This document shows, in pieces, positions 1 through 64,000 of a stretch of DNA of 64,000 nucleotides. The stretch lies in assembly GCA_965644315.1 (NCBI GenBank), contig CBFFRQ010000032.1, positions 682,001 to 746,000 on the forward strand, read 5' to 3'. Below the pieces are notes generated by a model. That model was not told the origin of the DNA. It saw nothing but the letters and a program-made list of their open reading frames with translations, and ran no database searches. Source of the DNA: Caecitellus pseudoparvulus. Taxonomy: Eukaryota > Protista > Bigyra: Bicosoecida. Positions within the stretch are counted from its first letter, which is position 1, and every line of letters starts with the position of its first letter. The position numbers and the translations under genes were made by a program.

Positions 1-5
1 CTGCC

Positions 6-819
6 ATGGCATCTACAACTCGCAACCCCTGGCTGCAAGATGAGTACGATTTCCTGTTCAAGTACGCTGCAGCGGGCTCGCACAACTTGCGACTGAGCAG
101 CTCCGCACACTGGCCTTCCCACCTACACTCACAGGGCCGTTGTCGTGGGGGAAAGTGGCGTGGGCAAGAGCTCCATTGTCAGTCGCTTCGCCCGCAATGA
201 GTACAACCCCAACTTTATCTCCACCATCGGCGTGGACTTCCGTGTCACGGGCACCAGCGTCGACGGCAAGTCCGTCAAGTACATGCTGTGGGACACGGCC
301 GGGCAGGAGCGCTTCGCGCCCATCGTCACAACATACTACAGGGGTTCCCACGCAGTCGTGCTGGTGTATGATCGCACCGATTTGAGCACACTGCAAGCAG
401 CCGCTGGGAAGTGGATGAAGCAGGTGCACGACCACGCGCGGGCAAACGCACCCGTGCTGCTGGTGGGGAACAAGGGCGACCTCGTACCACCCTCCGACTC
501 CACCAGCGACCCAGACAAGGCCACGGACAGCGGTCTGCCGACACCTAGTGAGGTGGATGCGCTGGTGGAGGAGGTGCTGCACACGTCCCCCTTCGCTGAC
601 CGCATCTTCGCCCACATCGTCACCTCGGCCAAGACGGGGGACAACGTCTCGCAGATCTTCGCAGAGCTGGCAAAGCACATGCTGGCCCAGGACTCCACGC
701 ACCTGGAAGCCGCCTCTGCCAAGGAGGAGGCTGAGGGCAAGGTGGACCTGCGCCAGAGCAGGTGGTCTGGCAGGCCTGTGCAGGCTGACGAAGAGCCCAC
801 TTGCTGCAAGCTGGGCTGA
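6..819 (+). CDS. Rab family small GTPase, Rab1-like, divergent; 2 exons (intron 62-134)
   Basis: Splicing GTACG...CACAG joins MASTTRNPWLQDEYDFLFK to AVVVGESGVGKS. Motifs FISTIGVDF, WDTAGQERF, YYRG, GNKGD and TSAK are present, and the C-terminal CCKLG is a prenylation motif. Confidence 0.9.
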
Positions 820-1128
820 GGCCCGGGTGCCCACCTACGTGCGCGTGTGCTTGCCCAAAGTATCGGCCTTGCAGTGCCCCGCTCCCCATCCCCACATGCC
901 GGCGCACCTTCGGCTGAGAGATAGTGTCTCCCGTGCGCATCGCTCCACTCTGGCCAGGGTGCCACGCCCGGCCTCACACAAGGTGAAAATCCACCACAAT
1001 GCAACTTGCGACCTTCCCCGTTGCGTCAGCGAAGCAGCTGCCCACCACTTTGCCTCGCCGTCTGCCGCTGGACCTGCGTCAGGGAGCTTGCGTGCAAGCA
1101 CTGCTCCACCCTCGCCAGCGCACAGAAC

Positions 1129-4100
1129 ATGGCAGCCAGCAGCCAGCAGCCAGAAGCTGCCGGCGACAGGCCCATGCCCCAGGCTCCGTGCTTTCTTGGG
1201 CCGCATCGCCTCTCGCCTCTGCATGTCGCCGTGTGGTCTGGGGATGCGGAGCTGGTGAAGGCTGTGTTGGACTCAGCTCCCATGGCTAAAGACGACCGAC
1301 TGCGAGACTTCGGGTCAGCCGCGCACCTGGCCCCAGCCATCGGGGCGACTGAAATTGTCAACGTGCTCATGGGTGCAGGGGCTTCCTTCTTGCAGCGCGA
1401 TGCGTGTGGGCAACGGAGCTTGGCCTACCTCCTGCCCCTGGCGTTTCATGACTTGAAGCTGTCCCAAGACGCCACTGACTACTTCAGCGGCCAGTCCAAT
1501 GATGCCATCCTAGCTCGGGGACCAGACTTAGCGGGTGCGTTTCGTCCATTTCACTGCCCTGCAAAGTGGGCCCGCAGCCGTGGTGTCTCTGGGCCACTGC
1601 CCTGGCCGAAACGCGAGTGTCTGAGCCGCAAACTCCGCACCTTGCCTGCATCTCAGCCGCTCTTGAGAAGATCCCCGACTTTGAGTGCAAGATCAAGTTC
1701 AGCTTTTCGTCGTGGATTCCTCTGGCAGGCATGATCCTCCCAACGGACACCCTCACGGTGAGAGCCTCGCGCAGCGACCTGCGGCGACTCTGCCCACGTC
1801 ACTGCACTGCTCCCTGCCCGCACAGCTTCGCAAGCGCGGCCGGAGCGTGCGCATGGACGCCTCCATCGTCGGCTTCAGCGCCATGCAGTGGCAGCGTGGG
1901 CGGGTGTCGTTCCTCTTCCGTGGTGACCCCAGCAACCCTGCCGGCACCCAGCTGCTGGCCCTGGACCACATCAAGCACACCAAGGCAGACTTGCTCTTCC
2001 GCGTCACTGCCTACCGCCAGTTCTGCCGCCTGCTCCAGCAACGCGAAGTTGAGCGTAAGTCGGACCCCTCCAAGCCAGCGCTGAGCGTGGAGGAGGGCGC
2101 TGCCGCCTTGGGCCTGGACGCTGACAGAACGTCGGTGCTTCAGTACGTGCACTCCCGGCACCAGATGTACCTGGAGGACAAGGTGGATGCCCTGCTGGGC
2201 AGTGCGCTGCCCCTCTTCGACTGGTGGTCCCGGGATGTGACGTTTTCCCGGGACGTGTCCTGGTGGAGCAAGGCGGAGGTGGCGGAGACCGTCGGCGACT
2301 TCCCCTGCGCAGTGTATTCCATGCAAGGCCTGCAGTTGCGCGTGGACTCGTCGCCGCCCATCTGGCCAGACCGCCGCGCCGTTCTGGAGGAGCGCCAGAA
2401 GGCGCGGGCCGAGCAGGAGGCTCGACCCCCCAGCGCAGGGGCGGAGCTGAAGCAAGCCATCGGTGGCTTGCGGTCCATCCTGGGCCTGGGAGGAGCAGCG
2501 GAAGCAGGCAGCCTGCCTGCACGGGCTGAAGCGCTGGCGCACCAACTGCAGGCGAGTGCGGGGGAGGAAGTCACGCATGAGACTTGGCGTCAGGCGGCGC
2601 TCAAGGCCGCCACTGATGTTGCTGGCAGCCTACAAGCATCAGCCGTGCCTGCTGATGAGGCACTGGTCCAGACCATCGCGTGCCCACCAAGCCCCGCCGA
2701 AGACACGGAGTCGGAGCCAGCGGAACCCACGTCAACTGTTGAGTTGGTGGCTGGTGGTGGTGCGGCAGCAGCTGCTGCCGTGCACGACCCGGCCCTGCTG
2801 CAGCTGCAGTTGGGCGTGCACAGGGCCTTGGCAGCCCAAGGCTGGGCGCCAGCAGGGGTGGCCCCTGTGGGGGACGCCGGCGAAGTCGTGGAGGTGACCT
2901 GGAACATGGAGGGTCAGGATGCGGTGTCAGCGGGTGACTTCTCAGTCATCGCTGTGCCACTCATCAGTGGCGCAGAGGCCACTTGGTCCGTCACGGTGCA
3001 GAAGCATGATGTGGGCGTGCACGCCGTCTTTGCGCCATCCACGACATCACTCATGTCAGTGCTGGGGGGCGGTGACGTGGGCGAGGTGCAAGTGGCTGTG
3101 GAGCGCCTGGCCGCGCCGCGCAACGTGGACTCCAGGGCCAAGGCCGGCGCCACAACTGCCTCCTTCACCGCCCCAGTGGGCGGCACGCTCGTCCTGTTGC
3201 TGGACAACACGTACGCCATGTGGCACACAAAGAAGGTGACTGTGCACATGCAAGTGACCCTCCCCACGCTGGCCGCACTGGTGGAGGCCCTGTCCGTCCC
3301 TGGCGGGCCGCTGGCTGACTTCGCCAGCTCCCTGCGGGGGGAAGCCGCCGCGGGGGCAGGCAGGGACCAGGCTGGCGCAGGCAAGGCCGAAGGCAAGGAG
3401 GTGGACGGTCCCTTCATGCTCCCGCCCGGCTGCAAGTGGGTGGAAGGGTCATTTGCGTCGGTGTTTGGCAAGCCCATCGCCGACGTCCTCGCCGCGCCAG
3501 CTGTGGGGCCAGTGCTTCCGCCCCCCTCCACCCTGCCGGGCAACGCAGACCAAGGCGAAGTGGGGGTGGCCGGGGAAGCATCCCTGGGCCAATCCACGCC
3601 CGCTCCCCGCGTGCCTGACCTGCCTGCCGAGTGGGAAGGCAAGACCATTGGTCAAGTACTTGCCCAGCTTGCGGGCAAGACGGAAGCCGAGGTGGCTGCC
3701 TCCCTGCCGTCACAGCGACCAATGGCGAAGCAGCGAGCACCCAAGCGGTACACAAAGAGCATCTCCGCCAAGGTGAAGATGAGTGACACCTTCCCGCTCC
3801 CCGTCACGTACTTGTTGCCTGTCCTGGAGGCCGTCTCGCGCACCAGCGCCCACATGGAGAACGCCAGTCGGTTCCTGCACACCAAGCTGCCGCCAGGCTT
3901 CCCTGTCGCATTTGACGTGCCAGTGGTGCCGGCTGTCTCTGCCCAGGTGCAGTTCTTGGCAGCCGCTGTGGGGGAGCAAGACCCAGCCCTCTTCGAAGTG
4001 CCAGACGCGTACAAGGACTGCACGCACGAGCTGCCTGGCGGCAAGTACATGCGCAATTTAGGGCGGGTGGCGGACGAAAAGGCCGCTGCGAAAGCAGCAG

Positions 4101-4132
4101 CCAAGGGCACGCCAGCCGCCGCCTCCCCTTGA
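1129..4132 (+). CDS. ANKRD13-family protein (ankyrin repeats + GPCR-chaperone domain) with an internal GOLD-like domain; introns 1535-1656 and 1758-1825
   Basis: Ankyrin motifs SPLHVAVWSGD and SAAHLAPAIG. The spliced product reads ALEKIPDFECKIKFSFSSWIPL...PTDTLT/LRKRGRSVRMDASIVGF...WQRG, and the C-terminus has FPLPV...LPPGFPVAFDVPV...LFEVPDAY, all typical of ANKRD13. Confidence 0.8.
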
Positions 4133-4140
4133 CAGGCTGC

Positions 4141-6896
4141 CTACCGCCTGCCTGAAAGATCAAGGGCAGCTGAAGTTGTCAGCAGCTGGAACAGCCGGGG
4201 GCCCTTTTTCAGCAGGTAGTTTTGCTGGTTGAGGACCTCAATGAAGTCTCCGAACGACCCGCTGCCAAAGCTCAGTCGCATGCCTTCAGCCACTTCCCGC
4301 AGCTCGTCCTTGGTGAACATGCTGCTGCCGTTGCGCGCAGCGACGCCGTTCAGCACAGACACAAAGCTCTTCACTTGCTTGGACATGGACATGCCTGCAC
4401 CTCCCGCAACACGTGTGAAATCCAGAGCCCCCAGCTCGTTCAGAGCAGCTTCGAAAAGGGCGTCTTTCATCAATGTCACGACGTCCTGCGCGTCCCGGGC
4501 GCACACCACCTCGCGCAGCTCACACCGCGCACGGGCTTGGGCCAGGCGGACAAGGCTCTCCAGCTGCCTCGTCGTGATGGGCACAGACTCATCCGTCCCA
4601 TGTTTCTGCCGCAGCGAAATGTAAAAGTCTTGCAGCACGCCAGCTGCGGCCTTGGACAGCACTGGCTGACAGTACCGCCGCGCGTACGCGATGTACTTGC
4701 GCAGCAGCTGCGGTGGGAGTGGATCGCGTTCCAGCAGCACGGCAGCTCGCAGACGCTCTGAGAGCGGTGCAGGTCCGTTCCATGCAGCAGCTGCCGCCGC
4801 CTCGGGGCCCACACGAGCGACACGCGAGGCAAGCTCCCTTCCACCTGGCGCGGCCGCCAAGTCTGCAAGCAAGCCTTCCATACCCGATGACTGCTCTGCT
4901 TGCTGCGCGGCGCCCAGCTCAGCGGCATCAGGGCCAGCATGCACTTTGGAGTGGTGCTGGGCATGCAGCGCCATGATGTGGGCCGACAGTGCGGAGTCAC
5001 GCTGAGTGTCGGGAGTGTCCAGCATGATGAAGATGACGTCGAAGCGGGAGAGCAAGGGAGCGGGCAAGCGCAGGTTCTCCTGAATGGTCTTGCCCCTGTC
5101 ATAGTGCCCGCCGCAGGGATTCGCAGCCGCCAGCACTGTCGCCCGGGCAGAGAGGGAGCAGACAACACCAGCCTTCGCGACGCTGATGCGCTGCTGCTCC
5201 ATGCTCTCCAGCAGGGACGCATGGTCGGCACCCAGCTTGTCGAACTCATCGATGCAGCACACGCCAGTGTCGGCGAGCACAAGCGCGCCAGCCTCCAAGC
5301 CGTACTCCCCCGACACTGGGTCTCTGCCAATGCTGACAGTCAGCCCACTGCTGCTCGTCGTGTTGCCACACACATACACGCCTCGTGGCGCAACTGCAGC
5401 GGCTGCTCGCAGCATCTGCGACTTGCCCAAGCCAGGGTCGCCCACCACCAGCACGTGGACGTCGCTGCGCACACTCAGCGGGCGAGCAGGCCTGTGGGCC
5501 GCTGTGCTGCCTTCGTCCCCCGCTTGGCCTGCGTGGCCGGGCGCCGCCTTGGAGTCTGACAGCAGCACCTTCAATGCTGACGCGGCGTCCACCATGCCCC
5601 CCGTGTCTCCCTCGCCCGACACTGCCTGGGCGGTCCCGCCGAACAGACCCAGCAGCAGCCCTAGCTTCACCATTTCGTGCCCGAAAATGGCTGGGCACAG
5701 CGACGCGACAAGGAGCGCGAGGACGTTTGGCGTGCTGGCGATCTTGGCCACTGCCCGGAGTTCTCGCTGCGAAAACGCAGCCTGTGAGCCTTCCCCACCG
5801 CCCACCGACGCTTTCTGTGTGGCAACGGATAGCACGTCTATGTACAGGAGGTACAGGTTCCTCGCACCTCGCGTGCCTCGCCCGGCAGCTACTTCTGTGT
5901 TGATGCTCTTGACCACCCCCGCGATGTTCACGATGTCACCTGGCACTGAGGTCATCACCAGGTCGCCAGCAAGCTCACACTCAATGCTGCGAGGGATGCG
6001 CCCAGGATCAGCAATGTCTACCTCCAGCTCCTGCACCTTCATGCGCTGCCAGTCGACCGCGTGAGCAGAGTGCGGGTCTGGATGGAAGAACTTGCTGCGG
6101 CAGCGTGTGTTGGTGCACTTGGTCGGAGGTGTGTATGTGCCGTCTGTGAAGTGCATCACCTGCTCCTCGTTGCAGCGGCTGCAAGAAAACACCATGCTCT
6201 GCACCAGGGGTCGCACAGCAGTGGTGCGCACGACGGTGCCTTGAATGGACACGAAGCTGCCGATGGCGCTGGATCGAATTTCCCGCAGTGGAGTCACAGG
6301 TGTGACATTCTGGATCCGCACAGTCATCTTGCTCGTTAAATGCGGCAGAATTCCTGCCCTCACCTGCAGCATGGGAGGGAGGGAGTGGTTGAACTTCGCA
6401 TGGACCTGCCAGCCGGCGGCCAGTCGGGACTCACGCAGCACAACGCCAGACCCAGCAAGCTAAGGTACTCGATTGGTTGTTCCCTGTGAGGTGCGCAGGT
6501 GAAGAGGGCATGGTTCCCTTAGGAAAGACGACGAAGTTCCAATTTTGAACTGCTCCTTGCCCCACTCGGCTTGACCAGCTGGAGACCCGTCTCAAACCAA
6601 GGCGGCTCCAAAGCTCAGCAATTTCCGCGCCCTCACCGGATGCAGTCTGCAAACTCCCACGAGTGTGGGACTTTCGAATTCAAGTCGTCGAAGTTGAAAA
6701 CCACGACGCTGTCCGACTCCCACTTGACCTTTGTCAGCAACGAGCTGCCCGTCTGCCGGAACCACGCAGCAAACAGCAAGGAGCAGTGCTCCCCGTCACT
6801 GCCGGGGATGTAGTCTGTCCGGAAGTACGACGGCCACATCCTCTCAATCACTGCAACATCGCGCGCTTCATGCTGCCGCATCCCCTGGCCTGACAT
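4141..6896 (-). CDS. MCM8: DNA helicase MCM8; introns about 6485-6636 and 6364-6434
   Basis: IPRSIECEL...PGD, Walker A HVLVVGDPGLGKSQML, LEAGALVLAD, Walker B CCIDEFDK, MEQQRISVAKAG, LLSRFD, ITTRQLESLVRL and C-terminal YLLKKGP. The 5' exons (WPSYF..., EQPIEYLSLLGLAL) splice in frame. Confidence 0.9.
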
Positions 6897-7187
6897 GGTG
6901 CAGCAATGTAGCAGTGCGAGTGCGTTCCAGCCGCATCGGCCGCTGGTGTATGCCGCTCGCGCCCAAGCATTGGGCAGCTTCCCAGCAACAAGCGCCCAGC
7001 TGGGGCAGGGAGAGGCAGCCAAATTTTGAGGACTAAAGACTACATTGCCTGTGCTGGGGTGCAACAGGCAACCCCCTCGTCCCTCCCCCCCCCCTCCCGC
7101 TGCCTGGGAGCCCGAAGCCTGATTGCGTAGAGCCGAGGACAATCTGCTGGGGCACACCTGACCTGGTGGCACGTAGGTCACTTCAAA
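6897..7187. promoter_or_regulatory. Probable bidirectional promoter for MCM8 and EXO1
   Basis: 291 bp between head-to-head start codons; no specific element identified. Confidence 0.45.
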
Positions 7188-9414
7188 ATGGGTATCACGG
7201 GCCTCCTACGCGCGTTGCAGCCAGCAATGACACCCATTGACGTGTCGGAGAAGTACCATGGCAAGGAAATCACGGCGGCCATCGGTAAGGACTTTCAAAC
7301 AAGAGCCGGCGCCGCGCAGAAGGAAACGTAGATGAAACGCCACACTCGTGCCCCTCCCAGATGGCAACTCGTGGGTCCACAAAGCATCATATGGATGCGC
7401 AAGGGAGGTGGTGAATCGCAAGCCAACGGACTTCTACGTTGTCTTTGTGCTGCGGCGCATCCTCATGTTGAAGCGTGCCGGAATCACGCCCATCGTCGTC
7501 TTCGATGGCGCAAAGCCCGTCCTGAAGCAAGAAGTGGAAAAGTCACGGGACCAGCGAGGCAAAGTGCATGCTGCGAGGGGCAGGGAACTGGACGCACAGG
7601 CTGGCGCACTGAAGGAAGGCTCGCCGGAGCACATGCGCCTCCGGCTCGCAGCAGACGAAGCATACCAGCGTGCAGTGCGGGTACGCCCAGGCATGGTGGC
7701 TGCCGTCATGTCTGTGCTGCAGCAGGCTGATGTGGAGTGCATGGTGGCGCCCTACGAGGCAGATGCGCAGCTGGCGTGGCTGGCCCTCGAGGGCAGGGCC
7801 CAGGCCATCATCACGGAGGACAGTGACCTGTCTGTCTTCCTCGTCGCAGCGCGGGCGAGCTGCGCCTTGTGGTTCAAGCTCACCAGTGAAGGCCATGCGT
7901 GGGAGCTGCCAGTGGACCAGGAGGGAACCCAGGCGTGGGCACGGCTGGCCCGTGCCAACGCGGCACAGCATGAAGACCTGCGTGCCGCTGCAGCAGGCCA
8001 ACCGGCGCCCGCGCCGCTCCCTGCGGCGGGGGCTGATGGGGCTGCTCCCCCCCGCCGTCGTCGGACCCTGGGCGCCCACTGGCTGCCCAAGGCCCCGAAG
8101 GGCAGTGGTGCGAACTTCCTGCATCTACTGCAGCGGTTCACACCGGGCATGTATGTGCACTTGGCGGTGCTGGCTGGGTGTGACTACGCTGCCTCATTGC
8201 CAGGGGTGGGCCTCATTACCGCAGCCAAGGCGCTGTTGAAGGTGCGCGCTGCCAAGCAGCTCCGACGGCTTCGGCTGGCGGTGCAGGAGCTGGGCAAGCG
8301 AGCAGCAAAGCAAGGAGGCATTCCGGACGACTACCTGCCACGTGCAGCGAAGGCCGCTGCTTGTTTCCTGCATCAAATTGTGTGGAACACGCAGACGGAA
8401 GCTGTGCAGCCCCTGCGTCCGGTGCCTGCGCCTCAGTTTGAGGTTCCTTCCTTGCACCACCGCGCCAGTGCACAAGCCTCCAGTCTTTCCCATGCAACGC
8501 CATGGAGTGCCGACTCGGTAAAATGCCCTGCACTTCCTGAGCCAGCACGTGCGAGTGGTGATGACGTGGAGGACGACATTGAAGATAGCCAAGAGCAGGC
8601 ACCCCCACTTCCTGCTACGCCAGTGTCGACATCGCCGACCAGGCAGAGCCAGCAACGAGCCCCAGCATCCCAATGGCTTGAGCACCCATCATGGGCTTTT
8701 CTGGGAACTGCACATGCCGAGCCATTGGCCAAGCGAGTGGCCCGCGGCGAGGTCAATCCTCGCACGCTGCTCACGGTCTCGCCAGCAAAGGTCGCACCAG
8801 TCCCAGGCGCTGCAAGATCAAGCCCAGAAAGGGAGGCAGCAACCCCTCAAAGTGCGCCCTTGTTTGCGATTGCGACGCTGGACTCTACACAGTCCAAGCA
8901 CACTCTGGCCGTGGCCAACTTAGTTGCGGCGCTGCGGACTCCCACTGAACGCGACAGCCCACACAGAGTGGGAAGCATGCTGACACCAGCATGGTCAATG
9001 CCCAAGCGAGTGCGCACACAGCAGGAAACAGAAGTTCCGAAAGCGATTGATGCGTCGCTGCCTTCTGCCCTCCTGGAAGAATTTGAGGAGCACCCTCCTT
9101 TCCGACCCGCATGCACCAGCGCCCGGGAGGCGTTCGGCTGTGCAGCAGCACCAACTCCACCCCGCGCAGCAAGAAGCAGGGAGGTGACTTCCCCTGCTCA
9201 GACCAACAAACCGAAAGCGGCGCCAGGCAGCGGTTCCGCAGCAGGCTGCGCACGAGTCATTGTGCTGGGTGACTCGTCTGACTCGGAGCATGCGTCCCCG
9301 CGGCGCCCCACAACCCAGCGTGGCAGGAAGCGTGCCCGATCTACCGAGCCAAAGGCACTCACACCACATGGGACTCGCAGCATCCGCTCATTCTTTTCCT
9401 CAGCCAAGAAATGA
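7188..9414 (+). CDS. EXO1: Exonuclease 1 (XPG/FEN1 family); intron 7285-7360
   Basis: N-terminal MGITGLLRAL...AAI/DGNSWVHKA, then PIVVFDG, VAPYEADAQLA, ITEDSDL and the H3TH motif LAGCDYAASLPGVGL, followed by a long disordered tail ending SIRSFF (PIP-box-like). Confidence 0.9.
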
Positions 9415-9421
9415 TGTGCAT

Positions 9422-11829
9422 TCAGGGGGCCGCGCCCTTTGAGGGCGGGCATGCTGCCTTGCCTGACGCAGCTGCCGCTCCTGCTCGCGCCGCTGCCGCC
9501 TCCGGGTGCACTCTGACATAGAAAAGGATGTACGCTTGTTGATTCAGCACAGTGCTCTCCGAAGACTTGCTGGTGCTAGAATCCGAAGCGTACGCCCAGC
9601 CGTCCGCCGTTCGCGTGTAAGCGACGTAGTGGCCTCCGCCAAGCCCCCCGCCATGCACAACAACGCCTGACAGCTCGTACAAGTAGGGCCCGGGGTCTGC
9701 AGACGCGTCCCCGTCACCGGGATTCCGTTTCGCGACAAACCGGCCCATTTTCAGGTGCCTGGGAAAGGCCACCGCAGCAGAATCCTTAACAAAGCGTCCT
9801 GTGCCTGTCTGCCGAAAGCGCTTGAGGTGCAGCGTCAGGACGAACGGCAACTCAGAAAAACACATGCGCTTCGCGGCATCGCGCCGGGCGCCATGTTCCC
9901 GCAAATCGGCTGCTTTGGACAGCAATGCACTAGCTTTGCTAGGCTCCATCTCCCGCGCCTCCGCTTCCAAAGCTGCGGCGGCAACCTCACCACAGTGCCC
10001 ACATCGGTACCCATTGCCTTGGGATGTCAAGAGCAGCTCAGGCTGCGTGAAGGCAGCCAGACACGCGTTCAAAGTCCCGGTTTGTGGGCCCTTCTTGCTG
10101 CCAGGGTAGTCTAGTGCCGGCACGCCAGGCCATCGCACTGGCGGCCGCCCACCGACTGCGTAGGCCGGTGGGAACTCCCACCCGTCGACAAGGACATGCC
10201 CAGTTGGCGTCATGTGCACTTTTTCAGACTCGGGAGCCTCAACTTGCGGCTTGTGGCTGTCTGTGTCAGCGTCGCGCGCCTGCTGCATGGTGGCTGTCGC
10301 CTTCGCGCCACTCTGCAGCGCTGCGGCGAGGGCTTCCTCAGCGACACGACCAGCCAGGTCTTGCGTCCGCTTGCTCCACACTTGCACAGCAACGGTGCAC
10401 CCGCGCATGGCTGCCTCAACAGCCGGGTCCGCGACGGCGCACACGGCGGCGTGAGTCTCCCCGTGCGGCGCGAATGCGTCCTTGGCCTTCCACTTGGCCT
10501 GCAGGTCTGCCCACGCCCCTTTCACAATAGACTGCAAGTCCGCCTTCATGTACATTCCCAGTGTGCGGCGCAGGGTGTCCTGCATGAGCTTGTACTTGTT
10601 CACAGTGTCTAATGGCGCAAAGCACATGAGCCACACTGCCAGTTGCTTCTTGTTCGCCTTCTGCAGCCACTGGGCCGTGACGGGTTCGACGTCCTCTTGA
10701 AGGGGGCCTTTGGTGGCCTTGGCCTTGGTCCTTGCCTGGGCAATGTCCAACGCTGCTGTGGGATCCTTGAGCAGCTTCGCCAAGCTGGCGCGCAAGTCTT
10801 CACATGCCGTGGTACTTTTGCTGCCCTTGGACTTGTGTGCTGGCAGGGCTGCCTGGGGCTTGCTGTGTGATGTAGATGCGCGTGAGGGCGCATGCCGGTG
10901 CGGCACTGCCCGCTTGTTTCCTCCCGCGCCGGCTGGGATGGGGAGGGAGGCGTCGAAAATGAGATCCTCCGTGACGCTGGATGCGAGGCAGGTGGAGCAG
11001 GTGACCAGGGACGCAAGGCGTCCTCCAAACACCTTGTGGATGTATGTCGCATGTTGGCCGGCATGGCTCCTTGACTGGGCTGACGTGGAAGGCTCGCGAT
11101 CGGCAGCTTGCTCAGCAGCAGCAGACCCGGCAGCTGGGCCTTCTTCGGGTGCCGCGGACTGCCTGAGACGCTTGATTTCCTCCTCCGAAATTGCATCTAG
11201 GAGGTATCGCAGTAGCTCCTGTGCATCTTGTTGGGCAAACCCTTTGAAGCGGGGTGCCTGCCGGGCGACCTCGCTAAACAACTTGCGTGGAGCTACTCTC
11301 CCTCCTGCACGCATGCGGTACAGGTTCTCTCTAAACTGCACCGACAAGCGGCCTTCCCCTGACACGTCTGTGCTGCTGACCATGTACGCCCATAGCAGCT
11401 CAAGCGACGACAGACACTGCAGAGTGCTGCGGAACGGGAGCGAGGGCAGCACTTGCGGAATTGGGCTGGACACGCCGCAGAGCTCTGCGCAGCGCACCTA
11501 TTGAAGAAGCAGGTGTTTCCCTGAAACAATGGAGAAGGAAGGTGTGGTGGGCAAGTCTGACACATAGCCACGCTTGGCCTCGCTGCACGCACAAGGTTGC
11601 TCAACCCTCCCACAGCGCTTCTGCTGGTCTGCAGCGCCAGGGGCAGGGCTTCAGGATGGCCCTTGCCACGGGTGATAGCGGCGAAATCCAAGCTGCTGGG
11701 CTCTGTAGGGATTGGTGCTGGCCCTTCCGAACCGTACACGCTCTGGGAGGGCCCCTTCTTCCCCTGGCCAGCTTTGGACCCGCCACGCTGGTGCGCTGCG
11801 GCCAGCCGCTTCCTGCTGCGCTTCCCCAT
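9422..11829 (-). CDS. Ubiquitin-specific protease (USP/C19 family, USP16/45-like catalytic domain); two 5' introns (11521-11592 and about 11427-11497)
   Basis: Spliced Cys box GLSNL/GNTCFFN/STLQCL, QQDAQELLRYLLD, FGG...VTCSTC, LTLHLKRF, His box HGGGLGGGHYVAY and AYILFYVR. Confidence 0.9.
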
Positions 11830-12693
11830 GGTGGACCCTGTCCAGCTATGGCCTCAAGAGATGCAGCGGGAGCTTGTGCTGGCCCATCTTGATACCCAAG
11901 GGAGTGAAGAGTCACCGGGCGTTTCGGTTTTGAGCTCGCTCTCCATGGTGCCGGAGGATTGAGCCGCCAGCTGCTCTGCCGCCTGACCACCTTGCCTTGC
12001 GCTGCTCCAAGACTCACTTTCCGGGTGGTTAATCCAAGCAAGTCCCAGCTCGCAACTCCCTTTCCCCCATCGTTGAGTCCCTGGTCCGCGAGCTGCGCGT
12101 GGGATGCGCAGCTCCAACTTGCGGCCTGTCAGCCCACCCTCAACAGGGTGGAGTTGCAGCAAGGATCTGAACATCCACAGCCCGCACCTGGAACACTGAG
12201 GCCTCCAATGTCTGGATATTGGGTGCCAAAGCAAGTTTCCTTCCTCCGTGGTGCTCGAGAAGCGTACTTTGCTTCGTCTCACACCGTTGCGCCACGTCAA
12301 ACACACGCTCCAGCACCCAACCCTTCGCCACAATGGCTTCGATGGCCGCGCTGATGACCTGAGAGTGTGGAGTTTGGGGGCCTGCTTGACTTGCCTGCCA
12401 GCTCCAGCGCCACGCTGACGCCAGTGACGCGGGGGGGCACCGATTTTGTGGACTTGCACGATGCCGCCTTTCTCAATTTCTCTCGGACGCATAACACGCC
12501 GCTTGCCGGCTGGACCGCAGCGCGTGGAGGCGCAGGCCATGCGTGTAGTTTCTCACTGTGCTCAGTTGACATTTGCAGCTCTCCCACCGCGCCCCACCCC
12601 AAGCCGTGGACGGCACTGTTTCCGCTGCCTCAACGGTGACGCAAGGTCGCTGAGCGAACAAGGGAAGTGGGGACAGCTGGCCACGCACCAGGC

Positions 12694-15215
12694 ATGGCTG
12701 CTCCTCAGCCTGCTGCACCTACCAGGGCCAGGAGGATGTTACTGCTTGGGAATGATGCATGTGGAGTCTTGGTCTCGGCAGTGTGCGTGCATAGACACTT
12801 GTAGCGGAGCTCCTGGGTGCCGCATCGTCTCCGTTGTCAATTCCCGCTCCACCTCGCATCACCCCTGTGCTGCCACAGGCGCCATAAAGCTGAGCTGAAG
12901 GGTTTGACGCTGGCTGCAAGCGCACTGGCAACACTTGCCATCTTGCACCAGTTCAGCTTGCTGAGGACTTGGTACTTGACTCACGGTGCGTCCAAGCGCC
13001 CAGCAAGCGCTGTCGAGAGGCTTGGAGCAGCTGGCCCAGCCATGAAAGTGTGCCCCTCTGTACACGGCCGCTCGTGCTGCCCTGCTGCACAGAGCACCGG
13101 GGAGTCTACTCGAGTGCGGGGGGGAACTCCACCCGTGCTATTGGCTCGCTGTCGCCTGCCATGTACAATGGCAGTGCTTGGGGTTTCGCAGGAGACCCAC
13201 TCTTCTGGTACAAGCGGTCCGACGCGCTGCCTGCAGGACTCAATGCCTTCACCATCACCATTCTTCCGTGGGTGGTGTTTAACGGCTGGTCATGCACGCG
13301 GTGGAGCACGCTCTGGGCGCTGCTGGCAGTGTCGTTTGGCGTGAACATCCTCAGCTACGTGGGCCGCGGCATGGTCACTGGTGCCGGCGCCGCGCAAGGC
13401 CGGGTGTGGGACCTTGCGAGCCTGGCATTGGCTTGGGCCGGCCAGCTGATTCCCGCTGTGTGTGCGCCGATATTCTTGTTCGGATCCCTGTGGGGACTCA
13501 TCCGTGGCCCTGTTCGTCTGCAGCTGGTGGTGTTCTTCGCGCTGGTTGCCTTTGCATTCATGGTGGTGTCTGTCATTGTGCCTGCCTTCACTGCCGCCAG
13601 CCCTGTCTTCCAGGCTGTCCTTCGAGTGGTGATTTTCACCTTCGGCTTCGAGTTGGCCATTGCTGCCATGCGGGTTTCCACAAAGCTGTCCTTCTCGCCC
13701 CTGCTGCCGCGGGACAGACTAGTTGCCATGGCTGGCCAGTCTGTTCTGGTGGCGGGCATCACGGGGCGCTTCCTCACATCGAGCATGGACTCCACTGTTG
13801 GCACCATTGCCGTAGCATTTGCCATCTCTGTGACCGAGCTCACCCTTCGGCTCACGCTTCCAGCACGGGACAGGGCCATCCTCGCGGCGCTGGACTCGTT
13901 GTGCGGCTGCTGCCGAGCGCGGCGCCACGCTCGCCCACTTCCAGAGCACCTGGGACAAAGCAAGGAGCCTGGCGGTCCTGAAGTCGCCAAGACCGCCCCT
14001 GGTGAGCCTTCGACAATGTCTGCACCTCAAGCGCTGCAAGGTGGGTCCAGGACTGTTCCCCGCCCTGCACTCTTGTCGGTCTCCGAGGGGGCCACTGCTG
14101 GGGCAGACCCACTTGTGGCAAAGGCACTGGCTGCAGCCCAGCGCCGTACAGGCCGCGAGGCTCAAGACATCCACGCATACTTTTCCCTGCTCACGCTGGA
14201 CACCATGGCTGAGGACGTAGGCATTCTCACAACCCTGCCCTTCGCCTTGCTCTTTCGCCTACCGGCGCGCATTGGGGGGCTGCCGCCAAGTATTGGGGAC
14301 GTGCTCATTCGTGTAGGCATGCAGTACGTGCTTGAGATCCTGACAGACCTCGGCCCGGCGATCATGCTCTGGTGTGTGCACGCCTGCTGTGGGGTGCGCT
14401 GGCGCAAGGCGCAAGGCGCGGATGTTCGCCGAGTCGTGAAGCACCGCATGCTCGACGGCACGTCCGAGAGGCCCTCACGCCCTGAATGGCCAGCCACTCC
14501 AGCCATCACGCCGCACACCGGGCTGAAGTGGGTGCCGATGTCCCCCCACGCCGCGCCGCAGTCCGGCCACAGTGCCCTTGCACAGGCTGACAGCCCGCGC
14601 ATGCTCGATGACTCGACACCGGCCCCTGCTGAAACCATGCAGCTTCCTCAACCTGCCCCCAGGAGCAGGAGCTGCTGCTGCACTGCCCCCTGCATCTTGC
14701 AGCCAGATGATGAGGATGTGATGCAGCACAGGGAAAGGCTTGTCAAGGCTTACGCCGCCGAAGTGCGGGACGTCACGCGCGACCCCCTGTGGCAGCCTAT
14801 TGAGTGGGACGACTTGCTCGCTCTGGGTGTGGGGGGCACCCGCGCCGCCTTGGACCTTCGAGGCCGAGCTGACAGCCACAGCAGCTGGTCAGACAGTGGT
14901 TTGGATTCAGAACATCAACATGAGGAGTCGAGTGAGACTGAAGCACGGGTACTGTTCGCACCAGTTCGTCGATTGCAGGACATGACGACCTTGCAGCGCC
15001 TGGCAGCGTGGCTGGCGATTCGCAGTGAAACCCTTGCAGTGCGACTCAACCGCGCTTGGGAGACGCGCTTCCGGGGGTTCAACGTGCTGTTCCTGACAGC
15101 CGCCGTCTCCTCCATGCTGCTGGCGAGTCGCTCCCTGATGGACCCGGCTGTGCGGTGCATGCTGCGGGACCCGAGTGGGGGCATTTTCTTTGACTTTTGC
15201 CCAGCAGAAGATTGA
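12694..15215 (+). CDS. Unknown multi-pass membrane protein; introns 12783-12878 and 12986-13092
   Basis: ATG 12694 and two GTGCGT...CAG introns splice in frame into the 748-aa ORF. About 8-10 hydrophobic segments; no family recognised. Confidence 0.65.
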
Positions 15216-15223
15216 AGCCCCGC

Positions 15224-18200
15224 TTAGACATCCCCACTGGCCTCTCCAGGCTCCAGCCCTGTGACAGGCACTGCCAAGTGGCACGTGAGACGCCCAGCAT
15301 GGCCCGGGTAACTCACTTCCACAGCAACGGAAAGCTGGGTTGGCCCTGGTAGCCTCAGCAACTGGCCCAAGTCGACCTCTGGAGCCTGTGGATCCCCCCC
15401 CGCCTCCGACGTTGACGTTGGTATTAAGCCCTTTGATCCCTTGGCGGCGCCTCCCAGCCATGTCCAGCCACCCTCCACGTCATGATGGACGACCTCCCAC
15501 GCAACACACAAGCCTTCCCCTGCTGACGCACCCCTGCAGGCCTCCACTAGCCGAGAAGGCAGCCTTGTGCTGTCAAGCCGCAGCATCAGGTGCCCCATCT
15601 GTGCACCCCTGTCCTCAACTCCAGCCGTGAAGCACGTTTCCCAGAAGGCAGCCCGGGCAGGTGCCTCGGGGGCCCATGGGCCTCCATTCGGAGGCCATGC
15701 TTCCGGGAGAGAGGGCACCGTGAAATCCAGCCTCAGTACAGACACCGGGGCTAAGTCGTGCTGCCCCTGCCCTTCATCCAAGTTCGTGGATACCTGCAGG
15801 CTCCGCCCCGCAGCAGCACTCTGAGCTTCGTGGTCAGTGCCTTGGTACCAAGCCAGCAGCGAAAGCTGCTCACCTGGTCCGGCACCCAACGCCTGGCAGG
15901 CGTCACTCAGGGCCATACCTGCCAGTCGCAACTCGCCTGAGCTTAGTTCCACCCCTGTGCTGTCCAACTTCAGGGCCTGGTGCATGGCAGGTGCCGCGCC
16001 CGTTTTTGGCAGGCTGGTCAAGGAAGACGGGAGGGCCAAGCAGGCGCTGCGGAGTTGCAGGTCCCCTGAGCTCGCCCCGGTCGAGCCCCCAATTCTGCGC
16101 GTCGGCCACGAGAGCACCAGGCTCCCATCACCTTCAACAGGGAGCAAGGCGAATTCAGCAGGTACCCCCAAACGGCCTTGGGCCTCGCAAACATGCAGCT
16201 GCAGTGGTCGACCAAGGGGCACTGCCGCCTCCAGATTGCCCCATTGAACCCGCACATGCCGAATCACATGCCGCCCTGGGTGCGCAGGCGCAGTGGTCAT
16301 CAACTGGAACTGGGCCTTGCCATGCTGCAGTGTTGGTGGGCTTCCTCCTGAAGCGGAGTCCTGATGAACTTCCGCATGCTGCTCGGCACCGGGCACTGCG
16401 TGTCCCCATGGGACCATGACCGACGCTGTGAACGGCGCGCTGCCGCCACTCCACCGCGGAGCCCCCATCTGCACTCGAATGGAGCAGGACAGGGATAGCA
16501 CGTCGCCGGGAAAGGCATGCAGTGTAGTCACTTCCTCGACACTTCGCTGGGCTCGGCGCCCCCTCCTTCCGAACATGCGAGAGGGGGACACCGTGCGCTG
16601 GACCGACGTCGCCAGGATGCGGGGGCGCATCCAAATGCAGTCCTTGAGCAACGGCCGCTGCCATGAGCATGCACAATCAGACAGCCAAGGAAGGTGTGAC
16701 ACTGGTCGCGCTAGCTGCAGCAATGCCTCGTCCCAGTGTTGGAAAGGGCCAGCATCGTCGGCACTTTGGCTGCGCAGGAAATTTGACAAACTCAGTGCCA
16801 AGTGGAAACACAGCGGGGACGACATGCCCCGAAAGCAGCCACCCACCGTGTGGGGGTGGGCAGCGTGCTGGAGGAACAGCACAGGGCGAGTCAAGGCTGC
16901 CTGCAAGACTCGGTCGGCGTCGCTGCTCATCGCCGCGCCGGGCTGACCACTCCAACGCAGCCCCGACGGTGCAGCTGCAAATCCACCCTGCAACCCTGCC
17001 CAGACAAGGGCAGCTTCGCAAGCGCAACTGGGGAGGCCTAACTTGGCAAAGCAAGATGTCATGGTGCGCATCAGGTCAGCAAGAGAGCTTCGCCACGCAA
17101 CGTCGGTCCAACGCGGCTGCAATCCGTGGATGGCAGTGCTTGCGGCGTGGCCGCCCTCTGCCCTGCGAGGGCTCACCATGCCAGTGCCAACTGCCCCTGC
17201 AAAGCTGTCTTCTGAGCCGCCTCGAGGGCCGTGCTTGGAACTGCTCGTATCGGCAGACGCAGCCGTGCCTGCAGCTGGCTGGGCCTGCCAGACGATCCCC
17301 GCAGCCAGAGCTGTTGCCAAGCTTGGTGCAGCAGCCCCCAGAGCTGCGCAGGCAAGAACGAGGGCGTGGCTTTGGAAGCCACATGACGCAAGTGTGTGCA
17401 CTGGATGCTTTAAGCACCCCCATGCGCGCCGGGGAGCTCGGCAGGGAATGTTCTGTGCGGTGCCAAGGGTCAGAAACAGTGTCGCTGACACTGCCAGGCA
17501 GACGTCTGCGCAAAGGCGCAGGCGAGCCTGATCACTGGGTGCCGAGGATGCTGGACCCCTCTGGACATCAGAGTATGCTTGCTGCAGGGCAGACTCTGCA
17601 GTTTGGACGGCGCTCAAGGCTGCTTTTGTAGCTGCGGCCGAGCACGACCAGGGAGCAGCGGACGCTGCATCTGACACTCGCTTGCGCTGAGGTGACCCTG
17701 ACTGGGGCCCTGCAAGGCAAACGTTGCCGTCCAGACTAGTTTGTGCCGCCACCATGTAAGCAGTGCTAGCCTGCATGAACATGAGCGGTGCGTGTGAACT
17801 CGGTGGCAGGGGAGACAGCAGCATGTTGGCTTTGGCGTCCCCCACTACGACGGCCGCCGCGGCATTCGCGCCATTTACAAGAGCATCTGCAGCAATTTGC
17901 CACCGTTTCACACTCCTCCCATGAAGCCCTGGTGGTGGGGCGGGCTCTGAAGACTTCCACTGGCCTTCTGGTGGCGGCTCCCAGCCACTGAGCTGCGACG
18001 AGCCTGGTGCGGGTGTGCTGCTCTGCGCAGCAGCAAACCACACTGCAAGTCCCATAGCGAGGGAGCACTGCACTGAGAGCCTGTTCGTCTCCAGCAAGTC
18101 TGCTGCCCCCAGCGCGATGTCCCGCAGTGAGGTGTCCACGAGGCGCTGAGCCACCAAAGCGTACTCCCAAGCACCGCTGGCGTCTCCCAACGCCAGGCTG

Positions 18201-18853
18201 GTGCTGGAAGCAGCACAGCACAGAGCCACAGCAGCAGCGACAGCCTGGCCATCCAGCAAGTGTGGCAGGGCGCCTGAAGTGCCAGATGCGAGCAAGTGCT
18301 GTGCCTGCAGGCCACACTGACCCTCGATGAAGCCGACGTGCTGAAGCTTGTCCTGGTACACGCGGGTGAGAATGTTCGCCAGGAGGTACCGGCACGACAG
18401 CACCTCCTGGCCCGGAAGGACCAAGTGCACGTGTGCTGCAGAGGTGATGCGCTCGTCGGCGAGCTGGGCGTCGGTGGGGTAGAAGCAGATGGTTTCCACT
18501 GGCACCTGCTTGGAGCCTTTGCGCCAGTTCACGCTGGCTTGCACTGCCTTGTGCTCAGCAAGCAAGTCGGTGTGCGCCGGGCAATGAAGCACCTGCACCG
18601 CAGCATCCACTGGGAAAGCACCTCCGGGGACCAGACTGCGCTCCGTGAGCATGGAGAAGCGCACAGTCAGGTTGCCTGCCTGCCAGTTCACGCCAGGGAA
18701 GGTGCTGGGATTGAAGGCATCAGGAGACGTGACGGCATCCTGGGCGATGAGGGACAGGCGGGCGACCAGAGCCCCAAGTGCATCTTTAGCCTCTTGAGAC
18801 GGCCCACAGCTCAGGCCAATGGCGACGTTCTCGACGCCAAGCGGGATGTCCAT
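15224..18853 (-). CDS. Probable highly divergent TRAPPII subunit TRAPPC9/Trs120
   Basis: ORF of about 1200 aa. The N-terminus (FPGVNWQAGNLTVRF...VLHCPAHTDL...CFYPTDAQLAD) recalls plant Trs120 (PF..QPWDSGSLRFKF...LVHCPSSPDL...CFAFSPGDSQLED), and the helical middle and beta-rich C-terminus fit that architecture. Recognised by eye only. Confidence 0.55.
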   Translation of the reverse strand: MDIPLGVENVAIGLSCGPSQEAKDALGALVARLSLIAQDAVTSPDAFNPSTFPGVNWQAGNLTVRFSMLTERSLVPGGAFPVDAAVQVLHCPAHTDLLAEHKAVQASVNWRKGSKQVPVETICFYPTDAQLADERITSAAHVHLVLPGQEVLSCRYLLANILTRVYQDKLQHVGFIEGQCGLQAQHLLASGTSGALPHLLDGQAVAAAVALCCAASSTSLALGDASGAWEYALVAQRLVDTSLRDIALGAADLLETNRLSVQCSLAMGLAVWFAAAQSSTPAPGSSQLSGWEPPPEGQWKSSEPAPPPGLHGRSVKRWQIAADALVNGANAAAAVVVGDAKANMLLSPLPPSSHAPLMFMQASTAYMVAAQTSLDGNVCLAGPQSGSPQRKRVSDAASAAPWSCSAAATKAALSAVQTAESALQQAYSDVQRGPASSAPSDQARLRLCADVCLAVSATLFLTLGTAQNIPCRAPRRAWGCLKHPVHTLASCGFQSHALVLACAALGAAAPSLATALAAGIVWQAQPAAGTAASADTSSSKHGPRGGSEDSFAGAVGTGMVSPRRAEGGHAASTAIHGLQPRWTDVAWRSSLADLMRTMTSCFAKLGLPSCACEAALVWAGLQGGFAAAPSGLRWSGQPGAAMSSDADRVLQAALTRPVLFLQHAAHPHTVGGCFRGMSSPLCFHLALSLSNFLRSQSADDAGPFQHWDEALLQLARPVSHLPWLSDCACSWQRPLLKDCIWMRPRILATSVQRTVSPSRMFGRRGRRAQRSVEEVTTLHAFPGDVLSLSCSIRVQMGAPRWSGGSAPFTASVMVPWGHAVPGAEQHAEVHQDSASGGSPPTLQHGKAQFQLMTTAPAHPGRHVIRHVRVQWGNLEAAVPLGRPLQLHVCEAQGRLGVPAEFALLPVEGDGSLVLSWPTRRIGGSTGASSGDLQLRSACLALPSSLTSLPKTGAAPAMHQALKLDSTGVELSSGELRLAGMALSDACQALGAGPGEQLSLLAWYQGTDHEAQSAAAGRSLQVSTNLDEGQGQHDLAPVSVLRLDFTVPSLPEAWPPNGGPWAPEAPARAAFWETCFTAGVEDRGAQMGHLMLRLDSTRLPSRLVEACRGASAGEGLCVAWEVVHHDVEGGWTWLGGAAKGSKGLIPTSTSEAGGDPQAPEVDLGQLLRLPGPTQLSVAVEVSYPGHAGRLTCHLAVPVTGLEPGEASGDV

Positions 18854-19223
18854 GAAGTCGCCGTGCCCTGCGGAATTTGCTTGGCTGCAAGGCAAGGATG
18901 CGAAGAGCGATCAGCTAGCGATGGCTAGTGCCGCCAAGCCTTGGCCTTGAGTTCGCGTTGAACATGTATCAGCTAGGTTTATTGTTTTGAAGGCTACCGT
19001 GGCTCTCAGGCATGTGCTAGACCTTGAAAGCGACCGTACTTGAGTTCGCCCTCAACACGCCGTGTGCGGGTGTCAGACAGGGGGGGATTGTATGTGAGCA
19101 CGGCGAGTGCATTCAATGGGGAGGTGCAGCCAATGGACAGCCCGTGAATACAGCGTGCAAGTCTCAGCTTGCAAGCTATGTGGCACGGAGTGCTGCGGCA
19201 CCTAATCAAGCCCAGTTGAAGAC

Positions 19224-21184
19224 TTACGCCTGAGGGAACATCTTACGCAGAGCGTCGATGAGCTCGGCCAGGGCATCCTGAGGGGTGCTGGCGCCAGTCA
19301 CCTCGTTGATGGAAGACACGAGCTTGGCGTAGTTGGGGGTGCCCAGGCCAGTGGTGGCATCCCAGCCAGAGGTGGCCTCGAAGCCAGTGGAGCAGCAGGC
19401 AGACCCGCTCTGGGTGCACTTGTTGTTGCCCGAGGTGACGTCGTTGAAGGAGGAGGCATCATGGGCCCATGCAGCGTACAGGAGGGGGTTGGCGAAGCCG
19501 ATCTTGCTCTCGCCGTTCTTCACGCGAGCGGCGTTGATCTGGGACAGGACACCAGCGAACACGGGGCAGGCAGCGGAAGTGCCGTCGACGGACTGCACCT
19601 CGCCGTCCAGCTCGATGTAGTAAGAGTGGCCCAGGGCAGCGACATCGGGGTAGCCACGGCCAGCAGAGTTGAAGTCACCGTTGGGGGGGGTGGCGCCAGA
19701 CTTGGACAGGTAGGCAGACACGGCGGCATCCTGGTAGGAAGGGCGGTCAGCGTAGAGGGAGAAGCCACCACCGGAGGTGATCAGGGAGCCAGTCTTGGTG
19801 GAGGACACGATCTCGCTGCCGGAAATGGCGCACTGCAGTTGGTTCTGGCAGATGGGGGCGCTGCCGCCGGCCTTGGCATCGGAGCCCAGCTGGGTGGCAC
19901 CGACAGCGGTGATGTAGGGGGAGGCGGCGGGGAAGCCAGGGTGCACAGTGCCGGAAGAGCAGGACAGGTCGGAGCGGCCGTGGGCACCAGCATCACCGGA
20001 GGCAGCCAGGAGGGTGACGCCAGCTGCGCCCAGCTTCTGGAAGTTGGTGTTGACAGCCTTGACGAAAGCAGCAGAGCCGCCAGAAGAGCAAGGAGCAGAG
20101 CCGGGGGAGATCTCGCACTGCTCGGCCTCGGACCAGCCGTAGGACATGGACACGACGTCAATGCCGTAGGCGGAGTTGGAGAGCAGGTCCTGGGTCATCT
20201 CGTACATCCAGCCGGAGGTGGTGTAGTAGTAGTTGGTGGCGCCAGAGCCGATCGTGCCGAGGTACTGCACATCCAGGGTGGACTCAGCCTGGGGAGGGAA
20301 CTGCTGGAAGGGGCCAAAGTGCTTCTCCACGTCGAAGTTGGGTGCGCCCGTGTTGGACAGGAACGTGGACAGGTCGGAGGAGGAGAAAGCAGTCAGGTCC
20401 TGGAACTCGAAGGCTGCCTGCACGATGCCGTCAGCCGAAGCAGAGCCCAGGTTGTACATGCTCTTGATGGTGCCAGGCACCACGTGCAGAGAGGAACCGC
20501 CGCCACCGCCGCTGCCGCCAGAAGTAGGGGAGTAGGAGGTAGACAGCTCACGAACCTCAGCCATGTGGGGCATGGGCAGCAGGTTCAGGCCAGAGATGAA
20601 GTCGATCTTGCCCTCCATCTCGCTGGGCACGGTGTAGGCCGCGTCGACCTTGTGCACCAGACGCCCAGACTCCTCGTGCAGGAACTTGAACATCTTGGTG
20701 GCCAGGGCACGCTCCACGTCCTCGACGCGGGCCAGGCACCGGAAGCCAGTGGAGGTCTTGGCAGTGCACTGGGCAAAGGTGTCCAGCCACTTCTTCACGT
20801 CCGCGACGGTGTCAGCAGGTGTGGCAGTGAGCTTGTCAATGGCCTCGAAGGACATGTGCTTGCCGTACATGGAGCTGTGGGGGGAGGGCGCCGTGGGGGG
20901 AGACTTGTGCAAGTCGGGTTTGGCGTGGTGGTTTGCCGCGCTAGCGCGGATGGCACAGGGTGAGGAATTCCTCCTGCGCGCAGGTCGACTCACTTGCCGG
21001 GGGTGGAGATCTTCCAAAACAGGTCATCCAGCTTCTCCAGGTTGGAGTTGGGCATGGCCACAGAGAACTCCACGGCTGCGCGGGGGTGGCTGCGCCCGAC
21101 TCGCTGCCAGTCATCGCGAGGACCGGAAGCGGCGGTGGCGCACGCCACAGCGGCTGCTGCGAGGATGGCTGAAAATAGCTTCAT
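19224..21184 (-). CDS. Secreted sedolisin/tripeptidyl-peptidase (peptidase S53) with pro-kumamolisin prodomain; intron 20875-20993
   Basis: Signal peptide MKLFSAILAAAAVACATA, catalytic AESTLDVQY (Glu/Asp), oxyanion AASGDAG, SGGGFS, GRGYPDVAA, catalytic GTSAACP and Ca-site WDATTGLGTP. Very strong C/G-ending codon bias. Confidence 0.92.
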
Positions 21185-21554
21185 GGTGAGCAAGCAGTTG
21201 CAGAGGTTTCCACAACGTGTCAAGATGTAAGGTTGAAAGATTGGTTTTGGACGGATAGGGCTGACTGCGAGTTGCACGAGGGGCCTCCACCACGCCGAGT
21301 AGAGCCCCCCCCAGGAGCACGCCGCCAAGAGCAGGCCCCGCCTCCGCCAGCATGCGCGAGACCCGCACACAAAGAGCAGGCAGCCTGAGACATGCCGCCG
21401 TCGCCAAGTGCCGCTGCCTGAGCTTGTCTTGGAAGCCACAGGGCCGCAGACTCAGGGTTGTGGAACCTTCTCTGCACCCAGCGCGGGAGCGGCTTGAGCC
21501 ACTGGCCGGCCCTGCACGAGCAGTGCGCACCTGGTCTCTCAGCGAGTTCAGGCC

Positions 21555-22355
21555 ATGGCCTCCACTGCACTTGCGACCGTTGGGGAAGACGCTGCCACTG
21601 AACACGTGCCAATCAAGACCACGCAGCTGCTGGTCAACGCCTTCATCACAGACACGGTGGCCTTCCTGAACTCCTTCAGCGCTATCACAGAGAGCAAGCT
21701 GCAAGCGATGGGAGGCAACATCGCAAGGCTGGAGAAGAACCTCATCTTGCTGGAGCACAAGCTTGCCCGGATACCTGGCCTCACAGACATCGCGGAGGGC
21801 CAGCATGCCCGTATGTGCTGCACTGCACTTGGTGCCGAGGTACCCCTTGCAGCCTCGTAGCACCCTCCTTTCGCTGACTTCGCAGCCCCCGCCTCCACCA
21901 GGCTGCCAACCGAGCACGTGGAGGGCTCAGAGCCCGTTGCCTCGCAGGCAGAACCTGCTGCACAGCCCCAGCCGGAAGCCAGCTCCAGCGCTGGTGCGAA
22001 TGCCCCGCCAAGCGCCGCCGAGCCTGCCCCAGCGCCTGCTGCTGCCGCTGAAATTCCGCCCGAGTACATACCCTACCAACGACTGATAAAGATGGGCATG
22101 CCTCAGGAGCAGTTGGCACTGAAAATGAGGGCTGAGGGAGCTGATCCCGCTGTCCTGGGCATCACAGACACCGAGGCAGCGCCTGCCTCAGCCCCAGCCC
22201 CGGAGCCTGCCCCAGCGCCTGCTGCTGCCGCTGAAGTTCCGCCGGAGTATAAATCATACCAGCGGCTGATGAAGATGGGCATGCCTCAGGAGCAGTTGGC
22301 ACTGAAGATGAGGGCTGAGGGGGCCGACCCCGCCATCCTCGGCATCTCCGAGTAA
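21555..22355 (+). CDS. WASHC3: WASH complex subunit 3 (CCDC53); intron 21811-21885
   Basis: LLVNAFITDTVAFLNSFS...ESKL...IARLEKNLILLEHKLARIPGL coiled coil, plus the C-terminal module PEY..YQRL.KMGMP...KMRAEGADP. Confidence 0.85.
22020..22346 (+). repeat. Intragenic direct duplication (22020-22163 and 22203-22346, period 183 bp) encoding two WASHC3 C-terminal modules
   Basis: Long identical runs, e.g. gagcctgccccagcgcctgctgctgccgctgaa and aagatgggcatgcctcaggagcagttggcactgaa, occur in both copies. Confidence 0.9.
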
Positions 22356-22901
22356 CCCGAGCACCCGCTGCTTCCCGCTCCAAGTCTTGGAGTGGTGGCT
22401 TTCGAGCTTTGTTGCATTCACCCCCTAAACTGTACTCTGCTTCACCCACTTGTGCATTCGCTGGATGGCCTGCGCTTGCCAAAGCCAGCTAGAGTTTCAG
22501 CAGCCAGCTGAACAGCACAAACCGTGACGGAGCCAAATTCACCCGAACGCAGATCTGGATCAGCGAGCTTGAATCCTTATCAAATGGACCCAGAGTGGAC
22601 CAACTTTCGGCCACTGATTGCTGGGGCGTGCTGCAGTTGGACTCACATTCTTGCTGCTGGTGTTGCTTTACAGAAACCTGCAACAACTTAGCGTGCGTGT
22701 TCACTCGTGCCAGCGAGGCACCCGAGGTGGTAGCTTGTGATGAAGTGGCCTAGTCTTGATACAGTGTCCCACAAACTTCACCTTGACCCACCGATTCTGC
22801 CTGGTGGCCTGCTGAAACCTGCATCATCCCTGCTCGGCCGCTGCGACCTGCTCCAAATCTGCTTCCCTCTCGCCTCCATCGCAGGGCTCCCTTGCAACGG
22901 C

Positions 22902-25900
22902 ATGATCCGCGCAATGTCGTCACTCACTGTGATTCTGCTCGCCTTGGCGGCACTTGTCGCCAGGGCGGCCCTTCGTGACCCATCTTGCTCGGCACAGACG
23001 TTGCCCGGCACTCCCGTCACTTCCGGCAAGGTGAGCCAATCAGCGGCCTCGCTCTGGAGTGCCCCAGCTCACCCCAGCCATCCCCCGCTTGCTGTTTAGA
23101 TCCTCTTTGTTACCGTAGAAACAGGCTTTTCGTCAGGTGAGCCCACTCGCAGCCTTCCATGGCCATGGCGGGTCACGTGTGCAAGCAAGCCGCTGCACCC
23201 TTTGCTACGCCACCTCGCAACGCAGCTTCTGCTCAACTGCGATCGTATTTGGCAACGGAACTCTCCTCTGCTGGTGGTTCGCATACCCTGGACCACCATG
23301 TACTGACGACGAGTGCACCGTGAGTGCAGTTGCAGTGCGAACATCCGCTCGTGCCGAAGCTCATGATTGACCGTCCCCGCTCCCAACCCAGGCTCTCAAT
23401 GTCCCTGACCCCGTATTCCCAAATTTGGATCTGGGACTTCTCCAATTCTGCATCCTCCTTTGCCACGTCATGGGCTGCTGTGCGTAGCGAGCACTCGCCA
23501 GTGCACGACTGACCCCCGCACAGCCGCCACTCCGAGCCCGCCTCCGCGTCTCACAGATCGCTGCTTGGTCTGCTGCAAGGTCACCGACCCCACAGCTCAT
23601 CTTTGACGGTCGCTTCAAAGCTGGCGTGGATGCGTCCGAGATGCAGCTGTACTTCAACTACTTTGAGAGCCTCCGCTCTGTTGGAGGAGGTCTGGTGCTG
23701 GGCACTGGCGGAGACCAATTCCACGCGCAAGGCATCAACCAGCTGGCTTCGGCTCTGGGATTCCATGGCTTCAGTGGAACATCCACGTTTACAGCTGGCA
23801 CGACCCTGCCCCTGGATTCTGCGAACTACCTCGCGCACACCCCTGTGCACGCAGTGCCAACCTCAAGCCCGCCGCAAACAGTTGGCGGTGTCTCGTTTGA
23901 TCGCGCCATTGTCAGCGGGACCTCTGCAGGAGCATGCCCTGTGGGCGTCCAGCCCAACGGGCGCGTTCTGTACTCGGTCGCTTTTTCTGGGGCGTCGGTG
24001 CAGAACGCCTTCGTGTCCAGCACATTCCATGGCTCGGTAAACCTGCAAGTTTCCATTGATACTCCGACCTGCGGACACGTCACTGCCCCGTCTGGAGCGC
24101 TGGCGCTCTCTGGTTCTGTTTCTGTTGCCGGTGGGGGCAGCCCCCGGTACTTCTGGTACAGCTCCATCGATGGGTTTCTTGGGGAGGGAGAAAGCGTGTC
24201 TGTGCCAGCCCTCAGCCGAGGCGCCCACGTCCTGCACTTGTTTGCCAACACGTCGACGACCGACGCCCTCGCACACTCAACTGTGCGAGTGCCTGCCCCC
24301 CTGGGGGCTCCCTGTGCGGGGGGCTCTGACTGTGAACCCACAGCATCATGCAATGGTGGCATCTGCTGTGTGCAAGCGAGCTGCAGCGGGCACGGCACGT
24401 GCACGGGGAGTGGCGGGACTTGTGCCTGTGACGGCGGGTGGGCAGGCTCGGCAGATTGCTCTTCGTGCACAGACTCAAGCCACTACCCGCCTGCTTGCCG
24501 CTTCTGCTCCCCAGCAATCACTTGCAGTGGACACGGCACTTGCCGCTCAGACGGCACTTGCGCCTGTGACACAAACTGGGACGACGATGCCACTTGCTCC
24601 ACAGGACCCCTTGCCGTGTGTCCTGCTGGGTGGACCGAAGATAATGGCTTTTGCTTTGCGTATGACTCCCGGCAGATGACCTGGGCGGCAGCAGACTCGG
24701 CATGTGGGGCAGCCGGCGCCACGCTGGCGACGATTGACTCGTCAGCGAGGTCCACGCTCATCGACAATGCGTGCCAGTCACAAGAGTGCTGGATCGGGCT
24801 TTCAGACCGTGCTGTTGATGATACATATCGATGGGTGTATGATTCAGCCGTCGTGAGCTACGCTGATTGGGCAAGTGGCCAGCCGGATGCAACTGGAAAT
24901 AAAGATTGCGTACTTTTCGATTCTGGCGATTGGGAGACCCGTTCCTGTTCAGTGGCTGCGACGTTCATGTGCATGCGCCCGGCAGATTGCCCGCCAGGGC
25001 AGTATAAGGACGGTGCCTCTTGCCTGCAGTGCCCAGCCGGTACGTTCAGGGCGTCCTCGGGGGCTGTCAGCGCTGCTGAGTGCATCGCTTGTCCTGCAGG
25101 GCGATACGGGTCTTTCGTTGGGGAGAGTGATCCCCAGTGCACTGCTGCCTGTCCGGCTGGCAGCTTTTGCCAAGCTGGAGTCAGTGCTCCATCTGCGTGC
25201 CCTGCTGGCCGATATGGGGCCACTACCAGCCTTACTAGTGTCAGCTGCACTGGGGAGTGTGCCCCTGGCTGGTACTGTGATGAGGGAGAAGTTTCAGCCA
25301 CACCAGCAGGCAAGGTGTGTGCGCCAGGGAGGTATGGTGAGGTTGGCTCAACGTCGGCACAGTGCACGGGGGCGTGTGCTGCCGGCTACTACTGCCCTGC
25401 CGGATCTTCGGACAGACGAGAGCACGAGTGTGGAGGCCCGGACAAGTTCTGCCCGGCAGGCTCTTCCTCACCCACAACTGCGACACAAGGCTTCTTCACC
25501 ACAGGAGGGAGCCCGAACAATCAAACGTCCCAGGATCCTTGCCCGCGAGGCTCATTCTGCGCGGCGGGGATTGCTACCGCCTGCCCTGCTGGGCGCTATG
25601 GCAGTGCCACTCAGCTGCAGAGTGCTGGCTGCTCGGGCCCCTGTCGGGCTGGGTTCCACTGCCCAGTAGGCTCAGTGTCGAACTCGCAGGAGCCATGCGG
25701 CTCAGGGCTTACGCCTGCGAACACGTTCTGCCCCGAAGGCTCTGCAACTCGCCAGGCCGTCCCAAGTGGGCGCTTTTCCACACCGGAAGACCCCCACCCG
25801 CGAGCAAACCGTGAGGGCACCGCTGTGCCACCGGCAGGCTTCACCGCAATTGACGGACTGAAGGTTCCCATCATCGATTGGAGCTCCAGCGTCTGCGGTG

Positions 25901-28900
25901 GCGGCGCCTCTGCTCCTCATGCTGGCAGTGGCAGCATCTCGTGGGATGAAAATGCCACACCCGGACCAGTGGCCACTGTGACTGCCCTGCACAACTTGCC
26001 CGGCGCATTGGACTACACGCTTCTGGGTACCACCCCCATCACAAGTGTCGGCCCCGTCACTTCAGCCAGCTCGTGCTCCACCATTAGTCCATACTCTCTC
26101 TCCTCCGCTGGGGCGCTGGCAGCGAGCGTGACCCTGAACCGCGAGCAGTGCCCGGGTTACTTGCTGGTGATCCAGGCTGCCTCGGGATCGTTCACTTCCA
26201 CCTGCGCCCTGACGGTGCTCACAGGGGACGTGAATGACGCCCCTGTTCTGCCAACCGGAGCGAGTCGCTCTGTGCCTGAAGGGAGCCCAAAAGACTTCAA
26301 AGTGGGTGCACCCGTGGGGGCATCTGATGATGATGTCGACGTTGATGGCTCCCAGCTGCAGTTCAGCATAGTGAGCGGGAACACCGGCGGCGCGTTCAGC
26401 ATTGGCAGATGTGACGGCCAGCTCTTCGTTGCTGAGCCCTCACAACTGAATCACGAGGTGACTCCTGCGTACACTCTCCGAGTCCGTGTGGAGGACGCAG
26501 GCACTCCAGTTGGATTCGATGAAGTTGACGTCACTGTTACTGTCACCGATGTCAACGAGGCGCCTGTTTTTGATACTTCGCCGTACATGGGTAACTTGGG
26601 CTCTGGACCACAGTTGCTCAGTGCAACAGAGCTGTACGTTTATGAGCCAGCAGACGAGGCCCCCAGCAACCCCTGGTTGGCCCGCGACCGTGTCCCTGCG
26701 ACAGATGAGGACGGTGATGTCCTTGCGTTTGAGTTCTCAACCCAACCACGCCTTGCAGGTGGGTCCGGAAGCGCGGCTTTTGTCATCGATGGGACCACGG
26801 GACAGCTGTCATTCTCCCAGGCTGGCCTTGCTGACCTGGACGGCGGTGATTCCCTGACTGCCGTGATTGACGCCAACGACGGGGTCTTGCGCTCGCAGGT
26901 TGCCGTCACCATTCACGTTGTTGATGTCAACGAAGCCCCATCGCTTGCAGTGCGGAACATGACGATTCCCGAGAATGCTGCCATTGGCTCTCCTGTGAAT
27001 GAGGGCCCCTTGACAGCAAGCGACGATGACGTGGATGCGGGCTCCCAGACCCTCACATGGAGCCTCGTTGACACTGCAGCAGGCCGCTTTTCTATTGACC
27101 CATCCACCGGCATCATTCGCAGCGCCAACCCCAGCCTCCTGGACTTCGAGAGTGGGGCAGACCATCTTGTCGTTGTGAGGGTTACCGACGATGGCACGCC
27201 CCCTCTCGCCTCCGAAGACGTGCTCATGCGGGTCCGTTTGCAAGACGTCAACGAGGCACCAGTCTGGAACGCCGGAGTGTCCAGGTTCATTTCCGAGAAC
27301 ACTGAAGATCAGCAAGCCATTGGGCGCGATGTTGGGGCTGCCCTCCTGTCAGATGTGTCTGACCCAGACACTGCACAGGCACAAAGTCTCAGGTTCGAGA
27401 TCGTGTCAGGGAATGATGCGGGCATCTTTGGCATTGGGCAACGGTCTGGCCAATTGGAGACTCGCCTCTCCTCCATTGACTTCGAAGCACGTTCCACGTA
27501 CGCTCTGACGGTGCGCGCGACAGATGACGGCTCACCCCCCCTCTCCACGGTGGGCACCGTCACCATCAACGTGCAGAACGTGAACGAAGCACCCCAGCTG
27601 CACCCAGCCGTGCGCCAGGCTGGCGGCAGCGTGCTGCTGGCACCCCTCTTGGGGTCCACAGCCACCACCGCCTTCATCAACCGAACAGTGCCTGAGAACT
27701 GGGCCCCCCTCCTGCCCTTCGGCGGGCGAGTCACCGTCTTCGACCCTGAGCCCACAGACACGCACATGTACGCAGTGGACCCCACCCTCCGTGTGTCCAC
27801 AGAGGACCTCGCTGCCGCCGTGGCCCTGGCAGACTTTGTGCCAGAGAGCCCTGCCCCTGCCGCCGTAGACGGCTCGTCCGTCTTCACAGTGGATGCCATC
27901 AGTGGCACCCTGGCCGTGCAGACCGGGCAGGTGGTGGACCACGAGACCACACCCCTGTTCTGGGTCCCCCTGCGCATCACCGACCCAGCAGGTGCGTCCA
28001 CCCCTGCCGTTGTGCTGGTGTGGGTGGCGGATGTCCCCGAGACACCCGTGTTTGTGGACACGGCTCGCTTCGTGGGTGAGCAGTCGCCCATCAACACGCT
28101 GCTGGGCGCGCCCTTGGCAGTGTTTGAGCCGGACGTTGGCAACACTCTCACCTTCACCATCGTTGGCAGCGATGACCCCAACAACTTGTTCACGATCGAC
28201 CCGGCCACTGGGCAGATGCGCACGGCAGGGCCCCCTCCATCCCTGCCAGCCTTCGGCAGCGGAGCAGTGCTCGCGTACCAGGTGCAGGTTGATGATGGCA
28301 CAGGCAGGGCCGCCAATGCGACTGTAACTGTCACCGTCACAGACGTGAACTTTGCCCCAGAAGTCACAGGCGGTCAGTCTGCCTCCGTCGCTGAAGGAGC
28401 CGCCCCTGGCACAGTTGTCATGCCATCCATTTCCGTGAACGAGCCAGACGGCGACGACGTCACGTGGGCACTGGCGCCTGAGCCAGCCAACGATGCCGCG
28501 ACCCTGGCTGCCTTCTCTGTGGACCCCAACACAAGCGCGATCACGGTGAAGGCTGCTACAGGTGCGGCTGCGTCCATGTGGGGCAACGCACTGGACTTTG
28601 AGACTCGCTCCAGCTTCGCGCTGGCTGTGGTCGCAACGGACGATGCCACGGCGCCCCTGTCAGGGTCTGGCGTCATCACCATCACCCTGAACAACACCAA
28701 TGAGCCCCCTGTGCTTGGGGTTTCGAGCGGCTCCACTCGAAAAGTGAGCGAAAACTTGCCGTCTGGATCTGCCGTGGGAGCCCCCCTCTCAGTGACGGAT
28801 GTTGACGACTCCAGTGGCTTCACATGGTCTGTCACTTCCCCGATGGGGCTCATCACACCAGGCATGGGCTGGAACCCCAACACACCTGGGGGCGCAGTCA

Positions 28901-31900
28901 GCCAATGGTGGGAAGCACTTCCTTCTGGCATTGACGTTGTCAGCGTGACTGGGGGGCAACTTGCTCTCAGGGCGGAGCTGAACTTCGAAGAGGAGCATTC
29001 GTACGCCAACGGTACATTCCAGATTCACGAGTATGCCGTTAACGTCACTGTGTCTGATCCTTCTGGCGCCATTGACTGGGCGGTCCTTCGTGTGATTGTT
29101 GAGGATGTAAACGAAGCACCCCTCCTCAGCGACTCCTCCTTCTCAGTGTCGGAAGCCCTTGCCAACCAACCCACAGCTGCAACTCTTGGGCGCGTCGAAG
29201 CTACAGATCCAGACAACAATGGTGATAAACAGCTGACCTTTGCTATTGAGTCCGGAAACTTCGGTGGGGCCTTTGAAATTGACGTGTTCGAAGGTACCTT
29301 GGCTCTTGCAGCAGGGGCTCCGCTGGATTTCGAAAACATTACACAGTACGTCTTGAACATCTCTGTTGCAGACAATGCGTTGCAGGGAAGTCTGGCAGGG
29401 TACGCAACGGTTGTTGTCCAAGTTGAAGATGAGAACGACGTGCAGGTGGAGTCTCTGACTGTGAACACCCCCGATGGCTGCCTCAACACGGTTGGTGGGT
29501 CAACCATGACTTTGACGGGGAGCAACTTTGGCTGGACGAGTTGGGCCTTGAGTCACCCTGATGGGGCTGGAAGCTGGGTCAGTGCTAGTGAAAGCGTCAC
29601 TTTTGCGACGGTAGTCTTTCAGAAACATGACGATCTGGGGCATGCTGGCTCCATTGGGCAACCCACTGGCCCGCAGTATGTCGCGCCATGCACCATCTCC
29701 CCCAACCAGGAGCTGACGTGCACGGCACCCGCAGGTGTTGGTTCCCACTTGTACATGCGCTTGAACGTCACCAAAGGGGGCACGCTTCATTCGGTGTCGA
29801 AGCTCACGAGCCTGCTCGAGTTTTCATACTGCCCGCCAGAGCTGTCCACGGTTGAGACAAGCGCTGGGGCTGGAGAGGGAATTCCGACTGCTGGGACGGT
29901 GAGTGTGACCCTCCGTGGATCTGGTTTCGGGCCTGTGGACACTCAAGTCTCAGTACAGGCCTGGGCAGCAAGCCCCTGTGAACCTGGTGGCCTCCTCGCG
30001 TCTCCTCGACAGGGTGCAAGTGACACCGCGCCATACCGTGCCCAGGGCTGCCGCGTTTCAGTGGCTGACACTGACGTCACTTGCTCTGCAGCTCCGATTG
30101 GTGTGGGCAAGGGCCTATACTGGCGCGTTGAGGTGGCCGGCCTTGTGTCGAATGCTACGCAAGGGCAGGCTGCAAATGGCGCGGCTGCTTTCTCCCCGCC
30201 CTCAATCACGCAGGTCAGCCTTGGCTCACCGCTACCGCCAAATGTGACGCTCTTTAGCTTACCTTCCTCTGGCGATGTCCCCCTTGTCATTGAAGGCACA
30301 AACTTGGGTGTTGACGATGCCGCGTTGGATGCTGTGTGGCTCATGAACGCGACAGCATCGGCTGTGGTGCGTGCGGCACCCACCTCCACGCTCACACGAA
30401 GCACGCCGATCATGCTGCTGCGCCAGTGTGCTGTGGTGTCAGCACACACTAAGCTGCGGTGCTTTGTCCCTGCCGGCACTGGCACGGACCTGACGGTGGG
30501 CGTGCAGGTTGGCGGGCAGGTCTCCGGCGCCGCCCCAGCCGGTGTCCGCGTCGGCTACGCGCCGCCGTCTCTTGCCTACGTCGCAGGCAGTGCGCTGAAC
30601 AGTGGCCCCACAGCAGGGCGAGCACCCATTCAGATTGTTGGCACGAACCTTCCGCCGTCCACTCTGCTGCACACCGTGGCAGCTCCCTTCCCACTTGAGC
30701 AACCGTCTGTTTGTGAGGCAGGAAAAGACGTCCAAAGTGCAGTCCGCATTTCCGCAACCCCAGGCCAGCCTACAAGTGGCTCCCTTGCACTGGGAACCCC
30801 CCACATCATGGTGCAGTATGGCCCCGTGCCTGTGGCGGACCGTGCCTCCATCACGTGGAGCCCGGCCCCAGCCTCAGCCCCTGCCGCGACGGGTGACGTG
30901 GGTGTGCCCTCTGGGGCCGGCTCACAGGCCGGCGACGCCTTCGCTTTCCCCACCGCCTTCTCCGCAGGGCAGTGCACAGTGACTGCTCCAGGCACCGCCA
31001 TCACCTGCCAGTCTGTGCCCGGTGTGGGAGCGTGGCTGGCCTTCAAGGTGACTGTGGATGGGCAGAGTGCTCCTCACATGGTGGTGCGTGGCGGCTACGC
31101 TGCCCCCGTCGTGTTCTCGTACGATGGCCCCGGCGCAGACGGCAGCTCCACCCTGGGTGGCGATGCAGTGGTTGTGCGTGGGGAGAACTTTGGCCCTGCA
31201 GGCAGCGCCTTCATCACTGACGTCTCGTATGGTGTGGAGGGCCAGCCCCGTCGCTATGCTGCGGCGAACTGCACTGTGACGCAGGCGCATGTGGAGATGC
31301 AGTGTGCCACGGCTGTCGGGGCTGGGCAAGGCTTGAAGTGGCGGGTTGTCATTGGAGAGCAGGAGTCTGCAGCCCCCACCACCAAGTACGGCGTGCCCGT
31401 CGTGACTGGCCTGTCTGGGCCAGGCTCGGCGGACGCCAGCACAGGAGGTGGCGAGCGGGTGACCTTGACGGGTGTGAACTTTGGCCCCCCCCTGCCAGAA
31501 GGCATGCGCCAAGTGCCCGAAGGCGCCACTGACACGTCTGATCCCAGCATCGAAGTGCTGCCGTACCTGCAGTCCGTCACGTACGGCCCAACGGGTGTGG
31601 AGTACACTGCTGCCAACTGCACGGTGGCCTCCCACACGCAGGTAGACTGTGTGACTGTGCCACATGTGGGGCAGAACTTGCGGTGGATCGTGACGGTGGC
31701 GGGGCAGGCCTCAGCACCTTCTGGCGTGACCTCAAACACCGGCGCGCCCCGCATTCTGCTTGTTGTGGGCGACCAGCTCCCAACACAGGGCGGCAGCATC
31801 GTGGCGGTGTATGCGACCGGGTTGGGATACGGCGACGCAAACACTGTGCCTGTTCTTCGATTCGGCGCCTCCAACCACCTGCCGCTGACGCCCCGTGATC

Positions 31901-34900
31901 TCGCTGCACGAGGCATCCCAACTGGCCCTGTCCCTGACCCGCCGTCCTTCCCCTGGGCAGCAGGGCGTGGCAGCAGTGAGTCAGTGTTCGAAGCCTCGAC
32001 GCCGTCAGATGGATTTGAAGCGGTGGACAACTCTGGAATCAAGCTGCTGCACGTGCCAATGACGCCGGCACTTCTTGCTGCGCACTTCAATGACACCGAC
32101 GCTCCGCCGCAAGTTGGGGAAGTTGTGGACGTGCATCGCGTGCTGTACCTCGTGCCGGAATTGCAAGCAGAAGACCTGCTTCCAGGCCCGCCTTGCGGCC
32201 CTGGCCAAGCACGGGATCGCAGGATGCTGCAGGTGAGCGTCAAGAGCATCTCGGATGCAGCTGCTGCGATTGCTGGGTCCTCCTCCACGTCCTCCCAACA
32301 GGTTGAATCTCAGGAAGTTGAGTGGCACTACGAGGACATGGCTGCAGAGTTCCTGCTGGTTGCGACAAACCCGGAGAGCAGCTCCCCTGCAGACGCTCTC
32401 ATGGTGGAAGTGCGAGGCCGCTCATTCGGCCCCGCCCCGCAAGTGTCCCTCAGAAACGGAGACCCCATCAGCGTCGTCCTCGCGAACCACACGTACATCA
32501 AGTTCACGATGAGCGCAGGACCTGGGGACAGTGCGCCAGCCACAGAGGTGAATGTCATTCGCTCCCCGTGCCAAGCCCAACCTCTCTCTTTCAATACGTT
32601 GTCTCCCTCCATTAGCAACCTGGACAGCCCAGGGGGGAGCAGTGGCCACGACTACCGCACTGTCGGCGGCGGTATCTTGGAGATCACTGGGGAGCGCTTC
32701 TCAGTGGCCGCCATGTCGGTTGCCATTCTCACACCCAACATGGTTGGCGGTGTGGAAGAGATGGAGCCAGGCAACTGCCGCTTCAACGAAAGCGAGGCGG
32801 CCGTGCCACCTTATCCCACCTGGACCGGCATGCTTGTGGGCAGTGGCGGCACAAGCACGCTCCGGTGCGAAATGCCTGCTGGGCAAGGCACTGACTTGAC
32901 AGTGCGTGTCAGCTTGGGCCAAGTGGCCTCCCCAGACACCTCCTTGACTGTCGGCTACCGGCCTCCTACCGTGACGGGTTTGGTACCCCACAGCCCCTTG
33001 ATCCAAGGCTCTGCGCCTGTCGCCCCGCTGACCAACGTTTCCACAGTTGTGCACTTGCTGGGAGAAGACTTTGGCATGCCCAACTCTGCCCCGCGTTCCG
33101 TGCGCGTGGAGCTGGACGCGCTGCCGCGTGATGCTGCAGGGTCCATGGCAGATGACCAACTGGAATGGGCTGCTGACCATGAAGAACTGCGAGTGAATGT
33201 TCCCCGGGGAGTGGGAGATGCTACCCTGTTTCTGTCCGTCGCGGGCCAAGAGGGTTCGCTGCGCTTTTCGTACGCGTTCCCCGAGGTGTCCTTCGCCCCT
33301 CCCACTGGAGGCACCTCTGGCGCCGAGGCCATCACCATTCGAGGCGCTCACTTCGGTAGCCCAGGCATCGCTTCAGACAGGGGCCTGGACCCTGCCCTTG
33401 TCGCGCCGGTGCTGAGCGTGGGAACGTGGTCTGCAGCAGCATTAACCTGGACCGCAGACTCGGCCGTTTTCAACCTCCCAGCTGGCGAGGGAGCGAACTT
33501 GCCCCTGACCCTCACCGTCGGAGGCAAAACAACTCTCCCTCGTGACTTCAGCTACTTGCCCCCTCGCATTTCCGCATCCAGCATCTCTCCCCGCACTGAC
33601 ATCCCGACTGTAGGAGGCGTGAATGTGACTCTGCAGGGCACCAACTTTGGCTTGCGCCCTTGCATTCTGCTAGTTTCTTCAGGGGCTGGCTCTCCCACCG
33701 CGACGACCGCCGCCGCAAGCTTGCAGTTCCTGCAGTCACTTCGCCCCGCTTCGTCAAATGACCTGACGACTCCTGACCTGTCTTCTTGTGATGGGTGGCC
33801 AGCGTCGATGGAAGACGCCCGCCCGAACAGGGCCTGGCGCATCCCAGCCGATGCCCGCGAGGGTGGAGCCGAGCAGCACTTAGATGACATCTCCGATTTC
33901 CACATTCGGGTCCCTGCTGACCACGTTCATGTTGCAGAGCATGGCCGCATCATGTTCACCATGCCCCCTGTCCAGGGCTCTCCCAAGATTGCACTCGTGC
34001 TGGTGGGGGGGCAGTGGAGCGTGCTGCCAGCCGAAGTCGGCGCCATCGGCAACCTGCTGGCGCAGCGCATCGAGCCTGCAGCCCCCATTGCCACCGCGCT
34101 GTACCCCGCCGTCCTCCGAACGTCTACTTGCACGGACGTCACAGTGTATGGTGAAAACTTTGGAACAAGTGCTTATGGCTCGCTAGTGTACACGCACTCT
34201 GACGGGCGGCGTGTTGTGACGTCTTGTGAGCGGCTCGCTGAGCCAGCCACAGCCATGCCCACGGGCTTGGAGCTTCAGCAAGCACTGCGCACCTTGGAGC
34301 GAACGGGTGCGCTGCCTGTCCGCAGAGCAGATGCCCCTCCCCTGCCCGTCTTGAGTTCACACAGTGCCTTCAAGTGCCAAGTGCGAGGGGGCATTGGCCA
34401 GGAAGTGGCTTTCGTCGTGCAGGTGCCGGGGCATGGCAGTGCCCAAGCAGACCCTGCTGACATCGTTGACGGCACCGTTCCCGCCAGCATCGCTGCTTGG
34501 TCAGGCCTCACGGCGTCGTTCTCTGCCCCCACTCTGAACACCATTGTGCCTCGCACGCCTGATGCTGCGGGGGACCGCATGCTGCTGTTGGGAGACAACT
34601 ATGGTGTCTTCCGGCCCAACCTCGAAGACATGGAAGATGGGCAGTGCTACGTCGACGCTGAGCCATGGCTTGCATTAAACATCTCAGCCTCCCCATCTGT
34701 AGCGCTCGTGCACGACTTTGCCTTGTCCCCCATGTTCCAAGTGGACATGCAGGCGCTGCTTTCTGAGGAAGCAGGTCGCTCAGCACTGCGGGCTGCGCTG
34801 CAAGCCTCTGGAGCGGCCCTGAACACATCCCAGTACCTGGCTGATGTGCTGTCCAGCACCTTTACTCCGCCGCCCACTGCAGAGGTGAACGGAACAAGTG

Positions 34901-37398
34901 CAAGTCGTCGCCTGCAGGCGGCTCCTGAACTGCAGCAGCACCTTCTGGAAGGGCTTGTGCAGGAGTGTGAAGGAGAGCCTGTTCTCCTCCCACCCACGAC
35001 AGTGCCAAGGGACGGTGAACCCATCCGCGAGACGCCGACCATATCCTGCACCACGCCGTCGCTGCGCGTTGGCCACAAAATCTTGCTTGTGACCACGAAC
35101 AACGTCACAGCACAGTGGCCTTCGGCCTTCCTACGCGTCGAGTGTGGGGAGGGGCAATACGGCCAAGACGGAGAGGTGTGTGAAGACTGCCCTCAAGGCA
35201 CGGTGTGTGATGGCGGCCTTGCTGAGCCTCGCTCAGATGCAGGGTGGTGGAAGGTGAACATGTCTTCCGCGGCAGATTCTGGCGCATGTCCTGCCAGCCG
35301 TGCACACCGAAGTGCCTGCCCCCTTGCCTTGCCTTGTGAGCCAAGGGACGCGTGCCTGGGAGACAACGTGTGCGCAGGCGCCTACACTGGTGAGCGGTGT
35401 GCCTCGTGCGCGCCTCAGTTCTACCGCTTGGACGGCCAGTGCATTGAGTGCCCTGACAACGCCTGGTTGCTCATCTTGGCCTTCGTGCTGGCAGCGCTCG
35501 TCATGGCAGGCATCGCGTACATCCTTTCCAAGAAGGCAGTGAACCTCATCGTCATCGGCATCGGCGTGGACTACTTCCAGGCACTGGCCATCTTCGTTCG
35601 CACAGGCGTACAGTGGCCTGCCCAGGTCGTTGCCCTGTACCGCATCCTCTCCGCGTTTTCGTTCAACCTTGACTTGACGGCTCCTGAGTGCACTCTGGAG
35701 CAGTTCAGCTACGACCGCAAGTTCATGGGCATCATGCTGCTGCCAGTTGGCGCCGCGGCCATCTTTGGGCTCATGCACATTGGCAAGTACTTGTACAAGC
35801 GCTGCATCTTGGGCCGCCGCAAGGGCTTGCATGCCCACCTCCCCATGCTCATTTCCGTCATGGCCATGGCCATGTACTACCTGTACCTGTACCTCACCCG
35901 CACCACCCTGGACATTTTCAACTGCAACCCCACTCAGCCTCCTGACGGCAAAGAGTACCTTGAGGTCGTTTTTGTTCCGTGCTGGGAGGAAGGCGGCATG
36001 CAGATGGCCATGCTGCCTTGGGCTTCCCTTGGCCTCATTTTCTACGTCATCGGGTACCCCGCCGTGGTTACCTTCATCTTGCGCAAGAACAAGGACATGG
36101 TCGTCGAGGACCAGCTGCTCCGCGCGCGCGCCACGGGCGAAGACCGCGCGACCAACCCTCGCTGCTATGAGTTCCGCAAGAAGTACGCTCGCCTGTACTT
36201 CCGCTTCAAGCCAGAGTTTGCGTCGTACTGGATCGTCCTGCTCATCGCCCGCAAGGGCCTGCTGGCCTTCACCGCGCTCATGTTCCGGCGCAACTCCACA
36301 TTCCAGCTGTCCTTCATGCTGCTGGTGTTCTTCGTCGCCCTGCTGTTCCAGATGGTGAACAGCCCCTTCATGTCCCCGAAGGACGTGCAGAATGTCATCA
36401 AGCAGCACGCAGCAACGTCGGATGGTGTGGACCAAAGCGCCCAGGCCAGCCTGGAGGTTGCCTCGCGTGCAGCGCGCACGAAAGCACACCGCATGACCCT
36501 GAACAGCAAGAGCGCCAGGGCGTACGCTGCCAACCGGTCCATGGGCACTGCTATTGCGCTGGTGGGGTCAGCGCTGCTCAGCAGCTCATCCGGCATCATG
36601 GAGCTCATCACCGACTACAACTTCCTGGAGTCGGTGTTCTTGGTGTGCCCCATCCTCATTGCTCTGGCAGGCATCATGTTTGAGAGCGACCGCTTTGCAG
36701 ATGGCGCCAATGCCACAGAGCGCACGGCCATCACCGTCATCGTGCTCTTCATCATCATCACATCCATCCTGTATCTGGCCTGCGTGTTTGTCGTGGACAT
36801 GCGTTATCAGCTGGCTGTGCAGCGCGCCCGTGACCAGCTCATGGCAGGAACCAAGAAGGGCAAGAAGGGCAAGAAGGGCAAGAAGGGTGGCTCTTCAAGT
36901 GGTGAGGGCAAGGGCCTGGATGCCGCCGGCATGCGCAAGCTGCTGGACGATGCCCGCAAGCTGGACGGTGACACGGACCAGACCGTCACCACCGCCAACA
37001 ACCCCATGATGCTGCAGAAGAAGGCCGACCGCAGCAAGGAGCTCGCAGGCCCCGTGGACAACATGACCTTCCTTGCCAAGGTCAAAGAGTGGGAAGCGGA
37101 GATGGAGGCAGGCGCGACGTACGGCGATGTCGTGGACCTGCTGTCCGCCCAACAACGCGGGCTGCACGAGCTGCTCAAATGGCTGGCCGCTGAACGTGAG
37201 GCCCGGCGCAAGCTGGCCTCCGAGAGCCGTGCCGAAGTCCAAGGTACCTCCCGCAAGGTGGCCTCCAAGCGCATGCGCAAGGGCAAGCGGCAGATTGGAC
37301 AGGCCAACGTTCGGCGGTCCATTGCTGCCAACATGAACCCTTTCGCTGGCACGCGCGCAGGTAAGATCGCCGCGTTCAAGAAACGTGGAAAGCCGTGA
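22902..37398 (+). CDS. Giant (about 4700 aa) cell-surface receptor: signal peptide, EGF-like, C-type lectin, Cys-rich GCC2/GCC3-like repeats, about 10 cadherin repeats, IPT/TIG repeats, Cys-rich stalk and 9-TM domain ('nonagonal cadherin' type); four 5' introns (about 23030-23099, 23137-23225, 23320-23391, 23480-23556)
   Basis: The signal MIRAMSSLTVILLALAALVARA splices in frame into the 4590-aa ORF. Motifs: CSGHGTC (EGF), CWIGL...WASGQPD...C (CTLD), CPAGxY repeats, ten DxNxAP-type linkers with LDFE/LNHE, many G.NFG IPT units, and nine hydrophobic helices at 35460-36800. Confidence 0.88.
31179..31723 (+). repeat. Near-identical long inverted repeat, copy 1 (partner 63456-64000)
   Basis: Base-by-base comparison with the reverse complement of 63456-64000 gives 545 bp, 3 mismatches and no indels. 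Confidence 0.97.
36853..36888 (+). repeat. (AAGAAGGGC)x4 coding microrepeat giving KKGKKGKKGKKG
   Basis: Seen directly; the last unit ends in T. Confidence 0.9.
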
Positions 37399-37729
37399 AC
37401 TTGAAGCTCTTGTGACTTGGGCTGTGCTGGAGAACCGCCGGGGCTTCGTGGGCCAACCCCCGTCCCTCGCCACCGTTGGCGTCTTGAGTGTGATTTGCGT
37501 GTCTTGCTGTCACCTGCTGATGTGGTCCTTGCGCAGTGTGCGCGGAGGGTCCCCTCGGCACATTTTTTGTCGCGTTCAACAAAAAATACACTTCTCTGTC
37601 CTGGTATCCCCGGCGTTGGCGTGCCGCAGTCCCGTGATCTCTGCCCACGAGCTCTCCGCTGCCGCGCGCAAGCCACGCCTGGCCGGGCTTCGCTCGGGGC
37701 GTGTTAGCGAGCAGCATACGCCTGCCACC

Positions 37730-39141
37730 ATGGCGCGCAGCTCTAGTTACATACTGCTGCTTGCCGCATCGTGTGTCTTTGTTGTTCGATCTGCTGTCGT
37801 TGGCATCCCTGCAAGCCTGCAGACCCAGTATTCAGGCCCAGTGCGTGCCACGTGCGGAGCAAATTCCGCGATGCTTGTCGAATGACTGCGTGGCTTGCGC
37901 ACGGGCCTGCAGGAATTTACGTGTCTGGGCGGGGGACAAGCCATGCCGCTGTCCAAAGTCAATGACGACTTCTGTGACTGCCCAGATGGAAGCGACGAGC
38001 CTGGGACAGGTAGGTGCCTCTGCCGCGAGAGCCTGGCCCACATCCGGCAGGCGAAACCAACCTTCCACACGCCCGTGCAGCTGCTTGTGCGAATGGCAAG
38101 TTCTACTGCGTCAACAAGGGTTTTCGTGGGGTTTACTTGCCTTCCTCCCGTGTTGGGGATGGCGTTTGTGATTGCTGTGACGGCTCAGACGAGCCTGGCA
38201 CTTGCGCCGACACGTGTGACGAAGCTGGAGCTGAGTGGAGGAAAGCCGAGGCTGAACGCATCCAGCGCGCAGAGGCGGGGGCCAAAGCTAAGGTAGCCTT
38301 CCTGGAAGCTGGGAAGGCCCACCTTGAGGGAAAGGAGGCCGCTCTGGCAGCAGCCAAGTCCGCCGCAGACGCTGCACGGTCCGCGTTGGAGGCGGCCGAA
38401 GCAGAGCTCGCAGACGCCGAGGAGAAGGAAAAGGCTGCCCTGGCTGACATTCAAAGCAAGGGAAATGACGTCATTGTCAGGTCCTTGCAGCTGCACACTG
38501 CCAGCCGGGTGCAGCTGCTGGACATGCTGCTGCAGCTGGCCCGCAATGCGCCCGACGGGAAGCGCTTGCTGAAGGACCTCGCTTTCGACCGAGCTCACAA
38601 GGCAGGCTTGACGTCGGCCCAGCTGGCTAGCTTGGAGTGGCCACAAGAGGGGGAAGGCGGTGCTCCCAAGGAGACGCCAGAGGGCAAGGCGGCCAGGGAC
38701 GCAGTGGACTTGGCCCGTGGCGTCTTGAACGAGCGAGAGTCTGAATTGCGGTCTGCAGAAGCCGCTGCTGAGAAAGACTTTGGGCCAGGCGCGGCGTTCT
38801 ACAAGCTTGACGGCCAGTGCTTCGACGTCAAGGTACAGAAGTACACCTACAGCGTGTGCCCGTACGGCTCCGCGAAGCAAGACCAGACCAGCTTGGGGTC
38901 TTGGTCTGGCTTTCAGGATGAGTACACCAAGATGCTCTTCACAGGTGGAGCCACGTGCTGGAATGGCCCCCAGCGCACTATGACTGTGACCCTGGAGTGT
39001 GGCGCCACCAACGCACTGCACAGCGTGGATGAGCCAAGCAAGTGCCAGTACTCCGCTGTACTGCAGACCCCTGCAGTGTGTGATGACTTGTTTGCCCACC
39101 CAGTTGATGCTAACTTGGGCCAGGAGCACGAAGACTTGTGA
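37730..39141 (+). CDS. PRKCSH: Glucosidase II beta subunit; introns about 37841-37912 and 38009-38080
   Basis: Signal peptide, VNDDFCDCPDGSDEPGT/AACANGKFYCVNKG...VGDGVCDCCDGSDE, MRH domain (KYTYSVCPY...GGATCWNGPQR...EPSKCQY...TPAVC) and C-terminal HEDL. Confidence 0.93.
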
Positions 39142-39338
39142 GGTCCCGAGGGGGGCTTGGACCTTGAGCCAACATGAGAATCCAAACAAACCAATGCAGG
39201 GCCATGCATCCACACGCGTCTGTATGCCCCTTCAGTCTTGAACAGCACTGTAGCATCAACGTCCATGCTATGGGTCGAGCGAGCGCTGGGAGAATCTGAC
39301 AAGTTTGACGAGAAACGCCCACTGTGCCACCTCGAGCC

Positions 39339-41063
39339 ATGGCGGGCGCTCCCTACCAGCGCATGCCTCACCTGCACCTGCTACGCCCCGCACAAGGAAA
39401 AAGACAGTATGAGCTTCAACGGCCAATGCTGAGCACGTCCAAGCTTCGGCATGTGGCAACCCAGACCTCGCCTCAACACCTTGGAGAGGAAGTCATTGAG
39501 CTGCACGTCACTCACCACGGCTCTGGCAGTGCAGGCCAGGGGCCGCGCAGTCTAAGAGTGCGCCACCACGTGCTATCTGCTGGGGCACTGAGCCCCTGCA
39601 CACGCTCTGTGCTTCACGAACTGCTGCTTCCAGCGAGCGGCAGCGTGCGGCAGCTGCCTCAACGCAGCATGGCAAGCGACGTGACTGCCACGCCGACATG
39701 GGCCTCTGCCACCCCAAGCATTGTCTCCCTTGAGGAGTCCAAGTGCCAGACCCTGGAAAGGCCTGATGAGCACGCCGCACCTGCTGCCCCGCCGCCAACC
39801 GAAGAAGGAGGCGGTACGAAAGCTTCGCATGCTCACCCACGCAGTGCACAGCACACACAGCCATCCAGCCCGGAAGCCCAGGCAACTCAGTCCCAACAAT
39901 GCGTAGTAGGGAGGCGCCTTGACGTCGTTGAAAAGAAGCCAACAACGCCTCCCATTCGACTGAACTTGAGGCTGCGGAGACCGCCCTCGCCCTCCGCTGT
40001 TGAGCCTCCACCAGACCCTGCACCCACACGTGCTCCCGCCAGCCCTGGTGCTCCTGATACCCCCCTTGATGTCGAAGCCGCCAGCCGGTATCGGGCGTAC
40101 CTGCAGGGACTGCAGCTGCCGGAGCAGGCCCAAAGCGGACCGACTCAGGTGCTCCCTCTGGCAGGCATTGAACAGGCACATACTGCCCCACCCCTTGCGC
40201 CTTCCTGTCAAAGCGGCAAGGATGGGAGCAAGCAAGCTGTTCAGCAGCTGCAGGTCCGCCTGGCCTCGAGCATTGCGGCTATCAGAGAGCAAGGCGCGCG
40301 ACTCCCGGCCAGGGTGGGCAGACCCCTGAAGCATGCACTGGCCTCCGCCCGCCAGCTGCTACAAGCGCTTGAAGCGCAAGAAGGGGCCACCCCCGAAGAA
40401 CTTGACCGTGCTAGTGCCGCTGTGGATGGTGTTGACATCGCATTTGCCGCAGCAAGGGAGTACATCGCGTTCAAGCTGCAGCAGCCCAAGCCACATAGCC
40501 AAGCTGACGGGAGCATCGCAACAAGCGCCAAGACGTCCCTCAGCGCAGAGCTCGGACTACCTTGCCCCATGCAGTCTCTGCCTGGCCCAGGGAGCAACGC
40601 TCCTTTGATCCGCACATCCAGCATGCCAGTTGTGGAGGAAGCTTCCTCCGAGACACCACACTCAGTGCACAGGCATGACGCGTGGGACGCAATGACATCG
40701 CCTCCTCTCCGGGTGCCACAGCGACACCGCACGCAACTGAGCCGTGGAGGGAGTCTGCGGGAACGCCGGACGGGCAAGGGCTTGGCTCTGCGCATCGGCA
40801 AGGCATCCCCACAACACAGCGGCCGGCCCGCTTCTCACGACGCCAAGCAGAGGGCACAGAGCAGTCACCCCAAGAAATCCGCACAGCCTGGCACACGAAC
40901 AGGGTACCTGTACCCAGAAGAGGCCAAAGCGATGAAGAAGGCCAGAGGCAGGGCTCACATCATGCAAGCCACCAAGCTGCAGCATGTGTCTCAGAGCGTG
41001 CTATTCACACCCAAGGGGAATGTGAAGGTGAGTAAGGCCAGCACCAGCGGGTGGCTACAGTGA
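39339..41063 (+). CDS. Hypothetical low-complexity, Pro/Ala/Ser-rich protein with a central helical segment
   Basis: Long ORF filling the gap between PRKCSH and RPL38, with its stop abutting the RPL38 stop. No recognised motif; the start is uncertain. Confidence 0.5.
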
Positions 41064-41075
41064 GGGTCCCGTCTG

Positions 41076-41085
41076 CAATGCATTG
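41076..41085. terminator. Candidate bidirectional 3'-end signal, palindrome CAATGCATTG, between convergent stop codons
   Basis: Lies in a 28-bp spacer and reads AATGCA on both strands. The same hexamer follows many other stop codons. Function is inferred. Confidence 0.45.
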
Positions 41086-41091
41086 ACACAC

Positions 41092-41855
41092 TTAAGAGGA
41101 CTTCTCGTCGATGTCGTTGCGCTGCAGGCCTGCAAGAGGAGGGCAAGTCGGCTCTCACAGTGCACAGGCGTTCCAATCCGCGGACGACAAAGACACACAA
41201 CGTACCAGGGGGCAGAGACAGCTTCAGCTTCTTGGCCTTGGTCAGGTCCGGCACGCACAGCGTGTACAGGTAGCGGGAGCAGCGAACCTTGAACTTGGTC
41301 ACGTTCTCACGCTTGGCGAACTTGCCGTTGACCTTCTTGGTGCGGGTGGAGGTCTTGATCTTCACGGCGCGCGCATCAGAGCGGCGGGTGACCTTCAGGA
41401 ACTCCTGAATGGTCTTGATCTCCTTGGGCTGCATAGGGAGAGGGGGCAGCGACAACAGTGCAGGGGTGAAGGGGGTCAAATTCCGCACCAACACCAGCGG
41501 ACGCAGGCGCTGCCGGGAGGCGAGGCACAGCCCCCACCACACACTGCATCTCCTGCAGCAGCACCAATATGTGGTGTTGCAGCGCATCGGACCGTCCACA
41601 TCGACATGGGCTGAGCGGGAGCTGACCAGGACGGGCGCCACACGGAGAAAACTGCAGACACGCTGCTCAGGCAGGGAGCTGCGCGCCAGTGGACAATGCC
41701 GCGCCCTGCCTAGCTGAAGGCACCACGCTGCAAGTCCTCAGCGGTACTGCCGCACCACACCCGGAATACAAGCGCCGCACCGCCATGCACCACGCATAAG
41801 AGAGCGAAGCTGGGGTGCGGAAAAAGGGGGCAACACGTCCACAAGTGCTCACCAT
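41092..41855 (-). CDS. RPL38: 60S ribosomal protein eL38; exon 1 coding part is the ATG only; introns 41429-41852 and 41130-41205
   Basis: [26 protein letters not shown]...[30 protein letters not shown]. Donor ATG|GTGAGC, acceptor TATGCAG|CCC. Confidence 0.93.
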
Positions 41856-42130
41856 TTCTGACGCAAGGAGCTGTGTTCAACCTGACCACAACCTGCTGTA
41901 CATGCACAGTGTCATGCATGGGACGTGGGAAGCGGGTAGAAGTCTCTGGGAGTCATGGGAAGTACTGGGTGCGAGCAACAAGGTTGAGCCAGGCAACCGT
42001 AAAATATGCGTTCCGCGAATGATGTAAACACACATCTTCACTTCCGCCCCTCTCACACTTTCCCCAGCGACACACCCGAGGCCTCCACAGCCACCGTGTA
42101 AGGCAGTCGGACTGGACAGCACTCTTTGCC

Positions 42131-43609
42131 ATGCTGCCGCTGACCAGCGCCGCAAGCCCGACTGCCAGCCGGGGCGACGCCTACAACAACGGAAAGCGGG
42201 GCTTCAGCATGGACTCGGCGAAGATGGGCCGTGCAGCCCTGGCGGCTGTGGGTGTCATTGGTTTGATGGTGTTCTCGTTCACGGTTTTCAGGACGTCGGG
42301 CTCACCCCTCAGCACTTCGGCGGTGCGTGCCACCTGGGCCAATGCCTGTGTTTGCTCCGCCCCCATTGACAAGTGGCGATTCCCCTGCACAGCTTGCCAG
42401 CATCCCAAACAGCATGCGTGTGGCCGTAATTGCAGACTTGGACAAGCAGTCACGCATGGCTGATGCGAAGGGCATGTGGGGGTCCATCTTCAAGACTGTG
42501 AGTATGCGGTGTCCCTGAAACTCCGCCGAAACGCGCGGGCATTTCTGTAGCGCCGACGTCTCCGGCACAGGGAACCTTGATGTATGATGCCCCCAATCAG
42601 TTCTTTTCCATCGAGTGGGATGAAGACAAATGGCTCCACTCTCGTGTGCGTGCCGTGTCCGTGCCTGCGAACTCGACGGCGCCAGACAGTCTCTCCGCTC
42701 TTCATGCAGCATGCTGAGGGGGTGAGGGGCTTGGAGCTTAGCGAACTGGTCTCGTTCGGCGGCCGCCTGTTGACTTGTGACGACCGCAGCGGCATCATCT
42801 TCGAGGTTCTGGATGCGCGCGGCGACTCCCCAAGGGTCGTGCCCCGGCACATCATGATGGAAGGGGACGGCAACACGGACAAGGGCTTCAAGTGCGAGTG
42901 GATGGCGGTGAAGGGAGACAAGCTGTATGTGGGCAGCTTCGGGAAGGAGTATACCACTCCTGATGGCGGCGTGAAGAACCGAAACAACATGTGGGTCATG
43001 GTGTTCAACGCTAAGTTTGACATGGTTCGCGAGGACTGGGTGCAGCAGTTCACCAACCTCCGCGAGCACTTTGGCTACGCATTCCCCGCCTACCTGCTGC
43101 ACGAGACGGTGATGTGGAGTGAGGTGAGTCCCCGAGTGTCTAAGACTGCCTGCAAGCCTCCAGCGTAACACTCCCAAAACCCCTCTGCCGATCCTGCAGA
43201 CGCGCTCCAAGTGGGTCTTCCTTCCTCGTCGCATGAGCAAGGAAGCGTACAACGATGTGCTGGATGAGTCAAAGGGTGCCAACACTGTCATGCTGGCCAA
43301 TGAGGCCTTCACTGACTTCGAGTCCTTCACCGTGGGCACCCTCACGCCTACCAGGGGCTTCAGCACCGCCAAGTTTGTGCCAGGCTCTCGTGAGGGAGTG
43401 GTGGTGGCAATCAAGTCTGAGGAGAACGCAGAACTGAACACCCAAGCAAGCTGTGCGTGCATTGTGCCCTGGCACCAACGCGAGGCGCCGCACGCCCTCC
43501 ACATGCTCCCTACACAGACATCACCGTCTTTAACATGAAGGGCGAGGAGCTCATGAGGGAAACGCAGATTCCAGGGCGGCACAAGTACGAAGGTGTGGAG
43601 TTTCTGTGA
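42131..43609 (+). CDS. CANT1: Calcium-activated nucleotidase/apyrase (type II membrane), multi-exon
   Basis: N-terminal TM, VAVIADLD, RGLELSEL...TCDDRSGIIFE, EGDG...GFKCEW.AVK...YVGSFGKE, WVFLPRRMS, RGFS.AKFVPG and KYEGVEFL*. Confidence 0.9.
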
Positions 43610-43621
43610 GGCCCCACCTGC

Positions 43622-45630
43622 CTAGCGCTGGTTAGGAGCCAGGCGGTGCAGAATGGCAGATCGCAAGAGTTTGCGCTCCCGGGCCGCGCCGGCCAGCAAG
43701 TCGCCGTTCTCTTGTGCACGCCGGATGAGGTAGGGGATGGTCTTGCCTACGGGTCCGTAAGGGACGTACTTGTACACGGCGAAGCCCTTGGCGCCGAGGG
43801 TGAAGCTCACGTGGTCGCACATGCCCAGGAGTTGCCCAAAGAATACAGCATTGTCCTTTCGGCTGATGCCCAGCTCACCCATCATGTCCACAGCTCGCTG
43901 GATGGAGGCCTCGTTGTGCGACGCCACCATCACGCGGGCGCCACTGCCATCAGCGATGGATTCCATCACTCGACGCAGGCACCAGTCGTAAGCGTCGTGC
44001 GTAGCCTGGATGTTGGGCTGGATGGGGTTTGGGTACCCCCCGTCTTCCGCGCGCTTTGCCTCCTGCACACGGTACGCGCCTCGAACCAGCTTCGCGCCGA
44101 ACTTGTATCCATGCTTGCGTGCCTTGTCCAAGGCCAAGGACATGCGGTCGGGGCAGTCTTTCAGGTATGCCTGGTAGGTATTGAACACCACCGGTCGCTC
44201 GATGTTGTACTGGCGCTGCAAGTACCATACGATATGGTCGATGGCAGGCTGCATGTACGCTGTGGGGCACGTGGGAGTGTGCGAGTCCGGGCAACCATGC
44301 ATGGCAGTTCGGGCGCCCGCACTCACTCTGCTCTGCGTCAAACATGATGGTCACACCAGCCTCGTCTGCTGCCTGTGCGAGGCGCTCAGCACGCTTGAGC
44401 ATGGCATCCAGGCTACGCTGCAGCTCTGGGGTCAGCTTCGTGGGGCGTCCGGGCGGCAAAATGCTGGACGGCACATTCTCTGCTTGCATGCCACCAAGGA
44501 TGCGGGGGTTGCAGTAGTCCAGCCATTCCTGCGATGCGGGGCAGAGCGGCCAAGTGCGTGCGAGCAGCACTTGTGCAGCGTGGCTGTGATTAACGCACGA
44601 CGAAGTCTATGGTGCCAGTGCCGTCAGCATCAATGTCATGGAAAAGGGCCTCTGCCTCAGCTTCATCCATGCTCATGCCACTGAGCTGCACGCCCTTGAC
44701 AAAGGCTTCTTTGTCCAGTGTGGCCGAGTGCAGAGGCAGGGACACGACGAAGGACTCCAGGTCCACACCCTCCGCCGCCTTGGCCCCTCCCGCCACCCTC
44801 AAAAACGCTGCGCGGATGTCCATGAGCACTTGGCTCAAGTGCTGCAGGGCTTGTGGCACCCCCAATGACGTCACTTTCACTGCAGCGAACCCTGCCTTGC
44901 CTTCCAGGGACGCCGCAGCCCGGATGGAGCTGAGAGTGATGTCCAGGTTCTCGTCACACGCCTCCTCGCCCACATAGGCGTACGTTCGAGACTGCAGCTT
45001 GTCCTCTGACACGCCCAAGTCACGCATGGACTCTTCAGGGACGTCTTCTTCAGCGGCGTAATCCAGAATGCTGCCGACTCCGCTGGCACGCAGCTCGGCG
45101 ATGCGAGGCGCAATGCCTTTCTGGTCTTCCCCCGCACAAAAGTGCGCAAAGAAGGTTTTCTGTGAGAGCCAAAGAAGCGGGCAGCGTCCGAAAAGCGGCG
45201 CATGTGCCGTTCGCCCCGCCAGGAGTGCCTCACCTCAACCAATGGAAGCACAATGGCGTCACCGAGCACGCTGCGCATCTGCTTCAACAACGAGTGGCCA
45301 TACCGAGCAACCCCCGGAAAGGATGAAAACTGCAATACAGCCAACGCCAGCGTGAGCTGGCCCAACGTTTTGTCCTGCGCAGAGCAGGCAGCACGGCATG
45401 GAAGGTGCAGGTTCGCAAGTGCAGTGCACTTGGGGCAAAACAGACTGGCGAGCTGGCTCGCTTACCTTGTACGCTGCCTTGAAGTCTCCGAAGTCCAGGG
45501 GCACTTCAGCCTTGCTTTCAGGCTTTGCCACAGTTGACATGCATCGTGGGGCAGCATTGAAGCACCGCACGGTGTGCACAGCTTTGGCAGCCGAAGCTGC
45601 CACGCCCCTCGTCCAACCCGCCACTGCCAT
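43622..45630 (-). CDS. PRODH: Mitochondrial proline dehydrogenase, multi-exon, with an EF-hand-like insert
   Basis: Transit-peptide-like N-terminus, HFCAGE, AAVKVTSL, MFDAEQ, VFNTYQAYLKD, GAKLVRGAY, MVASHN, FGQLLGMCDH and YKYVPYGPV...PYLIRRAQEN. Confidence 0.92.
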
Positions 45631-45835
45631 TCGACCAAGCTGGCGCGCGTTATGATAGAAAGGACCAGTACAAGTACCTGTCCTGGGGATCCAATTCACG
45701 CTGAAAACGTCTTTGGTTAATTGTATTCTGCTCTGAATCTCCTGCTGCACGGCCTGAGGGGAGCAGCACATACACGCACCTTGTGGCCTGTTGATCCCCC
45801 CCTGGCAGACCGTCCCCCTGCCGATAGGGCCATGC

Positions 45836-47921
45836 CTACTCGGAGCGAGACTGGCTGTAAATGTACCTGACGAACAGTACTGATGCCAGGTATGACACAA
45901 ACGCCTGCATGAGCGCGAAGCCAAAGGCACAGAGGGCAGTGTAGCCGAAGAAGAAACTGGTCTGCAGGAACCCGCTCATCTCAGAGTGAGAGAAGAAGTA
46001 CCACGCCGCGTAGGCCATGACGCAGCAGCCCCCCGAGATGCCAGAGAGAACTGGGCGCCACCACCATTGCCAGTCTTCGTTGGCCAGCTGGTAGTATGTG
46101 AGGGCAATGGAGACGAACGCTGCGACGAGTGTGAACAGCCCGACTGCGATGAGGAGGATGCCAAACAGCGTGTACACACGGTGCCCCCACATGGCTGCAA
46201 AGATAAAGTGCACCTCCACAGAGATGGCGGAGAATGGCAGCAAGCCCCCCATGACCACCTGCGCCAGGAGGGGGGAGCGGTACCACGGCAGGGCTGGGAT
46301 CTCCCGCCGAACCTTGTTGGTGCGGCCTGGCGCAACCCAGGGAGTGGAGTTCTTGCCAGCAATGGCACCCAGCACAGTGAGGGGGAACGCGAAGACGAAG
46401 TAGATGGCCACTACCATGAAAATGGTGCCGATGGGAAGAGCAGCGATGCTGGCATGCGCAAACGCCGTCGTGTTCAGCACGGCAAAGGTGCAGAGCAGGG
46501 GCAAGGGGAAGATGCCCGCAGTGGTCATGGTGTTCCACACCCACGCCGTCCCACCCAGCTGCTTGTACAGCTGCCCTGACACGAAGCCCCCCACGGGGGC
46601 GGAGAAGGCGTACGCCAGGATGGCGGTGGACAGCATGGCCCCGCGGCGAGAATACTTGAACATGCCCGCCATGGCCATGGCCAGGATGAGCACGACAGTT
46701 GTGAATAGGTGTGCTCCGGTGCCAACGAGGCTGGCGTAGAAGTTGGGCATGGTGGGGGGGCGGAACACGTCAGCGTGCAGGTGTTTCCACCGCACGGCAT
46801 CGTCATCCCCGATGTCGTCCTCCTCCTGCAGAAACGCCGTCAAGTCATTGCGCACCACACGCACAAGCACCACACACAAGAAAGCAATGAGCAACAGCAC
46901 CAGTGCAGCGGCATTGATGATGGAGAGCCAGTGGATCTCCATGTTTGCCGTGAACAAGCCAGCACCCTCCAGCAGGTGTGCTTGCCGCTCATCAAAGGTC
47001 ATTTCAGTGGCATGCCATGAAACAGAGTAGGAGAAGCGCACTTGCTGTGGCTCCACCCCTGCCACGAGCTGCTTCCGCTTGGTGGTGTCGGTGGTAACAT
47101 TCACGGAGATGACGCGGTCGTCGTTGTACGACACGGCAAAGTGCAGGTGAGGGAAGATGAAGTACCGATCCACAGATTGGCCCCCTGCGATGGGAAGGGT
47201 TGCAGGGAGTGTGGTGGGCGCACGCTTCGACACCGCCTCGTGGGCCACGTGCCGAGCCGGACAGACAGGGCAACGCACCTGTCATGAAGGCTAGGTCCTC
47301 CACCACTTCGCCGACATAACCCCACAGGGGCAGGTCATCCATGAACAGCTCGAAGTAGTACTCCTGAGTGCGGGAGGGGGGGCTTGAAAGAAGCGGGAGG
47401 CGCCTGTATTTGCCGTGCGCCTGCTCACCTGCTCGATGGCGACGATGAGCTCGTCCACTTGGGCTGCCGTCAAGTCCACAGAGCACAGCTCCCGCCACTC
47501 TTCCGCCACCCGGTACCGGATGTCATACGGTGTGTTCACACGGCGATCACCCGACAAGTACTCCCCCATGGCATGTTCCTCGCCCTTCAGCGTGCCTGTC
47601 GGGTATTGCACGGGGTGGTGGGTTCACGCCAGACCCCCATAAGCATGGCAGGCAGCAGCGACCGACTCACTGGGTCGGCAGAAGGGAAGTGAGTAGTACT
47701 TGTAGATTTCCGTGGGGTTTGCAAAGGGGCCAACCTGCCACAGCGAGCATGGGGGAGCAGCCTTGCGAGTAGAGGTTCAATTTCCGCCCCACACACGCGC
47801 GCACCTTGTTGGCCACAACCGGCACAGGGTCCAACCGCTCATACTTCCGGCTCTTGGCTGCAGCACCAATGATGCACGAGGCAAGTGCTGCACTCGCCAG
47901 CACCGCCCACAAGCCGCGCAT
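45836..47921 (-). CDS. Transmembrane 9 superfamily (nonaspanin), TM9SF1-like, multi-exon
   Basis: Signal peptide, ANKV/GPFANPTEIYKYYSLPFC, YFELFMDDLPLWGYVGE, EIHWLSIIN, WK.LHADVFRPP, GGLLPFSAI.VE, EDWQWWWR and FVRYIY. Confidence 0.92.
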
Positions 47922-48446
47922 GTCTCTTCCTGGGCGTGTGTGCCAACACTCGCCCAGCGACAGTTGGCTCAGCGCAGGCTCCACTCGATGTCACTGCAGG
48001 CAGCCTTGGAGTGGCACGGTGTGCGCGCATGTCGGGGAGGGAGAGTGCTTTCACCTTCCTTGGAATGTGGAGGTGAGAGGCCAGGTCAAGGCCCAAGAGT
48101 GGCCGCAGGTGCCGCCAATGGTGCACGAGGGGTGTCGTGGGGGTCATCAGCCCCTCCACAAGCAGGCGACAAGCCGCACACCTAGCGGTGGCCCAAACCA
48201 TCACCTGTATGTTCACCAAGCGCCCTGCCTGTCACCAATCATCACCATTCCCAAAAATCTGAAGACCATCCTCACAGCTGTTGGTACAGTACGCAGTCCC
48301 AGCTCAGGTGAGTTTGCGGAATTTGAGCCACACAAGCCTGCCACGTGACAGGGCCAACCCGAAAAGCCCACGCTCTGAAAGCCTGTCAAACACTGTACCT
48401 TCTCCTATTACAGAAGAAGCTGCCTCAAGCTGCCCGCCCTGCCAAA

Positions 48447-49367
48447 ATGAAGGCTTGCAGCGCTGTGCTTGTTGCAGCCGCCTTGATGGCCGGCCTCGCA
48501 TCTTCTGCCGAGGCCTTCCTCCACATGCCGCCATTCCCGGGCTCACGGCACCCTGGGCTTCATCGCCGGCACCAGCCCGTGTTTCCAGCCATGGGAGACC
48601 TGTTTAGACCCATGCATCGTCCAGACAGCCACCCTCTGGGCCAGGAAGCGAGGAAAGCGCCTGCGGCATCAAGTGCCGCTGCTGCCCTGCCACCACGCCC
48701 AGCTGAGTTGGAAGAGCCGATCTCCTTCACCCTGCAAGTGCCACAGTGGGCGGCACAGCAGTCGCTTAAGTACGAATGGCAGGGGGTTCAGGATGGCACT
48801 TCCCTCGTCAAGCTGTATTCAGGTGCGTCTCGAACGTTCCATGCTGCGATGCCCTGGTGATGCTCAAATCGACCCTCGCTCCTTCTGCACGCAGAGCCCA
48901 AACAAGTGATGCAACGTGACCGCTGGGGACGCAGGCGGTTGGTGACTCCTCAGGCTTTTCAGCAGGTGTACCGTGTTCCAGCTGTTCTGCAGGAGGATTC
49001 ACTGCAACTGCAGCTGCGCCGAGATGGAAACGTTCTGCTCACGGCCAAGCCTGCGGCCCCCGCGGCCGAGGCGCATGCAGAGACCGACGGCACCACAACA
49101 CAGCGGGATGCCGCTGGGGCATCAGGGCGTGATAGTCCCATCGCAGACTCGCCTCGTGGAAAGCTAGCTGCCGCACTGAGGGGAGTCAAGTCCCCAGCCG
49201 AGGTGCAATACCGCCCCACGCCAGTGACGCCCGCCCAGGACCCCGATGTACTGCTTGCAGAGGATGCAGGGGACATGGAAGACCTCCCTTTCCTGCAGCA
49301 CGGTGCCGAGAGCGGTGCTGAGGCAGCTTCCGGGTACATGTTCCGAGGGGAGTGGCATGAGTACTGA
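48447..49367 (+). CDS. Signal-peptide-bearing small heat-shock (alpha-crystallin-like) protein; intron 48823-48894
   Basis: Signal MKACSAVLVAAALMAGLASSAEA. FQQVYRVPAVLQEDSLQLQLRRDGNVLLTAKP resembles alpha-crystallin strands b7-b9, and the exons splice in frame. Confidence 0.55.
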
Positions 49368-49618
49368 GCGAAGCAGTCGACCGCCCCGCCCATAATGCAC
49401 AGCGCCAACGCTTGCATGCATGTGTCTCTTGTGGTCGTGTGCGCGTGGGGGTGACTTGCATTCAATCGGCAACCGCTCAAGCTGCCACCTGCAATCCTCG
49501 CCACCGTGCCGCCCACCGCAGCTCAACAGCTGCAGTGAACCCGGTGACCCCACGCAAGCCCACAGTGGCGCTGCTTCACCGCTGCCTCCACAGCACAAGT
49601 GCTAGCATTCGGCGAACC

Positions 49619-51285
49619 ATGTCCGCTGGCAGTGCCACTGGAGGTGGCTCGCTTCTCCCTGCAAGCCAGGCAGCTGCGGACGTGCTTGAAGGGACGAGTG
49701 CTGCGTCAGGAGGCACCCCATCGCACCCCCGATTGGGATCCTTCCTTGGGGTGCCTACCCCAACAGCAGTGGTGGGCACTCGCATGGGCCATGTGCAGCA
49801 CCTGACACCAGGTGTGTGACCAGGACGTCAGAGGGTTTCAGCGTGAAACTCCGCCATGCCTGCCCCCCCGTACCAGTCCCCTGATCCTACCACAGGCCTG
49901 CTGTCCACGCTCCCAAAACCCAGCATCTTTGGAGTTCGCATGGGTGAAATGCTGCGCTTTGTGGACTCTGCATGGCACTCTGGAAAGCCTCTGCGGCAGT
50001 TCCTGAACTTGGGCGAAGCTGCTCAAGTTCTGGTCACTCAGCGCACACCGGGAACAAGCGTGGTGCGTTTGGGGCGCAGCGCGGCGCCAGCCGAATGAGC
50101 ATCCGCGTATGACTGGCCATTCACCTGCATTTACAGTGCACCGACCACAAAGACGCCACGATTGCCTTCGAAGCTGCCACAGGGCGCGTGCACCTGACCC
50201 CAGCTGAGTACGTCGCAGCTGCCTCCGGCCTGCGGGCCGACGCTGCAGTGGCCCCTGCCTTTGAAAACCCGCCAGGTGCAGGAGAGCGGCGGCTGGTTAC
50301 CTCGGCTCGCCGGTCTGCAGCGTGGTGGGCGGCCTGCACGGCCCATGCCGCAGGAATGGAGGTGCCACCACCGCCCCTCCTAGCCACAGTGGGGTCACCC
50401 ACCTCGCCCACAACCTACCACCAGCAAGCCGCCGCAGCATTGTCTTCTGGTGCCACTGGCGTAGTCCTGGGGGGGCTGGGGCTGGGAGAAGACGACGCCT
50501 TTCGGCGCCAAGCCATCGCAGAGGCGGCGCGGGCGGTGGCCTCGTCCGAGCACTTCTGCCCGGTTGTCCTGGCAGGGGGAGTGCAGCCCACTGACATCCT
50601 CACTGCTGTTTGGGCCGGTGTGGACGTCGTGGACAGCGACCTGCCCCTGGCTGCCACCGAGGGCGGCCTGGCCCTCACCTTCTCGACGTGGATGCCCGAG
50701 TGGGGGGCGCCCCCCGCACCCCCCGCGACCCCCGCGGACACCGTCTGCAGCACGCAGCGTGCCCTTGCAGCAAAAGGCGGGCGAGAGATGGAGGCAGCGG
50801 GGGACTGTGTGGACGTGGGGCCTGCAGCGGGGCCCTCCCCGAGCCCCCTGCAGCAGAGCGCCGACCGCCCCGGCAGGCAACCGGCTCCCCCCTCCTGTGC
50901 GACGCCAGATGTGGGCAGTGTAGACGCGCACAAGATGTACTTGAACGCCCTGGATCCGGGACTGACTGTGGACAAGCGCCCTCTCGTGGATGGATGCTCG
51001 TGCTACGCCTGCACCCACCATACCCGCGCCTACGTCCGGCACCTCCTGAACACCAACGAGATGCTGGGACCAGCCTTGCTGCAGGTGCACAACTTGCACC
51101 ACTTCGCGCAGTTCTTTACCGCCCAGCGTAGGGCTGTGCAGGAGGGCAAGTGGGAGGCGTACTGTACCTGGTTCGTGCAGGCCAATGGCGGCAGCGTGGC
51201 TGCCCCAGACGGCAGGGTGTTGTCGGCACCGCCCCGCCTGCAGCCAGGTACCACCTTGGCAGCAGCACCACCTGGCTCAGAGTGA
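49619..51285 (+). CDS. QTRT2: Queuine tRNA-ribosyltransferase accessory subunit, multi-exon
   Basis: N-terminal PRLG...TP....TRMGHVQHLTP, GVDVVDSDLP, and Zn site PLVDGCSCYACTHHTRAYVRHLLNTNEMLG..LLQVHNLHHF. It lacks the catalytic-subunit DSGGFQ motif. Confidence 0.85.
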
Positions 51286-51305
51286 CACAATGCAGCAGCA
51301 GCACT

Positions 51306-53777
51306 CTACGCTTCCCCTGCCAGGGCGGCAAGGCGCCGATTCATGGCTTCGCGCTCGCGGGCGCGCCTGGCCGCTCGGCGCCCTTGCGCTGACCTGGATG
51401 AGGAGGCCCCTGTGGATGCCACTGTGCCTCCCTCGTGGGACCAGTGCTGAGCAGGCTCCAGGTCGCTGCCGCGGGGTGGTGCGGGGGGTGGGCGTTGGCG
51501 GGTGGGAGGAGGGGGCAGCGGGCGGGGTGTCGGCATGCCCGAAGCTGACTCGGCGTCGCTGTGAGGGGTGGCACCCTCCCCTCCTCGCCCGGCAGGCGCA
51601 GGGGCAGGTGTGTCTCTTTGTCGCTCCCTCGACGTGTTGCTGGTCGTCCTACCAGGCAGGCCGGATGAGAAGGGAGCCTCCCACATGTCGCCCCCGCCTC
51701 GGCCCCACCTGCTCATGCGCTGTGCTGCCATGACTGCAGTCACGGAACCACGGAAGGATCGGGTGGAGCGCAGGTGCCCAGAGGCGGCCTCCGAGCGGGC
51801 AGGCCCCTGTTTCTCCGAGGCTGTGGACGTATCGCCGCCTTCTGATCCGCTTCCACCTTCGTCCTTGGCTGGCGGCGGGGTCAGCTCCCCGAAGGCGGTG
51901 TCCAGAGCAGACATGGCTGCCATGGTGGCCGACCTGCCGTGGGTGGGCCGGGGCGGCGCGGGGGGTACCGCGGCAGGTGCACCTGAATCAGACGCAGTGT
52001 GTGCAGGCACCGGGCTGGGCTTCACAGGCGGCGGAGGTGAAGGGTGGGGTGAGTCTGCAGCCCCGCTCACGACACTGACAGGGTCCGCCACGCCAGACGA
52101 TCCCAGGACAGCACTGGACGTGTACGCGTGGCGAAGGCGGTGTACCCTGCCTTCTTGGTCCGAGACGGCACTGTCCTGGCTGGGGAAGGACTGCGCTGTG
52201 GGGGGGCGGTCCAGTCTGGCAGGCGTTGAGTGGTGGGATGCAAGGGTTGGCGGCTCTGGTGCTGGCAGGTGCCGCGACGGGCTGCGAGAGGACGCCTGCC
52301 TTGAAGCATGGATAGCCTTCAGGCGGCTGGCTGCCAGCGCAGGCTGCAGGCTGGCGCCGAGACGTTGCTCCCCCTGTGCCTCGCCTTGGGCGCTGCCTCC
52401 CCTGCCGCTGTCATGGCTGGAGGCCGGCGGCGTGGTGCGTGGGGAGTATGGCAGAGGTGCCGTCGCGAGTCCTTGCCCTGACCAGTGCTGCGACGCCCAT
52501 GCCTGCTGATCTGACAGCTCCAGTGACCGCCGGTGGTGGGAATGCGCTTCGCGCCTGGCGCTCGGTCGAGGTGGTGCTCCACCCCCGAACAGGGCACTGT
52601 CCAGCCCGTGCTCTTGCAGGGAGGAGGGACTCGCAGGAAGGGTGTGTCGCTGTTGCTGCTGCTGCTGCTGCGCGGCAGGGGCCTTGCGGCAGCAAGAGGC
52701 GGCGGTCCGCCTCCGCCAGTGCCGACACGCCTGCCCACCAGCCAGGAGCGCCAGTGTGAACGCCAGCGCCCACACCTCCCACCGAGCGCCAGAAGTGGCC
52801 TGCCATGCAGTTTGCGCGTCGCTTGGGGCGGCCTGTAGAGTGGCCTGTGCTATGCTGCACAGAGAGAGCCATGCAGTGTGAAGGGAGGGCAGGAGGTAGC
52901 GCTGAGTGGCGCCGTTCACAGCCACCCAGCCTGCATACAGCACAGCCTCCACGCGCTCCTCCGGGGACAGGGAAGGGGGGGGTGAGGCGGTGGCAGGAAT
53001 GTCCGGTGCAGGTGAGGCGGGCAGGTGGGCCGCGCCAGGCTCGGGCGCAGGGGTTTGCTGGCCGCTGAGCGGCAGCAGGACACGCATTGACAGAGCCGAC
53101 AACAGTGCCCAGGCACCCCGCGCAGTGGACACAGGGCCACCCAGCCACCACATGAGGAAAAGCGGGGACATGTATATCGCCGCCATCACCGTGGGCCGCC
53201 AGTCCATGGCAGCCGCCCGGCGCAGGACAGTGCCTAAGCTGCCGTCGTACCCCAGCCGGAGAGGGTCGTTCTCGAAGTTGCCGTCGGCCGAATCTGACAC
53301 ACCGCGAGAGGAAGCAAACAAGTCCTCGTTCTGAGGAGACATGAACAGCGCTTCCACCCGCTGGCGGTCTGTCTCGAGCTGCCGCGACGCCGCGCCGGGT
53401 CTGAGGGATGGTGTCTTGCGGCTGTGAAGCAAGGGGAGATCTGTGTCCGCCATGGGTGCGAGCACACGGCACCAAGCAGCATGACTCACCCAGCATTGGC
53501 GGGCTCCAATGAAGGCGATGTGGACTGTTGCATGGGGACGGGGCGCGTGGGTCCATTCGGGCCCTTGAGGACGGGGGGCGGCGCCTGCACGGCTCGCGTT
53601 TCGCACCTGCGTTTCAGCTACCTTGGCCCGCTCCTCTTCGAGGATGAAGTGGCGCCCTGCACCCAGAAGAATGAGCCCTACAATCAACATGAACAGCCAA
53701 AAAAGAAGCCAGATGCAAGTTTGGATGCTCCATAGCGTGATGACGATCACTGCCCGAGCAAGAGAGGCCAGCACCAT
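51306..53777 (-). CDS. Unknown membrane protein with a long disordered Ser/Pro/Ala-rich tail; probable introns 53525-53606 and 53422-53489
   Basis: ATG 53777 (MVLASLARAVIVITLW..., hydrophobic). Two GT-AG introns total 150 nt, which explains the read-through 907-aa ORF. Several more hydrophobic segments follow. Confidence 0.55.
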   Translation of the reverse strand: MVLASLARAVIVITLWSIQTCIWLLFWLFMLIVGLILLGAGRHFILEEERAKVAETQVRNASRAGAAPRPQGPEWTHAPRPHATVHIAFIGARQCWVSHAAWCRVLAPMADTDLPLLHSRKTPSLRPGAASRQLETDRQRVEALFMSPQNEDLFASSRGVSDSADGNFENDPLRLGYDGSLGTVLRRAAAMDWRPTVMAAIYMSPLFLMWWLGGPVSTARGAWALLSALSMRVLLPLSGQQTPAPEPGAAHLPASPAPDIPATASPPPSLSPEERVEAVLYAGWVAVNGATQRYLLPSLHTAWLSLCSIAQATLQAAPSDAQTAWQATSGARWEVWALAFTLALLAGGQACRHWRRRTAASCCRKAPAAQQQQQQQRHTLPASPSSLQEHGLDSALFGGGAPPRPSARREAHSHHRRSLELSDQQAWASQHWSGQGLATAPLPYSPRTTPPASSHDSGRGGSAQGEAQGEQRLGASLQPALAASRLKAIHASRQASSRSPSRHLPAPEPPTLASHHSTPARLDRPPTAQSFPSQDSAVSDQEGRVHRLRHAYTSSAVLGSSGVADPVSVVSGAADSPHPSPPPPVKPSPVPAHTASDSGAPAAVPPAPPRPTHGRSATMAAMSALDTAFGELTPPPAKDEGGSGSEGGDTSTASEKQGPARSEAASGHLRSTRSFRGSVTAVMAAQRMSRWGRGGGDMWEAPFSSGLPGRTTSNTSRERQRDTPAPAPAGRGGEGATPHSDAESASGMPTPRPLPPPPTRQRPPPAPPRGSDLEPAQHWSHEGGTVASTGASSSRSAQGRRAARRAREREAMNRRLAALAGEA

Positions 53778-54112
53778 GCCTGGCCGAAGGAGCCTCGCGC
53801 TGGCTCGCAGGTCCGCACACGTCGTCCCTGCGCCATGCAGTGCCACAACAAGCGGACCCTTGCTGAAGGAGCACCGTGCATCGGGCACTGTGAAATGCGC
53901 TCTTGAATTTCCTGTGTGTGTTGTTTTTGTTATATCAGTCGAGTCTGCGACGGAGTGGTCCAATAGCTTCGAGGAGAATGCATCACGCTCTTTCTCTTCT
54001 GTTACGCAAGTCTGCTCCCAGTTGAGCAAATCCTTCTCGCCGACAATACAAAAGAACCACTCCTCCAGCCATTCTACGCTCCATCAGTATAGAGCTTTCC
54101 TGGTGCGGCACC

Positions 54113-54791
54113 ATGCTTGGCACCGTGCTTGCTCGGCTGAGGCGTGCAGCATTGGGGCTGGGCACTGCTGCCACTTTCACTCTTGCTCAGGCTACGCAAG
54201 AGCCAGCGCGTGCGCAGCGTGGGGGCGAGGTGCCTGACGTGCAACATGATGGGCAGTGTCACTGTGGGGCGGTGCAGTTCAAAGTGCTCGCACCTGCGGA
54301 CATCGTCGTGTGGCACTGCAACTGCAGTATCTGCCACATGAAACAAGTGCGGAAATCACATCTCGTCAGCGTATCGCCTTCGTCTGCTTTGAGCACGCCC
54401 TTGCATTGACCCATGGCAGAACCACCACTTTGTCGTACCGGAGAAAAACTTCGAGCTCGTATCAGGGGCCAGTGTGCTGACGACTTACAGGTTCAACACA
54501 GGCGTGGCCCAGCACAAGTTCTGCTCAGTGTGTGGCGTGCAAGCTTGTGCGTGCCCCAGGTTGCCTGCGCTGCGCAGGCGCATACGACTGCACAGAGCTT
54601 CATCTTCGTGCATTTGACCCTCGAGTGCAGTCTACATTCCCCGCAGTAACCCTGACGGTGTGGCAGTCACAGCCAACTGCATCACTTCCCCCACGCTGGC
54701 GTCCCGCACCGAGCGGTACTTCGACGGCGAGAACTGGGAGGACTTCATTGAAGGCAGCGGCATCCAGGAGCACTCCAAACCCAGGAGCTGA
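54113..54791 (+). CDS. CENP-V / glutathione-dependent formaldehyde-activating (GFA) domain protein; 2 introns
   Basis: HDGQCHCGAVQF...CNCSICHMKQ/NHHFVVP...TTYRFNTGVAQHKFCSVCGVQA/FYIPRSNPDG...FDGENWE. Confidence 0.9.
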
Positions 54792-54805
54792 CAGCACGAG
54801 CTTGC

Positions 54806-54813
54806 AATGCATT
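54806..54813. terminator. Candidate bidirectional 3'-end signal, palindrome AATGCATT, between convergent stop codons
   Basis: Lies in the 25-bp spacer between the GFA and SRSF1-like stops. Function is inferred. Confidence 0.45.
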
Positions 54814-54816
54814 TGC

Positions 54817-55806
54817 TCACTCCTGGCCCTGCGCTGGGGCGGCGCCCTCCGACTCCGCCGCGGGGGGGGGGCCCTCACCCCCACCGGATGCCTGGGCAGG
54901 GGCAGCGCCCTCCACGACACCTGCTGGGGGGGCATGGCCCTCACCCTGCACCTGGTCGCCAGGGTGGCCATCTCCATGAGCGTGTGGGGGGCCATGTGTG
55001 TGATCGGCGGGGCCCGCGTCGCCGCTGCCATGGGTGGGCGGGGGACCGTAACGGCCGGGGCTGCCACTGCGGCCACGGGGACCACTGTCACCCTGGGGCG
55101 CAAAGGGCACCTCTGGGTCTGCGCGGATCTTCGCCTCGTCCCCGAAGCGGTTCTTGAAGATGGCGCCGTCCAGCTTAGGCAGGGCTGCTTCGAAGTCAGA
55201 CTTGCTGTGGAAGTCCACCAGACCCACGTCAGGGCCGATCATCTTGGCGAAGTTGACGTCGCCGGCGGTGCGGGCGAAGTCCTTCAGGTCCTGCCATGAC
55301 GTCCGGTCAGGGAGGCCAGAGATGCGGATGCCCGTGTCGCTGGGCGGCCGCCCGTGGAAGCCGCCACGGGACGCAGAGCCACCACGGTCAAAGCGGTCCC
55401 GCCCGCCCCGTGACAGCTCCACACGAATACGCCCCCCGTCAAAGTTGATGCCGTCTCGATCGTACACGGCGTCTGCAAGGGAGGGGGCCGTGCAGGTACG
55501 TGCGGAATTCGAGGCAGCAGCACTGACGCAGTAAGCAGCGCTGCCTATGGCTGCTAGTCGCGCACCCCCAGCACCTCCGGCACAGCACACAGCCAAGAGG
55601 GCTACCAAAGCTTATCACTCCGGGTTCCATGGCCTGCACGCACCTTCGGCGTCCCGGATGTCGCGGAACTCGACAAAAGCAAACGCTGGGCCTCGCGGGG
55701 GGCGCTTGATGTCAATGCGGCCAGGGCGGTAGCGGTAAAACATGTCCTCCAGTTCTGCCTCCCGGACGTCGCCAGGCAAGTTGCCGATGTAAACCTTCAC
55801 TGACAT
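54817..55806 (-). CDS. SRSF1/ASF-SF2-like two-RRM splicing factor; intron 55473-55643
   Basis: [35 protein letters not shown] and the pseudo-RRM signature SWQDLKD. Confidence 0.88.
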
Positions 55807-56096
55807 GGCGGATGCAAGGGGCCAGCGCGGTGGTGGCAGCAGTGGGTCCTTGTTGGCGTGGCGTTGGCTCAAACTCCGAGGCGCGAAGCGTCGGGCAGGG
55901 TGCACGGGAGAGGGGTGGGGGCATTTCAGCGCTAGGAAAGTGGCCTCGTGCCAAATGTGCTGCTGCCTGGTCACTCCCGTGAGGGTGGATGCGGCGCCCC
56001 GCCCACCACTGTCCAGACCTCTGCGGGAAGCTGCATTGCTAGCAGGGCACCACTGCCCGCCCATCACGCACGTGCAGAGCTAGGGCACTGTGTGCC

Positions 56097-57506
56097 CTAG
56101 CTCAAGTCGTCAAATTCATCCCGGGGCGCTGCAGTGCTGCCCACAGGCGCGGCACTGCCACCGCCGCCCGCAATGCGCGGTGCATCTCGCCCATACACCT
56201 TGGGCAGGGATGACACCACGCCGCCAATGTGCGAGGCTTCGTAGGGGAGGTAGATGAAGCGCGTGCCAGAGGCGCTGGCGGATGCCACCTGCTGCAGCAG
56301 CTGGTTGTACCGCTGCCCAATCATGTACTCTGTCTGGGAGCAGTTGTCAGCGACGATGGCGTCAGCGACGGCGTCCAGGGCGGCCTTCTCGGCGCGGGCC
56401 ACCTCCACTTGGGCCTGTGCAGAGCCCTCAGAGCGTTTGCGAGTGGCCTCCTGCGTTGCCACACCCATGTTGATGCGGGCCATCTTCTCGCCCTCCGACA
56501 CCAGCCGGACCGCGGCCTTGTTGCCTTCAGCACGGATGAACTCGGCTCGACGGCGGCGCTCAGCGATCATCTGCGCCTTCATGGACATGGAGGTGGCGCC
56601 CTTAGGGGTCATGTCCTGCAGCTCGATGCGGTGCACCTTCAAACCCCAGCCCTCAAAGGTGGCGCCGAAGTTCCGCTTCATGTGCAGGTTGATGCTCTCC
56701 TGGGAGCACAGAGCTTCCTGGAAGGTCATGCCACCGAAGACCTCCTTCAGCTGGGTCTGGGCGGTGTTGGACACGGCAGTGGTCAAGTCTTCCACTTCGT
56801 AGATGGCTTTGCGCACATCCTGAATGGAGTAGTACATGACGCAGTTCACCTGCAGCATCACGGTGTCGCGAGTGTACACCTCTTGGGGCAAGAAGTTGAA
56901 CACGCTTTCCCGAAGGTCCACACGGTAGTCGTTGATGATTTCATCCCTTAACTGGCCCTGGTTGATGGAGCTGCAAAGGGGACGAGGCAGTGGCAAGGTG
57001 CTCAGACTGCGCGTCACGTTTGCCAGCAATGGCCCGCCAGCGCCACGAGGTGGCACGCACGGCCACCCAGACAGCCACAGGGGACACAAAAGTAGTACAG
57101 GAGGGAGCAGCTGGACGGCAAGCAGCTGGGCGGTGCGCAGGCACACCAACGTCAAGGCGCAGGAGTTGTCGGGAAAGTTCCTCGACAAGCCCGCCCTGCA
57201 GCCGTAGCAGCAGCGCAAGCTGTCGACCCAAAGCACCAACAACTGCTTGGACTATGCACCAAATGTCACTCGTCGTCACCCAGCTACGTACGTGCGGCGC
57301 CAAGAGAAGTTGCGGGGGGCCTCCACGCAAGGCACCACGCAGTGCCAGCCCGGCGCAAGAATCCGGTCAAACCGCCCAAAGCGCTCGATGGAGATGCTCT
57401 CCGCCTGCTGCACAATGTAAATGGTGCTACGTAGAATGAGCACGACGATGCCGATGAACACGATGGCGCCAATCACGCCACCTGCGACGGCTCCTCCATC
57501 AGCCAT
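56097..57506 (-). CDS. SPFH/band-7 (stomatin-like) membrane protein; long intron about 56971-57291
   Basis: N-terminal TM, IVQQAE...IERFGRF..IL.PGWH..VP, VDLRE....PQEVYTRD, KA.YEVEDL and QM.AERRRRA...AEG.K. Confidence 0.9.
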
Positions 57507-57909
57507 GGTGCTGGTGCGGGCGGCACCCGCGCGGGGACAGACTGCAGGCACGCAGGGGCTGCCTACGGCCAAGCACGTGCCTGGCTACACAATGAACGAT
57601 CCGGCTGGGGCCTGGGATAGTGGGTGTATGGTTTTTGACCAGCCATGGTGCGATTGCCCGTCAGAGGGCGTGCTCAGCCGCGGCACGCCGGCCAACGCAG
57701 GTGAAATGCTGGGTTGCATTTTCATTGCAGCGAGGGACAAGGGGCAAAGTGGTGCACTGGGGGTGCATCTCCTCGCCCCTTGCCCGACAGCGATGGCCCC
57801 ACCCGGCCTCCTCGACTCACGGTCGACTCGGCGGGGAAGGGTCTGGGTCACGTCACAAGAAGTGAGCCGCACACTGCGGCATGATAGGCCTCTCAAGGGG
57901 GTTCAGCAC

Positions 57910-60900
57910 TCACTGTGGCTTAGCTGCTCCGCCTCTATCCACGGGGTCAGAGGCAGCAGCGGCGGCGGCGGCGGCCAGCTCAGGCAGCCTACTCTCGCGG
58001 CGCAGCATCGGGTTCGCGCTGGCCACTGGCTTCGCCGAAAAACTTGCTCGCCTGGCGGCAGGGTCCTGTGGCTTTGGAGCTGCACCTTGAGCCCGCACAG
58101 CCTTGGCTGCAGCAGGGGTGCCCACTGCACCCTTGGCTGCGGCAGCGCCTGGCCCGGCAGATGCAGCAGCGGCGGGCTGGGACACCTTGATGCGTTTGTC
58201 ATCATCCTTACCCTCGGCTTCGTGGGGGAAGAGTTGCTCACGCAAGTCCAGGACAGCAGACGTCTTGATGCCCATGGCCTCACGTGCCTGGCGCTGCTGC
58301 ATCACGGACGTCAGCAAGCGGGCAATGGTGCGGGTCTGGTGACCTGCAAGCTCCATGAGGTCTTCGTGTGGGGTATCTGCGTTGACGGTGCGGAACCAGT
58401 CTGCCAGCTGGTTCACGACGTCCACTTCGGTGCCGTCAGTGGCCTCAAAGCGCTTGGCCTTGTGGCCCTTGGTCAGGAGTGGGTTGTTCGCCATCTCAAT
58501 GGGTCCTCCCGTCTCCTCACCCTCAAAGCCATCGGCAGCCTTCAGCAGCTTGGTCACCGCAGCATCAGTGCGAGCATCTGCCTTGGCATCGGCAGTCTTC
58601 TTGCTCTCAACATCATCGGGTTTCTTGGTGGAGGACTTGGCAGCCAGCTGGCTGCGCAGGTGTTCCACATGCACCTGGTGGCGCATGTCCACGATGAACA
58701 CCGCCACCAAGTACACCAGGGACACGGCGATGAGGAGGGCAACGACGACGACGAGGGCTTCCCGTTCGCCAGCGTACACGTCTGACTGCAGGCGCTCCGA
58801 GGAGAACATCAACCCGGCCAGCGCCACAAGGATGCTGCTCGTCAGCAGCGCCGTCTCCAGGAAGTTGTAGCTCAGCATAACCTCATGCACCCAGCCCTGC
58901 GCCACTGCAGCGGTGGAGCCCGCCAGAGCCATGGCGTTCCCCAGTGTGCGCTGCTTTGCGAACATGCGCGCACGGGTGACGTTCAGCGTCATGCGGCGAG
59001 TCTTGGCCTTGGCCTTGCTGCGGGCGTCGGACATCTCGGCACGCACCCGGGCAGCCATGGCGGATGTGGAGGACGCGTGTGCCTCAAGCACGGCACGCAC
59101 ATCTCCAGGGGACATGAAGGGCGAGTGGTGCATGTGCAGGATCAAGGCAGCAAAGAACACCAGCAGCATGAAGGCGATCTGGAACTCGGCGTTGCGCCGG
59201 AACATGAGCGCGGTGAAAGCCAGCAGTCCCTTGCGAGCCAGAAGGACGCAGATCCAGTACGACGCGTATATGGGCTTAAAGCGGAAATACAGGCGGGAGT
59301 ACTTCTTGCGGAAATCGTAGCAGCGAGGGTTGGTCGCGCGGTCCTCGCCCGTGGCGCGCGCGCGGAGCAGCTGGTCCTCAATGACCATGTCTCGGTGCTT
59401 GCGCAGGAGGTACGTCACACCTGCAGGGAAACCAATGACGTACAGCAGCAGGCCAATGACGGCCCACGGCAGCATGGCCATCTGCACGCCGCCTTCCTCC
59501 CAGCAGGGCACGAAGACAATCTCCAAGTACGTCTTGCCGTCGCTGGGCTCGGTGGGGTTGCAGTTGAAAACGTCCAGGGTGGTGCGGGTGAGGTACAGGT
59601 ACAGGTAGTACATGGTCATGGCCATGACAGCGACCATGCGTGGCGTGTGGGTGTTCAGGCCCTTGCGGCGGCCCAGGATGCAGCGCTTGTACAAGTACAG
59701 GATGCAGTGCAGCGCGAAGAAGATCAACGCTGCCCCCACCGGCAGCAGCATGACGCCAATGACTTTGGTATCTGCTGTGATGGCATCGAATGTGCACTCC
59801 GGCGCAGTTAGGTTCAGATTCAAGTTGAAAGCCGAGAGGTACTGGAACATGGCCAGCAGCGCAGGCGGCCACGCAACCTGTGTCCTGGAGAAGATGGACA
59901 GTGCTTGGAAGTAGTCGATGGCAACGCCTGCCACGATGAGGTTCACTCGCTTGCTGTGCATGACGTAGCCAAGGGCTGCGAGGGCCAGTGCTGCCACGAC
60001 GAAGATGACGATGAGCATCCAGGCGTTGTCGGGGCACTCAATGCACTCGCCATCAAAGCGGTAGTGGCCGTCACTGCACAAGGCGCAACGCTCACCTCGG
60101 TACGGCGCAGAGCAAGTGTTGTTCCCAGTGCAGGCGTCCTGAGGCTGGCAAGGTAGCGACTGGGGGCAAGCACCACGGTGCTGGCGCTCGGTAGGGCACA
60201 CACCCTGCGCAGTGCTGGTGTTCTGACCCCAGAACCCCACGTTGGCCTGGGGCTCTGCAGCGCCACCTTCACAGCGCATGCCTGCGGGACACTCCAAGCA
60301 CAGCTCGCCAGCCTGGCCGTAGTAGCCATCGGCGCAATCCACGCGCAGGAAGCGCGAGCCCCGCGTGGAGGTCTGCCCAGCCAGTGTCATGGTCATGGAC
60401 TTGAAACCGCTGCGCATGCTGGGGGAGGAGCAGGCGATGAAGGCGTCGGTTTCTTGTCCGCCAGGTGGTCGGAGCGCCGCATCTGCGCACTGCACCGTGA
60501 CACTGTCCTCATGCACGGTTGCAGTCCAGGCACCGCCCTCTTGCTCAGCAAGGGTGAGAGTCGGGTCGCTCAGCTCAGCGGCTTGCAGCATGCGGGAGCC
60601 AGGGGCAGCACGCGGCACGATGGTGATGGAGGAGGAGTTCAGAACCACGCCATCTCGCAAGAACATGGGGGACAGGTCAAAGTCGTGGTGGAACTGCACC
60701 TGGACGTTGCTTGTCTGGAAAGGCCCAAAGGCTCGCTCACCAGGCAGCAGGCAGGTGCCATCCACGCCGAGGGCGGCATACTGCTCTGGCGTCTTGCGGA
60801 AGACGCCAAAGTTCTCTCCGCGGATGTTCAATGTGTCCCCATGCGCGGCAGGAATCGGCGGGAAGAGGAACGTGACACTGGGCTCTAGGAAGGAGAAGTT

Positions 60901-63900
60901 CACTCCCGCCTGAGGAGCCAGCCCGGAAGCCACAGGAGGGGCGACAAGCTCCTGAGGCGGCACCTTGGAGCTGATGTGCCCCGGCACTTGCACAACCACT
61001 GCGAGGTCCTGTCCGAAACCACCACCGATGGTGCAAGACACGACGTCCAGGGCGGAGGCATCTGGGAAATCCGTCAAGTCCACAGCTGACACATCACCAT
61101 CGTTCCTCAAACACGGCGCAGTGACGGTGGTCGTGGCGTTCAACGCATAGACCACTTGCACCTCGGCAGCATCGCCAAAGTGCTCCCCGATGACGAACAC
61201 GTCTGTGCACTCAGACGTCATGCCGGAGGAGGGGGAGATGGCCATGGGCATGGGGTGCAGCTGTGCAATGGTGAGGGAGTCCACGGCAGCCTGAGCTGCG
61301 CTGGTGCTGGCCACGCTGGTTTGCTCCCCTGCCAACACCACCAGAGCTTTGGGTGACCCCTGGAAGGCAGGCATCATGAACTCGACCTCAGTGTGACTCC
61401 ACCGCACCATGTCCACGCCTGCCACTGCGATGTGGCCGTCAGCTTCCACCAGGTGGGCCTCGTCGCCACCCTCAACATCAGGTGCAATGACACGTGATGC
61501 GTTCACAGGCCAAATGGCTCCGAAGCCAGTGCTGCTGAGCACCCTGGAGAGGCTGCCCAGAACTGCGTCACCAACAGTCTCGTCAGCTGCAGAGCCGTCA
61601 GTGTGGCCCGTGGAGATGAGCAGAACTTTGGGGGTGAGTCCGAAATTGGCACCCGTGATGGTGACGGCCACACCGCCCTTGGTAGGGGCGCTGCGCTGCG
61701 AGAGGCTGGCCACGGTGGGGGGCAAGTATGCCAAGGTGGAGGCGGTGCCCAGAGCGGAGGCTTGGCCTGCAACGGTCACGCGCACAGGCAAGCCAGCGCC
61801 TTCGCCAGGAGGCACCGTGCAGGTGAGTTGGGTGTCAGTCCAGGTGGAAGGGTCGACGAGGGGGCAAGGGGCGCCACCCACCGTGACTTGGGGACGGATG
61901 ATGCTCAGCACAGCTGCGTTGCCTTCAGACAGGGAAGGGCTGCCGAAGCCAGAGCCAGAGAGTGTGATGGTGCCGCCGGATGTCGGCACGGAGCCCGACA
62001 CGGCCGTGATGGTAGGTGCTGCATAGGTGACTCGGGGAGGCACAAAGCCGATGTCCAAGTCCCTGATGTCAGTCAGGCGCTGGGTGTCTGTGCGATCCTT
62101 GTAGAAGTAGTGCACCTCCAAGTCTGCCCCGACGCCCACGAAAGGCGGGATGGTTACGCTGAGCGTGTCGTGCCCTGACCCCGAGCCGGACGAAGGCGTC
62201 AAGTACCGCTCCAAGGCACGGGCAGCCACAGGGCTCCAGAAGACACGCTGGTCCACTGCACCGAAGTCACGCCCTGTCAGGGTGACACTGCCACCGCTCG
62301 TGGTCAGGGCCTGCGGGGCAACGGCATTGGCGAAGGGGAAGCGGTACTGCAAGTACAAGATGCCAGGCTGGGGGGGCAAGGACCCGACTGAGATGCGCAA
62401 GGGTTCAAAGCCTTGCCCAGGCGGCAGAGTGCAGGAGATGACGGTGACATTGGCGCTGAGTGGGGACACAGCCGCGTCTGTGGCAGGATCAAACGCACAC
62501 TCTTCGTCCCCCACCGTGATGGTCACCAGCGCCCACTGTGCAGGGGAGCTGCCGACATTCTGCGCCTCCAGAGTGATGACTTCACCGCCCACTGTGGGGA
62601 AAGTGACACCGTCAAATGCGTCACGGTTGCTCAAGGAGGGGGAGAAGTCAGTGAATGCAGTGGGCAGACTGCTGCGCCCACCTGCACGCACAACGACGCT
62701 GCCGTCAAGGCTGGTCAGCTCCACCTGCACGCGTGTGTGGCTGGCTGACACTGCAGGCACTGGAGCGCCATTCACCTCCACGATGGGGGCGTGGCCGAAC
62801 CCCGTGCCGAAGAGTGTCAGTTCGTTGCCTCCGCCTGCGATGGGCACAGACAGAACTTCCTCGATGTCCGGACCAGCGTAGATATACGAGAACGGGCCTT
62901 CGGGCGCCCCTGCCGACGACAACTCCGCTGACACACCTCCAGTGGTAGACCCTGTGCCGACTTGCACTGGGATGCGCTCTGCAAGCTGATTGGGGTGGGA
63001 CGGCGACGACACGTCCAAGCTTCCCACTGCAGAGTCGAACATGCCCTGGTCCAGCTCAGGCAGCGTCACGAAGAACTCCTGCACAACAAGGCTTTCGCCT
63101 GCGGCAGGGAGGGTGGACGGGGCGGAATGCAGGGGTCCGCCATTCACTGCCAGCCAAGACGTGGAGAAGTTGGCCAGCACCAGTTGGGCGACGCCAGAAG
63201 CGTCCGGGAGCGTGCGGGAGATTGCGACACTGTCCACCCATGCTGAACGACCCAAGTCGGCCTCGCGTGCAGCCAAGACGTCGTTGCGAGACAGGGCAGT
63301 CAGGCGACGGTTCCCAAATTCCACGAACGGAGACGAGGCGGCGGAGCCGAAGCCCACCCCCGTCGCATACACTGCCACGATGCTGCCGCCTTGTGTGGCA
63401 CCTTGCGTGGGCGTGACCAGCAACAGGGACGGACGTTCAGTGCTGGACGTGGCATCAGAAGGTGCTGAGGCCTGCCCCGCCACAGTCACGATCCACCGCA
63501 AGTTCTGCCCCACATGTGGCACAGTCACACAGTCTACCTGCGTGTGGGAGGCCACCGTGCAGTTGGCAGCAGTGTACTCCACGCCCGTTGGGCCGTACGT
63601 GACGGACTGCAGGTACGGCAGCACTTCGATGCTGGGATCAGACGTGTCAGTGGCGCCTTCGGGCACTTGGCGCATGCCTTCTGGCAGGGGGGGGCCAAAG
63701 TTCACACCCGTCAAGGTCACCCGCTCGCCACCTCCTGTGCTGGCGTCCGCCGAGCCTGGCCCAGACAGGCCAGTCACGACGGGCACGCCGTACTTGGTGG
63801 TGGGGGCTGCAGACTCCTGCTCTCCAATGACAACCCGCCACTTCAAGCCTTGCCCAGCCCCGACGGCCGTGGCACACTGCATCTCCACATGCGCCTGCGT

Positions 63901-64000
63901 CACAGTGCAGTTCGCCGCAGCATAGCGACGGGGCTGGCCCTCCACACCATACGAGACGTCAGTGATGAAGGCGCTGCCTGCAGGGCCAAAGTTCTCCCCA
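57910..64000 (-). CDS. Second giant IPT/TIG-repeat 9-TM surface receptor, paralog of 22902-37398; 5' part lies beyond the window
   Basis: The frame is open to the window edge. It has IPT/TIG repeats, a Cys-rich stalk and a 9-TM region highly similar to the first receptor (YYLYLYLTRTTLD.FNCNPT, EDQLLRARATGEDRATNPRCY.FRKKY). Confidence 0.88.
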   Translation of the reverse strand, partial: GENFGPAGSAFITDVSYGVEGQPRRYAAANCTVTQAHVEMQCATAVGAGQGLKWRVVIGEQESAAPTTKYGVPVVTGLSGPGSADASTGGGERVTLTGVNFGPPLPEGMRQVPEGATDTSDPSIEVLPYLQSVTYGPTGVEYTAANCTVASHTQVDCVTVPHVGQNLRWIVTVAGQASAPSDATSSTERPSLLLVTPTQGATQGGSIVAVYATGVGFGSAASSPFVEFGNRRLTALSRNDVLAAREADLGRSAWVDSVAISRTLPDASGVAQLVLANFSTSWLAVNGGPLHSAPSTLPAAGESLVVQEFFVTLPELDQGMFDSAVGSLDVSSPSHPNQLAERIPVQVGTGSTTGGVSAELSSAGAPEGPFSYIYAGPDIEEVLSVPIAGGGNELTLFGTGFGHAPIVEVNGAPVPAVSASHTRVQVELTSLDGSVVVRAGGRSSLPTAFTDFSPSLSNRDAFDGVTFPTVGGEVITLEAQNVGSSPAQWALVTITVGDEECAFDPATDAAVSPLSANVTVISCTLPPGQGFEPLRISVGSLPPQPGILYLQYRFPFANAVAPQALTTSGGSVTLTGRDFGAVDQRVFWSPVAARALERYLTPSSGSGSGHDTLSVTIPPFVGVGADLEVHYFYKDRTDTQRLTDIRDLDIGFVPPRVTYAAPTITAVSGSVPTSGGTITLSGSGFGSPSLSEGNAAVLSIIRPQVTVGGAPCPLVDPSTWTDTQLTCTVPPGEGAGLPVRVTVAGQASALGTASTLAYLPPTVASLSQRSAPTKGGVAVTITGANFGLTPKVLLISTGHTDGSAADETVGDAVLGSLSRVLSSTGFGAIWPVNASRVIAPDVEGGDEAHLVEADGHIAVAGVDMVRWSHTEVEFMMPAFQGSPKALVVLAGEQTSVASTSAAQAAVDSLTIAQLHPMPMAISPSSGMTSECTDVFVIGEHFGDAAEVQVVYALNATTTVTAPCLRNDGDVSAVDLTDFPDASALDVVSCTIGGGFGQDLAVVVQVPGHISSKVPPQELVAPPVASGLAPQAGVNFSFLEPSVTFLFPPIPAAHGDTLNIRGENFGVFRKTPEQYAALGVDGTCLLPGERAFGPFQTSNVQVQFHHDFDLSPMFLRDGVVLNSSSITIVPRAAPGSRMLQAAELSDPTLTLAEQEGGAWTATVHEDSVTVQCADAALRPPGGQETDAFIACSSPSMRSGFKSMTMTLAGQTSTRGSRFLRVDCADGYYGQAGELCLECPAGMRCEGGAAEPQANVGFWGQNTSTAQGVCPTERQHRGACPQSLPCQPQDACTGNNTCSAPYRGERCALCSDGHYRFDGECIECPDNAWMLIVIFVVAALALAALGYVMHSKRVNLIVAGVAIDYFQALSIFSRTQVAWPPALLAMFQYLSAFNLNLNLTAPECTFDAITADTKVIGVMLLPVGAALIFFALHCILYLYKRCILGRRKGLNTHTPRMVAVMAMTMYYLYLYLTRTTLDVFNCNPTEPSDGKTYLEIVFVPCWEEGGVQMAMLPWAVIGLLLYVIGFPAGVTYLLRKHRDMVIEDQLLRARATGEDRATNPRCYDFRKKYSRLYFRFKPIYASYWICVLLARKGLLAFTALMFRRNAEFQIAFMLLVFFAALILHMHHSPFMSPGDVRAVLEAHASSTSAMAARVRAEMSDARSKAKAKTRRMTLNVTRARMFAKQRTLGNAMALAGSTAAVAQGWVHEVMLSYNFLETALLTSSILVALAGLMFSSERLQSDVYAGEREALVVVVALLIAVSLVYLVAVFIVDMRHQVHVEHLRSQLAAKSSTKKPDDVESKKTADAKADARTDAAVTKLLKAADGFEGEETGGPIEMANNPLLTKGHKAKRFEATDGTEVDVVNQLADWFRTVNADTPHEDLMELAGHQTRTIARLLTSVMQQRQAREAMGIKTSAVLDLREQLFPHEAEGKDDDKRIKVSQPAAAASAGPGAAAAKGAVGTPAAAKAVRAQGAAPKPQDPAARRASFSAKPVASANPMLRRESRLPELAAAAAAAASDPVDRGGAAKPQ
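63456..64000 (-). repeat. Near-identical long inverted repeat, copy 2 (partner 31179-31723); truncated by the window edge
   Basis: The reverse complement matches 31179-31723 with 3 synonymous mismatches. Confidence 0.97.

What the first reader, a model, noticed from the sequence alone, without database searches (positions are those of the whole stretch)
31179..64000. Two convergent giant receptor genes share a near-identical in-frame cassette forming an inverted repeat: gene conversion or a 32-kb inversion that swaps C-terminal halves
Seen: 31179-31723 (+) and 63456-64000 (-) match over 545 bp with 3 synonymous mismatches, and the match runs off the window edge. Identity ends abruptly at ...ASAPS, after which the two ectodomains are strongly diverged. 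The block is read in the same frame in both genes. Inference: such identity inside old paralogs indicates recent gene conversion or segmental exchange. Because the genes face each other, a crossover in the block would invert 31724-63455 and fuse each N-terminal half in frame to the other gene's IPT/stalk/9-TM/tail half, leaving the enclosed genes intact. This is a possible shufflon-like diversification system for a protist adhesion or prey-recognition receptor. No recombinase gene is visible, so host homologous recombination would be required.
Basis: partly seen in the sequence, partly recalled or inferred. Interest (0 to 1): 0.85.

Follow-up and report, generated by a model that had tools for sequence, protein, structure and literature searches.

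The report
Gene-conversion islands in two giant receptors
Two facing giant cadherin-lectin receptor genes of a marine protist are old, strongly diverged paralogs apart from three in-frame stretches kept almost identical by gene conversion; the proposed inversion that would swap their halves is possible but nothing here shows it.

Summary
Gene A (open frame 23488-37395, +) and gene B (57913 to 7,454 bases past the window edge, -) are single-ORF genes of about 4,500 codons. They encode EGF, C-type lectin, cadherin and IPT/TIG domains and about 9 TM segments.

They share three collinear, in-frame, near-identical tracts:
- T1, 27519-28709: 1,191 bp, 97.6% identical.
- T2, 30453-30588: 136 bp, the first 117 identical.
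- T3, 30799-31739: 941 bp.

Everywhere else the ectodomains are 45-51% identical in DNA. dS is 0.025-0.10 in the tracts and 1.4 or more (saturated) outside them. GC3 is raised in the tracts. The tract proteins are only 24-43% identical to other family members. The tracts occur nowhere else in the genome.

In four public runs, including a marine metagenome, each long tract is a separate contig at about twice the depth of its flanks, in three of the runs clearly, and A-type and B-type flanks both join it. An assembly artefact is therefore excluded.

Best reading: islands of ectopic gene conversion between inverted paralogs. The inversion or 'shufflon-like' idea stays untested, because only k-mer contigs were available. 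It also lacks a recombinase, short recombination sites and a dedicated cassette; the enclosed 20 kb holds housekeeping genes. This is a known kind of event in an unusual gene family.

The parts
23488..37395 (+). Gene A: one open frame of 4,636 codons (first ATG at 23641). It encodes EGF, C-type lectin, many cadherin repeats and IPT/TIG domains, then about 9 predicted TM segments and a tail.
   Evidence: Stop-to-stop ORF; Pfam Cadherin E=1.8e-65, TIG 6e-26, Lectin_C 2.9e-15; hydropathy.
57913..64000 (-). Gene B, the 3' part that lies in the window. The open frame has 4,514 codons and continues to window-equivalent 71454 (G000:C32:753454). Same architecture as A; it converges on A.
   Evidence: ORF on window plus L003; Pfam; A/B protein alignment.
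27519..28709 (+). Tract T1 in gene A: 1,191 bp, 97.6% identical to B at G000:C32:748410-749600 (-). 29 mismatches (16 synonymous, 13 not), denser towards the 3' end. It ends at the end of a cadherin domain.
   Evidence: blastn; mismatch list; dS 0.051; Pfam on the tract; twice the flank depth in runs X1, X5 and X3, near flank depth in low-depth X13.
30453..30588 (+). Tract T2 in gene A: 136 bp, first 117 bp identical to B at C32:746585-746720 (-), with 6 mismatches in the last 19 bp.
   Evidence: separate double-depth contigs 30453-30569 (X3) and 30453-30563 (X5).
30799..31739 (+). Tract T3 in gene A: 941 bp. There are 7 mismatches in the first 925 bp (6 synonymous) and 7 in the last 16 bp. 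It ends at the end of an IPT/TIG domain.
   Evidence: dS 0.025; double-depth contig in four runs.
63440..64000 (-). Tract T3 in gene B, the part inside the window. It continues to window-equivalent 64380.
35421..36332 (+). TM-core region of A, 78% identical in DNA to B 59153-60064 (-). dS is 0.63 and GC3 0.85. It is a conserved family module, not a recent tract: other paralogs match it at 65-79%.
   Evidence: (I2, I4, I5).
37396..57912 (.). Interval between the two gene ends. It holds housekeeping genes (glucosidase II beta-like, TM9SF/EMP70, queuine tRNA-ribosyltransferase, Band 7) and five ORFs without a Pfam match. No recombinase or transposase was found.
   Evidence: Pfam on ten ORFs.

Best explanation
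A and B are old paralogs (amino-acid identity about 29-44% outside the tracts and the TM core, synonymous sites saturated) that lie tail to tail about 20 kb apart. Three homologous segments of their ectodomains are kept nearly identical by ectopic (interlocus) gene conversion without crossover. A break in one copy is repaired from the other, heteroduplex is confined to the stretch that is still similar, and it stops where the flanks are too diverged. This gives sharp edges. The most economical history is that the islands are what remains of homogenisation since the duplication. The rest of the ectodomain escaped and diverged, possibly under selection for different binding specificities. The last exchanges are recent, on the scale of within-species diversity. 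Shown here: the tracts, their boundaries, the drop in dS, the raised GC3, and two copies in independent samples. Inferred: the mechanism, its continuity since the duplication, and any selective reason.
For: - Three gap-free, collinear, in-frame tracts of 95.6-97.6% identity over their full lengths (T3 99.2% up to 31723) lie inside 45-51% identical coding DNA.
- dS is 0.051 (T1), 0.10 (T2) and 0.025 (T3), against 1.4-4.9 in every other ectodomain and tail segment.
- The tract proteins are only 24-43% identical to eight other family genes, no more conserved than the spacers. Protein constraint therefore cannot explain the identity.
- The tracts exist only in A and B.
- GC3 is 0.75 in the tracts, against 0.63 in A's flanks (p=5e-10) and 0.70 in B's (p=0.007). 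GC-biased conversion predicts this.
- In runs X1, X5 and X3 the T1 and T3 contigs are separate contigs at about twice the depth of their flanks: 153 against 75-87, 57 against 30, and 36 against 19 for T1. In low-depth X13 only T3 stands above its flanks. Loose ends at the tract edges are B's flanks exactly.
- The sites listed where X1's collapsed T1 contig differs from reference A (13 rows) all carry B's letter. At 31724 the single-copy contig running into A's right flank reads B's letter in all four runs. These are paralog-matching polymorphisms.
- Identical runs of 117-281 bp remain, enough to seed further exchange.
Against: - No sister species or ortholog was available, so the classic test (the tract tree groups paralogs while the flank tree groups orthologs) could not be run. 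Donor and direction are unknown.
- Keeping islands identical for as long as it takes the flanks to saturate needs steady conversion. A later cassette transfer is not excluded.
- T1 carries 13 non-synonymous differences (dN/dS about 0.3), so it is not perfectly homogenised.
- Collapsed contigs hide how different the A and B copies are in the other strains.
Confidence: 0.85

Rival explanations
1. Homologous recombination with crossover in T1, T2 or T3 inverts the 32-38 kb between the copies and swaps the distal parts of the two receptors in frame. This could be a standing inversion polymorphism or a reversible switch. The tracts would be both product and substrate of it.
For: The geometry is right: inverted, in-frame tracts at 95.6-97.6% identity overall, with identical runs up to 281 bp. 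The genes inside the interval would stay intact. From my own knowledge, inverted repeats of about 1 kb do mediate inversions elsewhere, for example F8 int1h. One low-depth contig in X13 (1,398 nt) has 40 nt of T2, then 213 unaligned letters (the length of B's spacer; A's is 219), then T3 and 204 nt of A's right flank.
Against: No read or contig here proves a second orientation. The X13 contig comes from about 3x per-copy depth. There the A spacer is not covered between 30733 and 30798, so the k-mer graph would join B's spacer to A's flank through the collapsed tract by itself. No recombinase is present and the interval holds housekeeping genes. A's variable segments have lower GC3 than B's on both sides of each tract, as expected if each gene has kept its own segments for a long time. 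No other assembly of the locus could be found.
Confidence: 0.15
2. A dedicated, programmed diversification system like a bacterial shufflon, selected to generate receptor chimeras.
For: Only the geometry, plus unverified notes from this scan that other inverted paralog pairs in the same genome share in-frame identical tracts.
Against: No site-specific recombinase and no short recombination sites were found. The invertible segment would carry several housekeeping genes. Among ten family genes compared, only A and B share partial tracts.
Confidence: 0.05
3. Assembly or polishing artefact: one sequence was written into both genes.
For: None beyond the general risk with repeats.
Against: In X1, X5 and X3 the long tracts have twice the depth of their flanks, and both A-type and B-type junctions are present. 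The two copies differ at 49 sites. Both stay in frame inside long ORFs.
Confidence: 0.02
4. A recent one-off transfer of domain cassettes between the genes, or from a lost third copy, by a route other than homology-driven conversion, followed by ordinary divergence.
For: The 3' ends of T1 and T3 fall at domain ends, cadherin and IPT/TIG respectively. The flanks are too diverged to seed conversion today.
Against: The three separate tracts all sit at exactly homologous, collinear positions without indels. There is no third copy in the genome. Divergence rises gradually towards the 3' edge of T1, as with overlapping conversion events.
Confidence: 0.06

Closest known systems
Interlocus gene conversion between inverted paralogs (arms of human Y-chromosome palindromes, PMC8600007; conversion islands in duplicated genes generally)
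   Same: Inverted copies on one chromosome; near-identity that includes synonymous sites; sharp edges; raised GC; maintenance without crossover.
   Different: Here the identity covers three short in-frame islands (0.1-1.2 kb) inside otherwise saturated giant coding sequences, not whole arms. The organism is a marine protist and the genes encode cadherin-lectin-IPT receptors.
Inversions by homologous recombination between inverted repeats (FLNA/EMD 48-kb inversion; F8 int1h, about 1 kb repeats); recalled from my own knowledge, not checked here
   Same: Inverted repeats of about 1 kb at high identity, tens of kb apart, could recombine and invert the interval.
   Different: In those cases both orientations have been observed. 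Here none was. Here the repeats are coding and in frame, so the product would be two chimeric genes rather than a disrupted one.
Campylobacter fetus sap S-layer switching (RecA-dependent inversion between conserved regions of opposed homologs) and the R64 shufflon (Rci recombinase, pilV C-terminal swapping); my own knowledge
   Same: Opposed homologs share a conserved block, and an inversion exchanges which variable part is joined to the expressed part.
   Different: sap uses a 5' conserved block and one movable promoter. The shufflon uses 19-bp sites and a dedicated recombinase. Neither feature is present here, and the interval here is ordinary chromosome.
Giant cadherin-domain proteins of stramenopiles (Cafeteria, Phytophthora) and animal CELSR/Flamingo
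   Same: Cadherin repeats with EGF and lectin modules, followed by a multi-pass membrane domain. The best database relatives are Cafeteria, Phytophthora and metagenomic proteins. In Cafeteria burkhardae, proteins with cadherin and lectin domains are reported as upregulated in stationary phase (PMC7852580).
   Different: Identity to those is only 24-43%. The C-terminal module of about 9 TM segments has no Pfam match, in particular no 7tm_2 or GPS. It is therefore not an adhesion GPCR by the tests possible here.

Membership tests
Ectopic (interlocus) gene conversion tract | Sharply bounded stretch of near-identity inside otherwise diverged paralogs, at homologous positions | tested here: met
   Three gap-free collinear tracts of 95.6-97.6% identity against 45-51% flanks.
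Ectopic (interlocus) gene conversion tract | Synonymous divergence drops inside the tract | tested here: met
   dS 0.025-0.10 inside, 1.4-4.9 outside.
Ectopic (interlocus) gene conversion tract | Not explained by protein conservation or by assembly | tested here: met
   Tract proteins are 24-43% identical to other paralogs. Tract contigs at twice the flank depth with both kinds of flank in X1, X5 and X3; X13 too shallow to show it clearly.
Ectopic (interlocus) gene conversion tract | GC enrichment of converted DNA | tested here: met
   GC3 0.75 against 0.63 (A flanks) and 0.70 (B flanks), p=5e-10 and 0.007. This is consistent with conversion but not specific to it.
Ectopic (interlocus) gene conversion tract | Phylogenetic incongruence against orthologs of a related species | not testable with these tools
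   No close relative was found in any collection; the best homologs are 24-43% identical.
Shufflon or other site-specific invertible system | Dedicated recombinase gene at the locus | tested here: not met
   Pfam on ten ORFs of the interval finds housekeeping families only; five ORFs have no match.
Shufflon or other site-specific invertible system | Short specific inverted recombination sites bounding cassettes that hold only alternative gene ends | tested here: not met
   The repeats are 136-1,191 bp of coding sequence. The interval holds about 20 kb of unrelated genes.
Shufflon or other site-specific invertible system | Both orientations present in a population of cells | not testable with these tools
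   Only Logan contigs (k-mer graph) were available, and they break at the tract edges.
Inversion polymorphism by recombination between inverted repeats | Inverted repeats of high identity and sufficient length | tested here: met
   Tracts of 941 and 1,191 bp at 97.6-98.5%, with identical runs up to 281 bp.
Inversion polymorphism by recombination between inverted repeats | Recombinant junctions (A left flank, tract, B right flank) observed | tested here: inconclusive
   One X13 contig has the length arithmetic of B spacer, T3, A flank. It comes from about 3x per-copy depth and can be a graph artefact.
Cadherin superfamily | Repeated cadherin domains in an extracellular region | tested here: met
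   PF00028 E=1.8e-65 (A) and 7.2e-77 (B), several stretches each.
Adhesion GPCR of the CELSR/Flamingo type | 7tm_2 domain with GAIN/GPS next to the membrane | tested here: not met
   No Pfam match in the C-terminal 665 residues; about 9 hydrophobic segments.

The most novel reading that the evidence does not exclude
The three tracts are working recombination substrates. Crossovers in T1, T2 or T3 reversibly invert the 32-38 kb between the copies. The four variable segments of the two receptors could then be recombined in frame into up to eight configurations of the pair, a homologous-recombination-driven receptor shuffling device in a free-living marine protist. It may be one of several such inverted pairs in this genome; scan notes say so, but they are unverified.
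Probability: 0.07. Interest if true: 0.8.

Novelty: new member of a known kind. Interest (0 to 1): 0.35.

Why it matters
The locus is a clean case of mosaic concerted evolution. Defined modules of a giant adhesion-type receptor (one block that includes a cadherin domain, one that includes an IPT/TIG domain) are kept identical between two paralogs while the rest diverges to saturation. This marks the modules that the two receptors must share. It also gives a natural substrate for measuring ectopic recombination in a little-known marine protist. If long reads showed both orientations, the locus would be a rare eukaryotic example of in-frame receptor shuffling by inversion. As it stands, it is an ordinary mechanism in an unusual gene family.

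Tried and rejected
1. Two loose ends in run X5 (at 27564 and 30409) looked like a third partner. They match contig C44, but the shared stretch with gene A is only 18-20 nt and blastn finds no similarity. These are chance matches and were dropped.

2. The joints 27262>30453 and 30579>30799 are not deletions. They are B's inter-tract contigs touching the tracts by 24-40 letters, and the contig lengths (1,752 and about 273) fit B's spacers of 1,689 and 213 nt.

3. I looked for independent assemblies of the locus to phase the flanks. Two protein searches, a protein scan and an exact 39-mer scan of metagenome contigs gave nothing closer than 43% identity. Those tools may withhold records of this genome.

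4. I planned a family-wide survey of 18 further paralogs. Whole-gene DNA searches of A and of B's first 9.4 kb cover the rest for this pair.

5. I tested whether the C68 gene pair is the '36-kb inverted pair with a homogenised 5' end' of scan note s1-661143. The 5' 2.2 kb of that gene matches only its C20 twin and a 69% paralog.

6. The TM-core similarity (78%) was considered as a fourth tract and rejected. Its dS is 0.63, its GC3 is 0.85, and other paralogs match it at 65-79%.
Full report
**Place and genes.** The window is G000:C32:682001-746000 of a 30.6-Mb, 215-contig genome. I joined the window to DNA fetched beyond its end and read it stop to stop. Two giant uninterrupted frames face each other:
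- Gene A, 23488-37395 (+), 4,636 codons, first ATG at 23641.
- Gene B, from window-equivalent 71454 down to 57913 (-), 4,514 codons (C32:739913-753454).

Pfam finds EGF, C-type lectin, many cadherin repeats and IPT/TIG domains in both. The C-terminal 665 residues have no Pfam match and carry about nine hydrophobic segments. At least 20 other open frames of about 2,500-8,700 codons in the genome share that C-terminal module. B is by far A's closest relative: 51% identity there, against 43% or less for the others.

**The observation.** The inverted repeat is real: arms 31179-31739 and 63440-64000, 561 nt, 98% complementary. The frame is shared, and identity stops after ...ASAPS in both proteins.

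Beyond the window edge the tract (T3) runs on to A 30799 / B 64380. It is 941 bp long with 14 mismatches, seven of them in the last 16 bp.

- T1, A 27519-28709 with C32:748410-749600: 1,191 bp, 29 mismatches, no gap.
- T2, A 30453-30588 with C32:746585-746720: 136 bp, the first 117 identical.

All three are collinear and in frame. Between and around them the coding DNA is 45-51% identical.

**Is it an artefact?** No. I laid the contigs of four public runs on 27001-32800: three under different organism labels and one marine metagenome.
- The T1 and T3 contigs are separate contigs, and in X1, X5 and X3 their depth is about twice that of their single-copy neighbours. In X1, T1 is at 153 against 75-87 and T3 at 161 against 76-80. 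In X5 the figures are 57 and 59 against 30-35. In X3 they are 36 and 42 against 16-19. X13 is too shallow (about 4-7) to show the doubling clearly: T3 stands above its flanks, T1 does not.
- The contigs break at the same places as the blastn boundaries.
- The letters hanging off the tract edges are exactly gene B's flanks.
- X1 differs from the reference at ten sites in A's private 1.8-kb spacer, so it is not simply the reference haplotype.

The two-copy tracts with these boundaries therefore exist in several samples, including the sea.

**What made them.** Nei-Gojobori estimates by segment give the following.

| Segment | dS |
|---|---|
| T1 | 0.051 |
| T2 | 0.10 |
| T3 | 0.025 |
| Every other ectodomain or tail segment | 1.4-4.9 (saturated) |
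| TM core | 0.63 |

Outside the tracts and the TM core, dN is 0.6-0.8 and amino-acid identity 29-44%.

- Protein constraint cannot be the cause. The tract proteins are only 24-43% identical to eight other family genes, no better than the spacers.
- The tract DNA occurs nowhere else in the genome, so there is no third donor and no mobile element.
- GC3 is 0.75 in the tracts, against 0.63 in A's other ectodomain segments (p=5e-10) and 0.70 in B's (p=0.007). GC-biased conversion predicts this. It also probably explains the 'patchwork composition' that the scan noted in gene A (s1-669428).
- Divergence within T1 rises towards its 3' edge, from 99% to 91%, as expected from overlapping events with different ends.
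- The 3' ends of T1 and T3 coincide with the ends of a cadherin domain and an IPT/TIG domain.
- The sites listed where X1's collapsed T1 contig departs from reference A (13 rows) all carry B's letter. At 31724 the single-copy contig that continues into A's right flank reads B's letter in all four runs. These are paralog-matching polymorphisms, typical of ongoing exchange.

My reading is islands of concerted evolution. Ectopic, non-crossover gene conversion has kept three modules alike since an old inverted duplication, while the remainder diverged beyond the reach of recombination. Perfect runs of 117-281 bp remain, so exchange can continue. Contigs from two further gene pairs (C68/C20 and C32:807k/C65) are about 98% identical over their full lengths. 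If these are haplotypes, within-species diversity is about 2%. That is similar to the 0.8-2.4% between the tract copies, so the last homogenisation would be recent on that scale.

**The inversion idea.** A crossover in T3 would invert 31740-63439, and one in T1 would invert 28710-66409. Each would give two in-frame chimeras and leave the enclosed genes whole. With three tracts, eight configurations are reachable in principle.

Nothing here shows that this happens. All available runs are k-mer contigs that end at the tract edges and cannot link a left flank to a right flank.

One X13 contig of 1,398 nt fits 40 nt of T2, then 213 unaligned letters, then T3 and 204 nt of A's right flank. The 213 letters match the length of B's spacer; A's is 219. 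That looks recombinant. But at about 3x per-copy depth, with A's spacer uncovered from 30733 to 30798, the graph would produce this path by itself. I count it as inconclusive.

Three points argue against a dedicated switch:
- The interval holds glucosidase II beta, TM9SF, queuine tRNA-ribosyltransferase, a Band 7 protein and five ORFs with no Pfam match, but no recombinase.
- The repeats are long coding tracts, not short sites.
- Only A and B, among ten family genes compared all against all, share partial tracts.

In addition, A's variable segments have lower GC3 than B's on both sides of each tract (0.62/0.60/0.51/0.66 against 0.71/0.65/0.65/0.72). That weakly suggests each gene has kept its own segments for a long time.

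I found no independent assembly of the locus. A low-frequency inversion polymorphism remains plausible, as for any 1-kb inverted repeat. A programmed system is unlikely.

**Organism.** The enclosed TM9SF frame is 100% identical to an NCBI protein filed under Symbiodinium sp. KB8. The next hit is 60%, and the best named relatives, at about 45-48%, are stramenopiles such as a bicosoecid. The giant genes' best relatives are Cafeteria, Phytophthora and metagenomic proteins at 24-43%. The stretch is held by marine metagenomes and by runs under six organism labels. A compact 30.6-Mb genome with giant intron-free frames does not fit a dinoflagellate. I take it for an unidentified marine heterotrophic protist, possibly stramenopile-related, that travels with such cultures. 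This is inference.

**Comparison and verdict.** This works like interlocus gene conversion between inverted paralogs, as in Y-chromosome palindrome arms (PMC8600007), and it meets every defining feature I could test. It does not meet the testable features of a shufflon. The scan's notes list four other inverted paralog pairs with identical in-frame tracts elsewhere in this genome. I could not verify them. If they hold, the habit would be genome-wide and worth a separate look.

Conversion is supported at 0.85. Inversion is unproven. This is a new member of a known kind, of moderate interest.

Noticed in passing
L011-L013 (G000:C68:858906-881155) vs L016-L018 (C20:25945-48188); L024-L025 (C32:807005-823629) vs L026-L027 (C65:1265-17388): Two further giant family genes each have a twin on another contig that is 98.1% or 97.7% identical over the whole 16-20 kb. 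These are either unmerged haplotypes (heterozygosity of about 2%) or very recent segmental duplications.
   Followed up: partly
window 45839-47281 (-): The TM9SF/EMP70 frame is 100% identical to an NCBI protein labelled Symbiodinium sp. KB8, and the next best hit is 60%. The 30.6-Mb genome is probably a protist co-cultured with, or mislabelled as, that dinoflagellate.
   Followed up: no
window 35401-37395 (+) and 57913-60064 (-): The C-terminal module of about 9 TM segments has no Pfam match and is shared by at least 20 open frames of about 2,500-8,700 codons across the genome. It is an uncharacterised membrane domain that anchors a large family of cadherin/IPT proteins.
   Followed up: partly
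window 30540-31943, run X13: A low-depth contig seems to join B's T2-T3 spacer (by length: 213 nt, against 219 in A) through T3 to A's right flank. It is probably a k-mer-graph artefact, but it is the one datum that could hint at a recombinant form.
   Followed up: partly
window 22014-22351: A direct repeat of 155 nt in two copies (87% identical, spacing 183) lies about 1.1 kb upstream of gene A's open frame.
   Followed up: no
window 29801-32800: Marine metatranscriptome runs hold part of this stretch (X15 holds 36% of the sampled words). The receptor gene or genes therefore seem to be transcribed in the sea.
   Followed up: no
other pieces of the same genome (scan notes s1-661196, s1-661143, s1-636089, s1-641930): First-stage notes describe four other inverted paralog pairs that share near-identical in-frame tracts (367 bp, a 5' end, 1.34 kb, and a constant/variable mosaic). 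If real, conversion islands between inverted receptor paralogs are a recurrent feature of this genome.
   Followed up: no
window 23488-23700 and window-equivalent 71454 downward: Neither giant frame shows a hydrophobic signal peptide at its first ATG. A short upstream exon may be missing from both gene models.
   Followed up: no
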